From contig JAUSLA010000046.1 of NCBI GenBank assembly GCA_030646565.1, positions 1 through 38,528 of the forward strand: 38,528 nt of DNA, given 5' to 3'. The notes under the pieces are model-generated. The model did not search any database and was not told the origin of the DNA. It worked only from the letters and a program-made list of their open reading frames with translations. This DNA comes from a bacterium. GTDB lineage: Bacteria > Patescibacteriota > Minisyncoccia > Minisyncoccales > RBG-13-42-11. The translations under genes were made by a program, and so were the position numbers. Positions 1 through 38,528 of the stretch are shown one piece after another. Numbering within the stretch: the first letter of the stretch is position 1; each line of letters starts with the position of its first letter.

Positions 1-909
1 AATATTTTTATTGCCAGCTAAACGCTGTGCCAACACTGCATTGCAAGCAGGTATCTGCCGCTCGGCTATCTTTTGACTATTGCCGTGAGAACAGTCAATC
101 ACAAGATGGGGTGATAGTTGAGCTTTTTCTAATTGTATAATTGCGTCTGCAACAGAAGTCGAATCGTAATTCGGCCCGCTATCCCCGCCACGTAAAACCA
201 GGTGGCTATAAGGATTGCCCTCGCTGGTGAAAATCGCTGCTTGCCCGGTTTCAAAATCAATGCCGAGAAAAGAATTTGGATTTTGCGCCCAGACTATCGC
301 ATCTACCGCAGTCTGAATATTGCCGCTTATACTGTTTTTAAAGCCTACGGGCATGCTTAGACCGCTTGCCCTATCTCTATATCCTTGATTCTCAACAGCG
401 CGAGCTCCGACTGCTACCCATGAAACAAGAAGAGCAAGATATTGAGAAGCAATCGAATCAACGAATTCAGTGGCTACAGGGAGACGAAGCTTAGCAAGCT
501 CTTCCAAGAAATCTCGGACCCCATATAAACCATTTTCCATATCGAGATCTTTTAAGTTAGGTCTTTGCATATATCCCGGCCAAGCGAGACGGGTTCTCGA
601 CTTTTCAGGATACGCTCTCATCACAATGAACAACTTTTTATTTAATTTCTGACTTAATTCAGCCAGTCTTTTCGCATATTCCAGACCGGCTTCAGGACGG
701 TCCATTGAGCAAGGCCCGACAATCGCCAGCATTCGAGGATCTTTTCCCGTTAAAATATCAACAATCTGCCGGCGAGAATTTAACACAAAATCTCCCAGCT
801 CTTTGTCTGCCAGAAAGCGTTCCAAAAACTTCTTTGGCGGAACGATTGGAACGATACTTCTAATATTTGAATCGGAAAGTTTGCTCATAGCTCTATGCGT
901 TTGATTCAT
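1..909 (-). CDS. aroG: 3-deoxy-7-phosphoheptulonate (DAHP) synthase, class I-alpha; 3' end runs off the window
   Basis: Not in the ORF track. Manual translation: MNQTHRAMSKLSDSNIRSIVPIVPP...GKDPRMLAIVGPCS...RAYPEKSRTRLAWPG...IGAR...MPVGFKN...HLVLRGG...VIDCSHGNS. AAGGAGGG precedes ATG 909; alternative in-frame ATG at 888. aroF/G/H subtype not resolvable. Confidence 0.92.
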   Translation of the reverse strand, partial: MNQTHRAMSKLSDSNIRSIVPIVPPKKFLERFLADKELGDFVLNSRRQIVDILTGKDPRMLAIVGPCSMDRPEAGLEYAKRLAELSQKLNKKLFIVMRAYPEKSRTRLAWPGYMQRPNLKDLDMENGLYGVRDFLEELAKLRLPVATEFVDSIASQYLALLVSWVAVGARAVENQGYRDRASGLSMPVGFKNSISGNIQTAVDAIVWAQNPNSFLGIDFETGQAAIFTSEGNPYSHLVLRGGDSGPNYDSTSVADAIIQLEKAQLSPHLVIDCSHGNSQKIAERQIPACNAVLAQRLAGNKNI

Positions 910-1127
910 CAGGCTCCCTCCTTCTTTTTTCTAGCATACGCCTTTCTCTGGAATAAGCTAGAAACTGCGGCGTCCATAAGGCCACCTGAAACGTAAATCC
1001 AGATACCATACCACTCCTCCTTTGTTAATGTGCTTTCCTGTTCTGCTCCAAAAGCAGCACAGACCGGAGATTTTAAAATTTTCTCTGGCAAGGAAGCCGA
1101 ATTTATTTCGGCGCCCTTGTCAGGCAA

Positions 1128-1152
1128 CAAAAAACCTCTTTAAGAAAAGAGG
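1128..1152 (-). terminator. Attenuator terminator upstream of aroG
   Basis: Minus strand CCTCTTT-TCTT-AAAGAGG followed by TTTTTTG. Confidence 0.8.
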
Positions 1153-1181
1153 CTGGTCTGCGAAAATTCTTTTTCTTACGA

Positions 1182-1259
1182 TTAATCCATCGTCAAACCA
1201 GCCTCCTTTTTAAAAAAGGTAAAGATAAAATAAAACTTTTTGCTGGCTTGATTTTTCAT
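1182..1259 (-). CDS. Attenuation leader peptide, 25 aa, Phe/Tyr-rich
   Basis: Manual translation MKNQASKKFYFIFTFFKKEAGLTMD*; 5 Phe and 1 Tyr in 8 consecutive codons, upstream of a terminator and DAHP synthase. Confidence 0.8.
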   Translation of the reverse strand: MKNQASKKFYFIFTFFKKEAGLTMD

Positions 1260-1269
1260 AACTGATATT

Positions 1270-1298
1270 AGATTATTATGTTCAAAGCATTCTGTCAA
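1270..1298 (-). promoter_or_regulatory. Putative sigma70 promoter for the leader-aroG transcript
   Basis: TTGACA-17 nt-TAATCT on the minus strand, about 10 nt before the leader ATG. Confidence 0.5.
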
Positions 1299-1303
1299 TA
1301 GTT

Positions 1304-1327
1304 GGGGCGTCCATTGCTGGACGCCCC
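1304..1327. terminator. GC-rich hairpin after the XRE gene
   Basis: GGGGCGTCCA-TTGC-TGGACGCCCC, perfect 10-bp stem just past the stop at 1334; no clear U-tract. Confidence 0.5.
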
Positions 1328-1333
1328 TTGAGA

Positions 1334-1798
1334 CTAAATTTGCTTTGCAGGATCACCTGCTTCGCCCGCTGTTCCTTCGTAATCCTCTACCCTCAACGTG
1401 ACACTTGCCCGAAGCGCATCAAGTATTCGCTGCGCTCGGTCAAGGGTAATGCCGTGGTATTCATTGTGTTCGTCGCGGGAAACCACCGCTTCGCTCACCT
1501 CTAATCTAGCGGCTAATGATCGCTGCGTAATTCCGCTAGCGATTCGCAAAGCAATTAGCAATCGCCCGGCTAGGGGCAAGCGACGTATGACTGGGAATTC
1601 ACGTCGCCGCACCCCCTCATACCAATCAATCTCCTCCGCCAGTTGTGCTTGAAATGAGAGTAGCGGTTCCATCGCTCGCTGTACCTCATCGAGCGCTAGT
1701 CCTACGCTTCTAAGCGCAGACTGTTGCTGTGCTGCAATGCTTCTATTTTGCTCAAGTCGTCGCAGCGCCTCTTCATACTCTGCTTCATTTCGGATCAT
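1334..1798 (-). CDS. XRE-family helix-turn-helix protein (HigA-antitoxin-like)
   Basis: MIRNEAEYEEAL N-terminus and LIALRIASGITQRSLAARLEVSEAVVSRDE HTH; start moved to ATG 1798, which follows AGGAAGGAG. Confidence 0.8.
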   Translation of the reverse strand: MIRNEAEYEEALRRLEQNRSIAAQQQSALRSVGLALDEVQRAMEPLLSFQAQLAEEIDWYEGVRRREFPVIRRLPLAGRLLIALRIASGITQRSLAARLEVSEAVVSRDEHNEYHGITLDRAQRILDALRASVTLRVEDYEGTAGEAGDPAKQI

Positions 1799-1937
1799 GG
1801 TTATTCTCCTTCCTGTTTTTTTTCGAAGAACAATCGCTACAACGCTCCGTAGAGATTGCCAACGCATTGAGCATTGCATATTATACTCGTCATGTCAAAA
1901 CCCCGCGTCCTACATTCTGCGAGAGTCGCTAGCCACC

Positions 1938-3254
1938 TTATTCATTTCTTTCGCTCAAGGTGACTTGCAAAATGATCTCTTCTTTGTTTCTCAAAATTTT
2001 CAGCGGCACTGTGTCTCCGACATTATATTTCATAATAACCTTAGCCAAAGTATTGTCTGCGGTAATTTTCTCTCCGTTAAGCTCTAAAATAATGTCATTT
2101 TCTTTCAGGCCGGCTTTTTGAGCGGCTGAATCAATGGCAATAGCCGGCTCTCCCCCCTCTCCCTTTGTAACCCAGGCGCCGTAATCAACGGACAAATTGT
2201 TGTCTTTTTGAATTTTTTCCGTAATAAGCGTATACCTTACCCCCAAGAAAGGATAAACAATTTTGCCGTAATTCTTTACCTGCTCAATAGCTTTTTTGGC
2301 TTTATTAATTTGAATAGCAAAGCCAATGCTCTGGGCGTCTTCCACCATTGCGGCGTTAACGCCTATAACTTCGCCTTTTAAATTAAGAAGAGGCCCTCCG
2401 GAATTTCCCTTATTGATTGCGGCGTCTGTTTGGATAACATCTTCTAATGTTTCCACCAAACCGCCGCCGGAAGCTGTAATCGTCCTGCCTAATCCAGAAA
2501 TCACCCCGACTGAAATTGTATTTCTAAACTCTCCCAAAGCGTTGCCAATCGCAACAACGGTTTGGCCTATTTGGATTTTATCCGAATCGCCGAGTTTTAC
2601 CACAAGGAAGGGCTTTAAAGAAAATCCTCCCTGCTCATTAACAATTTTTTCCTGGCTGATTTTCAAAACGGCTAAGTCCTGCAAAGGATCTCGGGCTAAA
2701 ACTTTTGCCGGATATTTTTTTCCGTCATTGGTAAAGACAGTGTAATCAGCTTGTTCATCCAGAGCAACGTGTTTGTTGGTTAAAACCATTCCGTCTTCAG
2801 AAATAATGAAGCCGGTTCCTCCGCCAATCTCTTTTTTTTCGGTTCCTTTTTGCCTAAGTTGAGGCGCTTGCAACCGAAAGGACTGGCCGAAAAATTCTTC
2901 AAACACATAATATTGTTCAAAAATTGGCACGTCTTTGGTGATGACAATACTTACCACAGCTGGAGCAACATCTTTGACCACTTTAATTATAGCTTCTTCT
3001 TGAGTGGTTTGGGGCAAATATATTCCCTCGGTAGTCGTGGAATTCCCTAAAATTTCGGGCAGTTTAATGCCTAATTTGACAAGCTCGTCCTTTATTTGCA
3101 GATAAAAAACTCCGCCAGTCAGGGTGCCAGATATAAAACCGGAAACCGAAGAGATAAAAATAATCAGAATAATCAGCCAAAAGGTTTTATTCTGCCAGAA
3201 TTTAGGGAATTTAATCTTGGGAAAATCAAATTTTGGCGATTCATAAATAGACAT
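1938..3254 (-). CDS. htrA: HtrA/DegP-family trypsin-like serine protease with PDZ domain, membrane anchored
   Basis: GTGFII, LTNKHV, DLAVLK, QTDAAINKGNSGGPL motifs; C-terminal PDZ; N-terminal TM. The longer ORF-track start overlaps the neighbouring gene and a repeat. Confidence 0.92.
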   Translation of the reverse strand: MSIYESPKFDFPKIKFPKFWQNKTFWLIILIIFISSVSGFISGTLTGGVFYLQIKDELVKLGIKLPEILGNSTTTEGIYLPQTTQEEAIIKVVKDVAPAVVSIVITKDVPIFEQYYVFEEFFGQSFRLQAPQLRQKGTEKKEIGGGTGFIISEDGMVLTNKHVALDEQADYTVFTNDGKKYPAKVLARDPLQDLAVLKISQEKIVNEQGGFSLKPFLVVKLGDSDKIQIGQTVVAIGNALGEFRNTISVGVISGLGRTITASGGGLVETLEDVIQTDAAINKGNSGGPLLNLKGEVIGVNAAMVEDAQSIGFAIQINKAKKAIEQVKNYGKIVYPFLGVRYTLITEKIQKDNNLSVDYGAWVTKGEGGEPAIAIDSAAQKAGLKENDIILELNGEKITADNTLAKVIMKYNVGDTVPLKILRNKEEIILQVTLSERNE

Positions 3255-3255
3255 A

Positions 3256-3299
3256 GTCAAAGAAATAAATTTCTTCTTCACCCCGCGCTTCGCTTGGGT
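3256..3299 (-). repeat. Two-hairpin dispersed repeat copy abutting the htrA start
   Basis: rc ACCCAAGCGAAGCGCGGGGTGAAGAAGAAATTTATTTCTTTGAC, then T-ATG. Confidence 0.75.
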
Positions 3300-3301
3300 T
3301 T

Positions 3302-4195
3302 TTAACGCTTCAAAATATTCTTTGTTTTTAAAATTACTATTTTCGGGGTAAAAAGTAAAAAAATAAGGATCCAGCTTAAAAATACTATTCCCGACATAAG
3401 ATAAGAAACGATAATCCAAACAAATTGAAATAAAAAATTTGTTTTTTTTGCTTTTTTGTCCCGGCCTTTCAATACTCTCTTCTTTTGATACTGGCCGAAG
3501 TCGTATCTAAAGATATTTATTTTTACATTCCCAAAAAAAATATTTAAAATGTTACAAAAAAAATATTTAAAATTAGTTCTCCACAGGCCTTCTTTTTCAA
3601 ATCTTCTTAAAAACAAAGGCAGTTTGACTCCTTTTAAAAAACCAAATCTGCCAACCTTAGCCGCCCGGCGGACAAAGTCATGGTCTTCGGCTATCTTAAT
3701 GTTTTCGTCAAAACCCCCAACGGCTTGAAAGATTTCCCTTTTAACCAAAATTAAACTGGCGGCATAAGGAAAAACTCCCTGCAGGAATCTGACAGGCCAA
3801 TTATATAAAAGATTATAAAAAAATTGGGGGTGAATAGCTTTGGGCGCCCACTCTATGCCTATGGGTATATGGCCGCAACCGGAAACATCTAAATTTCTAT
3901 CGTTAAATTCTTGCAAGACTTTCTTTAAAAAATTATCGGACAAAAGGGTTTCTGCGTCCAAAAATAAAAATAAATCACCTTGGGCAGCTGCTGCTCCCTG
4001 ATTTCTGCCTTTTGCCGGCAGCCCTCCGTCAACTATTTTACATCCGTATTTTCGGGCTACATCCCTTGTTCTGTCTTTAGAATAGGCGTCTGAAACAACT
4101 ATCTCAAAGTCCTTAAAATTCTGCTTTTTTATGGAGTCAAGCAATAAAGACAGGTACGCTTCTTCGTTTAAGGTTGGAATAATAATACTAAGCAT
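3302..4195 (-). CDS. Glycosyltransferase family 2
   Basis: MLSIIIPTLNEE, DAYSKDRT, GRNQGA, FLFLDAE, GGFDE..EDHDF motifs. Confidence 0.9.
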   Translation of the reverse strand: MLSIIIPTLNEEAYLSLLLDSIKKQNFKDFEIVVSDAYSKDRTRDVARKYGCKIVDGGLPAKGRNQGAAAAQGDLFLFLDAETLLSDNFLKKVLQEFNDRNLDVSGCGHIPIGIEWAPKAIHPQFFYNLLYNWPVRFLQGVFPYAASLILVKREIFQAVGGFDENIKIAEDHDFVRRAAKVGRFGFLKGVKLPLFLRRFEKEGLWRTNFKYFFCNILNIFFGNVKINIFRYDFGQYQKKRVLKGRDKKAKKTNFLFQFVWIIVSYLMSGIVFLSWILIFLLFTPKIVILKTKNILKR

Positions 4196-4242
4196 TTTAA
4201 TTATTATTTTAACAAATGGCTGTAAAAAGAAAAGTGGGCCGG

Positions 4243-5769
4243 TTATTTTTTCCGGAATTTCTCTGTCGGCCAAAAGCCCATATACTTTCCCAGCATCAAG
4301 CGTGTCTGGGCTTCCAAAGCCGGCAGAGAAGTGAAAAAAATCATAATCAAAGGCAGCAAAAACCACTCTAAAATAAAAAATAAATATTTCTTCTTACCCA
4401 ATCCAAATGGCCGGGGCGGCAGCAGCAGAACACTAAAATAAACCGAGCCAATCAATCCCAGCATTCCGATGGTTAAAACGCGACTTACAAAACTCGGCAA
4501 GTTATAAGCCAGCAAACTTTGGCCAAATTCTTTGCTTCCCAGCCACAAAGGAAGCCAACCCAGCAAAAATATCAAAATTGAGTTTGTTGCCCAAGACCAA
4601 TGGCCCTCAAAGATATTAAATCCTAAGGAAAATTTCTTTAAAAAAGGAATTTTTGGGTTCTTTAAAAAACCGAATAAAAAATAAGGGACGTCTCCCGCGC
4701 CATAGGCCCATCTTCTTTGCTGTTTGTAAACATTTTTCATTGTCCTAAAAAAACTTGAAGCAGCGTTAGCGTCCATTGCAATCGGATAATACAAAGGAAC
4801 AACTTTGTAGTCCCCGTCATAATACAAGAAACACTGCCAGAAAATGCGGGAATCATCGGAAACCGCGTTTGCCTGACGGAAGCCAACATCAACTAATGCC
4901 CTAAAACTCATTGAATGGGAAGAAAAAGTGATTAATTTTTCCGGCCTCTCCTGGCACATCATTTGCCAGAAAGTGGCTGAAAAAGCAAAAATCCGGGAAA
5001 TGGGCGGGGCTTGCCAGATATTATTCACAAAAAGAGGAACCGGCTGAAAACTGCAGCGAGTCGGATTTTTTTGAAACAAATAATAATAAGTCAAACAGCT
5101 AAAATATTTCGGGAAAACACAGGTGTCTGCGTCAAAAGAAGAAACAATAATATTTTCGTAAGGAATGGACAATGGGTCTATTATTAAATCTTTCGCTTTT
5201 TTTGTCCCCCAGGATTCGTTGGCCCCCTTGCCTAAAATTTCATCGGGCAGATTTTGAGGATGAAAAGTTAATAAAAATCTAAAAAATTTATCGCTAAACT
5301 CTTTTTCAGCTTCAATCGCCGCTGTTTTGTTTCCCCCCTCTTCGCAGGTTAAAACAATGAGCATTTTTTCTTTTGGCCAGTCAGACGATATTAAAGAGCG
5401 CAGAGCTTCTTTCAGGATTTTTCCGGATTCTTTATACATTGGCAGGACAACCAAGTGGTAAATCTCTTTTTGTTTGGGAAAACTTTTTATTTTTTCCAGC
5501 CAATCAATTTTTTCATTTTTTTTCATTTGCTGAAAACTCGCCCGAAGATGAAAAGAAAAATAAATTGTCCTAAACATCCAATAGATAACAAAGGCAATAA
5601 TGGAAATAGATATCCAAACGGGTCTTAACCACGACAAAAGAATCGCCAAAAATATGGTAAACCATGAAATAGCTCCGGGCAAAATTTCAAAAAATCGATA
5701 AATTATTCTCTCTTTCTTGTCTTTCAAGTCCGAAGCCCGACCAACTTTTAAATAATAAGGAGTATTCAT
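4243..5769 (-). CDS. Membrane-integral GT2 glycosyltransferase (processive/cellulose-synthase-like)
   Basis: LPMYKE, GKGAN, FDAD, SDD and QQRRW motifs with flanking TM helices. Confidence 0.85.
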   Translation of the reverse strand: MNTPYYLKVGRASDLKDKKERIIYRFFEILPGAISWFTIFLAILLSWLRPVWISISIIAFVIYWMFRTIYFSFHLRASFQQMKKNEKIDWLEKIKSFPKQKEIYHLVVLPMYKESGKILKEALRSLISSDWPKEKMLIVLTCEEGGNKTAAIEAEKEFSDKFFRFLLTFHPQNLPDEILGKGANESWGTKKAKDLIIDPLSIPYENIIVSSFDADTCVFPKYFSCLTYYYLFQKNPTRCSFQPVPLFVNNIWQAPPISRIFAFSATFWQMMCQERPEKLITFSSHSMSFRALVDVGFRQANAVSDDSRIFWQCFLYYDGDYKVVPLYYPIAMDANAASSFFRTMKNVYKQQRRWAYGAGDVPYFLFGFLKNPKIPFLKKFSLGFNIFEGHWSWATNSILIFLLGWLPLWLGSKEFGQSLLAYNLPSFVSRVLTIGMLGLIGSVYFSVLLLPPRPFGLGKKKYLFFILEWFLLPLIMIFFTSLPALEAQTRLMLGKYMGFWPTEKFRKK

Positions 5770-5771
5770 TG

Positions 5772-5890
5772 ATCAAGCTTTCGCATAGCGAAAGCGAAGA
5801 TGAAGAAGAAAACGTAGTTTTCTTCGCCTTAAACCAAGCTTTCGCATAGCGAAAGCGAAGGTTTAAGAAGAGGGCGAAGCCCTCTTCGCC
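5772..5890 (+). repeat. Tandem pair of two-hairpin repeats
   Basis: CAAGCTTTCGCATAGCGAAAGCGAAG occurs twice, followed by GAAGAAAAC-GTA-GTTTTCTTC and GAAGAGGGC-GAA-GCCCTCTTC; the second copy supplies the stop of the glycoside hydrolase gene. Confidence 0.85.
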
Positions 5891-6870
5891 TGAAATAGTT
5901 TTTTTGCTTCATTCCATATTTCGGGCTTATTTTGTTTTTCCTTGAGCCAATATATCCATTCCGCTCCCCATAAATAAAATTCTTTAAATCCGGTTTTCTT
6001 GGCAAATTCAATATTATATTTAAATTGTTCCAGATTCATTGTCTTTTTTTGCTCTTCCAAAGGGCTGTCGTAAAGTAATTTTGGCCCCCAAGGTTCGGCT
6101 TGCAGCTCAACAACAATAACTTCTTTTTTGAATAATTTTTTGATAATTTGGGCTTTGCGCCAGTAAAAGGTTGGGTTGAAAGGATAAGTAATATAAATAC
6201 CCAGTTGATTCACCCAAACTTTTTTATACATTGTTGTGCCAACGATATCTCCAAGCTTGGCGGCTGTGAGCCAAAAGGAACCTTCGCCGCTATCGGAAAT
6301 AACCACCGGCCTTTTCTGATAGTCTAAGGATTTTACTAAATCTATTTCTTTTTTCAAGAAGTTTTTATCAACCCAGGGACATTCGCCGAAAGGAAAAAAT
6401 GGCTCGTTTTCCACTTGCCACATATTTATAGCAGTCGAACCTCTATACCGTACGACTATTTGCTCAATTAGATTTAAAATTCTTTCCTGTTGCTGTTCTT
6501 TATCCAAACCCTTTGCCCAACCGGGAATATGGCATTCCGGCCACCTGGGAGTTTTCATTCCAATAACCAAAAGCAATTTTACTCCTTTATCTTCGGCTGT
6601 CTTTATCTGCCAGTCCAAGTCCTCAAGATTATAATCCCCTTCTTTTGGTTCAATTAAATCCCAATGAACGGCTAATTTTATATTTTTTGCACCCAGGTCG
6701 TCAAGCAGGGCAGAATAATTTTTTTTCCAGTCCAGTCCCAAATCTGCGGCGTGCTTTTGGGAAAAATTAACTCCCCAAGTGATTTCTTTTGCCTTGGGAG
6801 GAGAACCAATAAAAAAATAGCCGGCAAGAATTAAAAATAAGATTAAAATTACAAAAAAAATCTTCCCCAT
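5863..6870 (-). CDS. Membrane-anchored glycoside hydrolase, clan GH-A TIM barrel (beta-galactosidase/GH5-like)
   Basis: HWDLIEPKEGDYN..DLD, WQVENEP (acid/base) and VVELQAEPW (nucleophile) motifs; hydrophobic N-terminus from MGKIFF. Confidence 0.8.
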   Translation of the reverse strand: MGKIFFVILILFLILAGYFFIGSPPKAKEITWGVNFSQKHAADLGLDWKKNYSALLDDLGAKNIKLAVHWDLIEPKEGDYNLEDLDWQIKTAEDKGVKLLLVIGMKTPRWPECHIPGWAKGLDKEQQQERILNLIEQIVVRYRGSTAINMWQVENEPFFPFGECPWVDKNFLKKEIDLVKSLDYQKRPVVISDSGEGSFWLTAAKLGDIVGTTMYKKVWVNQLGIYITYPFNPTFYWRKAQIIKKLFKKEVIVVELQAEPWGPKLLYDSPLEEQKKTMNLEQFKYNIEFAKKTGFKEFYLWGAEWIYWLKEKQNKPEIWNEAKKLFQAKRASPSS

Positions 6871-6875
6871 AAATA

Positions 6876-7784
6876 CTATAATACTAAAATTGCTAATCCG
6901 GAGCCAATCAGCAAAATTGCGATAATTTTTTGCGACAGAATTTCCTTTGAAATTTTTTCTTTTATAATTTGAGGGAATCTTAGTGAAAGAATAATTGTAA
7001 AAATGAGCAAGAAAACATATTGCACCCCCTGAAGCGCATTGATTATAGACACATAAGCTAAAGGGGCGAGAGCTATTGCCCAATTTTGCAAAAAGCCGGC
7101 TCCGGCTCCCGCTGTCTGGTTTATAACAAGAATGCCAAACGCTTTTTTTTGAAGACCTTCCTTTTTTCTGCTTATCTCTTGCCGGACGCTTGATGAAAAA
7201 ATAAAGAATGCTGACGCCATCAACGCTCCCCCTAACCGAGTCCAAACCAACCCGTTTAGAAAGGGCTGTTCCAAATAAACATACTTTGTGAGCACAAATG
7301 ACAAGGCAAAGAAAAAAGCTGCTATTAAAGACATTTTGAAAGCTTGCAGATTAATACTTTTGCCTTTTTCAAGGGTAATTAGAATACTGCCTGCAATTAA
7401 TAATAAGAAAGAAAAAAACTCTAACGGCGACAAACTCTCTTTGCCTAATGAAAAAATGTAAACCAAAAAAAAAGTAAATAAGGGCGCCAATGCCCCGACA
7501 GCCGGCACCACCTGGGACGCATCGAAAAGTTGCAATGCCTTAAAAAAACGATAAAGAGCGTAAATAGAAAATCCTCCCGCCAAGAAACTTAAAATGAGCT
7601 GGGATAAATCAGGTATGTAAAAATCAATAAATGGAACGATAATTAATAAAAGAAATCCCGCAATCCCGATAAAAAAAGCGTAAACCTTTGGATTGGGAAC
7701 GGCCTTTACTAATAGATATTTATCTATCAAAAAAACAACGGCAAAAATAAAATAAGCTAGAATTGTAATATTTAACCAGAGCAT
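6876..7784 (-). CDS. EamA/DMT-family transporter
   Basis: About 300 aa, roughly 10 TM helices in two repeats, LGKESLS-type motif. Confidence 0.8.
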   Translation of the reverse strand: MLWLNITILAYFIFAVVFLIDKYLLVKAVPNPKVYAFFIGIAGFLLLIIVPFIDFYIPDLSQLILSFLAGGFSIYALYRFFKALQLFDASQVVPAVGALAPLFTFFLVYIFSLGKESLSPLEFFSFLLLIAGSILITLEKGKSINLQAFKMSLIAAFFFALSFVLTKYVYLEQPFLNGLVWTRLGGALMASAFFIFSSSVRQEISRKKEGLQKKAFGILVINQTAGAGAGFLQNWAIALAPLAYVSIINALQGVQYVFLLIFTIILSLRFPQIIKEKISKEILSQKIIAILLIGSGLAILVL

Positions 7785-9073
7785 TTTTCAATAACGCGTT
7801 TAATGTTTAACGTCCCCAATTTTTCGCCCTCAATAAAACCCTGCATAGCGGCCTCTGCCAAATATCCCTGCTCCAGCCAGTCAAAAAGCCACTGCTCTAC
7901 ATGACTGGGATCTTCTTGCAACAATCCAAAACCGGATTTCACAAGCCATCTTTTGTTAAATTCTTCTTGAGAGCCAATGGTCGGGGCAATAATTATCGGC
8001 AGACCCAAGGCGGAATAAAAAGAAAGCTCTGACGGTTTTGTCCATAAAATATCCGTTGTTCTTAAGGCCTGATTAAATTTCTGAAAGTATTTTTCAAAAT
8101 CTTTTTCAAAGAGGATTTCAATGTTTTCAGCATTCTTTAATCCTAACCCTTGGATATTCTTTTCAAAATACCTTCTTGTTTTCTCTTTAACTCCAACCGA
8201 AAAAATTATCTTAATTTCTCTTAGCTTTATCTTTCGTTTCAAACATTTCAGGATTTTAACTCCGATTTCTTTTTGGGCGCCGGCCCCGCCAACAGAAAAC
8301 ATTAATGTTAAGGGATGGTTTGACGATGAGGGCAGCTTGCCAAGATATTTTTTGATAAGGAGCTCGTAATAATAGTTATACCTTTGCTTGGGATCAAGAT
8401 TTAAAAGCCTGTGACCCAAATCTTCCTTCAGGATTTCCATATTTTTTCCGCCAATGTTTTCCATGGGCAGAGGATAACCGGTAAAAAATATATTTCGGGG
8501 TTTTATCCCGTAAAGCTGCAATCTCTCGGCAACTCTTTCGGTAGGAACAAAATATTTTATTCTGCTTAATTTTGGATTTAAAGATGCCCAAGCTCGGGCA
8601 ATGTCCGTATCGCAGACAATACAAAAAATATCTCCGGGATATTTAAAATGTTCTGCCATAAAAGCCGGGGTAAAAAAGGTGCTTACCAGAGGAGGACACC
8701 CTTCTTGTCCTGAACCACGTCGAAGGGTTTCAATCAAATCCTTTCCCCAGCCGTTCTCAATCATAGAAAAAATTTGCTTTAACTGAAAATTGGATTCAGA
8801 TAAATCTCTTTTTGGATAAAAGCTAAGTATCTTTTGAAACCGATCAAAGACGAAAAAAACAAACTCGCCGATTAAAGAAATTCTTTTAAAATTTGAAATA
8901 AATTCATAAAATATTCTGGTTGTTTCCCAAATTTTCCTGTCTTTTTCGGGAATGCCAAGATAATCATTGGCATTAATAATTTCTCCGTTAAAAGCTAAAT
9001 ATTTCAAAGGAAAAGCCGTCCTTTGATGTCCGTAGCCCATATTTACCGATATTATCCAAGCTTCTTTTGCCAT
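7772..9073 (-). CDS. GT-B glycosyltransferase, diacylglycerol-glycosyltransferase (UgtP/MGDG synthase)-like
   Basis: MGYGHQRTA, TGYP, GGAG, TKPSELS, GLPIII..GSQEEFN motifs. Confidence 0.7.
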   Translation of the reverse strand: MAKEAWIISVNMGYGHQRTAFPLKYLAFNGEIINANDYLGIPEKDRKIWETTRIFYEFISNFKRISLIGEFVFFVFDRFQKILSFYPKRDLSESNFQLKQIFSMIENGWGKDLIETLRRGSGQEGCPPLVSTFFTPAFMAEHFKYPGDIFCIVCDTDIARAWASLNPKLSRIKYFVPTERVAERLQLYGIKPRNIFFTGYPLPMENIGGKNMEILKEDLGHRLLNLDPKQRYNYYYELLIKKYLGKLPSSSNHPLTLMFSVGGAGAQKEIGVKILKCLKRKIKLREIKIIFSVGVKEKTRRYFEKNIQGLGLKNAENIEILFEKDFEKYFQKFNQALRTTDILWTKPSELSFYSALGLPIIIAPTIGSQEEFNKRWLVKSGFGLLQEDPSHVEQWLFDWLEQGYLAEAAMQGFIEGEKLGTLNIKRVIEKCSG

Positions 9074-9075
9074 TT

Positions 9076-9176
9076 ACCGAGTTCCGCGAAGCGCGAAGAA
9101 CGTTCGTTCTTCTTCCACCCTTCGCTACGCTCGGGTGCGGGACGAAGGTGAAGACGAGGACGAAGTTCTCGTCGCC
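9076..9176 (+). repeat. Nested two-hairpin repeats
   Basis: Outer ACCGAGTTCCGCGAAGC...GGGACGAAGGTGAAGACGAGGAC-GAA-GTTCTCGTCGCC with an inverted copy at about 9093-9136. Confidence 0.85.
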
Positions 9177-9195
9177 TTTCTATTTTAGCAGAATT

Positions 9196-10782
9196 TTAGT
9201 ATTTCAGAAACTTTAGTTTTTGGCTTTTTTGGAGCCGCCAAAATATAAACCCAAGAATGAAATAAGAAATTAAAAGAAATCCCCAATGAACGTTTGCCAG
9301 ATGCAGAGCGGCGTAGGGAATTTTGGAGAAAAAATCAATTACTTTTACAATATAGGTTAAGGAAAACCAGACGGGCACAGAAAAAATAATCCCCAATGGC
9401 TGAAAAACCATTCCCGTAAAACCGAAAAGAAAAATCAAAATGGTGACTGGCGCCAAAAAAGGAACAATCAGAATGTTAGCAACAGGAGAAAGCAAAGAAA
9501 TGAAGCCAAAATTATAAATTAAAATCGGAATAGTAAAAATTTGAGCTGATAGGGTAGCCGCTAAGGTTGCCCTTAAAGGGAAAATTTTTGGATTGGGAAG
9601 ATATTTAAGGAAACTTGTGATAGTTGGCTGCCAATAAATAATTCCTAAAATTGCCAGAAAAGAAAGCTGAAAACCAATATCCAATCTCAATAAAAGAGGA
9701 TTTATCAGCAGCATTAAAAAAGCGGCGAAAATAACTGCCCGGGAAGCGGATGATAATCTGCCAAAATATTGCGCCGCGAGCACAATGCCGGCCATAATTC
9801 CCGCCCTTACTGCCGAAGCCGGAGCGCCTATCATTAAAATATATAAAGCGAGCAATAGCGCGGCAAGATAAAAGGCCTGCTGCCGCCACAAGCCCAAAGA
9901 AAGCAGAAAAACCAAAATTAGAGAGGCAATAATCGTAATGTTCATTCCGGAGACCGCCGCAATGTGCCTGGTGCCGGTAAGATTTAGCTTGTCTTTCCAT
10001 TCCTTGGAAATGTTATTTTCATCGCCAAAAACTAAGGCCTCCAATAGCCCTTCCTGGGGAGGCGAAATAAAAGCGCTTGCAACTTCTTGAAACTTCTTTT
10101 TAAAATTTAAAACATTCGCATATATTATTGATATCGGATATTGATAATTTCCTCTCTCTAACGGTTCAATTTTCGGCCAACTCATAACCGAATAAATTCC
10201 GTCTTTTTTAAGATAATTTCTATAGTCGAAGAACGTTCGTTCTTCTTCATCCTTCGCTACGCTCGGGTAATTGAAACTTTGGCTTCGACTGAGCTCAGCC
10301 GAATGTCCAAATATAGGCGGGGATTCCAATTTTCCTGTAATTCTTAATTTGTCTCCATATTGATATTCCGGATATAGAGAAGCTGTCACTAAAATCTTTC
10401 CATTGACGCTATCTGAACCTTCCTCATAGTTTTCAATATCTTCTGGTTGAATTATTAATCCCACGCTCTTTCCTCTGATATCCGGCTCGGCTATTACAAT
10501 CCCGACCAAGCTAATAATTTCTTCTTTATTGTTTAGCCAGCTTAATTCAGAATTAATGCTTTGGGCTTCGAATGTCTGATAACGCCAAATTCCGGCCAAA
10601 AAAAATAACAAACAGAATCCAGTAACTGTTATTCTTTTATATCTCCATAAAACAGAAATTAGCAAGACCCCAAAAATTAAAAAACCCAGCATTGCAAGCT
10701 GAGAAATACGCATAAGTGGACCGAGAAATACGCCTCCGACAAAAGATAAACAGAGGCATATTAATATTTTTGAATAAGACAT
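9196..10782 (-). CDS. comEC: ComEC/Rec2 competence DNA channel (OB plus Competence domains, no beta-lactamase domain)
   Basis: GTRHIAAVSGMN, ASAVRAGIM, GFQLSFLA motifs; repeat-derived insertions near 10224-10305. Confidence 0.92.
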   Translation of the reverse strand: MSYSKILICLCLSFVGGVFLGPLMRISQLAMLGFLIFGVLLISVLWRYKRITVTGFCLLFFLAGIWRYQTFEAQSINSELSWLNNKEEIISLVGIVIAEPDIRGKSVGLIIQPEDIENYEEGSDSVNGKILVTASLYPEYQYGDKLRITGKLESPPIFGHSAELSRSQSFNYPSVAKDEEERTFFDYRNYLKKDGIYSVMSWPKIEPLERGNYQYPISIIYANVLNFKKKFQEVASAFISPPQEGLLEALVFGDENNISKEWKDKLNLTGTRHIAAVSGMNITIIASLILVFLLSLGLWRQQAFYLAALLLALYILMIGAPASAVRAGIMAGIVLAAQYFGRLSSASRAVIFAAFLMLLINPLLLRLDIGFQLSFLAILGIIYWQPTITSFLKYLPNPKIFPLRATLAATLSAQIFTIPILIYNFGFISLLSPVANILIVPFLAPVTILIFLFGFTGMVFQPLGIIFSVPVWFSLTYIVKVIDFFSKIPYAALHLANVHWGFLLISYFILGFIFWRLQKSQKLKFLKY

Positions 10783-10783
10783 A

Positions 10784-10888
10784 GTCAAAGAGAACTTCGT
10801 TCACCCGAGCCACAGGCGACGAGTGGAAAAGAACACGAATGTGTTCTTTGACTCTTCTTCACTTTCGTCCGCCAGAGGCGGACTCAGT
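10784..10888 (-). repeat. Nested two-hairpin repeats abutting the comEC start
   Basis: Outer copy on minus strand, with an inner plus-strand copy at 10803-10852 inserted in GTTC|TCTT. Confidence 0.85.
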
Positions 10889-10890
10889 AA

Positions 10891-11169
10891 CTAACGTATG
10901 CCGGCGAGCAAGCTTATACCCCCTTTCAGGCCAATCAATGCGGCAAAACCGAGCAAAAGGAATGTTGGCAACGAATAATAGATGCTTAAAACAAGCAAAA
11001 GTCCGGCTATAATATCCATCCAGCTTCCGACATCGGCTATAAACATTATCGCCTTTATCAATAGATAAACGGCGAATAAAAATATTACCGCGTTGGGAAT
11101 TGGAACGTTATAAAATCCTCTCACTAAAAGCAAAGCCGAAATTAAATCGGCAATTCCTAAAATTAACAT
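10891..11169 (-). CDS. Small hypothetical membrane protein
   Basis: 92 aa, 3-4 hydrophobic segments, starts 2 nt after the ftsZ stop. Confidence 0.75.
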   Translation of the reverse strand: MLILGIADLISALLLVRGFYNVPIPNAVIFLFAVYLLIKAIMFIADVGSWMDIIAGLLLVLSIYYSLPTFLLLGFAALIGLKGGISLLAGIR

Positions 11170-11171
11170 TT

Positions 11172-12101
11172 TTAAAATCCCGTAGCAATGACGGTTACCT
11201 TAATTTCTCCTTTTTTCAGTTTTTCGTCTTGCACCGCGCCAAAAATTATTTTTGCATCCGGATTGACTTCTTGATTAATAATTTTGGCCACCGTATCAAT
11301 TTCAGACAAGCTTATGTCTTTTCCGCCGGAAACATTAAATAAAACTCCTTTGGCCCCTTTTGGCGAAATATCCAGTAAGGGAGAATTAATTGCAGCCATT
11401 GCCGCTTTTTCCGCTCTGCCCTCGCCCCGGGCCCTTCCGACTCCAAAAAGAGCGGAGCCCGCGTTTACCATTATGGCTTTTACGTCGGCGAAATCAACAT
11501 TGATAATGCCCGGAAGCAAAATCAAATCAGAAATTCCCTGCACCGCCTGGCGTAAAATATCATCGCAAACCCAAAAAGCATTTATCAAAGATATGCTTGG
11601 GTCCAAGGTGGAAAGAAGTTTATTATTGGAAATAATAATTACGGTATCAACTTTTTCTTTTAATCTTTTAATTCCATTCTCGGCGATTCTTTCTCTAGCC
11701 AGCCCTTCAAAAGAAAACGGCTTTGTGACTACGGCCAAAGTCAAGGCGCCCGTTTCTTTAGCTACTTCAGCAATAATAGGGCTAGCTCCACTCCCTGTAC
11801 CTCCGCCCATGCCACACGTAATAAAAATTACATCTGAACCCTTCAAAGCGTCTGCTATATCTTGACGGTTTTCCAAAGCCGATTTCCTGCCAACTTCGGG
11901 ATCCATTCCGGCTCCCAACCCTTGGGTAATTTCAACGCCAATTCTCAATTTCACATCGGCCCTGGCTTTCGCAAGGTCTTGGGCATCCGTATTAATGGCA
12001 ATTAATTCTATGCCTTCAATGTTGCATCTTGCTATTCTTGAAACAGCGTTCAAACCGGACCCTCCCACCCCGACAACTTTTATTTTTGTTAAATTTGTCA
12101 T
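11172..12101 (-). CDS. ftsZ: Cell division protein FtsZ, lacking the C-terminal tail
   Basis: GGGTGSG tubulin signature, INVDFAD, ends VTVIATGF*. Confidence 0.97.
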   Translation of the reverse strand: MTNLTKIKVVGVGGSGLNAVSRIARCNIEGIELIAINTDAQDLAKARADVKLRIGVEITQGLGAGMDPEVGRKSALENRQDIADALKGSDVIFITCGMGGGTGSGASPIIAEVAKETGALTLAVVTKPFSFEGLARERIAENGIKRLKEKVDTVIIISNNKLLSTLDPSISLINAFWVCDDILRQAVQGISDLILLPGIINVDFADVKAIMVNAGSALFGVGRARGEGRAEKAAMAAINSPLLDISPKGAKGVLFNVSGGKDISLSEIDTVAKIINQEVNPDAKIIFGAVQDEKLKKGEIKVTVIATGF

Positions 12102-13327
12102 AAAGAAAAACTTCTGAATATCTTTTTAATTGCGTTCCCGAATTTTCCCTTAAACGCAGCTAAGGAATCTCCCCCGAAAGAAGATTCTTTTTCCGCACCG
12201 GCTCCCCTTAAAACTAAACCGCAAGCTGTACTAAAACTTAAATCATCTTCCAGGCCTGTAAAATTATACGGCTTTCCAATCCGACAATGCAACTTTAAAT
12301 CTTTTTGGGCAAACTCCACTATTTTGGGAAGCTTTGACCCTCCTCCTGTCAAAACTATGCCGGCGGGCAGCAGTTCGTATTTTTGAATTTTCTTTAACTC
12401 CTTTTTTACTTCCTCAAAAATCTCTTCAACCCTGGCTGTAATAATTTTTGTTAATGTTTTCTGGGAAAGAATTAAATCCTCTTCGCCTTCTGTCTCCGTT
12501 TCAATTCTTTCTTTTTTGTCCTTTCCTTTGAAAACGCAGCATCCCCGCTCAATTTTTATCCTTTCTGCCGTGTCAATATCAGTTTTCAAGCCTATGGCAA
12601 TGTCGTTTGTGATATTTGAAGAGCCGATTGGGAAAATAGCCAGATGGACTAAATCACCGTCCTCAAAAACAGAAAGTTCCGTAGTGCCAGCTCCAATATC
12701 CAATAGAGCTACTCCTATTTCTTGCTGACGCGGTGTCAAAACGGCTAAAGAACTGGCTAAGGGAGAGGGAACGATATCTAAAATCTGAAGGTCGGAGCTT
12801 AAAACCGTTTGGGTCAAATTATTTTTGTAAGGAGAAAAGCCTGCCAAAACCAAAACCTCCGTTTCTAATCTTACTCCCTGCATGCCAACTACTTCTTTTA
12901 TTCTACTCTGACCGTCAACCGCGAATTCTTTTGGAAAAATATCTAAAATTTCGTTATTAGAAGGCAAGGAAAATGTCTGGGCGGCCTGGATGACCCTTTC
13001 TACGTCTTCTTTTGAAACTTTCTTGTCTGCCCTAGAAACAGCCACGGTGCCGTGGGAATAAGTTGTGAAAATATGACTGCCTCCGATATTGACGTGAACA
13101 GAATCAATTTTCTGGCCGGTTTCCGCTCTAACCCTTAAAAGAAGCGACTGTAAAATTTTTGCCGTTTTTTCTATATCAATTATCACGCCCCTCCTCACGC
13201 CAAAAGACGGCTCTTTTCCCTGCCAGATTACTTCAAGATTTAATTCGCCGTTTCTTTTGGAGGCGACCAGCATTTTAATCGAGCTTGTCCCGATATCTAA
13301 ACCGGTAATAATAGTTGGCTTTGCCAT
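12098..13327 (-). CDS. ftsA: Cell division protein FtsA
   Basis: GLDIGTSSIK, DIGAGTT, VLTGGGS and a C-terminal amphipathic helix; overlaps the ftsZ start. Confidence 0.96.
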   Translation of the reverse strand: MAKPTIITGLDIGTSSIKMLVASKRNGELNLEVIWQGKEPSFGVRRGVIIDIEKTAKILQSLLLRVRAETGQKIDSVHVNIGGSHIFTTYSHGTVAVSRADKKVSKEDVERVIQAAQTFSLPSNNEILDIFPKEFAVDGQSRIKEVVGMQGVRLETEVLVLAGFSPYKNNLTQTVLSSDLQILDIVPSPLASSLAVLTPRQQEIGVALLDIGAGTTELSVFEDGDLVHLAIFPIGSSNITNDIAIGLKTDIDTAERIKIERGCCVFKGKDKKERIETETEGEEDLILSQKTLTKIITARVEEIFEEVKKELKKIQKYELLPAGIVLTGGGSKLPKIVEFAQKDLKLHCRIGKPYNFTGLEDDLSFSTACGLVLRGAGAEKESSFGGDSLAAFKGKFGNAIKKIFRSFSL

Positions 13328-13331
13328 AAAT

Positions 13332-13946
13332 TTATACTTGCGATAAATAGCATTCTTCTTTCTTTTTCATTATTTTTTCTTCTTTTTCGCTCCTTTCGTG
13401 GTCATATCCAAAAAGGTGTAAAGTCCCGTGGATTAAAACCTTGGCTAATTCTTTATTATACGTTAAACCGAATTTTTTTGCATTTTTTCTAACCTCTCTC
13501 AAGCAAATTACTATTTCGCCCAATCCCTGACCCGAGCGAAGCGAAGGGTGAGCAACCTTAAACTTTTCCCACCCGCTTGGCGGGTACCCGACTTTTGATT
13601 CCGGAAAAGCCAAAACGTCTGTCGCCCGATTTTTATTTCTGTATTTTTTATTCAACTCCCTTATTCTTCCCTGTCCCACCAAAGCGATGGATAAACCAGC
13701 TTTTTCTTTTACCGAGTCCCGCACCGAGCCTCCAAGGGAAGCGAAGGTGGAAAAGAGGACGCAGTCCTCTTTGACGGGACGAGTCGAAGAGCATCCGCTC
13801 TTCTCCACCCTTCGCCTATCGGCTCGGGTAGCTGGAGACGAAAACTTAGTCCTCGTCGCCTTTTCTCCCTTCAATACAATGTTTGTAGTTTTTTCCAAAA
13901 ATTTTTCATCAACGATATTAGTAGTTAAATTATTAATTTCAATCAT
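13332..13946 (-). CDS. ybeY: rRNA maturation endoribonuclease YbeY with repeat-derived insertions
   Basis: LNKKYRNKNRATDVLAFP, LGEIVIC and IHGTLHLFGYDH motifs. Confidence 0.93.
   Translation of the reverse strand: MIEINNLTTNIVDEKFLEKTTNIVLKGEKATRTKFSSPATRADRRRVEKSGCSSTRPVKEDCVLFSTFASLGGSVRDSVKEKAGLSIALVGQGRIRELNKKYRNKNRATDVLAFPESKVGYPPSGWEKFKVAHPSLRSGQGLGEIVICLREVRKNAKKFGLTYNKELAKVLIHGTLHLFGYDHERSEKEEKIMKKKEECYLSQV
13711..13860. repeat. Triple nested repeat, a 150-nt in-frame insertion in ybeY
   Basis: Outer 13711-13860 (+), inner 13723-13775 (+), inner 13783-13829 (-). Confidence 0.85.
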
Positions 13947-13950
13947 TATT

Positions 13951-14673
13951 TTATTTTAAAAACTTAAAAGTGGAGAGGATTGTATCATATTGCGACACCG
14001 CTTTTTCCACTTCCTTGTCAGGGTAGACTCCCTTGCGTAATTCTTCCCCTCTTCCATTGTTTTTCTCAACATCAACGGTACGATATCTTAAAGACGTGAG
14101 CTCCTCCTTAAAATAGGGTTCTATTGGCAGTCTTGTCAATAACTTTATCCCAACATCATTTATGAAAAAATCCGTTTCGATGTAATAAGAACCACCGGGG
14201 ACATCATAACCTATAGTTTGAATTGCCTTTCTACCATCTATTTCCAAAAATTTCCATCCCGCCAAATATCCAGGAGGCAAAATGCCTTTTTCAATATTCT
14301 CCTTATGTTTCACAAAGTTCTCCTTTGTGCTAATTTCCACTCCTATTCCTTGGGAAACATACTCTTTTTCTGTCGGTAATTCATTGTAGTCAATAAGCAC
14401 CAGGCACAGGTTGCCGTCCCAACAAATATCATTTTTCATCCAATCTTTTGGGTGTCTAAATTCAAACTGATATTTATCATTTTTATAAATCTTCCAATCA
14501 GCCGTTTCTTCTTTTGGGGAAAAAATAACACCAAAAGTTTTAACTTCCTCTTCTGGTATCCACCTCTGCTGTAAAACTATAACCCCTCCGGCAACGAGAA
14601 TGACTATAATAATAATGAGAATGCCTACCGGAGTGGAAATTCCTTTGTTAAGGATTTTGTTTTGGTTGTTCAT
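13951..14673 (-). CDS. Hypothetical membrane-anchored surface protein (PsbP-like fold suspected)
   Basis: KG|ISTP followed by a hydrophobic anchor; TADWKIYKNDKYQFEFRHP and C-terminal ILSTFKFLK. Confidence 0.75.
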   Translation of the reverse strand: MNNQNKILNKGISTPVGILIIIIVILVAGGVIVLQQRWIPEEEVKTFGVIFSPKEETADWKIYKNDKYQFEFRHPKDWMKNDICWDGNLCLVLIDYNELPTEKEYVSQGIGVEISTKENFVKHKENIEKGILPPGYLAGWKFLEIDGRKAIQTIGYDVPGGSYYIETDFFINDVGIKLLTRLPIEPYFKEELTSLRYRTVDVEKNNGRGEELRKGVYPDKEVEKAVSQYDTILSTFKFLK

Positions 14674-14701
14674 AAAGCGAAGATTTAAAAAGTTTGTTGA
14701 A

Positions 14702-15055
14702 TTATATTATTCGTATTTTTCCTTCTTGGAGAACAACTAATCTATTTTTAATTTTATTTAATTTTATTTCCTTAAGAAAAGGCGCAAGATGAATAATTAC
14801 GTTCTGGGGAGATTGATCTCTCAATCTTAATAAAATAACCCCACTATGGGGTAGGTGTGGTTGACGAATTAAATTGCCAAAATCCTTATCGTGAGTAAGA
14901 ATAATTCGTTTTTCTTTTTGGGCCAATTTAAGAATTGACGCATCTGAAGCTCCAGACAACTTTTCTTCATAAATACTTAAGACATCAAATTTTTCCTTTC
15001 TTAAAGCGTCAACCACTCTCGGGGCGATATTTTCATCCGCCAAAAACTTAAACAT
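14702..15055 (-). CDS. DUF5615 PIN-like protein (putative toxin)
   Basis: KFLADENI, SDASIL..A..EKRIILTHDKDFG motifs. Confidence 0.88.
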   Translation of the reverse strand: MFKFLADENIAPRVVDALRKEKFDVLSIYEEKLSGASDASILKLAQKEKRIILTHDKDFGNLIRQPHLPHSGVILLRLRDQSPQNVIIHLAPFLKEIKLNKIKNRLVVLQEGKIRII

Positions 15056-15058
15056 ACA

Positions 15059-15277
15059 CTAAACAAATATAAGCTCTTCCCTCTTAATGGTTTTTGCCGC
15101 ATAATCCAAAGCGGCCAAAATATCTCTCTTCGTCAACTGCGGATATTCCCTTACAATCTCTTCGGGCGCCATCCCGGAAGCCAAAAGCTCCAAAATAAAC
15201 TCAACAGAAATTCTGGTTCCTTTAATTATGGGTTTACCGCCAAATATTTTTGTATTGTAAGTGATACGATTATCCAT
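15059..15277 (-). CDS. DUF433 protein (putative antitoxin)
   Basis: GGKPIIKGTRISVEFILELLASG..EEI..EYPQL..DILAALDY. Confidence 0.92.
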   Translation of the reverse strand: MDNRITYNTKIFGGKPIIKGTRISVEFILELLASGMAPEEIVREYPQLTKRDILAALDYAAKTIKREELIFV

Positions 15278-15351
15278 AATTTTATTTTAACAAATTTAGA
15301 AGGAAAATCAAATTATATGACTCCGTCTGCCTTATGGTTGTCGAAACGTCT

Positions 15352-15420
15352 TTATTCCAAAAACTGAAAAGTGGAAAGCGCCTAATGAATTATTCCTTCT
15401 GAAATTTTATTTAGAAATCT
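15352..15420 (-). pseudogene. C-terminal remnant of a paralog of the 13951..14673 protein
   Basis: Manual translation ...KISEGIIH*ALSTFQFLE* resembles ILSTFKFLK*. Confidence 0.4.
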
Positions 15421-15425
15421 ATGTA

Positions 15426-15526
15426 GGCGATGAAAACTATGTTTTCATCTTCACCTTCGTCCCGCACCAGAGCATAACAAAGGATGGAAAAAGAACGAAC
15501 GTTCTTCACGCAAAGCGGGACTCGGT
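15426..15526 (-). repeat. Nested two-hairpin repeats overlapping the yqeY 3' end
   Basis: Outer minus-strand copy with a degenerate inner plus-strand copy at about 15466-15509 that supplies the yqeY stop. Confidence 0.8.
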
Positions 15527-16063
15527 TAATAATTCCTTTACGATTTTTGAAACCGAACCGCCATCAGCCCTGCCTTTTATTGTTGGCATCAATTCTGCCA
15601 TTACTTTACCTAAGCGCAGCGAAGGGTGAAGAAGAGATTCATCTCTTCGACTTCCCATATCTTTCATCTCTTTAGCGTTAACTTTATCAATGGCTGCCTG
15701 AACCAATTTTTTCAGCTCTTCCTCTTTGAGCTGCTCGGGCAGGTATTTTTGCAAAATTTCCAATTCTTTTTTTTCTTTTTTAACCGATTCCTGCCTGCCG
15801 CCCTTTTCAAACCCTTCAATCGCCTCTCTTCTTTTTTTGGCTTCGTAAGATATAACTTCTATTATTTCTTCGTCTTGCAACTGACTTTCTTTTTCCAATT
15901 CTTCTGCGGTTAACTCTGATTTATCTCTGCCCAGTTTAAATCTTTTCTCTTTTTCTTTATTTAAAACGGCAGCTAAAAGCTGCCTTAAAACCAGAGCTTC
16001 CAATTCTTTTCTTTCTTTTATGGTTGAATTTAGTTCTTGCTGTATTCTATTTTTTAACCCCAT
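15506..16063 (-). CDS. yqeY: GatB/YqeY domain protein
   Basis: KKRREAIEGF..GR..E..ELEILQKYLPEQL, KDMG..KVM, GRADG; 15-aa repeat insertion at 15608-15652. Confidence 0.92.
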   Translation of the reverse strand: MGLKNRIQQELNSTIKERKELEALVLRQLLAAVLNKEKEKRFKLGRDKSELTAEELEKESQLQDEEIIEVISYEAKKRREAIEGFEKGGRQESVKKEKKELEILQKYLPEQLKEEELKKLVQAAIDKVNAKEMKDMGSRRDESLLHPSLRLGKVMAELMPTIKGRADGGSVSKIVKELLTESRFA

Positions 16064-16073
16064 AATGAAAATC

Positions 16074-16295
16074 TTAGGATTTTTTTTGGCCCATTTTATC
16101 TAATTTTTTATACTCCTCTTTAAGTTTTTCCCTTCTTAGAGCCGACCTCTTTTTCATTGCATGGCTCTTTGGCCGTTTATGATACCGATTTTTTCTTGCC
16201 CTGGCCAAAACCCTGCTTCTTTGGATGCGTTGAGTGAAGCGGCGGATTAAGCTTTGGGATGTTTCTCTCTCTTGTTTTTTTACTTCTAATGACAT
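16074..16295 (-). CDS. rpsU: 30S ribosomal protein S21
   Basis: MSLEVKKQERETSQSLIRRF..., very basic 73 aa, directly upstream of yqeY (common gene order). Confidence 0.85.
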   Translation of the reverse strand: MSLEVKKQERETSQSLIRRFTQRIQRSRVLARARKNRYHKRPKSHAMKKRSALRREKLKEEYKKLDKMGQKKS

Positions 16296-16309
16296 ATTTT
16301 TATTTTTTA

Positions 16310-16353
16310 GGCGATGAACTTCGTTCATCTTCACCCTTCGCTAACGCTCGGTT
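16310..16353 (-). repeat. Two-hairpin repeat copy
   Basis: GGCGATGAAC-TTC-GTTCATCTTCACCCTTCGCTAACGCTCGGTT. Confidence 0.8.
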
Positions 16354-16690
16354 AGGCGAAGGGCAGTTTTGCTCCGCCCATTAAGTGTAAATGCAAATGG
16401 TTTACGGTTTGACCCGCGCCTTTCCCGACGTTAAAGCTCAAGCGATAGCCCGTTTCAGCCACATTTTGCTTTTTGGCTATATTTCTGGCGACTAAGAATA
16501 ATTCTCCTATTAATTCTTTATCTTCCGACTCTAAATTATTTATAGAAGAGATATGTTTTTTCGGCACAATTAAAAGATGAACAGGAGCTTTGGGCTCAAC
16601 ATCTTTAAAAACAACGACTTTATCGTCTTCGTATATTATTTCAGAGGGCACTTCCTTATTAATAATCTTGCAAAAAATACAATCTGCCAC
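16352..16690 (-). CDS. Histidine triad (HIT) nucleotide-binding protein
   Basis: DCIFCKI, HLLIVPKKH and GQTVNHLHLHLMGG motifs. Confidence 0.95.
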   Translation of the reverse strand: MADCIFCKIINKEVPSEIIYEDDKVVVFKDVEPKAPVHLLIVPKKHISSINNLESEDKELIGELFLVARNIAKKQNVAETGYRLSFNVGKGAGQTVNHLHLHLMGGAKLPFA

Positions 16691-16780
16691 AATCGAGTCC
16701 CTCCTGCGTCGGGACGAAGGTTAAAAAGAGTCGAAGAATGTTCATTCTTCTCCGCCCTTCGCTGCGCTCGGGCCTTTGAC
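16691..16780 (+). repeat. Nested two-hairpin repeats
   Basis: Outer AATCGAGTCCC...GGGACGAAGGTT...CTTTGAC with an inverted inner copy at 16730-16773. Confidence 0.8.
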
Positions 16781-16783
16781 TAA

Positions 16784-18085
16784 TTATCTTAACCTCTTCT
16801 CTATTTCTTTTACCACTTTATCAAGTTTTACTGTATCCTGCCTGCCTGTCTTCATATCCCTGATAATAATTGATCCGTCTAACGCCTCCCTCTGGCCCAC
16901 AAGCAAAGTATATTGCGCCCCAACCTTGTCTGCAAGCCCCAATTGGGCCTTTAGAGAATCCTTGCCTAATGATTCGGCGATCGGAATTTTTACCCCTCTG
17001 AATTCCTCCAAAAGCTTTAATCCTTTTCTCTTGGCTAAATTCCCAATCTGGGCGAAAAAAACCGGGTAAGTTTCCTGCTTTTTCAATTGTAGCCCTCTTG
17101 TCCTCATTAAGGACTGCACTCTTTCAACTCCCATCGCGCAACCTACGGCTTTAACATTATCTCCGCCAAGCATTTTTACCAGATTATCATATCTGCCGCC
17201 GGAAGCCAAAGCATTCTTAACAGGAAAATCTTTTGTGTCCGATTCGTCCTTTGATTTTTCTTCGCTAAAAATCTCAAAGATAGTTTTTGTGTAATAATCC
17301 AAACCTCTTACCAAATAAGGATTCAGGCGGTAGGGAACCTCAATTTCATCAAGAAATTCCAAAACCCTTTTAAAATGGCTGTGGCATTCCTCGCACAGAT
17401 GATCAATGATTTGAGGCGCCTGGCTAACAATTCTCTGGCATTTTTCTTCTTTGCAGTCCAAAACTCTCAAGACATTTTCTCTAATCCGCCTCCTGCAGTC
17501 GGCGCACAAAGCGCCTTCTCTTGATCTAAGATAATTTGCTAAAAGTTTTTTATAATACGGCCGGCACTGGCTGTCACCGATGCTATTGATTTCCACAGCC
17601 AAGTTTTTAACTTTAAGCTCTTTTAAAATATTGTAGAAAATATTGATAATTTGAACATCTATCACCGGACTTTCCTCGCCTATAACCTCAATATCAAATT
17701 GATGGAACTGGCGATAACGGCCGGCCTGGGGATGTTCGTATCTGAAAACGGGCCCAAAAGAATAAAGTTTTATCGGCTGGGGTAAACTCTGCATGCCGTG
17801 TTCAATATATGCCCTGACGATGCCCGGAGTGAATTCCGGCCTCAAAGTTAAATAATCCCCGCCCTTGGTTTTTAAAACATACATCTGCTTTTGGACAATG
17901 TCGGTCGTTAATCCTGTTCCTTTCGAAAAAAGCTCTGTTTCTTCCAGAATCGGAGTATCTATTTTTTTGAAACCGTAAAAACTGGCGATATTCTCGCAAA
18001 CATTATAAATTTTCTGGAAATACGGCTGGTCGTCAGGTAAGATATCGTGCGTTCCGGTTGGCGTTTTGAATCTTGGTTTTTTCAT
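16784..18085 (-). CDS. hisS: Histidine--tRNA ligase
   Basis: LRPEFT, FRYEHPQAGRYRQFHQ, LVRGLDYYT and GGRYD motifs. Confidence 0.98.
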   Translation of the reverse strand: MKKPRFKTPTGTHDILPDDQPYFQKIYNVCENIASFYGFKKIDTPILEETELFSKGTGLTTDIVQKQMYVLKTKGGDYLTLRPEFTPGIVRAYIEHGMQSLPQPIKLYSFGPVFRYEHPQAGRYRQFHQFDIEVIGEESPVIDVQIINIFYNILKELKVKNLAVEINSIGDSQCRPYYKKLLANYLRSREGALCADCRRRIRENVLRVLDCKEEKCQRIVSQAPQIIDHLCEECHSHFKRVLEFLDEIEVPYRLNPYLVRGLDYYTKTIFEIFSEEKSKDESDTKDFPVKNALASGGRYDNLVKMLGGDNVKAVGCAMGVERVQSLMRTRGLQLKKQETYPVFFAQIGNLAKRKGLKLLEEFRGVKIPIAESLGKDSLKAQLGLADKVGAQYTLLVGQREALDGSIIIRDMKTGRQDTVKLDKVVKEIEKRLR

Positions 18086-18178
18086 AACCCTACGAATTAC
18101 GAATTAATACGAATATACGAATAAATTATGAGCGAGGCAAATGGTTTCAAGATGAATTTCATAAAGTTTTATTATGCG

Positions 18179-18340
18179 CTCGGGCAAATTATTGAGGGGG
18201 ACACATCGTAGTCCCGCCCATATCTAACTATGATTTATCTTTAAAGTAATGGAGGCGGGACGAGATATAGCAGCAGCCGAGAAAAAACTTTATTTTACCA
18301 CTTCTGCTGACTGCGTGTCACCCGAAATAAATTGCCCGAG
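18179..18340. other. Structured intergenic element (MITE-like or ncRNA)
   Basis: Terminal inverted repeats CTCGGGCAAATTATT..GGGGACAC / GTGTCACCC..AATAAATTGCCCGAG enclosing two internal stems. Confidence 0.55.
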
Positions 18341-18398
18341 GGCGAAAAGCCGATGGCAGGCAGGCGAATTGATTACGAATATATGAATATTTAGTTGT

Positions 18399-18956
18399 TT
18401 AATACGCGGGGGCTTCAATCATGGACAAAGCGGAAAAAGGCCATGCTCTCAAGAGTACCCGACCAATAATGTCGTTTCTCGGCAATATCCCCCACCTTCT
18501 TGAATCGGAAGAAACAAATCTATTGTCGCCCAAAACAAAATATTCGTTTTTATTTAAGGTTGTTATTATGCTGCCCGCAGTATAAACCGACTGGGAAAGA
18601 TAATCCGATTCCTTTAAGACCTGCTCTCTTCCCTGGCTAAAAATTATTATTTTTCCGTCTTTTATACCTACGGTTTCACCCGGCAGGCCGATGATTCTTT
18701 TGATGTATCTCTGGGAAGTGTCATTTGGATATTTAAAAACTATCACTTCTCCTCTTTGGGGGGGCCTTAGCCTATAAGTGATTTCATCAACAATCAAATA
18801 ATCCCCATTTTCAAAACTGGGTTCCATTGACTGGCCTTTGACGAAAAACGGCTGAAACAAAAAATAACGTATAGGAACAACTATCACCAAAGCAATTATC
18901 GCTATTTTTGCAGTTTCCCAAACAAAAGACAATGCGCTTCTCATAGGTTTATACAT
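18399..18956 (-). CDS. lepB: Signal peptidase I
   Basis: GQSMEP, YIKRIIGLPGE and GDNR..SSDSR motifs. Confidence 0.97.
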   Translation of the reverse strand: MYKPMRSALSFVWETAKIAIIALVIVVPIRYFLFQPFFVKGQSMEPSFENGDYLIVDEITYRLRPPQRGEVIVFKYPNDTSQRYIKRIIGLPGETVGIKDGKIIIFSQGREQVLKESDYLSQSVYTAGSIITTLNKNEYFVLGDNRFVSSDSRRWGILPRNDIIGRVLLRAWPFSALSMIEAPAY

Positions 18957-19093
18957 TATATCAAAGTTTTCTCATTTGGCAAGTAAATGCTATTATATGA
19001 GAATAACACGACACTAATTTACGAATTGCCACCAATGTTACGAATACTTTATTAGTATTATTGGTGGAAAATTAGTATATTGGTGTCATATTT

Positions 19094-19696
19094 ATGCTTC
19101 TAATTGCGGGCCTCGGAAATCCCGGGGGGAAATATAAAAACACAAGGCACAATATCGGTTTCCGAGTGGTCGATGAACTTCGTTCATCTTCACACTTCGC
19201 TACTGCTCGTGTCATTGACGAATTTGCAAGGAAAAACAATTTCCCCGATTTTCATTTTGCCAAAAAATATAATGCTGAAATTTCAGAAGGCAATCTGGAT
19301 AATGAAAAATATATTTTAGCCAAACCCCGAACCTTTATGAACAATTCCGGCAGAGCAGTAAAATCCTTAATGAGTACGGCTAAGCCGGACCTTATGGTGA
19401 TTCACGACGATATTGATTTGCCGCTCGGTAAAATCAAAATATCAATCGGCCGCGGTTCGGCGGGACACAAAGGAGTGGAATCAATAATTCAGGCAATAAA
19501 TTCAAAAAATTTTATAAGAATCAGGGTTGGAATCCTTCCCGAAACCGGAAAGCCAAAAAACCCTGAAGATTTTGTTCTTCAAAAATTTCAACAAAATGAA
19601 GAAAAAATCGTAAAAGATACTATTAAAAAGACTATCGAAGCAATCGAGATAATAATGGGGAAGGGGATAGAAAAAGCAATGAACCAGTACAATTAA
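19094..19696 (+). CDS. pth: Peptidyl-tRNA hydrolase with a 15-aa repeat insertion
   Basis: GLGNPG..Y..TRHNIG, KPRTFMNNSG, HDDID, GHKG and RIRVGI motifs. Confidence 0.97.
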   Translation: MLLIAGLGNPGGKYKNTRHNIGFRVVDELRSSSHFATARVIDEFARKNNFPDFHFAKKYNAEISEGNLDNEKYILAKPRTFMNNSGRAVKSLMSTAKPDLMVIHDDIDLPLGKIKISIGRGSAGHKGVESIIQAINSKNFIRIRVGILPETGKPKNPEDFVLQKFQQNEEKIVKDTIKKTIEAIEIIMGKGIEKAMNQYN

Positions 19697-19703
19697 AGGT
19701 ATA

Positions 19704-19860
19704 AACCCTCACACCAATTTTGCGAACCAATTCTTTGGCGAAGCGCTTCGCCCAACAAGGGATGCGCTATTCGCGCACGCGCTTCGCAATCATATAATTT
19801 CACGCCTTGATATAATTCTTTTAGGTAAAATTTTAGGAGCGGCAAAATTGGTGAGGGGTT
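19704..19860. mobile_element. MITE-like element with terminal inverted repeats
   Basis: AACCCTCACACCAATTTTGC ... GCAAAATTGGTGAGGGGTT with a 12-bp perfect core; non-coding interior with small palindromes. Confidence 0.5.
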
Positions 19861-19880
19861 CTTTTTCTTGCGAGAAAAAG

Positions 19881-19919
19881 AAAAAGCCGGGGCGGGAGGG
19901 TTCCACGCCTCGGCTTTTT
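19881..19919. terminator. Bidirectional intrinsic terminator
   Basis: AAAAGCCGGGGCG...CGCCTCGGCTTTTT between convergent pth and the 61-aa ORF. Confidence 0.7.
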
Positions 19920-19925
19920 GGCAAA

Positions 19926-20111
19926 CTACTTTGCCCTGATCTTGCGGAGATATTTCTCCGCTTCTTTTTGGATTTCGGCTGGCGATGCCCCAGCTGCAGA
20001 GAAAACCGCCACTTTGTTTTCGCCATACCAGAGATAAACAAAGTGAGGATCATCATTAATGTGAAACCCTTGCCGAAGGTGAAACCCTTCCGGCAGATCA
20101 ATTTTTATCAT
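19926..20111 (-). CDS. Small hypothetical protein, 61 aa
   Basis: AGGAGG Shine-Dalgarno before the ATG and a terminator immediately downstream. Confidence 0.7.
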   Translation of the reverse strand: MIKIDLPEGFHLRQGFHINDDPHFVYLWYGENKVAVFSAAGASPAEIQKEAEKYLRKIRAK

Positions 20112-20225
20112 TTTTACCTCCTGTGTTTTTTTGCCCTCCGGCCTATCTGCGAACCCTTGGGGCAGACAGACCGGAAAGTAAAAACTTTGACAATCACCAC
20201 TTAATAATATATTATACTAAAATAG

Positions 20226-22172
20226 ATGGAATTGTCAAGAACAACCATTGATAGGGTTCTAATTGTCAGTATCACCCCCTACTTTCTGGAAAAGGGGAAT
20301 ATTTGGTTTGAGGAAAATTTAAAAAAGATTCTTGAGGCGAGAAAAACCCAATCTTTTTTTGCGGACAACTTAATATATTTGGAAAAAGACCAAGGATGCA
20401 ACCTGTCGGAAATTTTAAGAAAATTGGACGAGATGGGGTATGAAAAAGTCCTCCAGATTGCGGAACCCGGAGAATTTTCCCAAAGAGGAGGAATTATTGA
20501 TGTTTTCCCTGTCAATTCCAGCCAGGCGGTACGGCTTGAATTTTTGGGCAACAGAATTGAAAACATTGAACAATTGCCGATAAGGGTAAAAGACGAAAAA
20601 ACAACAAAAGAAATCCTGAAAAAACGGCTTAAATCCCAAAAATTATTTTCCGACTTAAAAGGATTAAAACCCGGGGATTATTTGGTGCACTTGGACCATG
20701 GAGTGGCCCGTTTTGTGGGAGAGCTGAATGAATATTATGTTCTGGAATACGCGCAAGACGATAAACTCTATGTTCCGGTTGGGCTGGAACGAAAGTTATC
20801 AAGATATGTTGGCTTTGTTGAGCCGAAAATCTCACGACTGGGCAGTTTAATCTGGCAGAGAACAAAAAGAAAAATCAAAGAAGAGGCGGAAAAACTGGCA
20901 AAAGAGCTTTTGGAAATCTACGCCGAAAGAGAAGTTGTTTCCCGTCCGCCATATCTTAGCGAAGATGAATTTGATTTTAAAATAGCCAATGATTTTAAAT
21001 ACGAAGAAACGCCAGACCAAATTGAGACAATTGAGGATATTAAAAAGGATCTGGAAAAATCGGAACCGATGGATAGGATTGTTTGCGGCGATGTCGGATT
21101 CGGAAAAACAGAGGTGGCTTTAAGAACATTAATAAGAGCTGTAAAATCGGGATATCAAGCGGCAATGATTTGCCCCACTACAATTTTGGCTAACCAGCAT
21201 TTTCAGAATTTCCAAGAAAGATTAAAAGAGCTTCCGATTAGAATTGCAGCCATATCCAGATTGCAGCCAAAAAAGGAGCAAAAAGAAATAATTGAAGGCC
21301 TTAAAAACGGCAAAATTGATATAGCGGTTGGCACGCATAGGATTTTGTCCAAAGATGCTGAATTTAAAAACTTGGGGTTATTAATAATTGACGACGAACA
21401 GAGATTCGGGGTAAGACAAAAAGAAAAATTAAAAAAGATAAGGGCTTCGCTGGATGTTTTGTCGCTGTCAGCCACTCCTATTCCGAGGACTCTTTATCTG
21501 GCCCTGTCTTCTCTAAAATCAATCAGCGTAATCCAGACCCCGCCAGAGGGCAGGTTGCCGATAAAAACTTTTATTTTGCCCTTCAAGGAAAAAATTATCA
21601 AAACGGCGATTGAGAAAGAAATTTCGCGGGGCGGACAGGTGTATTATTTACACAATAGAGTAGAAACAATACATGGAGTCAGGCTATTCTTGGAGAAACT
21701 GATTCCCGAGGGCAGGTTTGGTATTGCTCACGGAAGACTTAAAGAAAATGAATTAGTTAAAGTAATGAATGATTTTCAAAATAAAAAAATCGATGTTTTA
21801 GTGGCTACCACAATAATTGAAAATGGACTAGACCTGCCGAATGTAAATACTTTGATTGCGGCAGACGCCGCAAAACTGGGACTGGCCCAGGCCTATCAAA
21901 TTCGGGGCAGGATTGGCCGCTCATACATTCAGGCCTTTTCTTACTTCCTGTACGGCGATCATCTATCCGAAAAAGCCAAAATGCGGCTTGATGCTTTAAA
22001 AGAAGCCGAAGAGTTGGGCTCCGGCTATAAAATCGCTTTAAGGGATTTAGAAATCCGCGGAGCCGGAAATATTTTAGGCAAAGAACAATCCGGAAATATA
22101 AATCGGGTGGGACTAAATTTATACTGCCAAATGTTATCTGAAGCAATAGAAAAACTGAAAGTAAAATGCTAA
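20226..22172 (+). CDS. mfd: Shortened transcription-repair coupling factor Mfd
   Basis: GEFSQRGGIIDVFP (UvrB-like), GDYLVHLDHG (RID/CarD), GDVGFGKT, DDEQRFG, SATPIPRT, QIRGRIGR and DLEIRGAG; only 648 aa. Confidence 0.92.
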   Translation: MELSRTTIDRVLIVSITPYFLEKGNIWFEENLKKILEARKTQSFFADNLIYLEKDQGCNLSEILRKLDEMGYEKVLQIAEPGEFSQRGGIIDVFPVNSSQAVRLEFLGNRIENIEQLPIRVKDEKTTKEILKKRLKSQKLFSDLKGLKPGDYLVHLDHGVARFVGELNEYYVLEYAQDDKLYVPVGLERKLSRYVGFVEPKISRLGSLIWQRTKRKIKEEAEKLAKELLEIYAEREVVSRPPYLSEDEFDFKIANDFKYEETPDQIETIEDIKKDLEKSEPMDRIVCGDVGFGKTEVALRTLIRAVKSGYQAAMICPTTILANQHFQNFQERLKELPIRIAAISRLQPKKEQKEIIEGLKNGKIDIAVGTHRILSKDAEFKNLGLLIIDDEQRFGVRQKEKLKKIRASLDVLSLSATPIPRTLYLALSSLKSISVIQTPPEGRLPIKTFILPFKEKIIKTAIEKEISRGGQVYYLHNRVETIHGVRLFLEKLIPEGRFGIAHGRLKENELVKVMNDFQNKKIDVLVATTIIENGLDLPNVNTLIAADAAKLGLAQAYQIRGRIGRSYIQAFSYFLYGDHLSEKAKMRLDALKEAEELGSGYKIALRDLEIRGAGNILGKEQSGNINRVGLNLYCQMLSEAIEKLKVKC

Positions 22173-22181
22173 AGTGAAAAA

Positions 22182-23087
22182 ATGCTTGAAGAAATAAAAA
22201 CAATATCTATTCAAAATAAAAATTATCCGAAACTTTTAAAAGAAATTAAAGGCGCGCCGGAAGTTCTTTATATGAGGGGAGAAATATTTCCCGAAGAAGA
22301 TTGTTTTGCCGTTGTCGGCGCAAGATTATGTTCTCCGTATGGAAAGCAGGTTGCCTTGGAGATAGCCGGAGATTTGGCTGAAGCCGGATTAACAATTGTT
22401 TCAGGTTTGGCTCCGGGAATTGATACTGCCAGCCATTGGGCGGCGATAGAACGCAAAAAAAGAACAATTGCCGTGTTGGGAACCGGAGTAGACGAAAAGA
22501 GTATTTATCCCCAATCAAATTTAGAGCTATCTCAAAAAATTTTAGAAACCGGGGGCTGTTTAATTTCTGAATATCCTTCGGGAACCCGAGGAACTCAATT
22601 TACTTTTCCTCAAAGAAACAGAATAATTTCCGGATTGTCTTTAGGCGTTTTAGTGGTAGAAGCTAAAGAAAAATCTGGCGCCTTAATTACCGCCGAATGG
22701 GCAAGAAAACAAGGGAGAAAAATTTTTGCTGTTCCCGGCTCAATCCATTCATTAAATTCAAAGGGCCCTCACTATCTGATTAAAAATGGCTCAAAATTAG
22801 TTGAATCAGCCGACGACATCAAAAAGGAGCTAAGCTCCTTGAAAAAATTTAATCCAAATCTATTGATATCGGATATTGATAGAACGCGACCGGGTCGCGT
22901 AGCGGGAGAAAACAGAGAAGAAAGTTTAATTTTAGATGTTTTGAAAGAAGGGGCTTTGGATATTGAAAAGATTATTGAAAAAACAAAATTGCCAGCTTCA
23001 AAAATCGCCTCCACCCTTGCAATTTTGGAAATAAAGAATAAGGTAAGAAACTTGGGAGGAAACATTTATGCGATTAATTATAGTTGA
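22182..23087 (+). CDS. dprA: DNA-processing protein DprA
   Basis: IVSGLAPGID, FPQRNRIISGLS, VVEA..SGALITA motifs and a C-terminal winged helix. Confidence 0.96.
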   Translation: MLEEIKTISIQNKNYPKLLKEIKGAPEVLYMRGEIFPEEDCFAVVGARLCSPYGKQVALEIAGDLAEAGLTIVSGLAPGIDTASHWAAIERKKRTIAVLGTGVDEKSIYPQSNLELSQKILETGGCLISEYPSGTRGTQFTFPQRNRIISGLSLGVLVVEAKEKSGALITAEWARKQGRKIFAVPGSIHSLNSKGPHYLIKNGSKLVESADDIKKELSSLKKFNPNLLISDIDRTRPGRVAGENREESLILDVLKEGALDIEKIIEKTKLPASKIASTLAILEIKNKVRNLGGNIYAINYS

Positions 23088-25143
23088 AAGTCCAACAAAA
23101 TCAAAAACTATTTCAAGTTATTTGGGCCCGGAGTTTAAGGTTCTTTCTTCCTACGGCCATGTTCGAGATTTACCGAAAGGCGAATTTGGCATTGACACAG
23201 AAAATAACTTTGAACCAAAATATGTTATTCCTCCAAAAGCAAGAAAAACAATTAAACTTTTGAAAGAAGCTGTTGCAAAAGCCGACACAACTATTCTTGC
23301 TACCGACGAAGACAGAGAGGGAGAAGCGATTTCCTGGCATTTGTCTCAGGTCTTAAACCTAAATGGCAAAAAATCGTATCAAAGAATTGTTTTCCATGAA
23401 ATTACGAAATCAGCCATTAAAGAGGCTCTGAAAAATCCAAGAAAAATAGATATGAATATGGTTGACGCCCAGCAGGCAAGGAGGTTTTTAGATAGAATTG
23501 TGGGCTACAAACTTTCTCCATTTTTATGGAAAAAAGTTGCAAGAAAACTATCAGCCGGAAGAGTCCAGTCGGTAGCAGTAAGGTTGGTTGTAGAAAGAGA
23601 AAGAGAAATACAAAAGTTTATTCCGGAAGAATATTGGACAATCATTGCCCAGTTAGAAACCATTGCGAACTCTAAAAACCAGCCGGGAAAGCTGGAGGCT
23701 CTACTGGTGAAAAAAGATGGAAAGGCTATTTCAAAATTGGAAATAAAGAATGAAAAGGAAGCGGAAAATATTCTTGCAGATTTAACCGGAGCTGAATACA
23801 AAATAATAAATATCGAAAAAAAAGAAGTGAAGAAAAATCCTTTGCCGCCTTTCACCACCAGCACTTTACAGCAGGAGGCATGGAAAAGATTTAAATTCCC
23901 GGCAAGGTTTACAATGCAAATAGCCCAGCGGCTTTACGAAAACGGATTAACGACTTATCACAGAACCGACTCTCTAAATCTTTCTGATTTGTCTTTATCT
24001 GCGGCTAAAAAATTTATTATTAAAGATTACGGAAAAGAATACTGGGCGGGAATTTTCAGAAAATATAAAACAAAATCAAAAGGCGCCCAAGAAGCGCATG
24101 AAGCCATCAGGCCGGCTTATCCTGAAAAGACCCCGGACTCTTTAAAACTAGGCGAAAAGGATAAATCCTCTTCTTCAGCCTTCGCTGCGGCTCGGCTCTA
24201 CGATCTGATTTGGCGAAGATTTATCGCCAGCCAAATGAGCCAAGCCGTATTTGACGCTACAGGCGTGGATATTGCCGCCAAGAATTATGCTTTCAGGGCT
24301 AACGGGCAAACTTTAAGGTTTGACGGCTTCCTTAAGATTTATCCAATAAAATTTGAGGAAAATGCGTTGCCTTCCTTGGAAAAAAACGAAACTTTAGAAT
24401 TAGTAAAACTAAGTCCTTTGCAGCATTTCACCCAGCCGCCTCCAAGATTTACCGAGGCCAGTTTGATTAAAATACTTGAAGAAAACGGCATCGGCCGGCC
24501 TTCAACTTATGCTCCAACTCTATCTACTATTCAAGACAGGAACTACATCGAAAAAGACGAGCAAAGAAGATTTAAACCTACTGAAATCGGCTTTACGGTC
24601 AACGATCTTTTGGTAAGCCATTTTCCGCAAATTGTTGATATTAATTTTACAGCCGCTATGGAAGAAGACTTAGACGAAATTGCAGAAGGTAGAGAGAAAA
24701 CCGTTGACGTCCTTAGAAAATTTTATGTTCCCTTTGAAGAAAATCTAAAGAAAAAATATGAGGAGGTTGTAAAAAAAGAAATCATCGCAAAACCGACGGA
24801 TAAAACCTGCCCAAAATGCGGAGCTCCCTTAGTGATAAAGTTTGGCAGATTTGGAGAATTTTACGCTTGCTCAAAATTCCCAACATGCCGATATACCGAG
24901 GCCTTAGAAAAAAATAATTTGGGGATAAAGTGTCCGAAATGTAAAGAAGGAGAGATTGTTGAAAAACGGACTAAAAAAAGAAAAATATTTTATGGCTGTT
25001 CCAATTGGCCGAAATGCGATTTTGCCTTATGGGACAAACCAACCGGAGAACTTTGTCCAAAGTGCCAATCGCTTTTAATCAAAACGAAAAGAGACGAAAC
25101 AAAATGCTCGAACAAAGAATGTAATTTCAAGGTTGAAAAATAA
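23068..25143 (+). CDS. topA: DNA topoisomerase I
   Basis: IVESPTK, DEDREGE, SAGRVQ, TYHRTDS (catalytic Tyr), GIGRPSTY and C4 zinc ribbons. Confidence 0.98.
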   Translation: MRLIIVESPTKSKTISSYLGPEFKVLSSYGHVRDLPKGEFGIDTENNFEPKYVIPPKARKTIKLLKEAVAKADTTILATDEDREGEAISWHLSQVLNLNGKKSYQRIVFHEITKSAIKEALKNPRKIDMNMVDAQQARRFLDRIVGYKLSPFLWKKVARKLSAGRVQSVAVRLVVEREREIQKFIPEEYWTIIAQLETIANSKNQPGKLEALLVKKDGKAISKLEIKNEKEAENILADLTGAEYKIINIEKKEVKKNPLPPFTTSTLQQEAWKRFKFPARFTMQIAQRLYENGLTTYHRTDSLNLSDLSLSAAKKFIIKDYGKEYWAGIFRKYKTKSKGAQEAHEAIRPAYPEKTPDSLKLGEKDKSSSSAFAAARLYDLIWRRFIASQMSQAVFDATGVDIAAKNYAFRANGQTLRFDGFLKIYPIKFEENALPSLEKNETLELVKLSPLQHFTQPPPRFTEASLIKILEENGIGRPSTYAPTLSTIQDRNYIEKDEQRRFKPTEIGFTVNDLLVSHFPQIVDINFTAAMEEDLDEIAEGREKTVDVLRKFYVPFEENLKKKYEEVVKKEIIAKPTDKTCPKCGAPLVIKFGRFGEFYACSKFPTCRYTEALEKNNLGIKCPKCKEGEIVEKRTKKRKIFYGCSNWPKCDFALWDKPTGELCPKCQSLLIKTKRDETKCSNKECNFKVEK

Positions 25144-25168
25144 ATAAATTCTGTTAATTTAAGTGTAG

Positions 25169-25255
25169 GCCGCGGTGGTGGAATTGGTTTACACGTACGA
25201 TTCAAAATCGTATGACCGCAAGGTCGTGTGGGTTCGACTCCCACCCGCGGCACCA
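25169..25255 (+). tRNA. tRNA-Leu(CAA)
   Basis: Acceptor GCCGCGG/CCGCGGC plus ACCA; anticodon arm TACGA-TTCAAAA-TCGTA; long variable arm GACC-GCAA-GGTC; T arm GTGGG-TTCGACT-CCCAC. Confidence 0.96.
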
Positions 25256-25401
25256 GTAAGGAAAAGTCAAATTTTGTTGGTTCGCCTCGCTTTGCTCGGC
25301 GACCAAATTGTAGGGAATTTTGGGCGAAAAAATCAGTTGGCGGTTTTGAATTAATAAAAGAAAATTTTTTCAATAATTATTAACTAACCGAAGGAGAAAA
25401 T

Positions 25402-25590
25402 ATGAAATACATTATCTATGTCCGCAAAAGCACCGAAGAAGATGACCGACAGGTTTTATCCATTGAAGCTCAGCTTGTTGAGCTAAAAGAATTTGCCGCC
25501 AAAGAAAAACTTGAAATTGTCGCCTCCTTTGAGGAGGCAAAAACTGCCAAAGAACCTGATAAAAATATCTGCTCGAACCGCATTTTGTAA
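25402..25590 (+). pseudogene. Truncated serine recombinase (N-terminal catalytic fragment)
   Basis: YVRKSTE..DRQVLSIEAQ..ELKEFA motif with catalytic Ser; stops after 62 aa; GAAGGAG SD. Confidence 0.85.
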
Positions 25591-25711
25591 AAGAAAATTT
25601 TTACATATCTGATTCCGAATTTAGTTTCGGTTTTTTTATTTTTGAGCTATAATTTAAGTAGACATGGCTAAAATAGATAAACAGCACATTAACAAGAAAG
25701 GAGGGAAAACT

Positions 25712-26992
25712 ATGACCAGCAATGTCCTAATTATCGGTAGTGGTGGAAGAGAGCATGCACTTGCATGGAAACTCGCTCAATCACCACGCATTGGCAAGTT
25801 GTATGTTGCGCCCGGAAATGGCGGCACTCGTGATATCGCTGAAAATATCGCGATTGAAGCCACAGACGCCGGAGGTTTGGCTCGTTTTGCCGAAAAGAAT
25901 TCAATCAATCTGACAATAGTCGGTCCTGATGACCCGCTTGCGCTTGGCGTAGTTGACGTTTTTCAATCTCATGGCTTGCGCATTTTCGGACCCACTCGCG
26001 CCGCGGCACAGATTGAAGCGTCTAAAGCGTTTGCCAAACGACTTATGCGCGATAGCAATATCTCGACTGCGCCTTTTCGGATATTTCGGAAGCACGAAAA
26101 TGCTTTAGAATATGTCCGCGAACATGGCGCGCCGATTGTCGTGAAAGCAAGTGGATTGGCTCTCGGCAAAGGCGCTTATCCCTGCAAAACGCTCGCTAAA
26201 GCAGAGAAAGCTCTGGCAGAAATTATGCTTGAGCGTGCTTACAAACAAGCCGGTGATGAAGTTATCGTCGAGGAGTTTCTAAGCGGGCAAGAAGTTTCAA
26301 TTCACGCTCTCTGCGACGGCAAAACCTCAATCCTATTACCTACCGCGCAAGACCACAAGCCGATTTTCGACGGCGACAAGGGCAAGAATACTGGCGGTAT
26401 GGGAACAATTGCACCTGTACCGTGGGTTACAGATCAGACCTTGCGAGAAGTGAACGAGCAAATCGTTCGTCCGACTTTGCAAGCGCTTGTAAAGAAAGGA
26501 AAACCGTTTACTGGCTGTTTGTACCCCGGACTCAAGATGACAGACGAAGGGCCGAAAGTGCTTGAATTCAACGCAAGATTCGGCGACCCCGAAACGCAAA
26601 GCTATATGCGACTCCTCAAAACAGATTTGCTTGATGTTTTAGACGCATGCGTTGACGGAAAACTCGCCAACTTTGCTGTTGAATGGAATTCTGGTTTCAC
26701 CGTTTGCGTTGTTCTCGCTTCGGGAGGGTATCCGGGAAAGTACAAAAAGGAAATCCCGATATTCGGTATTGCTGAAGCGGAGAAAATTCCCAGTGTCGTT
26801 GTTTTCCACGCTGGCACAATGTATAGCGACCAACTTCGGACTTCTGGCGGACGCGTTCTCGGAGTTACAGCAGTCGGTAAAACTCTTCAAGAAGCTCTTG
26901 ATCGGGCGTACGAAGCAGTCCATTGCATCAGGTTCAAGGACAGGCAGTTCCGAAAAGACATCGGGGCTAAAGCTATCGCTATGGGGTTCTAA
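25712..26992 (+). CDS. purD: Phosphoribosylamine--glycine ligase
   Basis: GSGGREHALA, APGNGG, KASGLALGKG, NTGGMG, EFNARFGDPE and TSGGRVL; AAAGGAGGG SD before ATG 25712. Confidence 0.97.
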   Translation: MTSNVLIIGSGGREHALAWKLAQSPRIGKLYVAPGNGGTRDIAENIAIEATDAGGLARFAEKNSINLTIVGPDDPLALGVVDVFQSHGLRIFGPTRAAAQIEASKAFAKRLMRDSNISTAPFRIFRKHENALEYVREHGAPIVVKASGLALGKGAYPCKTLAKAEKALAEIMLERAYKQAGDEVIVEEFLSGQEVSIHALCDGKTSILLPTAQDHKPIFDGDKGKNTGGMGTIAPVPWVTDQTLREVNEQIVRPTLQALVKKGKPFTGCLYPGLKMTDEGPKVLEFNARFGDPETQSYMRLLKTDLLDVLDACVDGKLANFAVEWNSGFTVCVVLASGGYPGKYKKEIPIFGIAEAEKIPSVVVFHAGTMYSDQLRTSGGRVLGVTAVGKTLQEALDRAYEAVHCIRFKDRQFRKDIGAKAIAMGF

Positions 26993-27021
26993 TTCCTTCG
27001 GGGATTGAACCCCCTTTTTTT
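26983..27021 (+). terminator. purD intrinsic terminator
   Basis: GGGGTTCTAATTCC-TTCG-GGGATTGAACCCC followed by a T run. Confidence 0.75.
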
Positions 27022-27150
27022 ATTTTGAAAAAGAATTTACCGCCAAAGCAGTAAATTTTTCAAGCTTATTTTTCTTGAAAAATTTACTGTAATAAGTTAT
27101 GCTTAACTCATAGAAAAACTTGAAATTGTCAAAGATCGTGGCGAAGCCGT

Positions 27151-27342
27151 TCAAATTTTGGGGGGCTGGCCGTCGCCGCCGCAGGCGGCGAAATGCGTTC
27201 GAACTATTTTAAGAATAGAGCACCATTTAGGAAATTGCAAGGAAAATGTGTTCGCTTTGCGGAGTTTATCCCGACGCAGGAGGGACTCGGCGACTAATTT
27301 GTATTCAATTTTTGGGGCAAAAACGAATTGGCGGTTTCGCAT
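27151..27342 (-). pseudogene. Probable recombinase C-terminal remnant spanning the cassette 1/2 junction
   Basis: NRQFVFAPKIEYKLVAE...FPKWCSILKIVRTHFAACGGDGQPP; first half matches 25256-25346 and second half matches 28275-28366. Recombinase origin is inferred. Confidence 0.55.
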
Positions 27343-28366
27343 TTTGGGGGAAGAAAATTTTTAATAACAAAACTTATGACAAAAAAAATATTTATCGTAA
27401 TCGTAATACTTGCTGTGGTTGTTATCGGTGCAATAATTTTTACGAACCGTAATAATATCAAATCGCCACTACCACCTCTGACTGACGAACTAACTGTGCC
27501 AGAATATGTGAGTGTATTTCTCGCCTCATCAGTCGAAAATAATGAGAGACTGCCCGTTTTGATTTTATCTGCTGTTGCAGGTGGTGGTTGCGATTCTGCC
27601 TCGGATTTAGAAACAAGAAAGTCATTAAATGGTGATGCCTTGGTTGTTGATATAAAGGGATATAAGTTCACCAAAGGCACCGGCGAAGTTTGCCCTGCAG
27701 TTATTTTGGAATCAAGAGCTAAGGTTAGCGTAGATCCCGGTTGGTTGAAGCAAAGTGAAGATAAAGAAATCATATTTAAATTAGGTGGACAAGATAATAG
27801 ATATAAAATTTCATATAGCAAATACCAAGTAACTTTGAGCGGGATTCAGGCGACCAACGTTATCACTAATCGACCAGGATACAATCCCCCTGAAACGCCG
27901 ATAACTTTGGAGATGACATTGTACCCCACAGATGTTGCTGTTATGTATCTTGCGGGTTCTGTTTCGTCCGCAAAAGATTACAGACCAGCAATGCGAGATT
28001 TTGCCCGAGCAAAAGAATTTATACCAGCCGAGGAAGTTTATTCCGGGCTTGAGCAAAACGAGAAAAGCCAATTTTACGTAGTACTCAAGAATCACCCTAT
28101 GCCAGAACCAAATCGCAGTGAATCGCTTGGTGAATTGCCCGGCGAGGGTGTCGGCGTTTATCTTAAACAAGTTGTTAGTGATGCAAAGCATTATTGATTT
28201 TTTAATTTTTAATTGCCGCCAAAGAAAAACTTGAAATTGTCATCGGCGCGGCTCCGCCGCGTTTTCTGAATTTCGCGGGGGGCTGGCCGTCGCCGCCGCA
28301 GGCGGCGAAATGCCGAAGGTACTGAGAAGCGAAGTACGTTCGAATTATCTTTAGAATACAGCACCA
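27226..28366. mobile_element. tRNA-Leu-integrated cassette 2 (single cargo gene)
   Basis: Bounded by GCACCA at 27220-27225 and 28361-28366; left and right ends homologous to cassette 1. Confidence 0.7.
27376..28197 (+). CDS. Hypothetical secreted or membrane-anchored protein
   Basis: MTKKIFIVIVILAVVVIGAII signal anchor, 273 aa, one Cys pair; no family recognised. Confidence 0.8.
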   Translation: MTKKIFIVIVILAVVVIGAIIFTNRNNIKSPLPPLTDELTVPEYVSVFLASSVENNERLPVLILSAVAGGGCDSASDLETRKSLNGDALVVDIKGYKFTKGTGEVCPAVILESRAKVSVDPGWLKQSEDKEIIFKLGGQDNRYKISYSKYQVTLSGIQATNVITNRPGYNPPETPITLEMTLYPTDVAVMYLAGSVSSAKDYRPAMRDFARAKEFIPAEEVYSGLEQNEKSQFYVVLKNHPMPEPNRSESLGELPGEGVGVYLKQVVSDAKHY

Positions 28367-28409
28367 AACTGAGCTTGGTTTCAGCCACGCTTAACGGAGC
28401 ACAAGATAT

Positions 28410-28688
28410 ATGGCAAAACCTTTCAAAATTATAAAAGAAGTACAAGGAGAAACAAAAAAAACAACAATCACTCTGATTCTGGGTGGCTTCGGACTTGTTG
28501 CGGCGTTGGCTTGGAACGACGCAATCCAGACATTTTTTAATATTTTCTTTCCGAAAACAAGCGGCTTGGTCGGAAAATTTATTTACGCTTTAATAATCAC
28601 CTTTATTATTGTTGTTCTTTCTTCTCAATTAAGAAAAATTTCTGAAACAGAAGAACAATCAAATAACCTTGATGAAAAATCCAACTAG
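28410..28688 (+). CDS. Small two-TM membrane protein (DUF5654-like)
   Basis: GFGLVAALAWNDAIQ...KFIYALIIT motif. Confidence 0.8.
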   Translation: MAKPFKIIKEVQGETKKTTITLILGGFGLVAALAWNDAIQTFFNIFFPKTSGLVGKFIYALIITFIIVVLSSQLRKISETEEQSNNLDEKSN

Positions 28689-28736
28689 CGCTATAATTAA
28701 AATAGAACATTTCAATAACAATAAGGAGGGAAAGAA

Positions 28737-29105
28737 ATGAGAAGAGCTAATGCTCAACTCCGCATTTTTGACGCAAAAGAAAAACTTTTGGAAATTGCGG
28801 CAATAGTAGGCCTTTTAGAAGGAGTATTTATCGGTTTGATTTTTGGCACATACTTTTATGCAAAATATAATGCGGCCGCAAGTTTGGATGGAGGAGCGCT
28901 TTTGGGCGCTGGCATCAGCTTTAGCTTAGCGATGATTTGGACAGCTGTTACTATTTCATGGACAATAAAAAACACCGATTTCGTCTCAAGGTTGAGAATA
29001 AGCGGGACAAGCGCGTTGATAAATTTTACAGCAGCTTGGATAGGATATTTTTTTAGTTCAGCAATAGGCGCCCTAGGAGCCGCTCTTCTCTCAAAGATGT
29101 TTTAG
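28737..29105 (+). CDS. Hypothetical membrane protein
   Basis: AAGGAGGG SD and three hydrophobic segments. Confidence 0.75.
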   Translation: MRRANAQLRIFDAKEKLLEIAAIVGLLEGVFIGLIFGTYFYAKYNAAASLDGGALLGAGISFSLAMIWTAVTISWTIKNTDFVSRLRISGTSALINFTAAWIGYFFSSAIGALGAALLSKMF

Positions 29106-29116
29106 TATATAAAAAT

Positions 29117-29492
29117 AGGCGATGAGGACTGCGTCCTCATCTTCACCTTCGGTAGGCGATGAGGACTCTGCCCTCGTCTTTGTTTTCGTCCACCAGAGGC
29201 GGACTTGATACTTGCTGGCTATTCGTTAAACGAATAGCCAGCTTTTTTATTATGAAATCAATTACCCGAGCCGATAGGCGAAGGGTGGAGAAGAACGAAA
29301 GTTCTTCGATTACCCGAGCCGCAGGCGATGGGTGGAGAAGAACACGAATGTGTTCTTCGACTCATCTTCATCTGCCAAGTCCTGCGTTGCAGGACGCAGG
29401 TGGATCCGAAGAGATAAACCTCTTCTTCCGCTTCAGCTAACGCTTCAGCAAAAGAAAATTTATCTTCTTTGACCATCCCGCTTCGCTCGGTA
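29117..29492. repeat. Cluster of at least 7 tandem or nested two-hairpin repeats around a terminator
   Basis: Copies at about 29118, 29155, 29264 and 29312, plus a multiply nested block at 29362-29492. Confidence 0.85.
29214..29248 (+). terminator. Intrinsic terminator
   Basis: GCTGGCTATTCGT-TAA-ACGAATAGCCAGC followed by TTTTTT. Confidence 0.8.
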
Positions 29493-29981
29493 TATAGCAA
29501 AAATTAGCCAGCCGGAAAAAACACCGACAACAGCTCCCATTAAAATGTCTGAAGGCCAATGGACTCCGGCAAAAACCCGAGAAATAGAAATTAAAAAGCT
29601 GGCAAATAAAAAGAAAACGCCGGCTTTTTTGTTGTAAAAATAAACAACGGCGGACAAGCCAAAGAAAAAAGCTGCGTGGCCGGACGGAAAAGAACCGGTT
29701 ATATCGTGAGATAAAAGCAGATTAACTTTATTTTCCACAAATGGCCTTTGTCTTTCCCAAAAAAATCTGATTAATTCTGTAATTCCAAAACGGGCCAAAA
29801 TCGCAGCTAATAGTGCCTGAAACGCCATTGGCCAGTATTTTTTTAGGTCTTTAACCAAGAATAAAAGCAAAAGCAAAAGCAAAACGTAGCCAAGATTCTC
29901 GGCGAAAAAAACTCCCGACTTATCAAGTGAAGCCCATTTTCCGGCAAATTGATTAATTTTTTGAAAAATTAAATAGTCCAT
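29460..29981 (-). CDS. PAP2-family phosphatase (undecaprenyl-diphosphatase BcrC-like)
   Basis: RQRP, SFPSGH and SRVFAGVHWPSD motifs. Confidence 0.92.
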   Translation of the reverse strand: MDYLIFQKINQFAGKWASLDKSGVFFAENLGYVLLLLLLLFLVKDLKKYWPMAFQALLAAILARFGITELIRFFWERQRPFVENKVNLLLSHDITGSFPSGHAAFFFGLSAVVYFYNKKAGVFFLFASFLISISRVFAGVHWPSDILMGAVVGVFSGWLIFAIYRAKRDGQRR

Positions 29982-29987
29982 ACAATT

Positions 29988-31178
29988 TTACCATTTGAAT
30001 TTTGGCGGCAAGCCCAAAAACATCAATCCCAGAGACAGGACACCCGCAATTAAAAAAGAAATGTTCAGCTGGGAGGTAAAAAGAAAAATTCCGGCTAAAA
30101 TCAGCATAAAAAAGAATCTCGCGATATTATTCAAAACTTCGCTATAAACAATAAATTCATCGGAATTTTCGCCTGCCAAAGAAACTTTTTTATAATAGAA
30201 GGTCTGAAATGGAACGCCGGCCGAAGTGCGGCACACCTGATAAAGGGTCGCAGCCAAAAAAGCGTCAAAAGGTGTCTTTACAAAATATCTTATAAGCCAA
30301 GCCATAAAGCTTAAAACGGAACCTATGTTCAAAAACCAGACGCGGTTAATAATGGTATCAGACATTCTGCCCATATACAAAGTGAATAAAGCCGTTGCTA
30401 TCAATCCAAAAGTGGTAATGCCTCCCATTGCGGCGTAACTGATTGCCAGAATGAACATAAAAAGAGGCCACAAATAAGCGTTAACCACGCTCTCGCAAGC
30501 GTCGGCAGAAATGGCTAAAGAAAATTTCCTGTTTTCTTTTTTGAAAATTCTTGCCCATGCCTTCCTGTAAGAATCGCTGTAAACAATATGGCTTTCTTTT
30601 GAAAGAAACATCGGTATGGAAGAGGCAAATAAGACCACTAAAACCGCGCTGAATAAAGCCGGGTATCCTCCGGCGCTCAAAATAACTCCGCCAAGAACAG
30701 GGCTGATAATTGTCGGCAAAATCAAAGCAACATTCATTTTACCGACTTCTCTGCCCTGATATTGCCCTCCGGAAAGGCGAGAAAAATCCACATGAAAAGC
30801 TGGCCAAAAAAGCGTCATTCCGATACCCTTAAGAAGCATGGCAAGAGGTACTAGTAAAAAAGATTTTTGGATTAAAGACAGAGCAATAAAATAACCAAAG
30901 AAGAAAAAATGACTGAAAAGCATGCTTTTTCTCGCTCCGATCCTTGTCATTAATTTCCCTCCGAATACCGCAAATAAACCGTAAATGCCGTGGATAACTC
31001 CAAAATACAAAATAGTCAGAGATAAAGATTTTCCAAAATAAAGATAAAGATAAACCGGCTCAAAAATCACAACCATTCCAATAGCTAAGGCTCTTATGGC
31101 AATGCTGGTGAAAAACTGGCTTGAAGATTGTTTCAAAAAACGGCGGAAAAAATTAGCCGGCGATGAATCAAAAAACAT
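29988..31178 (-). CDS. MFS transporter
   Basis: About 12 TM helices; GKLMTRIGARK and GRMSD motif-A-like loops. Confidence 0.85.
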   Translation of the reverse strand: MFFDSSPANFFRRFLKQSSSQFFTSIAIRALAIGMVVIFEPVYLYLYFGKSLSLTILYFGVIHGIYGLFAVFGGKLMTRIGARKSMLFSHFFFFGYFIALSLIQKSFLLVPLAMLLKGIGMTLFWPAFHVDFSRLSGGQYQGREVGKMNVALILPTIISPVLGGVILSAGGYPALFSAVLVVLFASSIPMFLSKESHIVYSDSYRKAWARIFKKENRKFSLAISADACESVVNAYLWPLFMFILAISYAAMGGITTFGLIATALFTLYMGRMSDTIINRVWFLNIGSVLSFMAWLIRYFVKTPFDAFLAATLYQVCRTSAGVPFQTFYYKKVSLAGENSDEFIVYSEVLNNIARFFFMLILAGIFLFTSQLNISFLIAGVLSLGLMFLGLPPKFKW

Positions 31179-31181
31179 TTG

Positions 31182-31778
31182 TTATTTTCTGATAATTTTT
31201 GGGTTTTTATTCGTTATGTCAACCACGGTTGAGGGTTTGGAAAAATTTAAACTGCCCCCATCAATAATTAAATCCGGCTGATATCTTTGGCCCTTAAATT
31301 GGTTTACTACTTCTTGAATTTTTGTTGAAGCCAACCCGCCGGAAATATTAGCCGAAGTTCCGGTAAACGGACGATTAAGTTGCTTAGCTAAGCTAAGCAA
31401 TAACCCGTATTTTGGAATGCGGAGGGCAATTGTTCTTTTATCAACCCCATATATATTTTTTTTCATCTTTTTTCTCTCCAAAACCGCCGTTACTTTTCCC
31501 GGCCAGACCGATTCTAAAAATTTTTCCTGTTTTTTATCTATCTTGGCTATTTTTTTTGCCATTTTAATATCTTTTACAAAAATGGGGAGCGGCTTTTTCT
31601 TGTCTCTTTTTTTAATTCTAAAAAGTTTTGCAACCGCTTTTTTGTTTGTAGCATCGCAAATTAATCCATAAACCGTATCGGTCGGGAAAACAATGATCTT
31701 TCCCGCCTTGATAAATTCTGCCGCTATTTTAATTATTTCCTTGAGATTATTCTTTTTTACTTTTAGGATTTCCAGCAT
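31182..31778 (-). CDS. tsaC: L-threonylcarbamoyladenylate synthase (TsaC/Sua5)
   Basis: PTDTVYGL, KKRD..KPL, WPG, ALRIP, TSANISG and PSTVVD motifs. Confidence 0.95.
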   Translation of the reverse strand: MLEILKVKKNNLKEIIKIAAEFIKAGKIIVFPTDTVYGLICDATNKKAVAKLFRIKKRDKKKPLPIFVKDIKMAKKIAKIDKKQEKFLESVWPGKVTAVLERKKMKKNIYGVDKRTIALRIPKYGLLLSLAKQLNRPFTGTSANISGGLASTKIQEVVNQFKGQRYQPDLIIDGGSLNFSKPSTVVDITNKNPKIIRK

Positions 31779-31796
31779 TTATCATACATTAATCAA

Positions 31797-32192
31797 CTAT
31801 AAATATTTTATCAAGAGGACTATTTCTCGTATAAAATATGCCATCCACCCAGCGAGAGCTAACCATCCGATCGCGACAAGTGTTGGATTAGAAAAACTAA
31901 AATAAATAATGAAAAGGACAAAAACGGATAAGGCAAATATTCTTAAAATATTTAATAATTTTTTATCAAAAGCCACTGAAAGAAAGGTAAAAACACTAAA
32001 AAATAATAAGATTAAAATGATAACGTCAAGGAATTCAAACTTTGGCGATGAGAATAAAAGAAATATCAAAAATATTAATAAATCAAAAATACTAAGAAAA
32101 ATAGACAGAACTTTAAAACCTCTCTTTTTTTCTTCACTGGTAAGATTATTGGGTCTAGCGACTAAAATGTGTTTAAATTCTTTCCATTTCAT
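31797..32192 (-). CDS. Hypothetical membrane protein
   Basis: 131 aa, four hydrophobic segments, very AT-rich. Confidence 0.65.
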   Translation of the reverse strand: MKWKEFKHILVARPNNLTSEEKKRGFKVLSIFLSIFDLLIFLIFLLFSSPKFEFLDVIILILLFFSVFTFLSVAFDKKLLNILRIFALSVFVLFIIYFSFSNPTLVAIGWLALAGWMAYFIREIVLLIKYL

Positions 32193-32288
32193 ATTTTTAT
32201 CATATCAAAAAATTTTCTAATTAGCGATCATTGAATATTAAGGACAGCGCTTACCAGCCAAAAGAACTCTTGTATTGTTGGGGGAAAT

Positions 32289-32329
32289 AAAAAGAGAGGC
32301 AATCCTAGAAACTAGGAACTGCCTCTTTT
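32289..32329. terminator. Hairpin terminator after the glmU-like gene
   Basis: AAAAGAGAGGCA-ATCCTAG-AAA-CTAGGAAC-TGCCTCTTTT. Confidence 0.6.
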
Positions 32330-32343
32330 GTCAAGGTGAAAAA

Positions 32344-33549
32344 TTATTTTTGCACATTACTTGATTTAGCGAAAAAAGTAGTTTTGTCTTTAACGTTTTG
32401 AGCAACAATGGTGCCGGGTCCCACAACACAATCCGAACCGATTAAAATACCCGGCATCGTGCTGACGCTAATCCCAACGCTTGTATCATTACCTACAGCT
32501 ATCCCGAAATAATCTAACCCCGTATCAATCTTTTTTCCTTTTACAATAGATTTTATATTCCCCCTGTCAATTCTCCGATTGGCCGTAATGAATCCTGCTC
32601 CAAAGCGGCAATTCTTACCTATGATGGAATCACCAACATAACCTGAATGAAAATGAGTTCCTTCCTGAACAATTGAATTTTTTATTTCAAAAAAAGCGCC
32701 TGTTTTTACATTATTCTCTAAATTCACAGGACCTCTTAAAACATTGTTATCTCCTATCTGGCAATTTTCTCCAATATAGACCTTGCCCTTGATGATAACG
32801 TTTTCTCCAAGAATGGCCGAGGGCGCAATATAATTTTGAAAACTTTCCGTTTCCAGCATTGTTTTGGAAATTAATAAAATATCCCAAGGATATTTTAAAG
32901 AAGGAATGTCTTTTCGCCAAAAAATAAATTCTGCTTTTTTTTCCTTCAAATATATATTAAGAGCATCTATAAAATCGGCTTCGTGATGTTTTGGCAAGTT
33001 TTGATAATAGTTAAAAAAATCTGGCTCTAAAAAATAGATTCCCTTTGTTTTGATCTTAGAAGGTTCTTTCCCGGGATCAGGATTCTCCACTATTTCTACA
33101 ACTCGCCCTTCTTCCAGCTTGAAAATACCGTAATCCCAAGGGGTGGTGGTTTCTGCCCCAACCAAAACCATCTGGGGATGCGTCGCCTGATATTTTGTTA
33201 AAATTTCCTCAGCAATGTCTTTAATTGAAATTTCTGAGGCCCAAACTATAAAAAACGGCTCTTTAATAAAATCTTTTGCCTGAAAAATAGCATTGCCTGT
33301 TCCAAGGGGCTTTTCTTGAATAAAAAAAGTTAGGTTAACATTTAAATCCCGGCTGGCTGTTTCCAAATCTTCTTTGAGAGAAAAATTAGAGTTTGTTACT
33401 ATCGCTATGTCCTTAACGCCGTTTTCTTTTAAGCCCTTGATTGTCCAGTAAATCAAGGGCTTTCCTAATATTTTAATTTGGGATTTATGTTTTTGATTTA
33501 ACGGCCAGAAACGGGAAGATTCGCCGGCTGCCAAAATTACTGCCTGCAT
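32344..33549 (-). CDS. Bifunctional sugar-1-phosphate nucleotidyltransferase/acetyltransferase (archaeal-type GlmU-like)
   Basis: VILAAGESSRFWP, QEKPLGTG, hexapeptide repeats and YVGDSIIG..FGAG..TAN. Confidence 0.85.
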   Translation of the reverse strand: MQAVILAAGESSRFWPLNQKHKSQIKILGKPLIYWTIKGLKENGVKDIAIVTNSNFSLKEDLETASRDLNVNLTFFIQEKPLGTGNAIFQAKDFIKEPFFIVWASEISIKDIAEEILTKYQATHPQMVLVGAETTTPWDYGIFKLEEGRVVEIVENPDPGKEPSKIKTKGIYFLEPDFFNYYQNLPKHHEADFIDALNIYLKEKKAEFIFWRKDIPSLKYPWDILLISKTMLETESFQNYIAPSAILGENVIIKGKVYIGENCQIGDNNVLRGPVNLENNVKTGAFFEIKNSIVQEGTHFHSGYVGDSIIGKNCRFGAGFITANRRIDRGNIKSIVKGKKIDTGLDYFGIAVGNDTSVGISVSTMPGILIGSDCVVGPGTIVAQNVKDKTTFFAKSSNVQK

Positions 33550-34529
33550 AAGTTTAATATAATTTTTGCTAATTTTTTGGAATCATGGACCACAAGACCA
33601 GATTGTGGCAAAAGATCAGCTCCTATAAATTTTTTGTCTTTTTTTAAGTTTTCGTCAAAATCTACCAAATCTAAAAGTTCGGGATACTCTTTTTGGTGTT
33701 TTTTAATGGCCGAGGTCTCCGGTTTTTTCGTATTATAAACAACGAAATCCAATTTCTTGCCTAATAAATTTTCTATCGCATCAGTAAAATCTATGACTGA
33801 AAAACCGTTCGTTTCTCCGTCTTTCGTCATTAAATTGCAAATATAAACAGTTTTCGTTTTGCTTTTTTTGACTGCCTCGCTTACGCCCTTGGTCAGCAAA
33901 ATCTGAGCTAAAGTCGAATATAAATCCCCTGGCCCTATGACTATTAAATCTGATTTTAAGATAGCGTTTACGGCTTTAGGGTAAGCATTTGGCTCCGGTT
34001 TTAAAAAAACTTTTTTAATTTTCAATTTTTTATCATGCCGGGGCTTGTCAATGTTTTTTTCTCCGGAAACTATCTGCCCGCCCTCTAATACCGCGCAGAC
34101 ATCTGCGTCCTCAAGAGTTGCCGGTAAAATTTCATACTGCGGAGGAATTTTTAAAACTTCCCTATATACTTTTAACACGCTTTCGTAGTCTCCTTTATAA
34201 TTTCCATCTTGCGTTACCATAGCCGTACCCAAAACATTTGCTATAACCAGACCTAAATACTGACCGTCTTTAAAGCGGATATTAAAAGCATCTTTTACTT
34301 CCTGACTACTTCCAGATAAAGCTAAAAAAGCCCGGCGGATATCGCCGAAAGAAACATTGGTCTTATACATTTCTCTTTCTTTGCCCGCCGAACCCCCGCT
34401 GTCCAACATCGCGCAAATAACCGATAATTTGACAGGATATTTTTTAAGGCCTTTCAGAACAGCTTTTGGCATGGCGCTTCCGCCGCCCAAACAGACGATT
34501 TTCGACATTTTTTGAAGCAATTTTGACAT
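33537..34529 (-). CDS. yvcK: YvcK/GlmR (UPF0052, CofD-like) protein
   Basis: GGGS, DSGGSAG, GDIRR, GPGDLYST, CNLMTKDGET and HDSKKLA; alternative start at 34508. Confidence 0.9.
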   Translation of the reverse strand: MSKLLQKMSKIVCLGGGSAMPKAVLKGLKKYPVKLSVICAMLDSGGSAGKEREMYKTNVSFGDIRRAFLALSGSSQEVKDAFNIRFKDGQYLGLVIANVLGTAMVTQDGNYKGDYESVLKVYREVLKIPPQYEILPATLEDADVCAVLEGGQIVSGEKNIDKPRHDKKLKIKKVFLKPEPNAYPKAVNAILKSDLIVIGPGDLYSTLAQILLTKGVSEAVKKSKTKTVYICNLMTKDGETNGFSVIDFTDAIENLLGKKLDFVVYNTKKPETSAIKKHQKEYPELLDLVDFDENLKKDKKFIGADLLPQSGLVVHDSKKLAKIILNLCRQ

Positions 34530-34572
34530 ACCTTGTTTTCTATCGTAAACTAAAAATAACTTAAAATCAACT

Positions 34573-34687
34573 ATCAAGTTCCGCAAAGCGGAACGCAGAT
34601 GAAGATGAGGACGCAGTCCTCATCGCCTACCGCTATCAAGTTCCGCAAAGCGTGACGAAGGTGGAAAAGAAAAACATTTCTTTGACT
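34573..34687 (+). repeat. Tandem pair of two-hairpin repeats abutting the murA start
   Basis: ATCAAGTTCCGCAAAGCG twice; GATGAGGAC-GCA-GTCCTCATC; ends CTTTGACT-ATG. Confidence 0.85.
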
Positions 34688-35947
34688 ATGCCAGATAAAT
34701 TTTTAATAAAAGGGGGTGTTCCTCTCGTGGGGGAAGTAGAAATTTCGGGATACAAAAATTCAGCCGGCGCCTGTTTGGCGGCTACTTTGCTATCTGAAAA
34801 TCCTTCGGTTATTGATAATTTGCCGCTCTGTTCGGATGTTTTAGATCAAATTGAAATTTTGAAAGAAATGGGCGCCAGTATTGAATGGCAAGGAGAAAAA
34901 AGGGTTAAAATAAGCCCTAAAAACATTGACCCAGAAAAAATTCCCGTTAATCTTTTTGAAAAAATACGTGTTTCTATCCTGCTGGTAGGGCCTTTATTGG
35001 CAAGATTTAGAAAGCTTAAAATCCCCCATCCCGGCGGAGATAAAATTGGCTTAAGGCCGATTAACACCCTTCTTGAGGCCCTAAAAGAATTTGGCGTTAA
35101 AGTTGAAGAGAAAAAAGGTTTTTATTGTTTGGAAACGCCGGAAAATCTTGTCGGCAAAAGAATTGTTTTAAAAGAATTTTCTGTAAGCGCAACTGAAATT
35201 ATTATGATGCTGGCCGCCCTTGCCGAAGGCGAAACAAAAATTGAATTGGCGGCCGCCGAACCGCAAGTTCAGGATTTGGGTAATTTATTGATAAAAATGG
35301 GGCTAAAAGTGGAAGGAATAGGCGCCCATACTATTTTAATTAATGGGCAAGGGAAATTAAACGGGGCAGAATTTGCAATTTCCCCAGACCTTTTGGAAGT
35401 CGGCACGTTTTTAATCGGCTTTGCCGTTACTGGCGGCCAAGGAAAAATAAAAAACGTTAATCCCGAGCATCTAATAATGTTTTTGGGGAAAATGAAAGAA
35501 ATCGGAGTAGATTTTGAATTATCCGAAAAAGAAATTTTAGTTAGGCCTTGTTCAGAGTTTCGGCCGACAAAAATCCAGGTCCTGCCTTTTCCCGGGTTTC
35601 CAACCGATCTCCAGCCTCAAACCTCAATTTTAGCGACCCAAGCCAAAGGAAGATCTTTAATCCACGATCCCTTATACGAAAACCGCTTTCAGCACTTGCA
35701 CGAATTAAGAAAAATGGGGGCGGATATTGAAATTACCGACCCTCACCGAGCTTTAATTTTCGGCAAAACAGAACTGCAAGGAGCAAAAGTGGACGGGTCA
35801 GACATTAGGGCGGGAGCGGCTTTAATTTTAGCCGGCCTTCTGGCTAAAGGAGAAACTGTTGTCAGCAACGCCCACCTGATTGACAGGGGATACGAAAGAT
35901 TGGAAGAAAAATTGAAAACGCTCGGCGCAAAAATAGAAAGAATTTAG
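34688..35947 (+). CDS. murA: UDP-N-acetylglucosamine 1-carboxyvinyltransferase (Cys-to-Asp type)
   Basis: SGYKNS, PGGDKIGLRP, FPGFPTDLQ, YENRF, DIRAG and IDRGYE motifs. Confidence 0.96.
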   Translation: MPDKFLIKGGVPLVGEVEISGYKNSAGACLAATLLSENPSVIDNLPLCSDVLDQIEILKEMGASIEWQGEKRVKISPKNIDPEKIPVNLFEKIRVSILLVGPLLARFRKLKIPHPGGDKIGLRPINTLLEALKEFGVKVEEKKGFYCLETPENLVGKRIVLKEFSVSATEIIMMLAALAEGETKIELAAAEPQVQDLGNLLIKMGLKVEGIGAHTILINGQGKLNGAEFAISPDLLEVGTFLIGFAVTGGQGKIKNVNPEHLIMFLGKMKEIGVDFELSEKEILVRPCSEFRPTKIQVLPFPGFPTDLQPQTSILATQAKGRSLIHDPLYENRFQHLHELRKMGADIEITDPHRALIFGKTELQGAKVDGSDIRAGAALILAGLLAKGETVVSNAHLIDRGYERLEEKLKTLGAKIERI

Positions 35948-36525
35948 CTTTTAGCCAAGTTCAGGGCTTTGAGATTCAATTCCAGATATTTTTCTGGGAT
36001 TATTTTTTTGATGGCAAAAATTAGCGCGTCTTCTTCTAACGGAAGAATTTTTTTGAAAACAGATACGCCTAAAAGATAAATTCCAGCAACCACATCCGTA
36101 GCAACCGCCTTCCGGCAAATTTCGCTTGCTGGAATTAAATTAACATCTTTACTTATTTTTCTCAAAGAAGTGAGAATTTCTTCGGCAGTCAAAGCTTTTG
36201 CAAGGGGAATCGGTATAATGTGTTGATTCAACAAAAATTTTGTTTTTGTGCTTGCAAAATATCCTGCCCGAAGCGCTTCCTGCGATTCCAAGGCAATTAC
36301 TAAATCTGCTCTTTGGGCAGAAACCAGCGGTGAAAAGATTTTTTCGCCAAACCTGATATGAACCTCTACGGACCCTCCCCTTTGGGCTAACCCGTGAAGC
36401 TCGGAAGTCCTTACTTCATAGCCATTTAACAAAGCGGCCTCGGCAACAATTTGCAGCATAGTTAAAAGCCCTTGGCCTCCAACCCCAACAATAACTATAT
36501 TAAACTCCTTAATTTTGTTCGTCAT
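35944..36525 (-). CDS. iorB: Indolepyruvate:ferredoxin oxidoreductase beta subunit
   Basis: GVGGQG, SELHGLAQRGGSV..H.R motifs; downstream of iorA. Confidence 0.9.
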   Translation of the reverse strand: MTNKIKEFNIVIVGVGGQGLLTMLQIVAEAALLNGYEVRTSELHGLAQRGGSVEVHIRFGEKIFSPLVSAQRADLVIALESQEALRAGYFASTKTKFLLNQHIIPIPLAKALTAEEILTSLRKISKDVNLIPASEICRKAVATDVVAGIYLLGVSVFKKILPLEEDALIFAIKKIIPEKYLELNLKALNLAKS

Positions 36526-36527
36526 AT

Positions 36528-36626
36528 ACCAAGTCCTGCAAAGCAGGACGCAGGTGAAAAAGAGTCAAAGAACGTTCGTTCTTTTCCACCCTTCGCTTCG
36601 CTCGGGTGAACGAAGTTCTCTTTGAC
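36528..36626 (+). repeat. Nested two-hairpin repeats between iorA and iorB
   Basis: Outer plus-strand copy with an inverted inner copy at 36564-36607 inserted in AAAGA|GAAC. Confidence 0.88.
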
Positions 36627-38404
36627 TATTTTAAACTCTTTGCGAAAAGAACACACATTCTGCGAGCAATAATCACCGACACTTCTTCTTTCTCCAAAAA
36701 TTCTTTTATTGCGCTTACAAATTCTTCTTGTTTTATCGGGTCAATTACCTTTAGATTTTTTACGCCGCAAGCCCGCACTATATCTTCAATAATTATTGCC
36801 GGCTGGCAACCGTCGCCTTTCGCGGAAAAATCCGGATCAGTAAAACCAAATTTATATTCTGAATTAATTTTTGTTGCCATAGCGGGATTTGGCTGATGGC
36901 CAGTCATCGCTGTTGTCTGGTTATCTAAAATAATAATGAGAGGATTTGATTTATTAAAAATCGTATTAATTAAGGCTGGAATTCCTGCGTGTAAAAAAGT
37001 TGAATCGCCGATAAAGGTAATTAATTTCTGCGAATCGGCTTGCCCTGAGCCGAGACGAAGGGCTTTTTTAATGCCGTGGGCAATGCCAATTGAAGAGCCC
37101 ATGCAAGACAAATAATCTTGCATGCCAATAGCCGGCGTTCCAAACAGCATATAGCAACCGATATCTCCGCCAAAAATGACTTTTGCAGGATCGACAGATT
37201 TTTTGATAGCAGAAACTACCGACCAATAAGAACAGCCGGGACAGAACTGGGGGGACCTCTGCGGAATTTTCGATTTCCAATTTCCAATTACGCAAGCAGT
37301 AGCGAAGCGTGGAGATGAACGAAAGTTCATCGACTTCAATTTATAATTTGTAAATTTAGCTATGGCCGATATAATTATTTCTGGTTTCAATTCTCCGATT
37401 TCGGGCAGTAATTTTTTGCCTACAACTTCTAATTTGCAGTTTGCCTCTTTTGCCAATCTCGCAACTTCATTTTCTAAATATGGCTCTAGTTCCTCAACTA
37501 TTAAAACTTTTTTGAGTCCTCTTAAAAAAGTTTTTATTTTTTGCTCCGGCAAAGGATAAAAAAATCCTAATTTTAAGATCGGTAAATCTAGATCAAGTTC
37601 TTTCAACGCCTCTTTAACGTTGAGATAGGAAACTCCCGAAGTAATAATCCCCGCCTTTTTATTAATGGAGGTCCGACCTCCATCAATTAGATTGACGGAA
37701 GAGTTTTCCGCAAATGCTCTAATTTTTTCAATTTTTTCCAATAACTCTTTCTTCATTTCCAAAACCCTCGGCGGCAGAGTAACAAATTGCTGCGGATTTT
37801 TTATAAACTCTCCCGCTACTAGGTTAAGTTGCGCAATTTTGCCCAATTGGACTGGCATACGCTGATGATTAACTCTGGTGGTTGTTCTAAGTATTATTGG
37901 AATTTTAAATTTTTCAGAAATTTGAAAAGCTAATTTTAAAAAATCTTTGCACTCTTGCGGATCGGCTGGCTCTAATATCGGAATGTGGGCAAGATTAGCA
38001 AACCCCCTGCTGTTTTCTTCCGATTGAGCGGAACTATGGCAAGACGGATCATCGGCAACAACAATCACTGTCGGACCCTTTGTTCCCGTATAAACAAAAG
38101 GCATTAAAGCGTCCAGGCAAACATTCACGCCAAAATTTTTCATTGCTACCAATGTTTTCAATCCGGAAAAAGAAGCTCCAATAGCCGCCTCCAAAGCTGT
38201 TTTTTCATTTACCGAAAATTCAAAATACTCTTTATATTCCTTGTCTTGGGATAGTTTAAAAAATGTATTTCCTATTTCCGAAGCCGGAGTGCCGGGATAC
38301 GTGGAAACAAATTCAACTCCCAATTCTAAAGCCCCCCGAACAATAGCTTCGTTGCCAAGTAGAATGATTTTTTTTCCGGGTTTGTCCAATAAAATATCTT
38401 TCAC
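36626..38404 (-). CDS. iorA: Indolepyruvate:ferredoxin oxidoreductase alpha subunit
   Basis: LLGNEAIVRGA, YPGTPASE, NEKTALE, FCPGC, GDIGCY, GDSTFLHAG and DNQTTAMTGHQ; no C-terminal ferredoxin motif. Confidence 0.93.
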   Translation of the reverse strand: MKDILLDKPGKKIILLGNEAIVRGALELGVEFVSTYPGTPASEIGNTFFKLSQDKEYKEYFEFSVNEKTALEAAIGASFSGLKTLVAMKNFGVNVCLDALMPFVYTGTKGPTVIVVADDPSCHSSAQSEENSRGFANLAHIPILEPADPQECKDFLKLAFQISEKFKIPIILRTTTRVNHQRMPVQLGKIAQLNLVAGEFIKNPQQFVTLPPRVLEMKKELLEKIEKIRAFAENSSVNLIDGGRTSINKKAGIITSGVSYLNVKEALKELDLDLPILKLGFFYPLPEQKIKTFLRGLKKVLIVEELEPYLENEVARLAKEANCKLEVVGKKLLPEIGELKPEIIISAIAKFTNYKLKSMNFRSSPRFATACVIGNWKSKIPQRSPQFCPGCSYWSVVSAIKKSVDPAKVIFGGDIGCYMLFGTPAIGMQDYLSCMGSSIGIAHGIKKALRLGSGQADSQKLITFIGDSTFLHAGIPALINTIFNKSNPLIIILDNQTTAMTGHQPNPAMATKINSEYKFGFTDPDFSAKGDGCQPAIIIEDIVRACGVKNLKVIDPIKQEEFVSAIKEFLEKEEVSVIIARRMCVLFAKSLK

Positions 38405-38438
38405 AAATATTTAACGGCAAGAATTAAACTACTTAAGT

Positions 38439-38528
38439 TTACTCCACGGTTACTGATTTCGCCAAATTTTTCGGCTTATCTACATCGCAACCCTTTAGCG
38501 CTCCCATATAATACGCAAAGAGCTGGAG
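38439..38528 (-). CDS. glmS: Glutamine--fructose-6-phosphate aminotransferase, C-terminal 29 aa (partial)
   Basis: Manual translation LQLFAYYMGALKGCDVDKPKNLAKSVTVE*, the hallmark GlmS C-tail. Confidence 0.92.
   Translation of the reverse strand, partial: LQLFAYYMGALKGCDVDKPKNLAKSVTVE

Follow-up and report, generated by a model that had tools for sequence, protein, structure and literature searches.

A probable phenylalanine-sensing attenuator upstream of the DAHP synthase gene of a small CPR genome

The window, by which we mean the whole stretch of DNA that was analysed, is the opening 38,528 bases of contig C14 in a 770-kb CPR genome assembled into 74 contigs (93% complete). On its minus strand, an Xre-type HTH gene (1879-1334) is followed by a GC-rich hairpin, a TTGACA hexamer, a short leader open reading frame (ORF), a terminator, a spacer and aroG, a type I DAHP synthase gene (PF00793; 1-909) of which codons 1-303 are present before the contig end truncates it. 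The GC-rich hairpin (1304-1327, minus strand, 9 bp, without a U-tract), read directly from the DNA just 3' of the HTH gene, shows where the preceding unit ends. As a repeated element of the genome it was ruled out, its arms being present only here. Between terminator and aroG start lies a long spacer (910-1128, minus strand; 221 nt from terminator to gene), the fold of which is unremarkable (z = -1.3). It contains a second upstream ORF of 38 codons (893-1009, minus strand), with the Shine-Dalgarno sequence AAAGGAGG at a 6-nt spacing, that extends across the strong Shine-Dalgarno sequence and the start of aroG. Neither this ORF nor a 73-codon ORF in the spacer had homologs in our searches.

The DAHP synthase gene belongs to this genome, since Logan contig depth is 49-56 over positions 1-4000 in the probable source run (a groundwater metagenome), a single Logan contig covers 851-2040, taking in aroG, the leader, the HTH gene and part of htrA, and aroG has an unremarkable GC3 for this genome (53rd percentile). 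In codon usage, aroG ranks at the 10th percentile. The HTH gene beside it stands clearly apart in composition, with a GC of 0.516 and a codon-usage score in the 1st percentile. A wastewater run from a second study (X3) contains a relative that is ~92% identical over 668-917 and that departs from the window immediately 5' of the start codon; this run yielded no sequence of at least 90% identity across 939-2356. In the second study, the ~92% identical allele co-occurs, at similar depth, with relatives of the neighbouring HtrA gene.

The leader ORF (MKNQASKKFYFIFTFFKKEAGLTMD; 25 codons plus stop, 1182-1259, minus strand) appears in the ORF list and by direct reading, running from an ATG at 1259-1257 to a TAA at 1184-1182. 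Its codons 9-16 (F9 Y10 F11 I12 F13 T14 F15 F16; 1212-1235, minus strand), the putative control codons, encode five Phe and one Tyr in eight residues, each Phe being TTT. TTT falls at every second codon of this frame; the other two frames hold two Phe codons each, and one of them is interrupted by a stop. The leader peptide matches no Pfam family, and neither the genome nor the 173 loci searched contain a homolog of it. Small ORFs that start with ATG, span 8-60 amino acids and reach at least six aromatic residues per 8-residue window number 25 of the 6732 small ORFs in the genome. Those that we inspected fall inside coding sequence or on the strand opposite to it, among them another Phe-rich small ORF, on contig C15, that was dropped because it runs antisense through an apparent coding region.

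No Shine-Dalgarno sequence precedes the leader ATG at 1259; strong ones stand at aroG and at the 38-codon ORF. By direct reading, TTGACA (1293-1298, minus strand) is a candidate -35 hexamer and TAATCT (1270-1275, minus strand; 3/6) a candidate weak -10 hexamer. The two are separated by a 17-nt spacer, and as a pair they score too low to be called by the promoter scan, which found no promoter on the minus strand of 800-2000, the spacer before aroG included. If used, this candidate promoter would possibly start the transcript only 2-5 nt before the leader ATG, a 5' untranslated region (UTR) that would require leaderless-type initiation. In another CPR genome (L012), the scan reported an 11/12 promoter with the -10 element ending 7 nt before the leader ATG, and the analogy makes a very short 5' UTR plausible, not proven, for the leader described here.

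Downstream of the Phe codons, two structures are mutually exclusive because both use 1154-1145. The first is an antiterminator in which region 2 (R2; 1194-1209, minus strand), an A/G-rich 5' strand that includes a Shine-Dalgarno-like GGAGG, pairs with region 3 (R3; 1145-1160, minus strand), the 3' strand that overlaps the 5' arm of the terminator. By direct reading, 12 bp (one of them G-U) join GAGGCUGGUUUG (1205-1194) to CAGACCAGCCUC (1160-1149), and in RNAfold the helix reaches 16 bp (1209-1194 with 1160-1145). The second is an intrinsic terminator (1129-1154, minus strand), reported by the terminator scan as a 9-pair hairpin (1154-1133) with a T-rich tail and read directly as CCUCUUU (1152-1146) against AAAGAGG (1141-1135) followed by U6 (1134-1129). 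Its stem is weak, with three G-C among nine pairs, and it lies 51 nt past the leader stop. The leader ORF, the 12-bp pairing with its one G-U, the terminator and the overlap between them are thus all present as the original prediction described them.

A further pairing had escaped that prediction. The 3' arm of the terminator (region 4, R4; AAAGAGGU, 1141-1134) can alternatively pair with region 1 (R1; ACCUUUUU, 1220-1213, minus strand), which coincides with codons T14-F16 of the leader. Because the terminator 3' arm also pairs with R1, the minimum free energy (MFE) fold of the free leader is one long interrupted hairpin, with R1:R4 stacked on R2:R3, that ends at the U-tract. The leader folds at -46.2 kcal/mol (z = -4.8), and none of 200 shuffled sequences folded as well.

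We computed pair probabilities for the transcript 1265-1127 at equilibrium, masking an assumed ribosome footprint that reaches 15 nt upstream and 12 nt downstream of the first A-site nucleotide. In the free RNA, R4:R1 and R2:R3 form with probabilities of 0.98 and 1.00, respectively, and a ribosome at codons 8-10, which include F9 and Y10, gives the same result, with the hairpin touching the U-tract. Codon 11 in the A site is intermediate (P(R4:R1) = 0.68). At codons 12-14, P(R4:R1) is at most 0.05 and P(R4:R3) is 0.06-0.18, with P(R2:R3) at 0.89-0.94; from codon 15 to codon 25, the ribosome covers R2 and P(R4:R3) is 0.97-0.98. With the stop codon in the A site, the RNA divides between R4:R3 (0.50) and R4:R1 (0.48), both of them terminator-like.

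In this equilibrium model, only a stall around F11-T14 would leave the U-tract without an adjoining hairpin, and the antiterminating window, the extent of which depends on the assumed footprint, holds two Phe codons only (F11 and F13). The 12-bp helix alone is not predicted to be antiterminating, because R4 has its second partner in T14-F16. The element is also predicted to sense Phe and not Tyr, since a stall at Y10 does not free the terminator arm. The original prediction had proposed a classical Phe/Tyr attenuator in which stalling at Phe codons frees the antiterminator and translation to the stop masks it. Constrained folding reproduces a stall-dependent switch and retains the Phe half of the proposal near F11-T14; stalls at F9 and Y10 are ineffective in the model and those at F15 and F16 favour the terminator, and the Tyr half is not retained, as a Y10 stall would leave the terminator arm paired. 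Termination upon translation towards the stop is likewise reproduced over codons 15-25, with the stop codon itself giving the mixed, terminator-like state described above.

The E. coli pheL and trpL attenuators combine a Phe- or Trp-rich leader ORF with an antiterminator over the 5' arm of a terminator, and full translation of the leader results in termination. The element in the window resembles pheL-pheA (RF01859) and trpL (RF00513) in overall length and in the order of its elements. Against the Rfam models, it scored 22.8 bits with Phe_leader (gathering score 55; E = 0.07-0.2; model positions 1-125 on 1260-1126) and 17.8 bits with Trp_leader (gathering score 41), and we treat the sub-threshold Phe_leader match, which runs from ATG to U-tract, as a hint only. 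By score, the element stands outside RF01859. It differs from pheL also in that its leader has no Shine-Dalgarno sequence, in that it would control the first enzyme of the pathway instead of pheA, and in its no-translation state, which would be R1:R4 stacked on R2:R3 here and is 1:2 plus 3:4 there.

Several hallmarks of an attenuator are nevertheless found together at the locus: an ORF rich in codons for an end product precedes a biosynthetic gene, a terminator lies between the two, and a helix sequesters the 5' arm of that terminator. Readthrough upon stalling and termination upon full translation were obtained in silico and depend on the footprint. The ribosome-dependent logic of the trpL/pheL type put forward in the original prediction draws support from anatomy, from constrained folding and from the recurrence of the layout described below.

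For this class of gene, an experimental precedent comes from Corynebacterium glutamicum. According to the available portions of three articles (PMC11802643, PMC4046766, PMC7356990), the DAHP synthase gene aroF is preceded there by a leader peptide, aroR, that contains Phe-Tyr-Phe; transcription rises when ribosomes stall on the leader, and does so under Phe limitation and not under Tyr limitation (Neshat et al. 2014). As far as those portions describe it, aroR-aroF shares with the window a short Phe/Tyr leader ORF directly before a type I DAHP synthase gene, and the reported response to Phe and not Tyr would fit the geometry modelled here, in which a Y10 stall is without effect. aroR-aroF comes from another phylum and has a Phe-Tyr-Phe triplet, against five Phe codons here. 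The window further differs in its 221-nt spacer with a second upstream ORF.

Could the arrangement be fortuitous? A T-rich intergenic stretch might simply be open in a Phe-rich frame beside an ordinary terminator that ends the HTH unit or insulates the island, with the promoter of aroG inside the 221-nt spacer. The genome is AT-rich, and chance alone yields 25 comparable ORFs in it, most of them within genes or on the strand opposite to one. Six of these 25 also have a lenient hairpin plus T-run at the right distance, 35-75 nt past the stop (background, 52/342 or 15%). The terminator is by itself not improbable, given that a stricter terminator scan of 800-2000 found one site against 1.1 expected in shuffles. 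The free RNA, a long hairpin with a U-tract, looks like a plain terminator; the leader has neither a Shine-Dalgarno sequence nor a scan-grade promoter; the spacer is long enough that a separate promoter could hide in it; and the hairpin after the HTH gene has no U-tract.

Against this stands the composite pattern, expected ~0.002 times per 400-nt oriented region and found before the only aromatic-pathway gene detected in the genome. The alternation of TTT with other codons is confined to the leader frame, the other frames having two Phe codons each and one of them a stop, and the promoter scan placed no promoter in the spacer. On this evidence and on the comparative counts that follow, we consider a fortuitous arrangement unlikely, and an attenuator remains the reading that we pursue.

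For 155 loci of homologous DAHP synthase genes, at least 400 nt upstream of the gene were available; in 17 of them, those 400 nt contain a sense small ORF in which six or more residues of an 8-residue window are aromatic. In the controls, 2/155 loci had such an ORF on the antisense strand, 0/135 at a far-upstream position and 0/155 within the gene itself (2/445 in total); coincidence does not predict so strong an enrichment. Fifteen of the 17 leaders are followed by a hairpin and U-run 42-69 nt past the stop, as counted with a lenient RNAfold-based finder that has a 15% background in this genome, and the 51 nt in the window falls inside that range, again contrary to a chance origin; the leaders at L077 and L117 have no terminator after them. 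Leader-bearing loci come from Dehalococcoidia, deltaproteobacterial and Pseudomonadota metagenome-assembled genomes (MAGs), metagenome contigs and one CPR genome. These leaders are analogous, not homologous, to the one in the window. On a FastTree tree, the leader label needs at least six changes over well-supported branches, that is, at least six separate origins. No Rfam family other than tRNAs reached its gathering score at any of the 19 leader-bearing loci.

Seventeen analogs (L005, L011, L012, L020, L040, L047, L066, L073, L085, L094, L101, L103, L107, L140, L145, L153 and L165) share with the window an aromatic small ORF, a terminator 42-69 nt past its stop and a downstream gene of the same family. 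One of them, L011, also shares the order of Phe run, AAAAAGGAG and in-frame TTG. The analogs differ in that their leaders have no detectable homology to that of the window, most carry Tyr and Trp codons as well, and most have the terminator next to the gene (2-154 nt away in analog loci, every one of them closer than the 221 nt here); their DAHP synthases share only 39-49% identity with that of the window. Recurrence of the layout at homologous genes is established by these loci, and the device of aromatic leader plus terminator is not unique to this organism.

Equilibrium masking of the 17 analogs with a terminator gave a clear stall-dependent drop at about six (L005, L012, L020, L047, L094 and L107); in the others, the terminator stays at 0.9-1.0. 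The masking test has limited power, because most GC-rich analog terminators form under any mask. A cruder co-transcriptional proxy, in which the RNA is folded without the 3' arm, gave higher pairing of the 5' arm at an aromatic-codon stall than at the stop at most loci; on the window itself it gave 0.95-0.99 in every state, and we assigned it no weight.

The original prediction had also inferred aromatic-amino-acid sensing in a lineage generally regarded as lacking amino-acid biosynthesis and its control, a view of the lineage that holds only in part. DAHP synthase is indeed rare in the phylum: the gene was found in 0/60 relatives and in 11/400 other genomes of the phylum, at 33-44% identity. 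However, three or four of those 11 also have aromatic leaders with terminators: leader and terminator are clear in L005, L011 and L012 and weak in L010, where the RNAfold-based finder reported no terminator. The built-in terminator scan found no site in L005, L011 or L012, the hairpins and U-runs of which are visible by eye and with the RNAfold-based finder. Our literature search yielded no relevant report of attenuators or of a shikimate pathway in CPR.

The gene product matches PF00793 with 171.1 bits (Pfam cut-off 25.5). The ORF is uninterrupted for 303 codons to the contig end, leaving ~45 C-terminal residues absent, and five full-length homologs used as queries against the other contigs found no piece of the missing C-terminus. 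Residues 1-303 keep every column that is invariant across the 12 nearest homologs, and the protein deviates at several near-invariant positions. Identity reaches 53-55% with the best database proteins and 48-49% with the best fetchable loci; a scan of a genome-contig collection with the single protein found no relative, and alignment-based scans of genome and metagenome contigs found nothing above 48-49%. On the FastTree tree, the protein has a branch of 0.59, long beside the median of 0.20, and its nearest clade is a well-supported group of eight metagenome proteins (P0002-P0008 and P0011). aroG and its leader were probably acquired horizontally into this CPR lineage, and an old transfer of the gene with its regulatory region would be the simplest reading.

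Such a history raises the question of whether the switch still serves a purpose. DAHP synthase is the sole aromatic-pathway gene detected in the genome. The 93%-complete bin has no match to chorismate synthase, DHQ synthase, shikimate dehydrogenase, chorismate mutase (CM_2) or prephenate dehydratase, and for shikimate kinase only a match below the cut-off. A donor's Phe attenuator, transferred with aroG, might therefore now be orphaned and do no useful regulatory work, as the apparent lack of a pathway, the absence of the gene from all 60 relatives, the outlying composition of the adjacent HTH gene, the long branch and the departures at near-invariant positions would all lead one to expect. 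Against this, the 303 codons are open and the columns invariant in the nearest homologs are kept, GC3 has ameliorated to the host value, and leader, pairings and terminator are all intact. The ~92% identical allele lies in a second study beside relatives of the HtrA gene at similar depth, and an operon may continue past the contig end, because the contig stops inside aroG. We regard an idle relic as quite unlikely, and still favour a working attenuator.

A different effector might in principle operate the same terminator and antiterminator, with an RNA-binding protein, an uncharged tRNA or a small ligand as the switch and the ORF irrelevant. Consistent with such a switch are the leader's lack of a Shine-Dalgarno sequence, a weak PyrR-site match over the leader region (18.1 bits; gathering score 54) and the presence elsewhere in the genome of one T-box-like element, its sole such match (C45:35757-35986, 37.5 bits, below the cut-off). 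The leader region itself matches no Rfam family at gathering score, 850-1400 contains no T-box (RF00230) even at E <= 10, and the R2:R3 helix has neither the bulge nor the conserved loop of a known sensor. A different effector also leaves the in-frame Phe run and its recurrence at homologous genes unexplained, and we judge it very improbable.

We therefore favour, with reasonable though incomplete confidence, a ribosome-mediated leader-peptide transcription attenuator through which the supply of charged tRNA-Phe would control transcription of the DAHP synthase gene; this reading is best supported because anatomy, footprint-constrained folding and recurrence at homologous DAHP synthase genes converge on it. 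The sequence of events that we infer, from promoter and leader translation to stalling and regulation in vivo, would be as follows. RNA polymerase would start just 5' of the leader ORF, and R1 to R4 would compete for partners in the emerging transcript. If no ribosome engages, R2:R3 and R1:R4 would stack into the long hairpin at the U-tract and transcription would stop. If Phe is ample, a ribosome would clear the Phe run and cover R2, R3:R4 would form, and transcription would again terminate. If charged tRNA-Phe is scarce, the ribosome would stall with F11-T14 in the A site, covering R1 and leaving R2 free; R2:R3 would then form, R4 would be without a partner, and polymerase would read through into aroG. 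In the folding model, the element would thereby add to classical attenuator logic a built-in state in which no translation means stop.

The mechanism at this locus is most likely a textbook one, an ordinary type of switch in an unusual host. If the switch works, a very reduced and probably host-dependent bacterium would sense its own charged tRNA-Phe pool and regulate entry into the aromatic pathway, which, if true, bears on the real metabolic dependence of CPR organisms. A more ambitious picture is that a 0.77-Mb CPR bacterium keeps a functional, Phe-tuned, nearly leaderless attenuator on a solitary DAHP synthase, that the organism produces DAHP or a derivative of it under regulation, as its half of an aromatic pathway divided with a partner cell, and that aromatic attenuators with short 5' UTRs form a general, uncatalogued class across CPR and several phyla; we offer this whole as speculation and think it doubtful. 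Experimental documentation of such leaders comes, as far as the available portions of the literature extend, from Corynebacterium only. Aromatic leaders with terminators precede type I DAHP synthase genes across many phyla (17/155 loci) and, with none of them in Rfam, point to a widespread regulatory class.

In the window leader and in those of two other CPR genomes (L005 and L012), the ORF starts about 7-10 nt past a -10-like hexamer and lacks a Shine-Dalgarno (SD) sequence (L012, 1152-1190; window, 1259-1298). Because these leader ORFs have no SD and lie so close behind the hexamer, their sequence suggests leaderless or near-leaderless translation, with a promoter ahead of the ORF backed by a promoter scan in L012 only. 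In the window leader (1194-1210, minus strand) and that of a further CPR genome, L011 (1259-1285), AAAAAGGAG lies past the run of Phe codons, with an in-frame TTG 5 nt further on; together the two resemble an SD-dependent internal start. This putative start would put ribosomes on region 2, the 5' strand of the antiterminator, although AAAAAGGAG may instead be merely the A-rich complement of U-rich codons.

The spacer between terminator and aroG also contains reading frames. A 38-codon upstream ORF (893-1009, minus strand), preceded by a strong SD (AAAGGAGG, 6-nt spacing), begins in the spacer and overruns the SD and start codon of aroG. A second frame (1130-909, minus strand) ends in a TGA whose A is the A of the aroG ATG. 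Searches of the genome and 173 loci found no homologues of either spacer ORF; translational coupling to aroG, or interference with it, is possible.

Diverged alleles of the DAHP synthase gene, ~90-94% identical and at lower depth, were present in the probable source run X1 (window 140-790) and in X3, a wastewater run from another study (window 668-917), and no variant of at least 90% identity covering the leader and spacer was found in either run. Farther on, summed contig depth at 2011-2144 was 122 vs ~50, a twofold increase, and two long Logan contigs end at 2040-2090, within the 3' region of htrA; this stretch may be a repeat or sequence common to other organisms.

Upstream of DAHP synthase at other loci, four leader peptides (L073, L140, L153 and L165) resemble one another at the C-terminus, where the aromatic stretch gives way to G-x-P-V/G-L/V-R and then the stop. 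This likeness may point to a leader family conserved among deltaproteobacteria-like organisms. Tandem pairs of terminator-like hairpins separate aromatic leader from DAHP synthase at L047, L066 and L140. Two DAHP synthase genes (L004 and L013) lie in tandem on contig C13 of G141, another genome of the same phylum, and at L006 and L009 the gene follows a putative shikimate-dehydrogenase gene, judged by eye, and has no leader. Elsewhere in the window's own genome, a T-box match (C45:35757-35986, minus strand, locus L174; 37.5 bits, E = 2.6e-7) falls below the gathering score of 93.

Adjoining the window leader is a gene for an Xre-type HTH protein (1334-1879, minus strand) of atypical composition: its GC content is 0.516, and among 375 long ORFs its codon-usage score ranks at the 1st percentile. 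Because this gene is a compositional outlier, the sequence suggests that aroG, the leader and the HTH gene lie on an acquired island downstream of htrA.

What the first reader, a model, noticed from the sequence alone, without database searches (positions are those of the whole stretch)
3256..37334. Abundant 45-60 bp two-hairpin mobile repeat conserved in structure rather than sequence
Seen: about 30 copies by manual count, in both orientations. Purine-strand architecture is ACCC-GA-G[mini stem-loop]C-GAA-GGGT, a G(A/G)A linker, GA[stem-loop]TC, then G(A/C)C. The outer stem covaries: ACCC/GGGT (36564), ACAC/GTGT (19169), ACGC/GCGT (37290), AGCC/GGCT (24151), GCCC/GGGC (16730), ATC/GAT (5772), AAACC/GGTTT (5831). 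Stem 2 also changes freely while staying paired: GAAGAAAAC-GTA-GTTTTCTTC, GAAGAGGGC-GAA-GCCCTCTTC, GATGAGGAC-GCA-GTCCTCATC, GATGAAC-GAA-GTTCATC. The unpaired GA/GAA positions are nearly constant. Established: C-GNA-G triloops and sheared G-A pairs are exceptionally stable in single-stranded DNA, and HUH (Y1) transposases such as RAYT and IS200/IS605 TnpA recognise ssDNA hairpins. Inference: a non-autonomous element read as folded ssDNA by a nuclease or transposase encoded elsewhere; none is in this window. I cannot confirm it is undescribed.
Basis: partly seen in the sequence, partly recalled or inferred. Interest (0 to 1): 0.88.

Follow-up and report, generated by a model that had tools for sequence, protein, structure and literature searches.

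The report
Two-hairpin mobile repeat invading genes
A tiny (45-60 base) two-hairpin DNA repeat has multiplied to about 200 copies in this very small groundwater bacterial genome and sits, in frame, inside many essential genes, much like the palindromic elements known from Rickettsia.

Summary
A covariance model built from 14 copies finds 23 matches (E<0.001) in the window and at least 147 in the 770 kb genome. A purely structural descriptor finds 216 complete units, against 0-3 in shuffled genomes. Both stems stay paired (97% of cells) while their sequences change, and the unpaired GA/GAA positions are nearly invariant.

Many copies lie in frame inside housekeeping genes: Pth, TopA, SecA, FtsZ, RF, DnaX, GatA, ATP synthase gamma and others. 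The Pth copy adds 15 residues that are absent from 28 orthologues. The TopA copy is absent from 45 orthologues. A relative's Pth carries a copy at a different site. These are filled and empty sites, so the element is mobile.

The family occurs in 19 of 24 genomes of the same family (Nealsonbacteria-like Patescibacteria). Matches per genome range from 0 to 134 across the 40 relatives. It was not found in 150 other genomes of the class.

No Y1/HUH, TnpB or common DDE transposase gene is present in this genome. Y1 genes in relatives do not track copy number.

Best reading: a selfish, non-autonomous, RPE-like element. How it moves is not established. Four literature searches and Rfam gave no prior description. 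Novelty: a new variant of a known kind.

The parts
3250..3304 (-). Full unit filling the spacer between the stop of a glycosyltransferase ORF (3302) and the probable ATG of the HtrA-like gene (3252-3254).
   Evidence: R1 51.5 bits; sequence; Pfam of flanking ORFs.
5772..5896 (+). Two tandem variant units with an 8-bp first hairpin, lying between two minus-strand genes.
   Evidence: R1 21.5 and 35.5 bits; DNA fold -15.7 kcal/mol, z -5.5.
9071..9182 (+). Long-stem variant unit whose first hairpin loop is interrupted by a complete unit in the opposite orientation (9086-9141, minus strand).
   Evidence: R1 56.7 bits (inner) and 17.4 bits (outer).
10219..10273 (-). Full unit in frame inside the ComEC ORF, between DUF4131 and the Competence domain.
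   Evidence: R1 70.1 bits; Pfam; ORF open 175 and 341 codons on either side.
10770..10890 (-). Composite: an outer unit whose second hairpin is interrupted by a complete unit in the opposite orientation (10798-10858, plus strand).
   Evidence: R1 54.9 bits. The same composite arrangement recurs elsewhere in the genome.
13525..13598 (+). First-hairpin module only, inside the YbeY ORF.
   Evidence: R1 28.5 bits. The YbeY Pfam match covers 126 residues for 106 profile positions.
13712..13866 (.). Cluster of three units or fragments upstream of YbeY: 13718-13781 (+), 13777-13834 (-), 13825-13866 (+, second hairpin only).
   Evidence: R1 21.3, 65 and 10.8 bits; sequence.
15420..15476 (-). Truncated long-stem variant unit downstream of YqeY.
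   Evidence: R1 18.2 bits.
15603..15657 (+). Full unit inside the YqeY ORF, on the opposite strand to the gene.
   Evidence: R1 53.1 bits. The YqeY Pfam match is split into 2 stretches.
16304..16358 (-). Full unit between the HIT-family gene and YqeY, flanked by an identical 7-mer on both sides.
   Evidence: R1 59.4 bits.
16690..16778 (.). Long-stem first-hairpin module (16690-16730, +) followed by a full unit (16724-16778, -).
   Evidence: R1 69.2 bits.
19163..19217 (-). Full unit in frame inside peptidyl-tRNA hydrolase. It adds 15 residues (26-40).
   Evidence: R1 63.3 bits. The insert is absent from 28 orthologues. AF2 confidence is low only around the insert.
24145..24202 (-). Full unit in frame inside topoisomerase I (Topoisom_bac domain).
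   Evidence: R1 49.9 bits; Pfam. A query-only block is absent from 45 orthologues.
29112..29454 (.). Array in a convergent intergenic region: two minus-strand variants (29112-29158, 29150-29210), two tandem full units (29259-29316 and 29307-29367, +), and further variant modules up to 29454.
   Evidence: R1 25.8, 68.4 and 20.3 bits; 61.6 bits; sequence.
34564..34692 (+). Two tandem long-stem variant units in a divergent intergenic region.
   Evidence: R1 31.8 bits; DNA fold -15.9 kcal/mol, z -5.1.
36527..36625 (+). Composite filling the whole spacer between two POR genes: an outer long-stem unit whose second hairpin is interrupted by a full unit in the opposite orientation (36558-36612, minus strand).
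   Evidence: R1 72.3 bits.
37285..37340 (+). Full unit in frame in the 592-aa POR ORF, between the POR_N and TPP_enzyme_C domains.
   Evidence: R1 68.3 bits; Pfam; ORF open 357 and 218 codons on either side.

Best explanation
This is a family of short (about 45-60 nt) selfish, non-autonomous mobile DNA elements.

Anatomy, read on the purine-rich strand:
- a 4-5 bp outer stem (consensus ACCC/GGGT);
- a GA/GAA internal loop enclosing a mini-hairpin, often GC-GNA-GC;
- a G-R-A linker;
- a 7-9 bp second hairpin that begins GAAGA;
- the ending G-(A/C)-C-T.

The family has multiplied within one family-level clade of Patescibacteria (Nealsonbacteria-like). In this genome it fills intergenic spacers and also sits inside protein-coding genes.

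Shown: copies inside genes that persist are the ones that keep the reading frame open, and each adds roughly 15-20 residues. In the one case modelled (Pth), the added residues form a low-confidence loop.

Shown: insertion polymorphism between genomes, high copy number, conservation of structure, and in-frame location.

Inferred: the hairpins are kept because movement needs them, most simply through recognition of folded single-stranded DNA by an enzyme acting in trans. That enzyme is not encoded in this genome as assembled. I put about 0.3 on an HUH-type enzyme specifically. The stated confidence refers to 'selfish mobile palindromic element tolerated in frame', not to the enzyme.
For: Abundance.
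- At least 147 CM matches in the genome.
- 245 nhmmer hits at E<0.01, of which 152 are near full length.
- 194 loci covering 1.14% of the genome.
- 216 structural units against 0-3 in shuffles.

Mobility.
- The Pth insert is present only here among 29 aligned sequences.
- G002 Pth carries an R1-positive copy at a different site.
- The TopA insert is present only here among 46 sequences.
- Matches per genome range from 0 to 134 across 40 relatives.
- R1 hits lie inside the orthologous gene in 3 metagenome loci.
- Composite and nested copies occur.

Inside genes.
- 52 of 152 copies are spanned by an ORF open for at least 40 codons on both sides.
- 24 copies with at least 100 codons open on both sides lie in 20 ORFs. 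18 of those ORFs have Pfam domains around or through the copy.
- Orientation relative to the gene is 26 to 26.
- Copies are open in 3.94 of 6 frames, against 2.95 for random windows.
- The AF2 Pth model has mean pLDDT 91.3, with only residues 31-50 low.

Structure.
-.
- Both strands fold into the two hairpins as DNA.

Flanks.
- There are no terminal inverted repeats.
- The left flank is conserved (T at -7 in 64 of 68 copies, C at -6 in 50 of 68, often TCAAT before TA) in copies with no detected neighbouring copy.
Against: - No transposase could be tied to the element. PF01797, PF07282, PF01385, PF00665, PF01609 and PF13358 are not found in this genome. There is only an IS256-type fragment on a 1.3 kb contig.
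- Y1 genes in relatives do not correlate with copy number.
- No filled/empty pair at the DNA level from a near-identical strain could be read, so the exact ends and any target duplication are unresolved. A copy's own left and right 7-mers are only slightly more alike than cross pairs.
- The recurrent composites may have spread as units rather than arisen by repeated nesting.
- The '52 of 152' figure is an upper bound. The copy at 3250 is spanned by an ORF but is probably intergenic.
- No orientation bias against GC skew (69 to 51, p=0.12). Such a bias would be expected for lagging-strand single-stranded-DNA transposition.
Confidence: 0.75

Rival explanations
1. The element spreads without a transposase. 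The hairpins stall replication, and the nascent strand switches template at short homologies: the left flank resembles the element's own right end (TC-N3-T-A/C). This copies one unit into a new site or extends tandem arrays. Templated 'quasi-palindrome correction' between the arms then keeps the stems perfect and mimics covariation.
For: - No transposase found.
- The left flank resembles the right end.
- A copy's own flanks are slightly more alike than cross pairs (2.01 against 1.71 of 5 positions, permutation p<0.0005; 9 of 128 identical 7-mers).
- 22 clusters of 2-4 units.
- Stems are 96-99% paired while loops vary freely.
Against: - No direct evidence for the process.
- Most copies are single (145 of 167 clusters).
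- The flank similarity is weak and partly reflects neighbouring partial copies.
- Spread to hundreds of dispersed sites and across genera is more typical of enzyme-driven transposition.
Confidence: 0.13
2. It is a functional structured motif kept by selection at each site. Possible roles are an RNA or DNA binding site, a terminator or mRNA stabiliser, or a translation signal. It would be comparable to domesticated REP sequences.
For: - Strong structural conservation with invariant GA/GAA.
- On the purine strand, G.T mismatches outnumber A.C: 42 to 21 when the three helices are summed.
- T.G at the fifth outer pair in 75 of 119 copies.
- Several intergenic spacers are filled exactly from stop codon to start codon.
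Against: - Both orientations are equally common within genes (26 to 26).
- Copies lie inside catalytic domains of at least 18 housekeeping ORFs.
- Copies are absent from orthologous sites in relatives.
- 5 of 24 genomes of the same family and 150 of 150 other genomes of the class have none.
- No Rfam match.
Confidence: 0.09
3. It is a protein-level repeat: a peptide module selected for its function in many proteins.
For: Recurrent peptides occur in one frame of each orientation (G-[ED]-E-x3-SSSPFAxARV; TRAxAKGEEE...SSP).
Against: - All three frames and both orientations are used.
- Most copies are intergenic.
- The AF2 insert region has low confidence.
- Conservation follows base pairing, not codons.
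Confidence: 0.02
4. It is an assembly or binning artefact.
For: Copies lie within 150 nt of 10 of 148 contig ends, so the repeat does break the assembly.
Against: - Contigs of run X1 cover the copies inside genes without differences. X1 may be the source of this DNA, so it is not independent support.
- The family is found in 22 other genomes and in JGI metagenome contigs.
Confidence: 0.01

Closest known systems
Rickettsia palindromic elements (RPEs)
   Same: Palindromic repeats in a reduced genome that insert in frame into unrelated housekeeping genes and are tolerated in the protein. No transposase is known (RPE facts taken from passages of the review PMC10969869).
   Different: RPEs are about 150 bp and occur in Alphaproteobacteria. 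This element is 45-60 nt, has two distinct hairpins with a GA/GAA internal loop, and occurs in Patescibacteria. Sequences were not compared: no RPE sequence was available to me.
REP/BIME sequences with RAYT (Y1 HUH) transposases
   Same: Very short, abundant imperfect palindromes whose structure matters more than their sequence. REP/RAYT properties are recalled, not tested here.
   Different: REPs are extragenic; here 16-34% of copies lie in ORFs. No Y1 gene is found in this genome, Y1 presence in relatives does not correlate, and Y1 genes are not flanked by copies.
IS200/IS605 derivatives (palindrome-associated transposable elements)
   Same: No terminal inverted repeats, a different hairpin near each end, a conserved short left-flank motif, and no clean target duplication. 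The family's properties are recalled.
   Different: Far smaller than any described derivative known to me. No TnpA or TnpB gene is found in this genome. No strand bias.
Double-hairpin elements (DHEs) of fungal mitochondria
   Same: Small, potentially mobile elements that fold into two hairpins and are found in intergenic regions and inside rRNA genes (passages of PMC10085805).
   Different: DHEs are organellar and GC-rich and are not reported in that paper's passages as in-frame inserts in protein genes. No sequence comparison was done.
Classical bacterial MITEs (Correia/NEMIS, ERIC, RUP and the like)
   Same: Non-autonomous, abundant, and sometimes in-frame fusions.
   Different: MITEs are defined by terminal inverted repeats and target duplications derived from a parent IS (definition as abbreviated, otherwise recalled). 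Neither feature is seen here.

Membership tests
RPE-like (in-frame palindromic invaders of genes) | Palindromic repeat present in many copies. | tested here: met
RPE-like (in-frame palindromic invaders of genes) | Inserted in frame within unrelated housekeeping genes, with orthologues lacking the insert. | tested here: met
RPE-like (in-frame palindromic invaders of genes) | Sequence homology to one of the described RPE families. | not testable with these tools
   No RPE sequences or models were on hand. Size (45-60 nt against about 150 bp) and host argue against homology.
REP/RAYT system | A RAYT (Y1_Tnp) gene in the genome, typically flanked by REPs. | tested here: not met
   PF01797 is not found in G000 (93% complete), G012 or G014. 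Four Y1 genes in relatives have no flanking R1 hits.
REP/RAYT system | Extragenic location. | tested here: not met
   24 copies lie deep inside 20 ORFs.
IS200/IS605-derived element | Subterminal hairpins, with no terminal inverted repeats and no target duplication. | tested here: inconclusive
   Two hairpins and no inverted ends. There is a weak own-flank similarity but no clean duplication. The exact ends are unresolved.
IS200/IS605-derived element | Insertion 3' of a fixed 4-5 nt target. | tested here: inconclusive
   Left flank: T at -7 and C at -6 in 64 and 50 of 68 copies, often TCAAT. In Pth this flank is host-coded. The motif could instead be part of the element or of a neighbouring fragment.
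IS200/IS605-derived element | A cognate TnpA (Y1), with or without TnpB, in the genome or clade, tracking the element. | tested here: not met
Classical MITE | Terminal inverted repeats and a target-site duplication. | tested here: not met
   The two ends are not reverse complements of each other. No consistent duplication.
Rfam RNA family | Match at or above a family's gathering score. | tested here: not met
   Only a tRNA in the window. A permissive scan of the densest array gave three matches at E>=0.54.

The most novel reading that the evidence does not exclude
A structured DNA element of only about 50 nt propagates in ultra-small Patescibacteria without any dedicated transposase of a known kind. 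It would move either by hairpin-driven template switching or by an unrecognised nuclease family. It would also be a recurrent source of new surface loops in essential proteins (SecA, FtsZ, RF, DnaX, TopA, aaRS), that is, a driver of protein evolution in this clade.
Probability: 0.2. Interest if true: 0.8.

Novelty: new variant of a known kind. Interest (0 to 1): 0.64.

Why it matters
Patescibacteria have some of the smallest and most streamlined genomes known, yet this one carries about 200 copies of a selfish repeat. At least 24 copies sit inside 20 long open reading frames. These include core replication, translation, secretion and division genes.

This extends the 'selfish DNA inside protein-coding genes' phenomenon, best known from Rickettsia, to a second reduced-genome lineage. 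It also offers a much smaller and structurally sharper element for studying what is needed for mobility.

Practical consequences:
- The repeat breaks assemblies.
- It inflates ORFs through intergenic copies.
- It adds spurious-looking insertions to marker proteins used for phylogeny.

Tried and rejected
- **Rfam.** The gathering scan of the window found only a tRNA. The permissive scan of 29050-29480 gave only chance-level matches.
- **Viral contigs.** A 19-nt pattern matched 9 IMG/VR contigs, but only one weak R1 hit (19 bits) followed, so no real copies were found there.
- **RNA evidence.** No RNA holder was listed for the stretch, so retention in mRNA could not be checked.
- **Laid contigs.** X1 may be the source sample. 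A contig of X3 (another study, roughly 90% alike) bridges the pth region with 49 fewer letters between 18929 and 19214. I treat this only as a hint of an empty site, because the letters could not be read.
- **Near-identical relatives.** None was obtained. The best metagenome locus is 75% identical in protein, and no second genome of the genus was among the relatives.
- **Autonomous parent.** Among first-hairpin modules without a second hairpin I saw no module-gene-module arrangement. 45 of 261 lack a perfect second hairpin, and most of these are imperfect copies or chance matches.
- **Bypass or excision idea** (frame-breaking copies inside genes, as for mitochondrial byp elements; recalled). 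Among 100 copies not spanned by an ORF, only 8 have tight same-strand ORF pairs of at least 80 codons, and these look like neighbouring genes. This was not tested by homology.
- **Strand bias against GC skew.** Not significant.
- **Transposon with a fixed target duplication.** Not supported.
- **My first strict descriptor.** It missed most copies because it required at least 3 bp in the mini-hairpin. I replaced it with the one used.
- **Literature.** Four searches found no paper linking CPR, Patescibacteria, Parcubacteria or Nealsonbacteria with palindromic, MITE, REP or RPE elements. Passages of a Nealsonbacteria genome preprint mention transposases but no such repeat. Supplements were not seen. 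Subscription journals are outside the library.


Full report
**Setting**

The window is contig C14 of a 770,429-base, 74-contig genome, 93% complete and about 40% G+C. Its topoisomerase I is closest to records titled Candidatus Nealsonbacteria, Parcubacteria or Patescibacteria, and the DNA occurs in groundwater metagenome runs. The genes in the window are ordinary housekeeping genes: HtrA, ComEC, YbeY, YqeY, HIT, Pth, Mfd, DprA, TopA, PurD, a MurA-like gene and the POR subunits.

- With filters off, R1 finds 23 matches at E<0.001 in the window. Thirteen are full-length at 49.9-72.3 bits.
- Long-stem variants and fragments seen by eye bring the window total to about 30.
- In the whole genome R1 reports 147 matches, with only 150 of 1084 candidates scored.
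- nhmmer gives 245 hits at E<0.01, of which 152 are near full length. At E<0.001 there are 194 loci covering 1.14% of the genome.
- A descriptor that uses pairing and the GA/GAN loop, with little sequence otherwise, finds 216 complete two-hairpin units. Five order-1 shuffles of the genome give 0-3.

**Structure against sequence**

- On the 14 seeds, 95.4% of cells pair, 7 of 14 pairs change on both sides, and no shuffle in 500 reaches the observed values.
- On 45 copies from this and five other genomes, 97.4% pair (85.8% shuffled) and 64 cells carry double changes (13.2 shuffled). Slid partners give 39-53% paired. That alignment was fitted to the model.
- On 195 nhmmer hits, stem 2 is Watson-Crick in 1254 of 1302 cells and the four core outer pairs in 533 of 556.
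- The unpaired GA and GAA positions are nearly invariant.
- Stem 2 has 42 different 5' arms in 182 copies, and 175 of the 182 have at least 6 paired positions. The first five pairs are conserved in sequence. The distal pairs and the loops vary (GAAT, GAAC, TTTA, GAA, GAAA and others).
- The mini-hairpin loop is GAA, GTA or GCA in 66 of 152 copies.
- Both strands fold into the two hairpins as DNA. The purine strand is better by 0.8-2 kcal/mol.
- On the purine strand, G.T mismatches outnumber A.C by 42 to 21 over the three helices. The position 5' of the outer stem is T opposite G in 75 of 119 copies. This is a mild hint that the purine strand is the one that folds.

- Of 152 near-full copies, 52 are spanned by a frame open for at least 40 codons on each side. 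Random windows give 1272 of 2000. This figure is an upper bound, because the element is open in 3.94 of 6 frames on average against 2.95 for random windows, so ORFs run through intergenic copies. The copy at 3250 is an example.
- With a stricter cut-off of at least 100 codons on each side, 24 copies lie in 20 ORFs.
- Eighteen of those 20 ORFs have Pfam domains around or through the copy: ComEC, TopA, POR; FtsZ, ATP synthase gamma, a P-type ATPase, a peptide chain release factor, an S11 peptidase, a Mur ligase and a class I tRNA synthetase; SecA, a DHH protein, an ABC ATPase, DnaX, UvrC, an FtsQ-like protein, a GatA-type amidase and a 5'-3' exonuclease. Two ORFs had no Pfam match.
- Orientation relative to the gene is 26 to 26, and all three frames occur.

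**Filled and empty sites**

- Pth here carries 15 extra residues (26-40) that none of 28 orthologues from relatives has.
- The Pth of G002 has a different insert at another place, and R1 recognises it (42.5 bits).
- TopA here has a block that all 45 aligned orthologues lack. The net gain is only 9 residues, so either that loop was shorter beforehand or some residues were replaced.
- In three metagenome loci an R1 hit lies inside the orthologue of the 433-residue ORF 16784-18085.
- An AlphaFold model of Pth is confident overall (mean pLDDT 91.3). Only residues 31-50 are low, about 54, with 34-42 under 50. The fold appears to tolerate the insert.

**Distribution**

R1 matches 19 of 24 other genomes of the same family, each from a different or nearly different genus, and 3 of 16 genomes from other families of the order. 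Matches per genome across these 40 relatives range from 0 to 134. None of 150 further genomes of the class matches at E<=1e-5, though fewer candidates per genome were scored in that run. The best copies in other genera score as high as those here (71.9 bits), so the consensus is shared across genera.

**Ends and target**

- The two ends are not inverted repeats of each other.
- The right end is G-(A/C)-C-T.
- The left flank is conserved beyond the outer stem. In the 68 copies with no detected neighbouring copy or hairpin, T at -7 occurs in 64 and C at -6 in 50, commonly as TCAAT before TA.
- In Pth that flank is host-coded: it is the reverse complement of the conserved Ile-Asp codons. This suggests target preference rather than a longer element, but it rests on one case.
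- A copy's own left and right 7-mers are slightly more alike than cross pairs, and 9 of 128 are identical. There is no clean duplication.
- Copies interrupt other copies at 9071-9182, 10770-10890 and 36527-36625. The last arrangement recurs with near-identical junctions at several places in the genome, so it may spread as a composite.

**Enzyme**

- Y1_Tnp, TnpB domains, rve, DDE_Tnp_1 and DDE_3 are not found in this genome. Only an IS256-type fragment sits on a 1.3 kb contig.
- Y1-like genes of 173-285 residues exist in 20 of the 40 relatives (none in this genome). They are present in 8 of 13 genomes with 10 or more copies and in 8 of 18 with none. They are missing from the three richest genomes.
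- Four Y1 genes inspected have no R1 copies nearby.
- Orientation does not follow GC skew (69 to 51, p=0.12).
- The HUH idea therefore remains a lead, not a finding.

**Interpretation**

The data fit a selfish, non-autonomous element that behaves like the Rickettsia palindromic elements described in passages of PMC10969869. It is a third of their size and has a two-hairpin anatomy reminiscent of the mitochondrial double-hairpin elements described in passages of PMC10085805.

Two explanations remain open for why the stems stay paired:
- selection on mobility, if a folded strand is what gets recognised;
- templated correction between the arms of a palindrome (recalled concept, not tested).

A site-by-site cellular function is unlikely, given the equal orientations, the positions inside catalytic domains and the patchy presence among close relatives.

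**Novelty**

Rfam has no such family. Four full-text searches found no description in CPR or Patescibacteria, and a Nealsonbacteria genome preprint does not mention it in the passages I read. I could not see supplements, REP/MITE databases or subscription journals. I rate it a new variant of a known kind.

Noticed in passing
window 25169-28320: Downstream of a tRNA (25169-25252) lie several exact or near-exact direct repeats unrelated to the hairpin element: a 37-nt repeat at 27160 and 28277, a 29-nt repeat at 25493 and 28213, and a 58-nt repeat at 25295 and 27286. Contigs of runs X2 and X3 join 25342 to 27340, skipping 1997 nt that hold the PurD gene. The segment looks variable or duplicated between populations.
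   Followed up: partly
window 36626-38404: One 592-aa ORF holds both POR_N (alpha-type) and TPP_enzyme_C (beta-type) domains, with a hairpin element exactly between them. The element may have fused two subunit genes, or it may sit in a natural linker.
   Followed up: no
L037 1937-2641; L038 1826-2539: Relatives carry 234-237 aa Y1_Tnp-like genes (weak PF01797 matches of 26-32 bits) that are not flanked by the element. Their own target repeats, if any, are unknown.
   Followed up: partly
L013, L030, L031 (Pth); L045, L119 (TopA): Other orthologues carry their own lineage-specific inserts of 10-19 residues at other positions. Whether these derive from the same or another repeat family was not tested.
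   Followed up: no
window about 18000-19100: GC skew and gene strand both switch here, with minus-strand genes to the left and plus-strand genes to the right. This could be a replication origin or only an operon boundary.
   Followed up: no
G000 contigs C11, C68, C30, C13: Short contigs with deviant G+C (0.68, 0.52, 0.50) and an IS256-type transposase fragment on C13. These may be contamination of the bin.
   Followed up: no
window 3250-3304, 9071-9182, 36527-36625: Several intergenic spacers are filled by elements from the upstream stop codon to the downstream start codon. At 3252-3254 the probable ATG overlaps the element's right end. ORF callers will over-extend genes through such copies.
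   Followed up: partly

What the first reader, a model, noticed from the sequence alone, without database searches (positions are those of the whole stretch)
25169..28366. Tandem array of integrase-less gene cassettes stacked at the tRNA-Leu 3' end
Seen: GCACCA, the last 6 nt of the tRNA (25250-25255), recurs at 27220-27225 and 28361-28366. The first two are followed by homologous left ends: CTCGGCGACCAAATTGTA...TTTTGGGCGAAAAA..TTGGCGGTTT (25294-25346) versus CTCGGCGACTAATTTGTA...TTTTGGGGCAAAAA..TTGGCGGTTT (27286-27337). The last two are preceded by homologous right ends: GAAAAACTTGAAATTGTCA...GGGGGCTGGCCGTCGCCGCCGCAGGCGGCGAAATGC...CGTTCGAA..AGAATA (about 27113-27225 and 28224-28366). The layout is tRNA-[L purD R]-[L secreted protein R], about 2.0 and 1.1 kb, with one intact cargo gene each and no intact integrase. 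Inference: an integron-like accumulation platform of miniature integrative elements mobilised in trans, probably by a serine recombinase, using a core of only about 6 bp so the tRNA stays intact for further insertions.
Basis: partly seen in the sequence, partly recalled or inferred. Interest (0 to 1): 0.85.

Follow-up and report, generated by a model that had tools for sequence, protein, structure and literature searches.

The report
Decayed recombinase cassettes stacked behind tRNA
Two small mobile gene cassettes sit one behind the other after a leucine tRNA gene; they are decayed members of a widespread and apparently undescribed family of serine-recombinase elements that insert at the tail end of many different tRNA genes in tiny-genome groundwater bacteria.

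Summary
tRNA-Leu(CAA) is followed by two units (25256-27225 and 27226-28366). Each has a homologous left end (L) and right end (R), and each is closed by GCACCA.

The reading is largely right and can be sharpened. Cassette 1 is not recombinase-free: it holds a 62-aa remnant of a large serine recombinase (LSR). A purD element with the intact LSR sits at tRNA-Leu(CAA) in a metagenome contig (L175) and shares a diagnostic 63-nt insertion with cassette 1. Cassette 2 recurs end to end (90% nt) behind tRNA-Leu(CAG) in a distantly related genome.

The right-end DNA occurs in 59 of 301 genomes of the order, and the LSR in 123 of 301. Close purD homologues lie behind 10 tRNA species. The shared core is 4-8 nt (acceptor end, N73, C74), and the element supplies the CA of CCA.

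Closest known are the Dehalococcoides ssrA islands and SCC elements, not integrons. Movement in trans is not shown.

New here: an inverted internal attP-like site in every autonomous copy examined, and an invariant S-hairpin-S2 DNA element inside the recombinase gene.

Verdict: real, and a new variant of a known kind.

The parts
25169..25255 (+). tRNA-Leu(CAA), the target. T-loop GTTCGA starts at 25232, 24 nt before the gene's last base. Core copy 1 (GCACCA) is 25250-25255.
25256..25401 (+). L1, the left arm of cassette 1. It holds the arm motif directly after the core, a small hairpin, and the P motif (AAAAGAAAATTTTT-like) about 30 nt before the ATG.
   Evidence: alignment A1 of 10 L ends behind Leu, Val, Arg and Phe tRNAs
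25402..25590 (+). Remnant of a large serine recombinase gene (62 aa): residues 1-52 joined to a C-terminal tail (..KNICSNRIL).
   Evidence: Pfam Resolvase E 4.1e-7; 47 of 54 residues identical to the full-length recombinase of L103; the tail matches ..KNIGSNHIL.. of full-length proteins
25493..25556 (+). S (25493-25521), hairpin (25522-25538) and S2 (25539-25556): a DNA-level conserved element inside the recombinase reading frame.
25712..26992 (+). purD (phosphoribosylamine-glycine ligase), the cargo of cassette 1.
   Evidence: three GARS domains, E 2e-70 to 5.5e-31; carried by autonomous elements in metagenome loci
27029..27130 (+). S', a copy of S split by a roughly 63-nt insert that folds into a 17-bp hairpin. 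The same insert is present in L175.
   Evidence: (z -6.4)
27131..27225 (+). R1, the right arm of cassette 1: GC hairpin 27173-27191, arm 27197-27219 starting GTTCGA, and core copy 2 at 27220-27225.
27226..27375 (+). L2, the left arm of cassette 2. R1-core-L2 together make an attP-like junction.
27376..28197 (+). Cargo of cassette 2: a 273-aa protein with a hydrophobic N-terminus and no Pfam family.
   Evidence: 93% aa identical homologue in L144
28213..28366 (+). S (28213-28241), terminator-like hairpin (28244-28259), GC hairpin (28290-28308), arm (28338-28360) and core copy 3 (28361-28366): the right arm of cassette 2.

Best explanation
The region is a two-member array of non-autonomous derivatives of a family of integrative elements driven by a large serine recombinase (LSR). 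The family is common in this order of small-genome groundwater bacteria.

Proposed mechanism (inferred). The LSR reads the conserved 3' half of a tRNA gene: the T-loop GTTCGA plus the acceptor end. It crosses over at about N73-C74. The element's left arm L then follows the tRNA and supplies the CA of CCA. Its right arm R ends in a copy of the last 4-8 tRNA bases. Only the tRNA half of the target seems to be recognised, because the sequences downstream of the different tRNAs are unrelated. An occupied site (tRNA-core-L) would therefore remain a target, so new elements insert next to the tRNA and push older ones outward. That would leave R-core-L junctions such as 27197-27260.

Cassette 1 is a decayed copy of a purD-carrying autonomous element. 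The recombinase gene lost everything between S2 and its C-terminal tail, most likely by recombination between the S2-tail repeats that autonomous copies carry.

Cassette 2 has lost, or never had, the recombinase. It moved horizontally as a discrete unit.

What is shown: anatomy, distribution, boundaries, horizontal transfer, and the existence of autonomous copies. What is inferred: the crossover position, half-site targeting, the order of insertion, and any movement in trans (my odds about 50%).
For: Recombinase remnant:
- Pfam Resolvase match for ORF 25402-25590.
- 87% identity over 54 aa to a full-length protein with Resolvase + Recombinase + Zn_ribbon_recom domains.

Autonomous counterparts:
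- L103 has R-GCACCA-L-recombinase, with L and R close to L1 and R1 by eye.
- L175 has tRNA-Leu(CAA)-GCACCA-L, a full recombinase, then S2-tail-P-purD-S'-R. Window 25539-27191 aligns to it at 91.2% over 1658 columns, and it has the same insert splitting S'.

Same cargo, many tRNAs:
- Of 32 metagenome loci with purD at least 76% identical, 16 have a same-strand tRNA within 2 kb upstream. These are 10 tRNA species.
- The first 30 bases after the tRNA are identical behind Arg(TCG), Leu(CAA) and Ile(TAT).

Cassette 2:
- It aligns end to end (90.2% over 1148 columns) with L144, directly behind tRNA-Leu(CAG).
- The L144 flanks match this genome only at 35-53% amino-acid identity, apart from a few stretches of 8-13 residues.

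Spread:
- S+R DNA occurs in 59 of 301 genomes of the order and 8 of 26 of the family.
- The LSR occurs in 123 of 301.
- In 27 of 30 fetched LSR loci, a tRNA lies right after the gene, convergent with it.

Core follows the target:
- GCAC(CA) for Leu, Lys, Arg, Phe and Val.
- GTCCAC for Ala and Cys.
- GGAGC(CA) for Asn.

Crossover position:
- In this group the tRNA-L joints read GCACCA.
- Nine R-flank joints read GCAC followed by something other than CA.
- Five unoccupied tRNA-Leu genes of relatives read GGCAC followed by something other than CA.

Arm spacing:
- The R arm's GTTCGA lies 5 bp farther from the core than the tRNA's own T-loop GTTCGA: 29 against 24 nt for Leu and Asn, 27 against 22 for Ala.
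- Arm length is constant in the 23 aligned R ends.

Arrays elsewhere: R-core-L junctions occur in L055, L061, L066, L077 and L078.
Against: - This genome (93% complete, 74 contigs) has no intact LSR; the one Resolvase hit is the remnant. The cassettes may therefore be fixed fossils.
- No excision or circle junction of this locus was seen. Only Logan contigs could be laid. The joints listed there have short sides or unknown letters between, and may come from other organisms.
- Recombinase-less cassettes at different tRNAs can each arise by decay in place, because recombination between S2-tail repeats always gives the same product. Identical scars therefore do not prove movement after the loss.
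- Recombination of attP with an occupied attL-type site is not what studied LSRs do (recalled knowledge).
- The exact empty joint could not be shown.
- All data are MAGs and metagenome contigs, which break at these very repeats.
- The record behind L144 carries a name from another phylum and may be mis-binned.
Confidence: 0.8

Rival explanations
1. The cassettes are exchanged and stacked by ordinary homologous recombination across the conserved L, S and R flanks after DNA uptake. The serine recombinase plays no part in array growth, and recombinase-less units never move by site-specific recombination.
For: S is 96-100% identical across families while L and R drift. Word depth over S is 35-40 times that of the flanks in four groundwater runs. 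The same cargo families occur with two kinds of left arm. There is no intact LSR in this genome.
Against: The boundaries fall exactly at the tRNA's last bases, and the core changes with the target tRNA. Flank-guided replacement does not predict this. S is only 29-34 nt long. The same L sits behind unrelated tRNAs whose upstream DNA offers no homology. The R arm copies the T-loop motif at a fixed +5 bp offset.
Confidence: 0.12
2. A tyrosine recombinase, either a classical tRNA-targeting integrase or an integron- or Xer-type system, made the array.
For: tRNA 3' ends are the usual targets of tyrosine integrases. A 4-8 nt identical core is the size of a tyrosine-recombinase overlap region. Both points are recalled knowledge.
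Against: The genome has one Phage_integrase hit, on another contig (C34:12490-13023). The only recombinase sequence inside the cassettes is a Resolvase remnant. In 16 of 17 LSR loci with enough upstream sequence, the LSR gene is flanked by an inverted repeat of the core plus L. None of the 20 body ORFs of five autonomous elements scanned hit a tyrosine recombinase family.
Confidence: 0.03
3. The layout is an assembly artefact, or a local tandem duplication that later diverged.
For: S (29 nt) and the 37-nt R block are repeats at which the Logan contigs break. One metagenome contig (L192) looks like a palindromic mis-assembly.
Against: The cargo genes are unrelated. L1 and L2 are only 78% alike. 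Depth is even at 46-57. Each cassette recurs as a unit elsewhere with the same ends. The repeats are shorter than a sequencing read.
Confidence: 0.03

Closest known systems
Dehalococcoides ssrA-specific genomic islands (DsiB integrase; PMC3146451, passages read)
   Same: They use a large serine recombinase of the CcrB type and insert at the 3' end of a tRNA-like RNA gene. The recombinase gene is convergent with the target, and its 3' end overlaps attL and the RNA gene; the same holds in 27 of 30 loci here. Islands stand in tandem, separated by repeats of the target's 3' end. Fifteen islands lack the integration module and were read as cis-mobilizable elements that grow by accretion. There are no transfer genes.
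   Different: Their target is one gene (ssrA) with a 20-bp repeat in the T-loop. Here many ordinary tRNAs are targets, with 4-8 nt at N73-C74. They are 10-kb-scale islands with a multi-gene integration module that includes a second small recombinase. Here there is one LSR, no second Resolvase among 20 body ORFs, and cassettes of 1-2 kb. The passages I read mention no internal inverted attP-like site and no S-hairpin-S2 element.
SCC / SCCmec composite islands and pseudo-SCC elements (recalled; titles only seen)
   Same: LSR (Ccr) elements insert at the 3' end of one conserved gene. The target is regenerated, so that elements stack. Members without a recombinase, bounded by the same repeats, are common.
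   Different: Their target is rlmH, not tRNAs. They measure 20-60 kb. The recombinase families and end sequences are different.
Tycheposons of Prochlorococcus (bioRxiv 10.1101/2020.12.28.424599, passages read)
   Same: These are cargo-carrying elements that integrate at tRNA genes of streamlined genomes. Several elements may sit side by side, separated by partial tRNA copies. Degenerate remnants build islands, and cargo is adaptive or defensive.
   Different: 474 of 501 carry tyrosine recombinases, each tied to one tRNA. Their att repeats are about 40 nt. Many carry replication modules. They are not single-gene cassettes.
Integron gene cassettes (recalled; PMC4889954 seen as a listing only)
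   Same: Small units, mostly of one gene and without a recombinase, are stacked at one platform. New ones probably enter at the proximal end. Much of the cargo has unknown function.
   Different: Integrons have an IntI tyrosine recombinase, attI, folded attC sites and a common promoter. None of these is present here.

Membership tests
Large serine recombinase (LSR) integrative element | Recombinase with Resolvase catalytic domain, Recombinase domain and zinc ribbon | tested here: met
   L100, L050 and L103 proteins each hit PF00239, PF07508 and PF13408. The window itself keeps only a 62-aa Resolvase fragment.
Large serine recombinase (LSR) integrative element | N-terminal catalytic serine | tested here: inconclusive
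   The Pfam match covers residues 4-53, and the text reads ..YVRKST... The residue was not mapped onto a solved enzyme.
Large serine recombinase (LSR) integrative element | att sites share only a few bases at the crossover | tested here: met
   Identity between the R end and the tRNA end is 4-8 nt.
Large serine recombinase (LSR) integrative element | Phage-type half-site holds its outer motif about 5 bp farther from the centre than the bacterial half-site (a rule recalled from structural work on LSRs) | tested here: met
   GTTCGA lies 29 against 24 nt (Leu, Asn) and 27 against 22 nt (Ala) from the core end. Arm length is constant in 23 R ends.
Large serine recombinase (LSR) integrative element | Catalysed attP x attB recombination | not testable with these tools
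   Needs an assay.
ssrA-island / SCC type of LSR island | Recombinase gene convergent with the target gene and overlapping attL | tested here: met
   True of 27 of 30 relatives' loci. In the window the remnant points away from the tRNA.
ssrA-island / SCC type of LSR island | Tandem stacking that includes members without a recombinase | tested here: met
   The window, and L055, L061, L066, L077 and L078.
ssrA-island / SCC type of LSR island | Target is ssrA or rlmH | tested here: not met
   Targets are ordinary tRNA genes of many kinds.
ssrA-island / SCC type of LSR island | Second, small serine recombinase partner (DsiA / CcrA) | tested here: not met
   No Resolvase hit among the 20 body ORFs scanned, from five autonomous elements.
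Integron | IntI tyrosine recombinase and attI beside the array | tested here: not met
   The neighbours are topA and a DUF5654 gene. The one Phage_integrase hit lies on contig C34.
Integron | attC sites between cassettes | tested here: inconclusive
   The Rfam scan of 24000-30000 found only the tRNA. No attC model was run. The junctions are R-core-L sites of another kind.
Tycheposon | tRNA-specific tyrosine recombinase of the tycheposon clade | tested here: not met
   The element recombinase is an LSR.
Cis-mobilizable element (CIME) | Bounded by attL- and attR-type sites, with no recombination or transfer genes | tested here: met
   Cassette 2 holds one ORF with no Pfam family. Cassette 1 holds purD plus a 62-aa remnant.
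Cis-mobilizable element (CIME) | Moves together with, or by means of, an autonomous neighbour | not testable with these tools
   No reads or assays were available.

The most novel reading that the evidence does not exclude
The S-hairpin-S2 element inside the recombinase gene, its separated halves at the two ends of every cargo segment (S2 at the start, S at the end), and the inverted internal attP-like site together form a built-in DNA-rearrangement system. Flipping between the inverted repeats would split and rejoin the recombinase gene, acting as an on/off switch that sheds recombinase-less cassettes. It would also load or swap single genes at fixed boundaries (P on the left, S on the right). 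That would be a serine-recombinase analogue of integron cassette capture, in bacteria with tiny genomes.
Probability: 0.15. Interest if true: 0.85.

Novelty: new variant of a known kind. Interest (0 to 1): 0.7.

Why it matters
Bacteria with 0.4-1.4 Mb genomes are thought to have few routes for gaining genes. Here one recombinase family appears to use the universal T-loop and acceptor end of tRNA genes as a half-site. That would make nearly every tRNA gene a docking place, and one that stays open after use.

The family carries several kinds of cargo:
- defence systems: type I and III restriction-modification, OLD-like nuclease, RadC;
- secreted and membrane proteins;
- stray metabolic genes.

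One such metabolic gene is purD, which has no AIRS-domain (purM/purL) or SAICAR-synthase partner in this genome.

If confirmed, this would explain patchy gene content in these lineages. It would also offer an LSR whose target rule (tRNA 3' half, +5 bp arm offset, crossover at N73-C74) can be tested directly. The invariant S-hairpin-S2 element and the inverted internal att site are not explained by what is known of LSR elements.

Tried and rejected
1. L and R as terminal inverted repeats. I first read L and R as imperfect inverted repeats. A local alignment of L against the reverse complement of R in the window is no better than shuffles: 84 of 500 and 256 of 500 shuffles reach the score. I dropped the idea.

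2. Excision or circle junctions in reads. Only Logan contigs of four runs could be laid. The listed joints (for example 25263 to 27270 in X1, and R-CGGAG-CCA-L in X3) have short sides or unknown letters between, and fit repeats from other organisms. No conclusion was drawn. A part without cover in X2-X4 says nothing.

3. Exact empty site. The topA-tRNA-Leu(CAA) pairing is kept in 13 of 13 family loci. No homologue of the DUF5654 gene or the next two ORFs lies within 1.5 kb downstream in any of them.

4. purD as cassette cargo in reference genomes of the order. None of the 13 other purD loci fetched has S, S2 or the R arm; three have a one-mismatch P-like match, none before purD. The cassette context appeared only in metagenome contigs.

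5. Rfam found no RNA family in 24000-30000 other than the tRNA.

6. Promoter and terminator scans were not above shuffles.

7. Cultured phages hold only distant LSRs, under 30% identity in the 10 rows listed and under 60% in all 373 records. Two IMG/VR contigs carry a 74%-identical recombinase gene broken after residue 117. This was not followed further.

8. L192 looks like a palindromic mis-assembly and was not used.

9. The identical S2-tail scar in the window, L191 and L171 was considered as proof of movement after loss of the recombinase. I rejected it, because recombination between the repeats gives the same product each time.

10. Literature. These searches found no description of this family:
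- 'serine recombinase' + Patescibacteria + tRNA + integrat (1 paper, unrelated);
- 'serine recombinase' + 'Candidate Phyla Radiation' (2 versions of an inovirus paper);
- 'large serine recombinase' + 'tRNA gene' + attB (14 papers, 12 listed, all on phages or vectors by title);
- five terms on CPR, mobile elements, tRNA, recombinase and cassette, with at least 4 required.
Subscription journals and supplements were not searched. For the papers I saw listings only. I read passages of 10.1101/2020.12.28.424599 and PMC3146451. The LSR half-site rule, SCC biology and integron features are recalled.


Full report
**1. The observation**

The window holds one tRNA gene, tRNA-Leu(CAA), at 25169-25255. 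GCACCA, its last six bases, recurs at 27220-27225 and 28361-28366. As a bare hexamer this means nothing: there are 9 copies in the window against 8.47 expected. What matters is that the three copies sit at the edges of homologous blocks.
- After copies 1 and 2 come left ends that are 78% alike over 58 nt.
- Before copies 2 and 3 come right ends that share a 37-nt exact block and a 38-nt block at 84%.

The two units measure 1970 and 1141 nt. They carry purD (three GARS domains) and a 273-aa protein with a hydrophobic N-terminus and no Pfam family.

**2.

ORF 25402-25590 is the N-terminus of a serine recombinase (Pfam Resolvase, E 4.1e-7). It is 47 of 54 residues identical to a full-length protein of a relative. 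After residue 52 it jumps to the C-terminal tail (..KNICSNRIL against ..KNIGSNHIL..). So cassette 1 holds an internally deleted recombinase gene.

A 29-nt piece of that ORF, S (25493-25521), recurs exactly at the start of R2 (28213-28241). It also recurs at the start of R1, split there by a roughly 63-nt insert that folds into a 17-bp hairpin.

The same genome has further copies:
- On contig C39, tRNA-Cys is followed by an L end, a small ORF and an R end that closes with GTCCACTA, which mimics the tRNA-Cys end.
- On contig C32 lies another L-cargo-S unit.

**3. Spread**

- By DNA search, the S+R end occurs in 8 of 26 genomes of the family and 59 of 301 of the order.
- In 14 of the 29 order loci fetched, a same-strand tRNA lies 0.6-1.2 kb upstream of S.
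- Together with the family loci, the targets include Leu (CAA, GAG, TAA, CAG), Lys (TTT, CTT), Arg(TCT), Phe, Val, Ala (TGC, CGC), Cys, Glu and Tyr.
- Cargo is diverse. Of 20 cargo proteins scanned, 9 hit a family: Mu Gam, NT5C nucleotidase, two methyltransferases, PP2C, a Na/Ca exchanger, two PsbP-like proteins, and one weak YajC match below the curated cut-off. Eleven hit nothing. Many have hydrophobic N-termini by eye.

**4. The recombinase**

A full-length homologue (about 450-500 aa, with Resolvase, Recombinase and Zn_ribbon_recom domains) is found in 123 of 301 genomes of the order at E up to 1e-20, often in several copies.
- In 27 of 30 fetched loci, a tRNA gene lies directly after the gene on the opposite strand. 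In at least 11 of them the protein alignment runs into the tRNA.
- In 16 of 17 loci with enough upstream sequence, the gene is flanked by an inverted repeat of 68-171 nt (74-100% identical; 14 of the 16 at 92% or more). The outer ends of that repeat are the tRNA's last bases.
- Upstream of the gene the order is R arm, core, L.
- In all 7 elements fetched at larger scale, a second inverted-repeat pair (95-298 nt, 92-100%) made of R ends encloses a cargo body of 0.8-7.3 kb.

Read from the tRNA, an autonomous element is therefore:
tRNA-core-L, the recombinase gene pointing back at the tRNA, an inverted L-core-R (an attP-like site turned round), the cargo body, then R-core-flank.

Bodies carry type I and type III-like restriction-modification genes, an OLD-like nuclease, RadC, Schlafen/AlbA and HTH proteins. 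None of the 20 body ORFs scanned hits Resolvase.

**5. Both window cassettes recur as units elsewhere**

Cassette 2 (27220-28366) aligns end to end, at 90.2% over 1148 columns, with locus L144 (contig CAKKQO010000067.1). There it sits directly behind tRNA-Leu(CAG) and closes with GCACCA. The flanks of L144 have no nucleotide match in this genome. Their best protein-level matches are 35-53% identical, apart from a few stretches of 8-13 residues.

For cassette 1, a scan of metagenome contigs found 32 loci with purD at least 76% identical.
- Sixteen have a same-strand tRNA within 2 kb upstream, of 10 species.
- The first 30 bases after the tRNA are identical behind Arg(TCG), Leu(CAA) and Ile(TAT).
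- L173, L175 and L194 carry the complete recombinase.
- L175 is at tRNA-Leu(CAA) and has a 100-nt perfect inverted repeat round the recombinase. It matches window 25539-27191 at 91.2% over 1658 columns. It has the same palindromic insert splitting S', which points to common descent.
- L191 has the window's own layout (L, remnant, purD) behind tRNA-Lys(TTT), at 89.2% over 1625 columns.

**6. How cassette 1 arose (inference)**

In L175-type elements the body begins with S2-tail-P. That is a copy of the S2 piece and the tail of the recombinase gene joined together.
- If the recombinase segment is flipped between its inverted repeats, the two S2-tail copies become direct repeats. Recombination between them then gives exactly L-P-recN-S-hairpin-S2-tail-P-purD-S'-R, which is the window's cassette 1.
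- An inversion between the inverted S2 copies would give the same joint.
- This may also explain why intact elements are all seen with the gene pointing at the tRNA (27 of 30): the other state decays.

Because the product is always the same, the shared scar in the window, L191 and L171 does not prove movement after the loss.

**7. Where the crossover lies (inference)**

- In the GCAC group the tRNA-L joints read GCACCA. Nine R-flank joints read GCAC followed by something other than CA.
- Five unoccupied tRNA-Leu(CAA) genes of relatives read GGCAC followed by T or A.
- The shared block therefore ends at C74, and the element brings the CA.
- For Ala and Cys the block is GTCCAC. For Asn it is GGAGC.
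- In all three classes the R arm begins with a GTTCGA-like motif exactly 5 bp farther from the core than the tRNA's own T-loop GTTCGA: 29 against 24, or 27 against 22. Arm length is fixed in the 23 aligned R ends.

As I recall from structural work on LSRs, phage-type half-sites carry their outer motif about 5 bp farther out than bacterial half-sites. The fit suggests that the enzyme reads the T-loop and acceptor end of any tRNA gene. Sequences downstream of the different targets are unrelated. So I infer that only the tRNA half is recognised, and that an occupied site stays a target. That would account for the arrays and for the R-core-L junctions in the window and in L055, L061, L066, L077 and L078.

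**8. Empty sites**

The topA-tRNA-Leu(CAA) pairing is kept in 13 of 13 family loci. Eleven show no L-like sequence after the tRNA, and several have a terminator-like hairpin there. One carries an L of another subfamily, and one is unclear. Downstream genes differ, so the precise joint 25255/28367 cannot be shown.

**9. Unexplained: S-hairpin-S2**

Inside the recombinase genes of this subfamily, S (29-34 nt) and S2 (18 nt) are almost invariant, with at most 2 changes each in the copies listed. The codons before them differ freely at synonymous sites. The 17-nt hairpin between them keeps pairing through three different stems, partly by paired synonymous changes.
- S is the most conserved part of the cassettes (0-3 changes in the 23 aligned R ends).
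- S is sharply bounded in metagenome contigs. Loose ends with low agreement lie on both sides, and depth is 35-40 times that of the flanks.
- Cargo ORFs often stop within a few bases of S, and a P motif lies 25-50 nt before many cargo start codons.

I cannot say what S does. Candidates are a recombination hot spot, a regulatory structure, or a protein-binding site.

**10. Comparison with known systems**

The closest described system I found is the set of ssrA islands of Dehalococcoides (PMC3146451, passages read).
- Shared: a CcrB-like LSR whose 3' end overlaps attL and the RNA gene, tandem islands behind the target, and 15 islands without the integration module, read as cis-mobilizable elements.
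- Also close: SCC elements (recalled) and tycheposons (passages read).
- Different here: many tRNA targets, a 4-8 nt core at N73-C74, one-gene cassettes, no partner recombinase, the inverted internal att site, and S-hairpin-S2.
- Integron membership fails on the recombinase and the sites.

My searches found no description of this family. Supplements and subscription journals were not seen.

**11. Verdict**

The region is a two-member array of decayed LSR elements at a tRNA 3' end. It belongs to a widespread family that seems undescribed and is a new variant of a known kind.

Not shown: present-day activity, movement in trans, and the roles of S and of the inverted internal site. This genome has no intact LSR, so its cassettes may be fixed.

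Noticed in passing
window 25712-26992: purD looks like an orphan. The genome (93% complete) has no AIRS-domain gene (purM/purL) and no SAICAR synthase. purD occurs in only 23 of 301 genomes of the order.
   Followed up: partly
window 27269-27290 and 16694-16714; G000 C45:25240-25261, C34:342-363, C52:2623-2652: A 21-22 nt motif inserted in the loop of the L2 hairpin recurs at several unrelated places in the genome. It may be a tiny hairpin-forming insertion element.
   Followed up: partly
window 27049-27111; L066, L080, L081 R ends: Small palindromic inserts (30-65 nt) interrupt S, the hairpins or R in several cassettes. The one in the window folds into a 17-bp stem (z -6.4) and is shared with L175.
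   Followed up: partly
G000 contig C39:890-1140: After the R end behind tRNA-Cys come several head-to-tail units of about 60 nt, each with a GC-rich hairpin.
   Followed up: no
L161-L165 (G162, G113, G222, G258, G103): The larger autonomous elements are defence islands: type I and III-like restriction-modification, an OLD-like AAA+TOPRIM nuclease, RadC, Schlafen/AlbA_2, and a 70-aa Cro/C1-type HTH ORF at the recombinase-proximal end of the body in L161.
   Followed up: partly
L168, L169 (IMG/VR contigs): Two predicted viral contigs carry a 74%-identical recombinase gene that breaks off after residue 117 into unrelated DNA. The gene may be interrupted by an insertion.
   Followed up: no
family loci L117, L118, L121, L122, L126: Five unoccupied tRNA-Leu(CAA) genes of relatives do not encode CCA but still read ..GGCAC. 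Occupied ones read GCACCA, the CA coming from the element.
   Followed up: partly
L146:2428-2681: A HicB-like antitoxin ORF (named by eye, not scanned) lies between tRNA-Tyr and a cassette carrying a homologue of the cassette 2 cargo.
   Followed up: no
L175:5456-6661: The body of the purD element holds a second S2...S unit, joined head to head to the first through two inverted inner R parts with the arms and core missing. Bodies can therefore be concatenated.
   Followed up: partly
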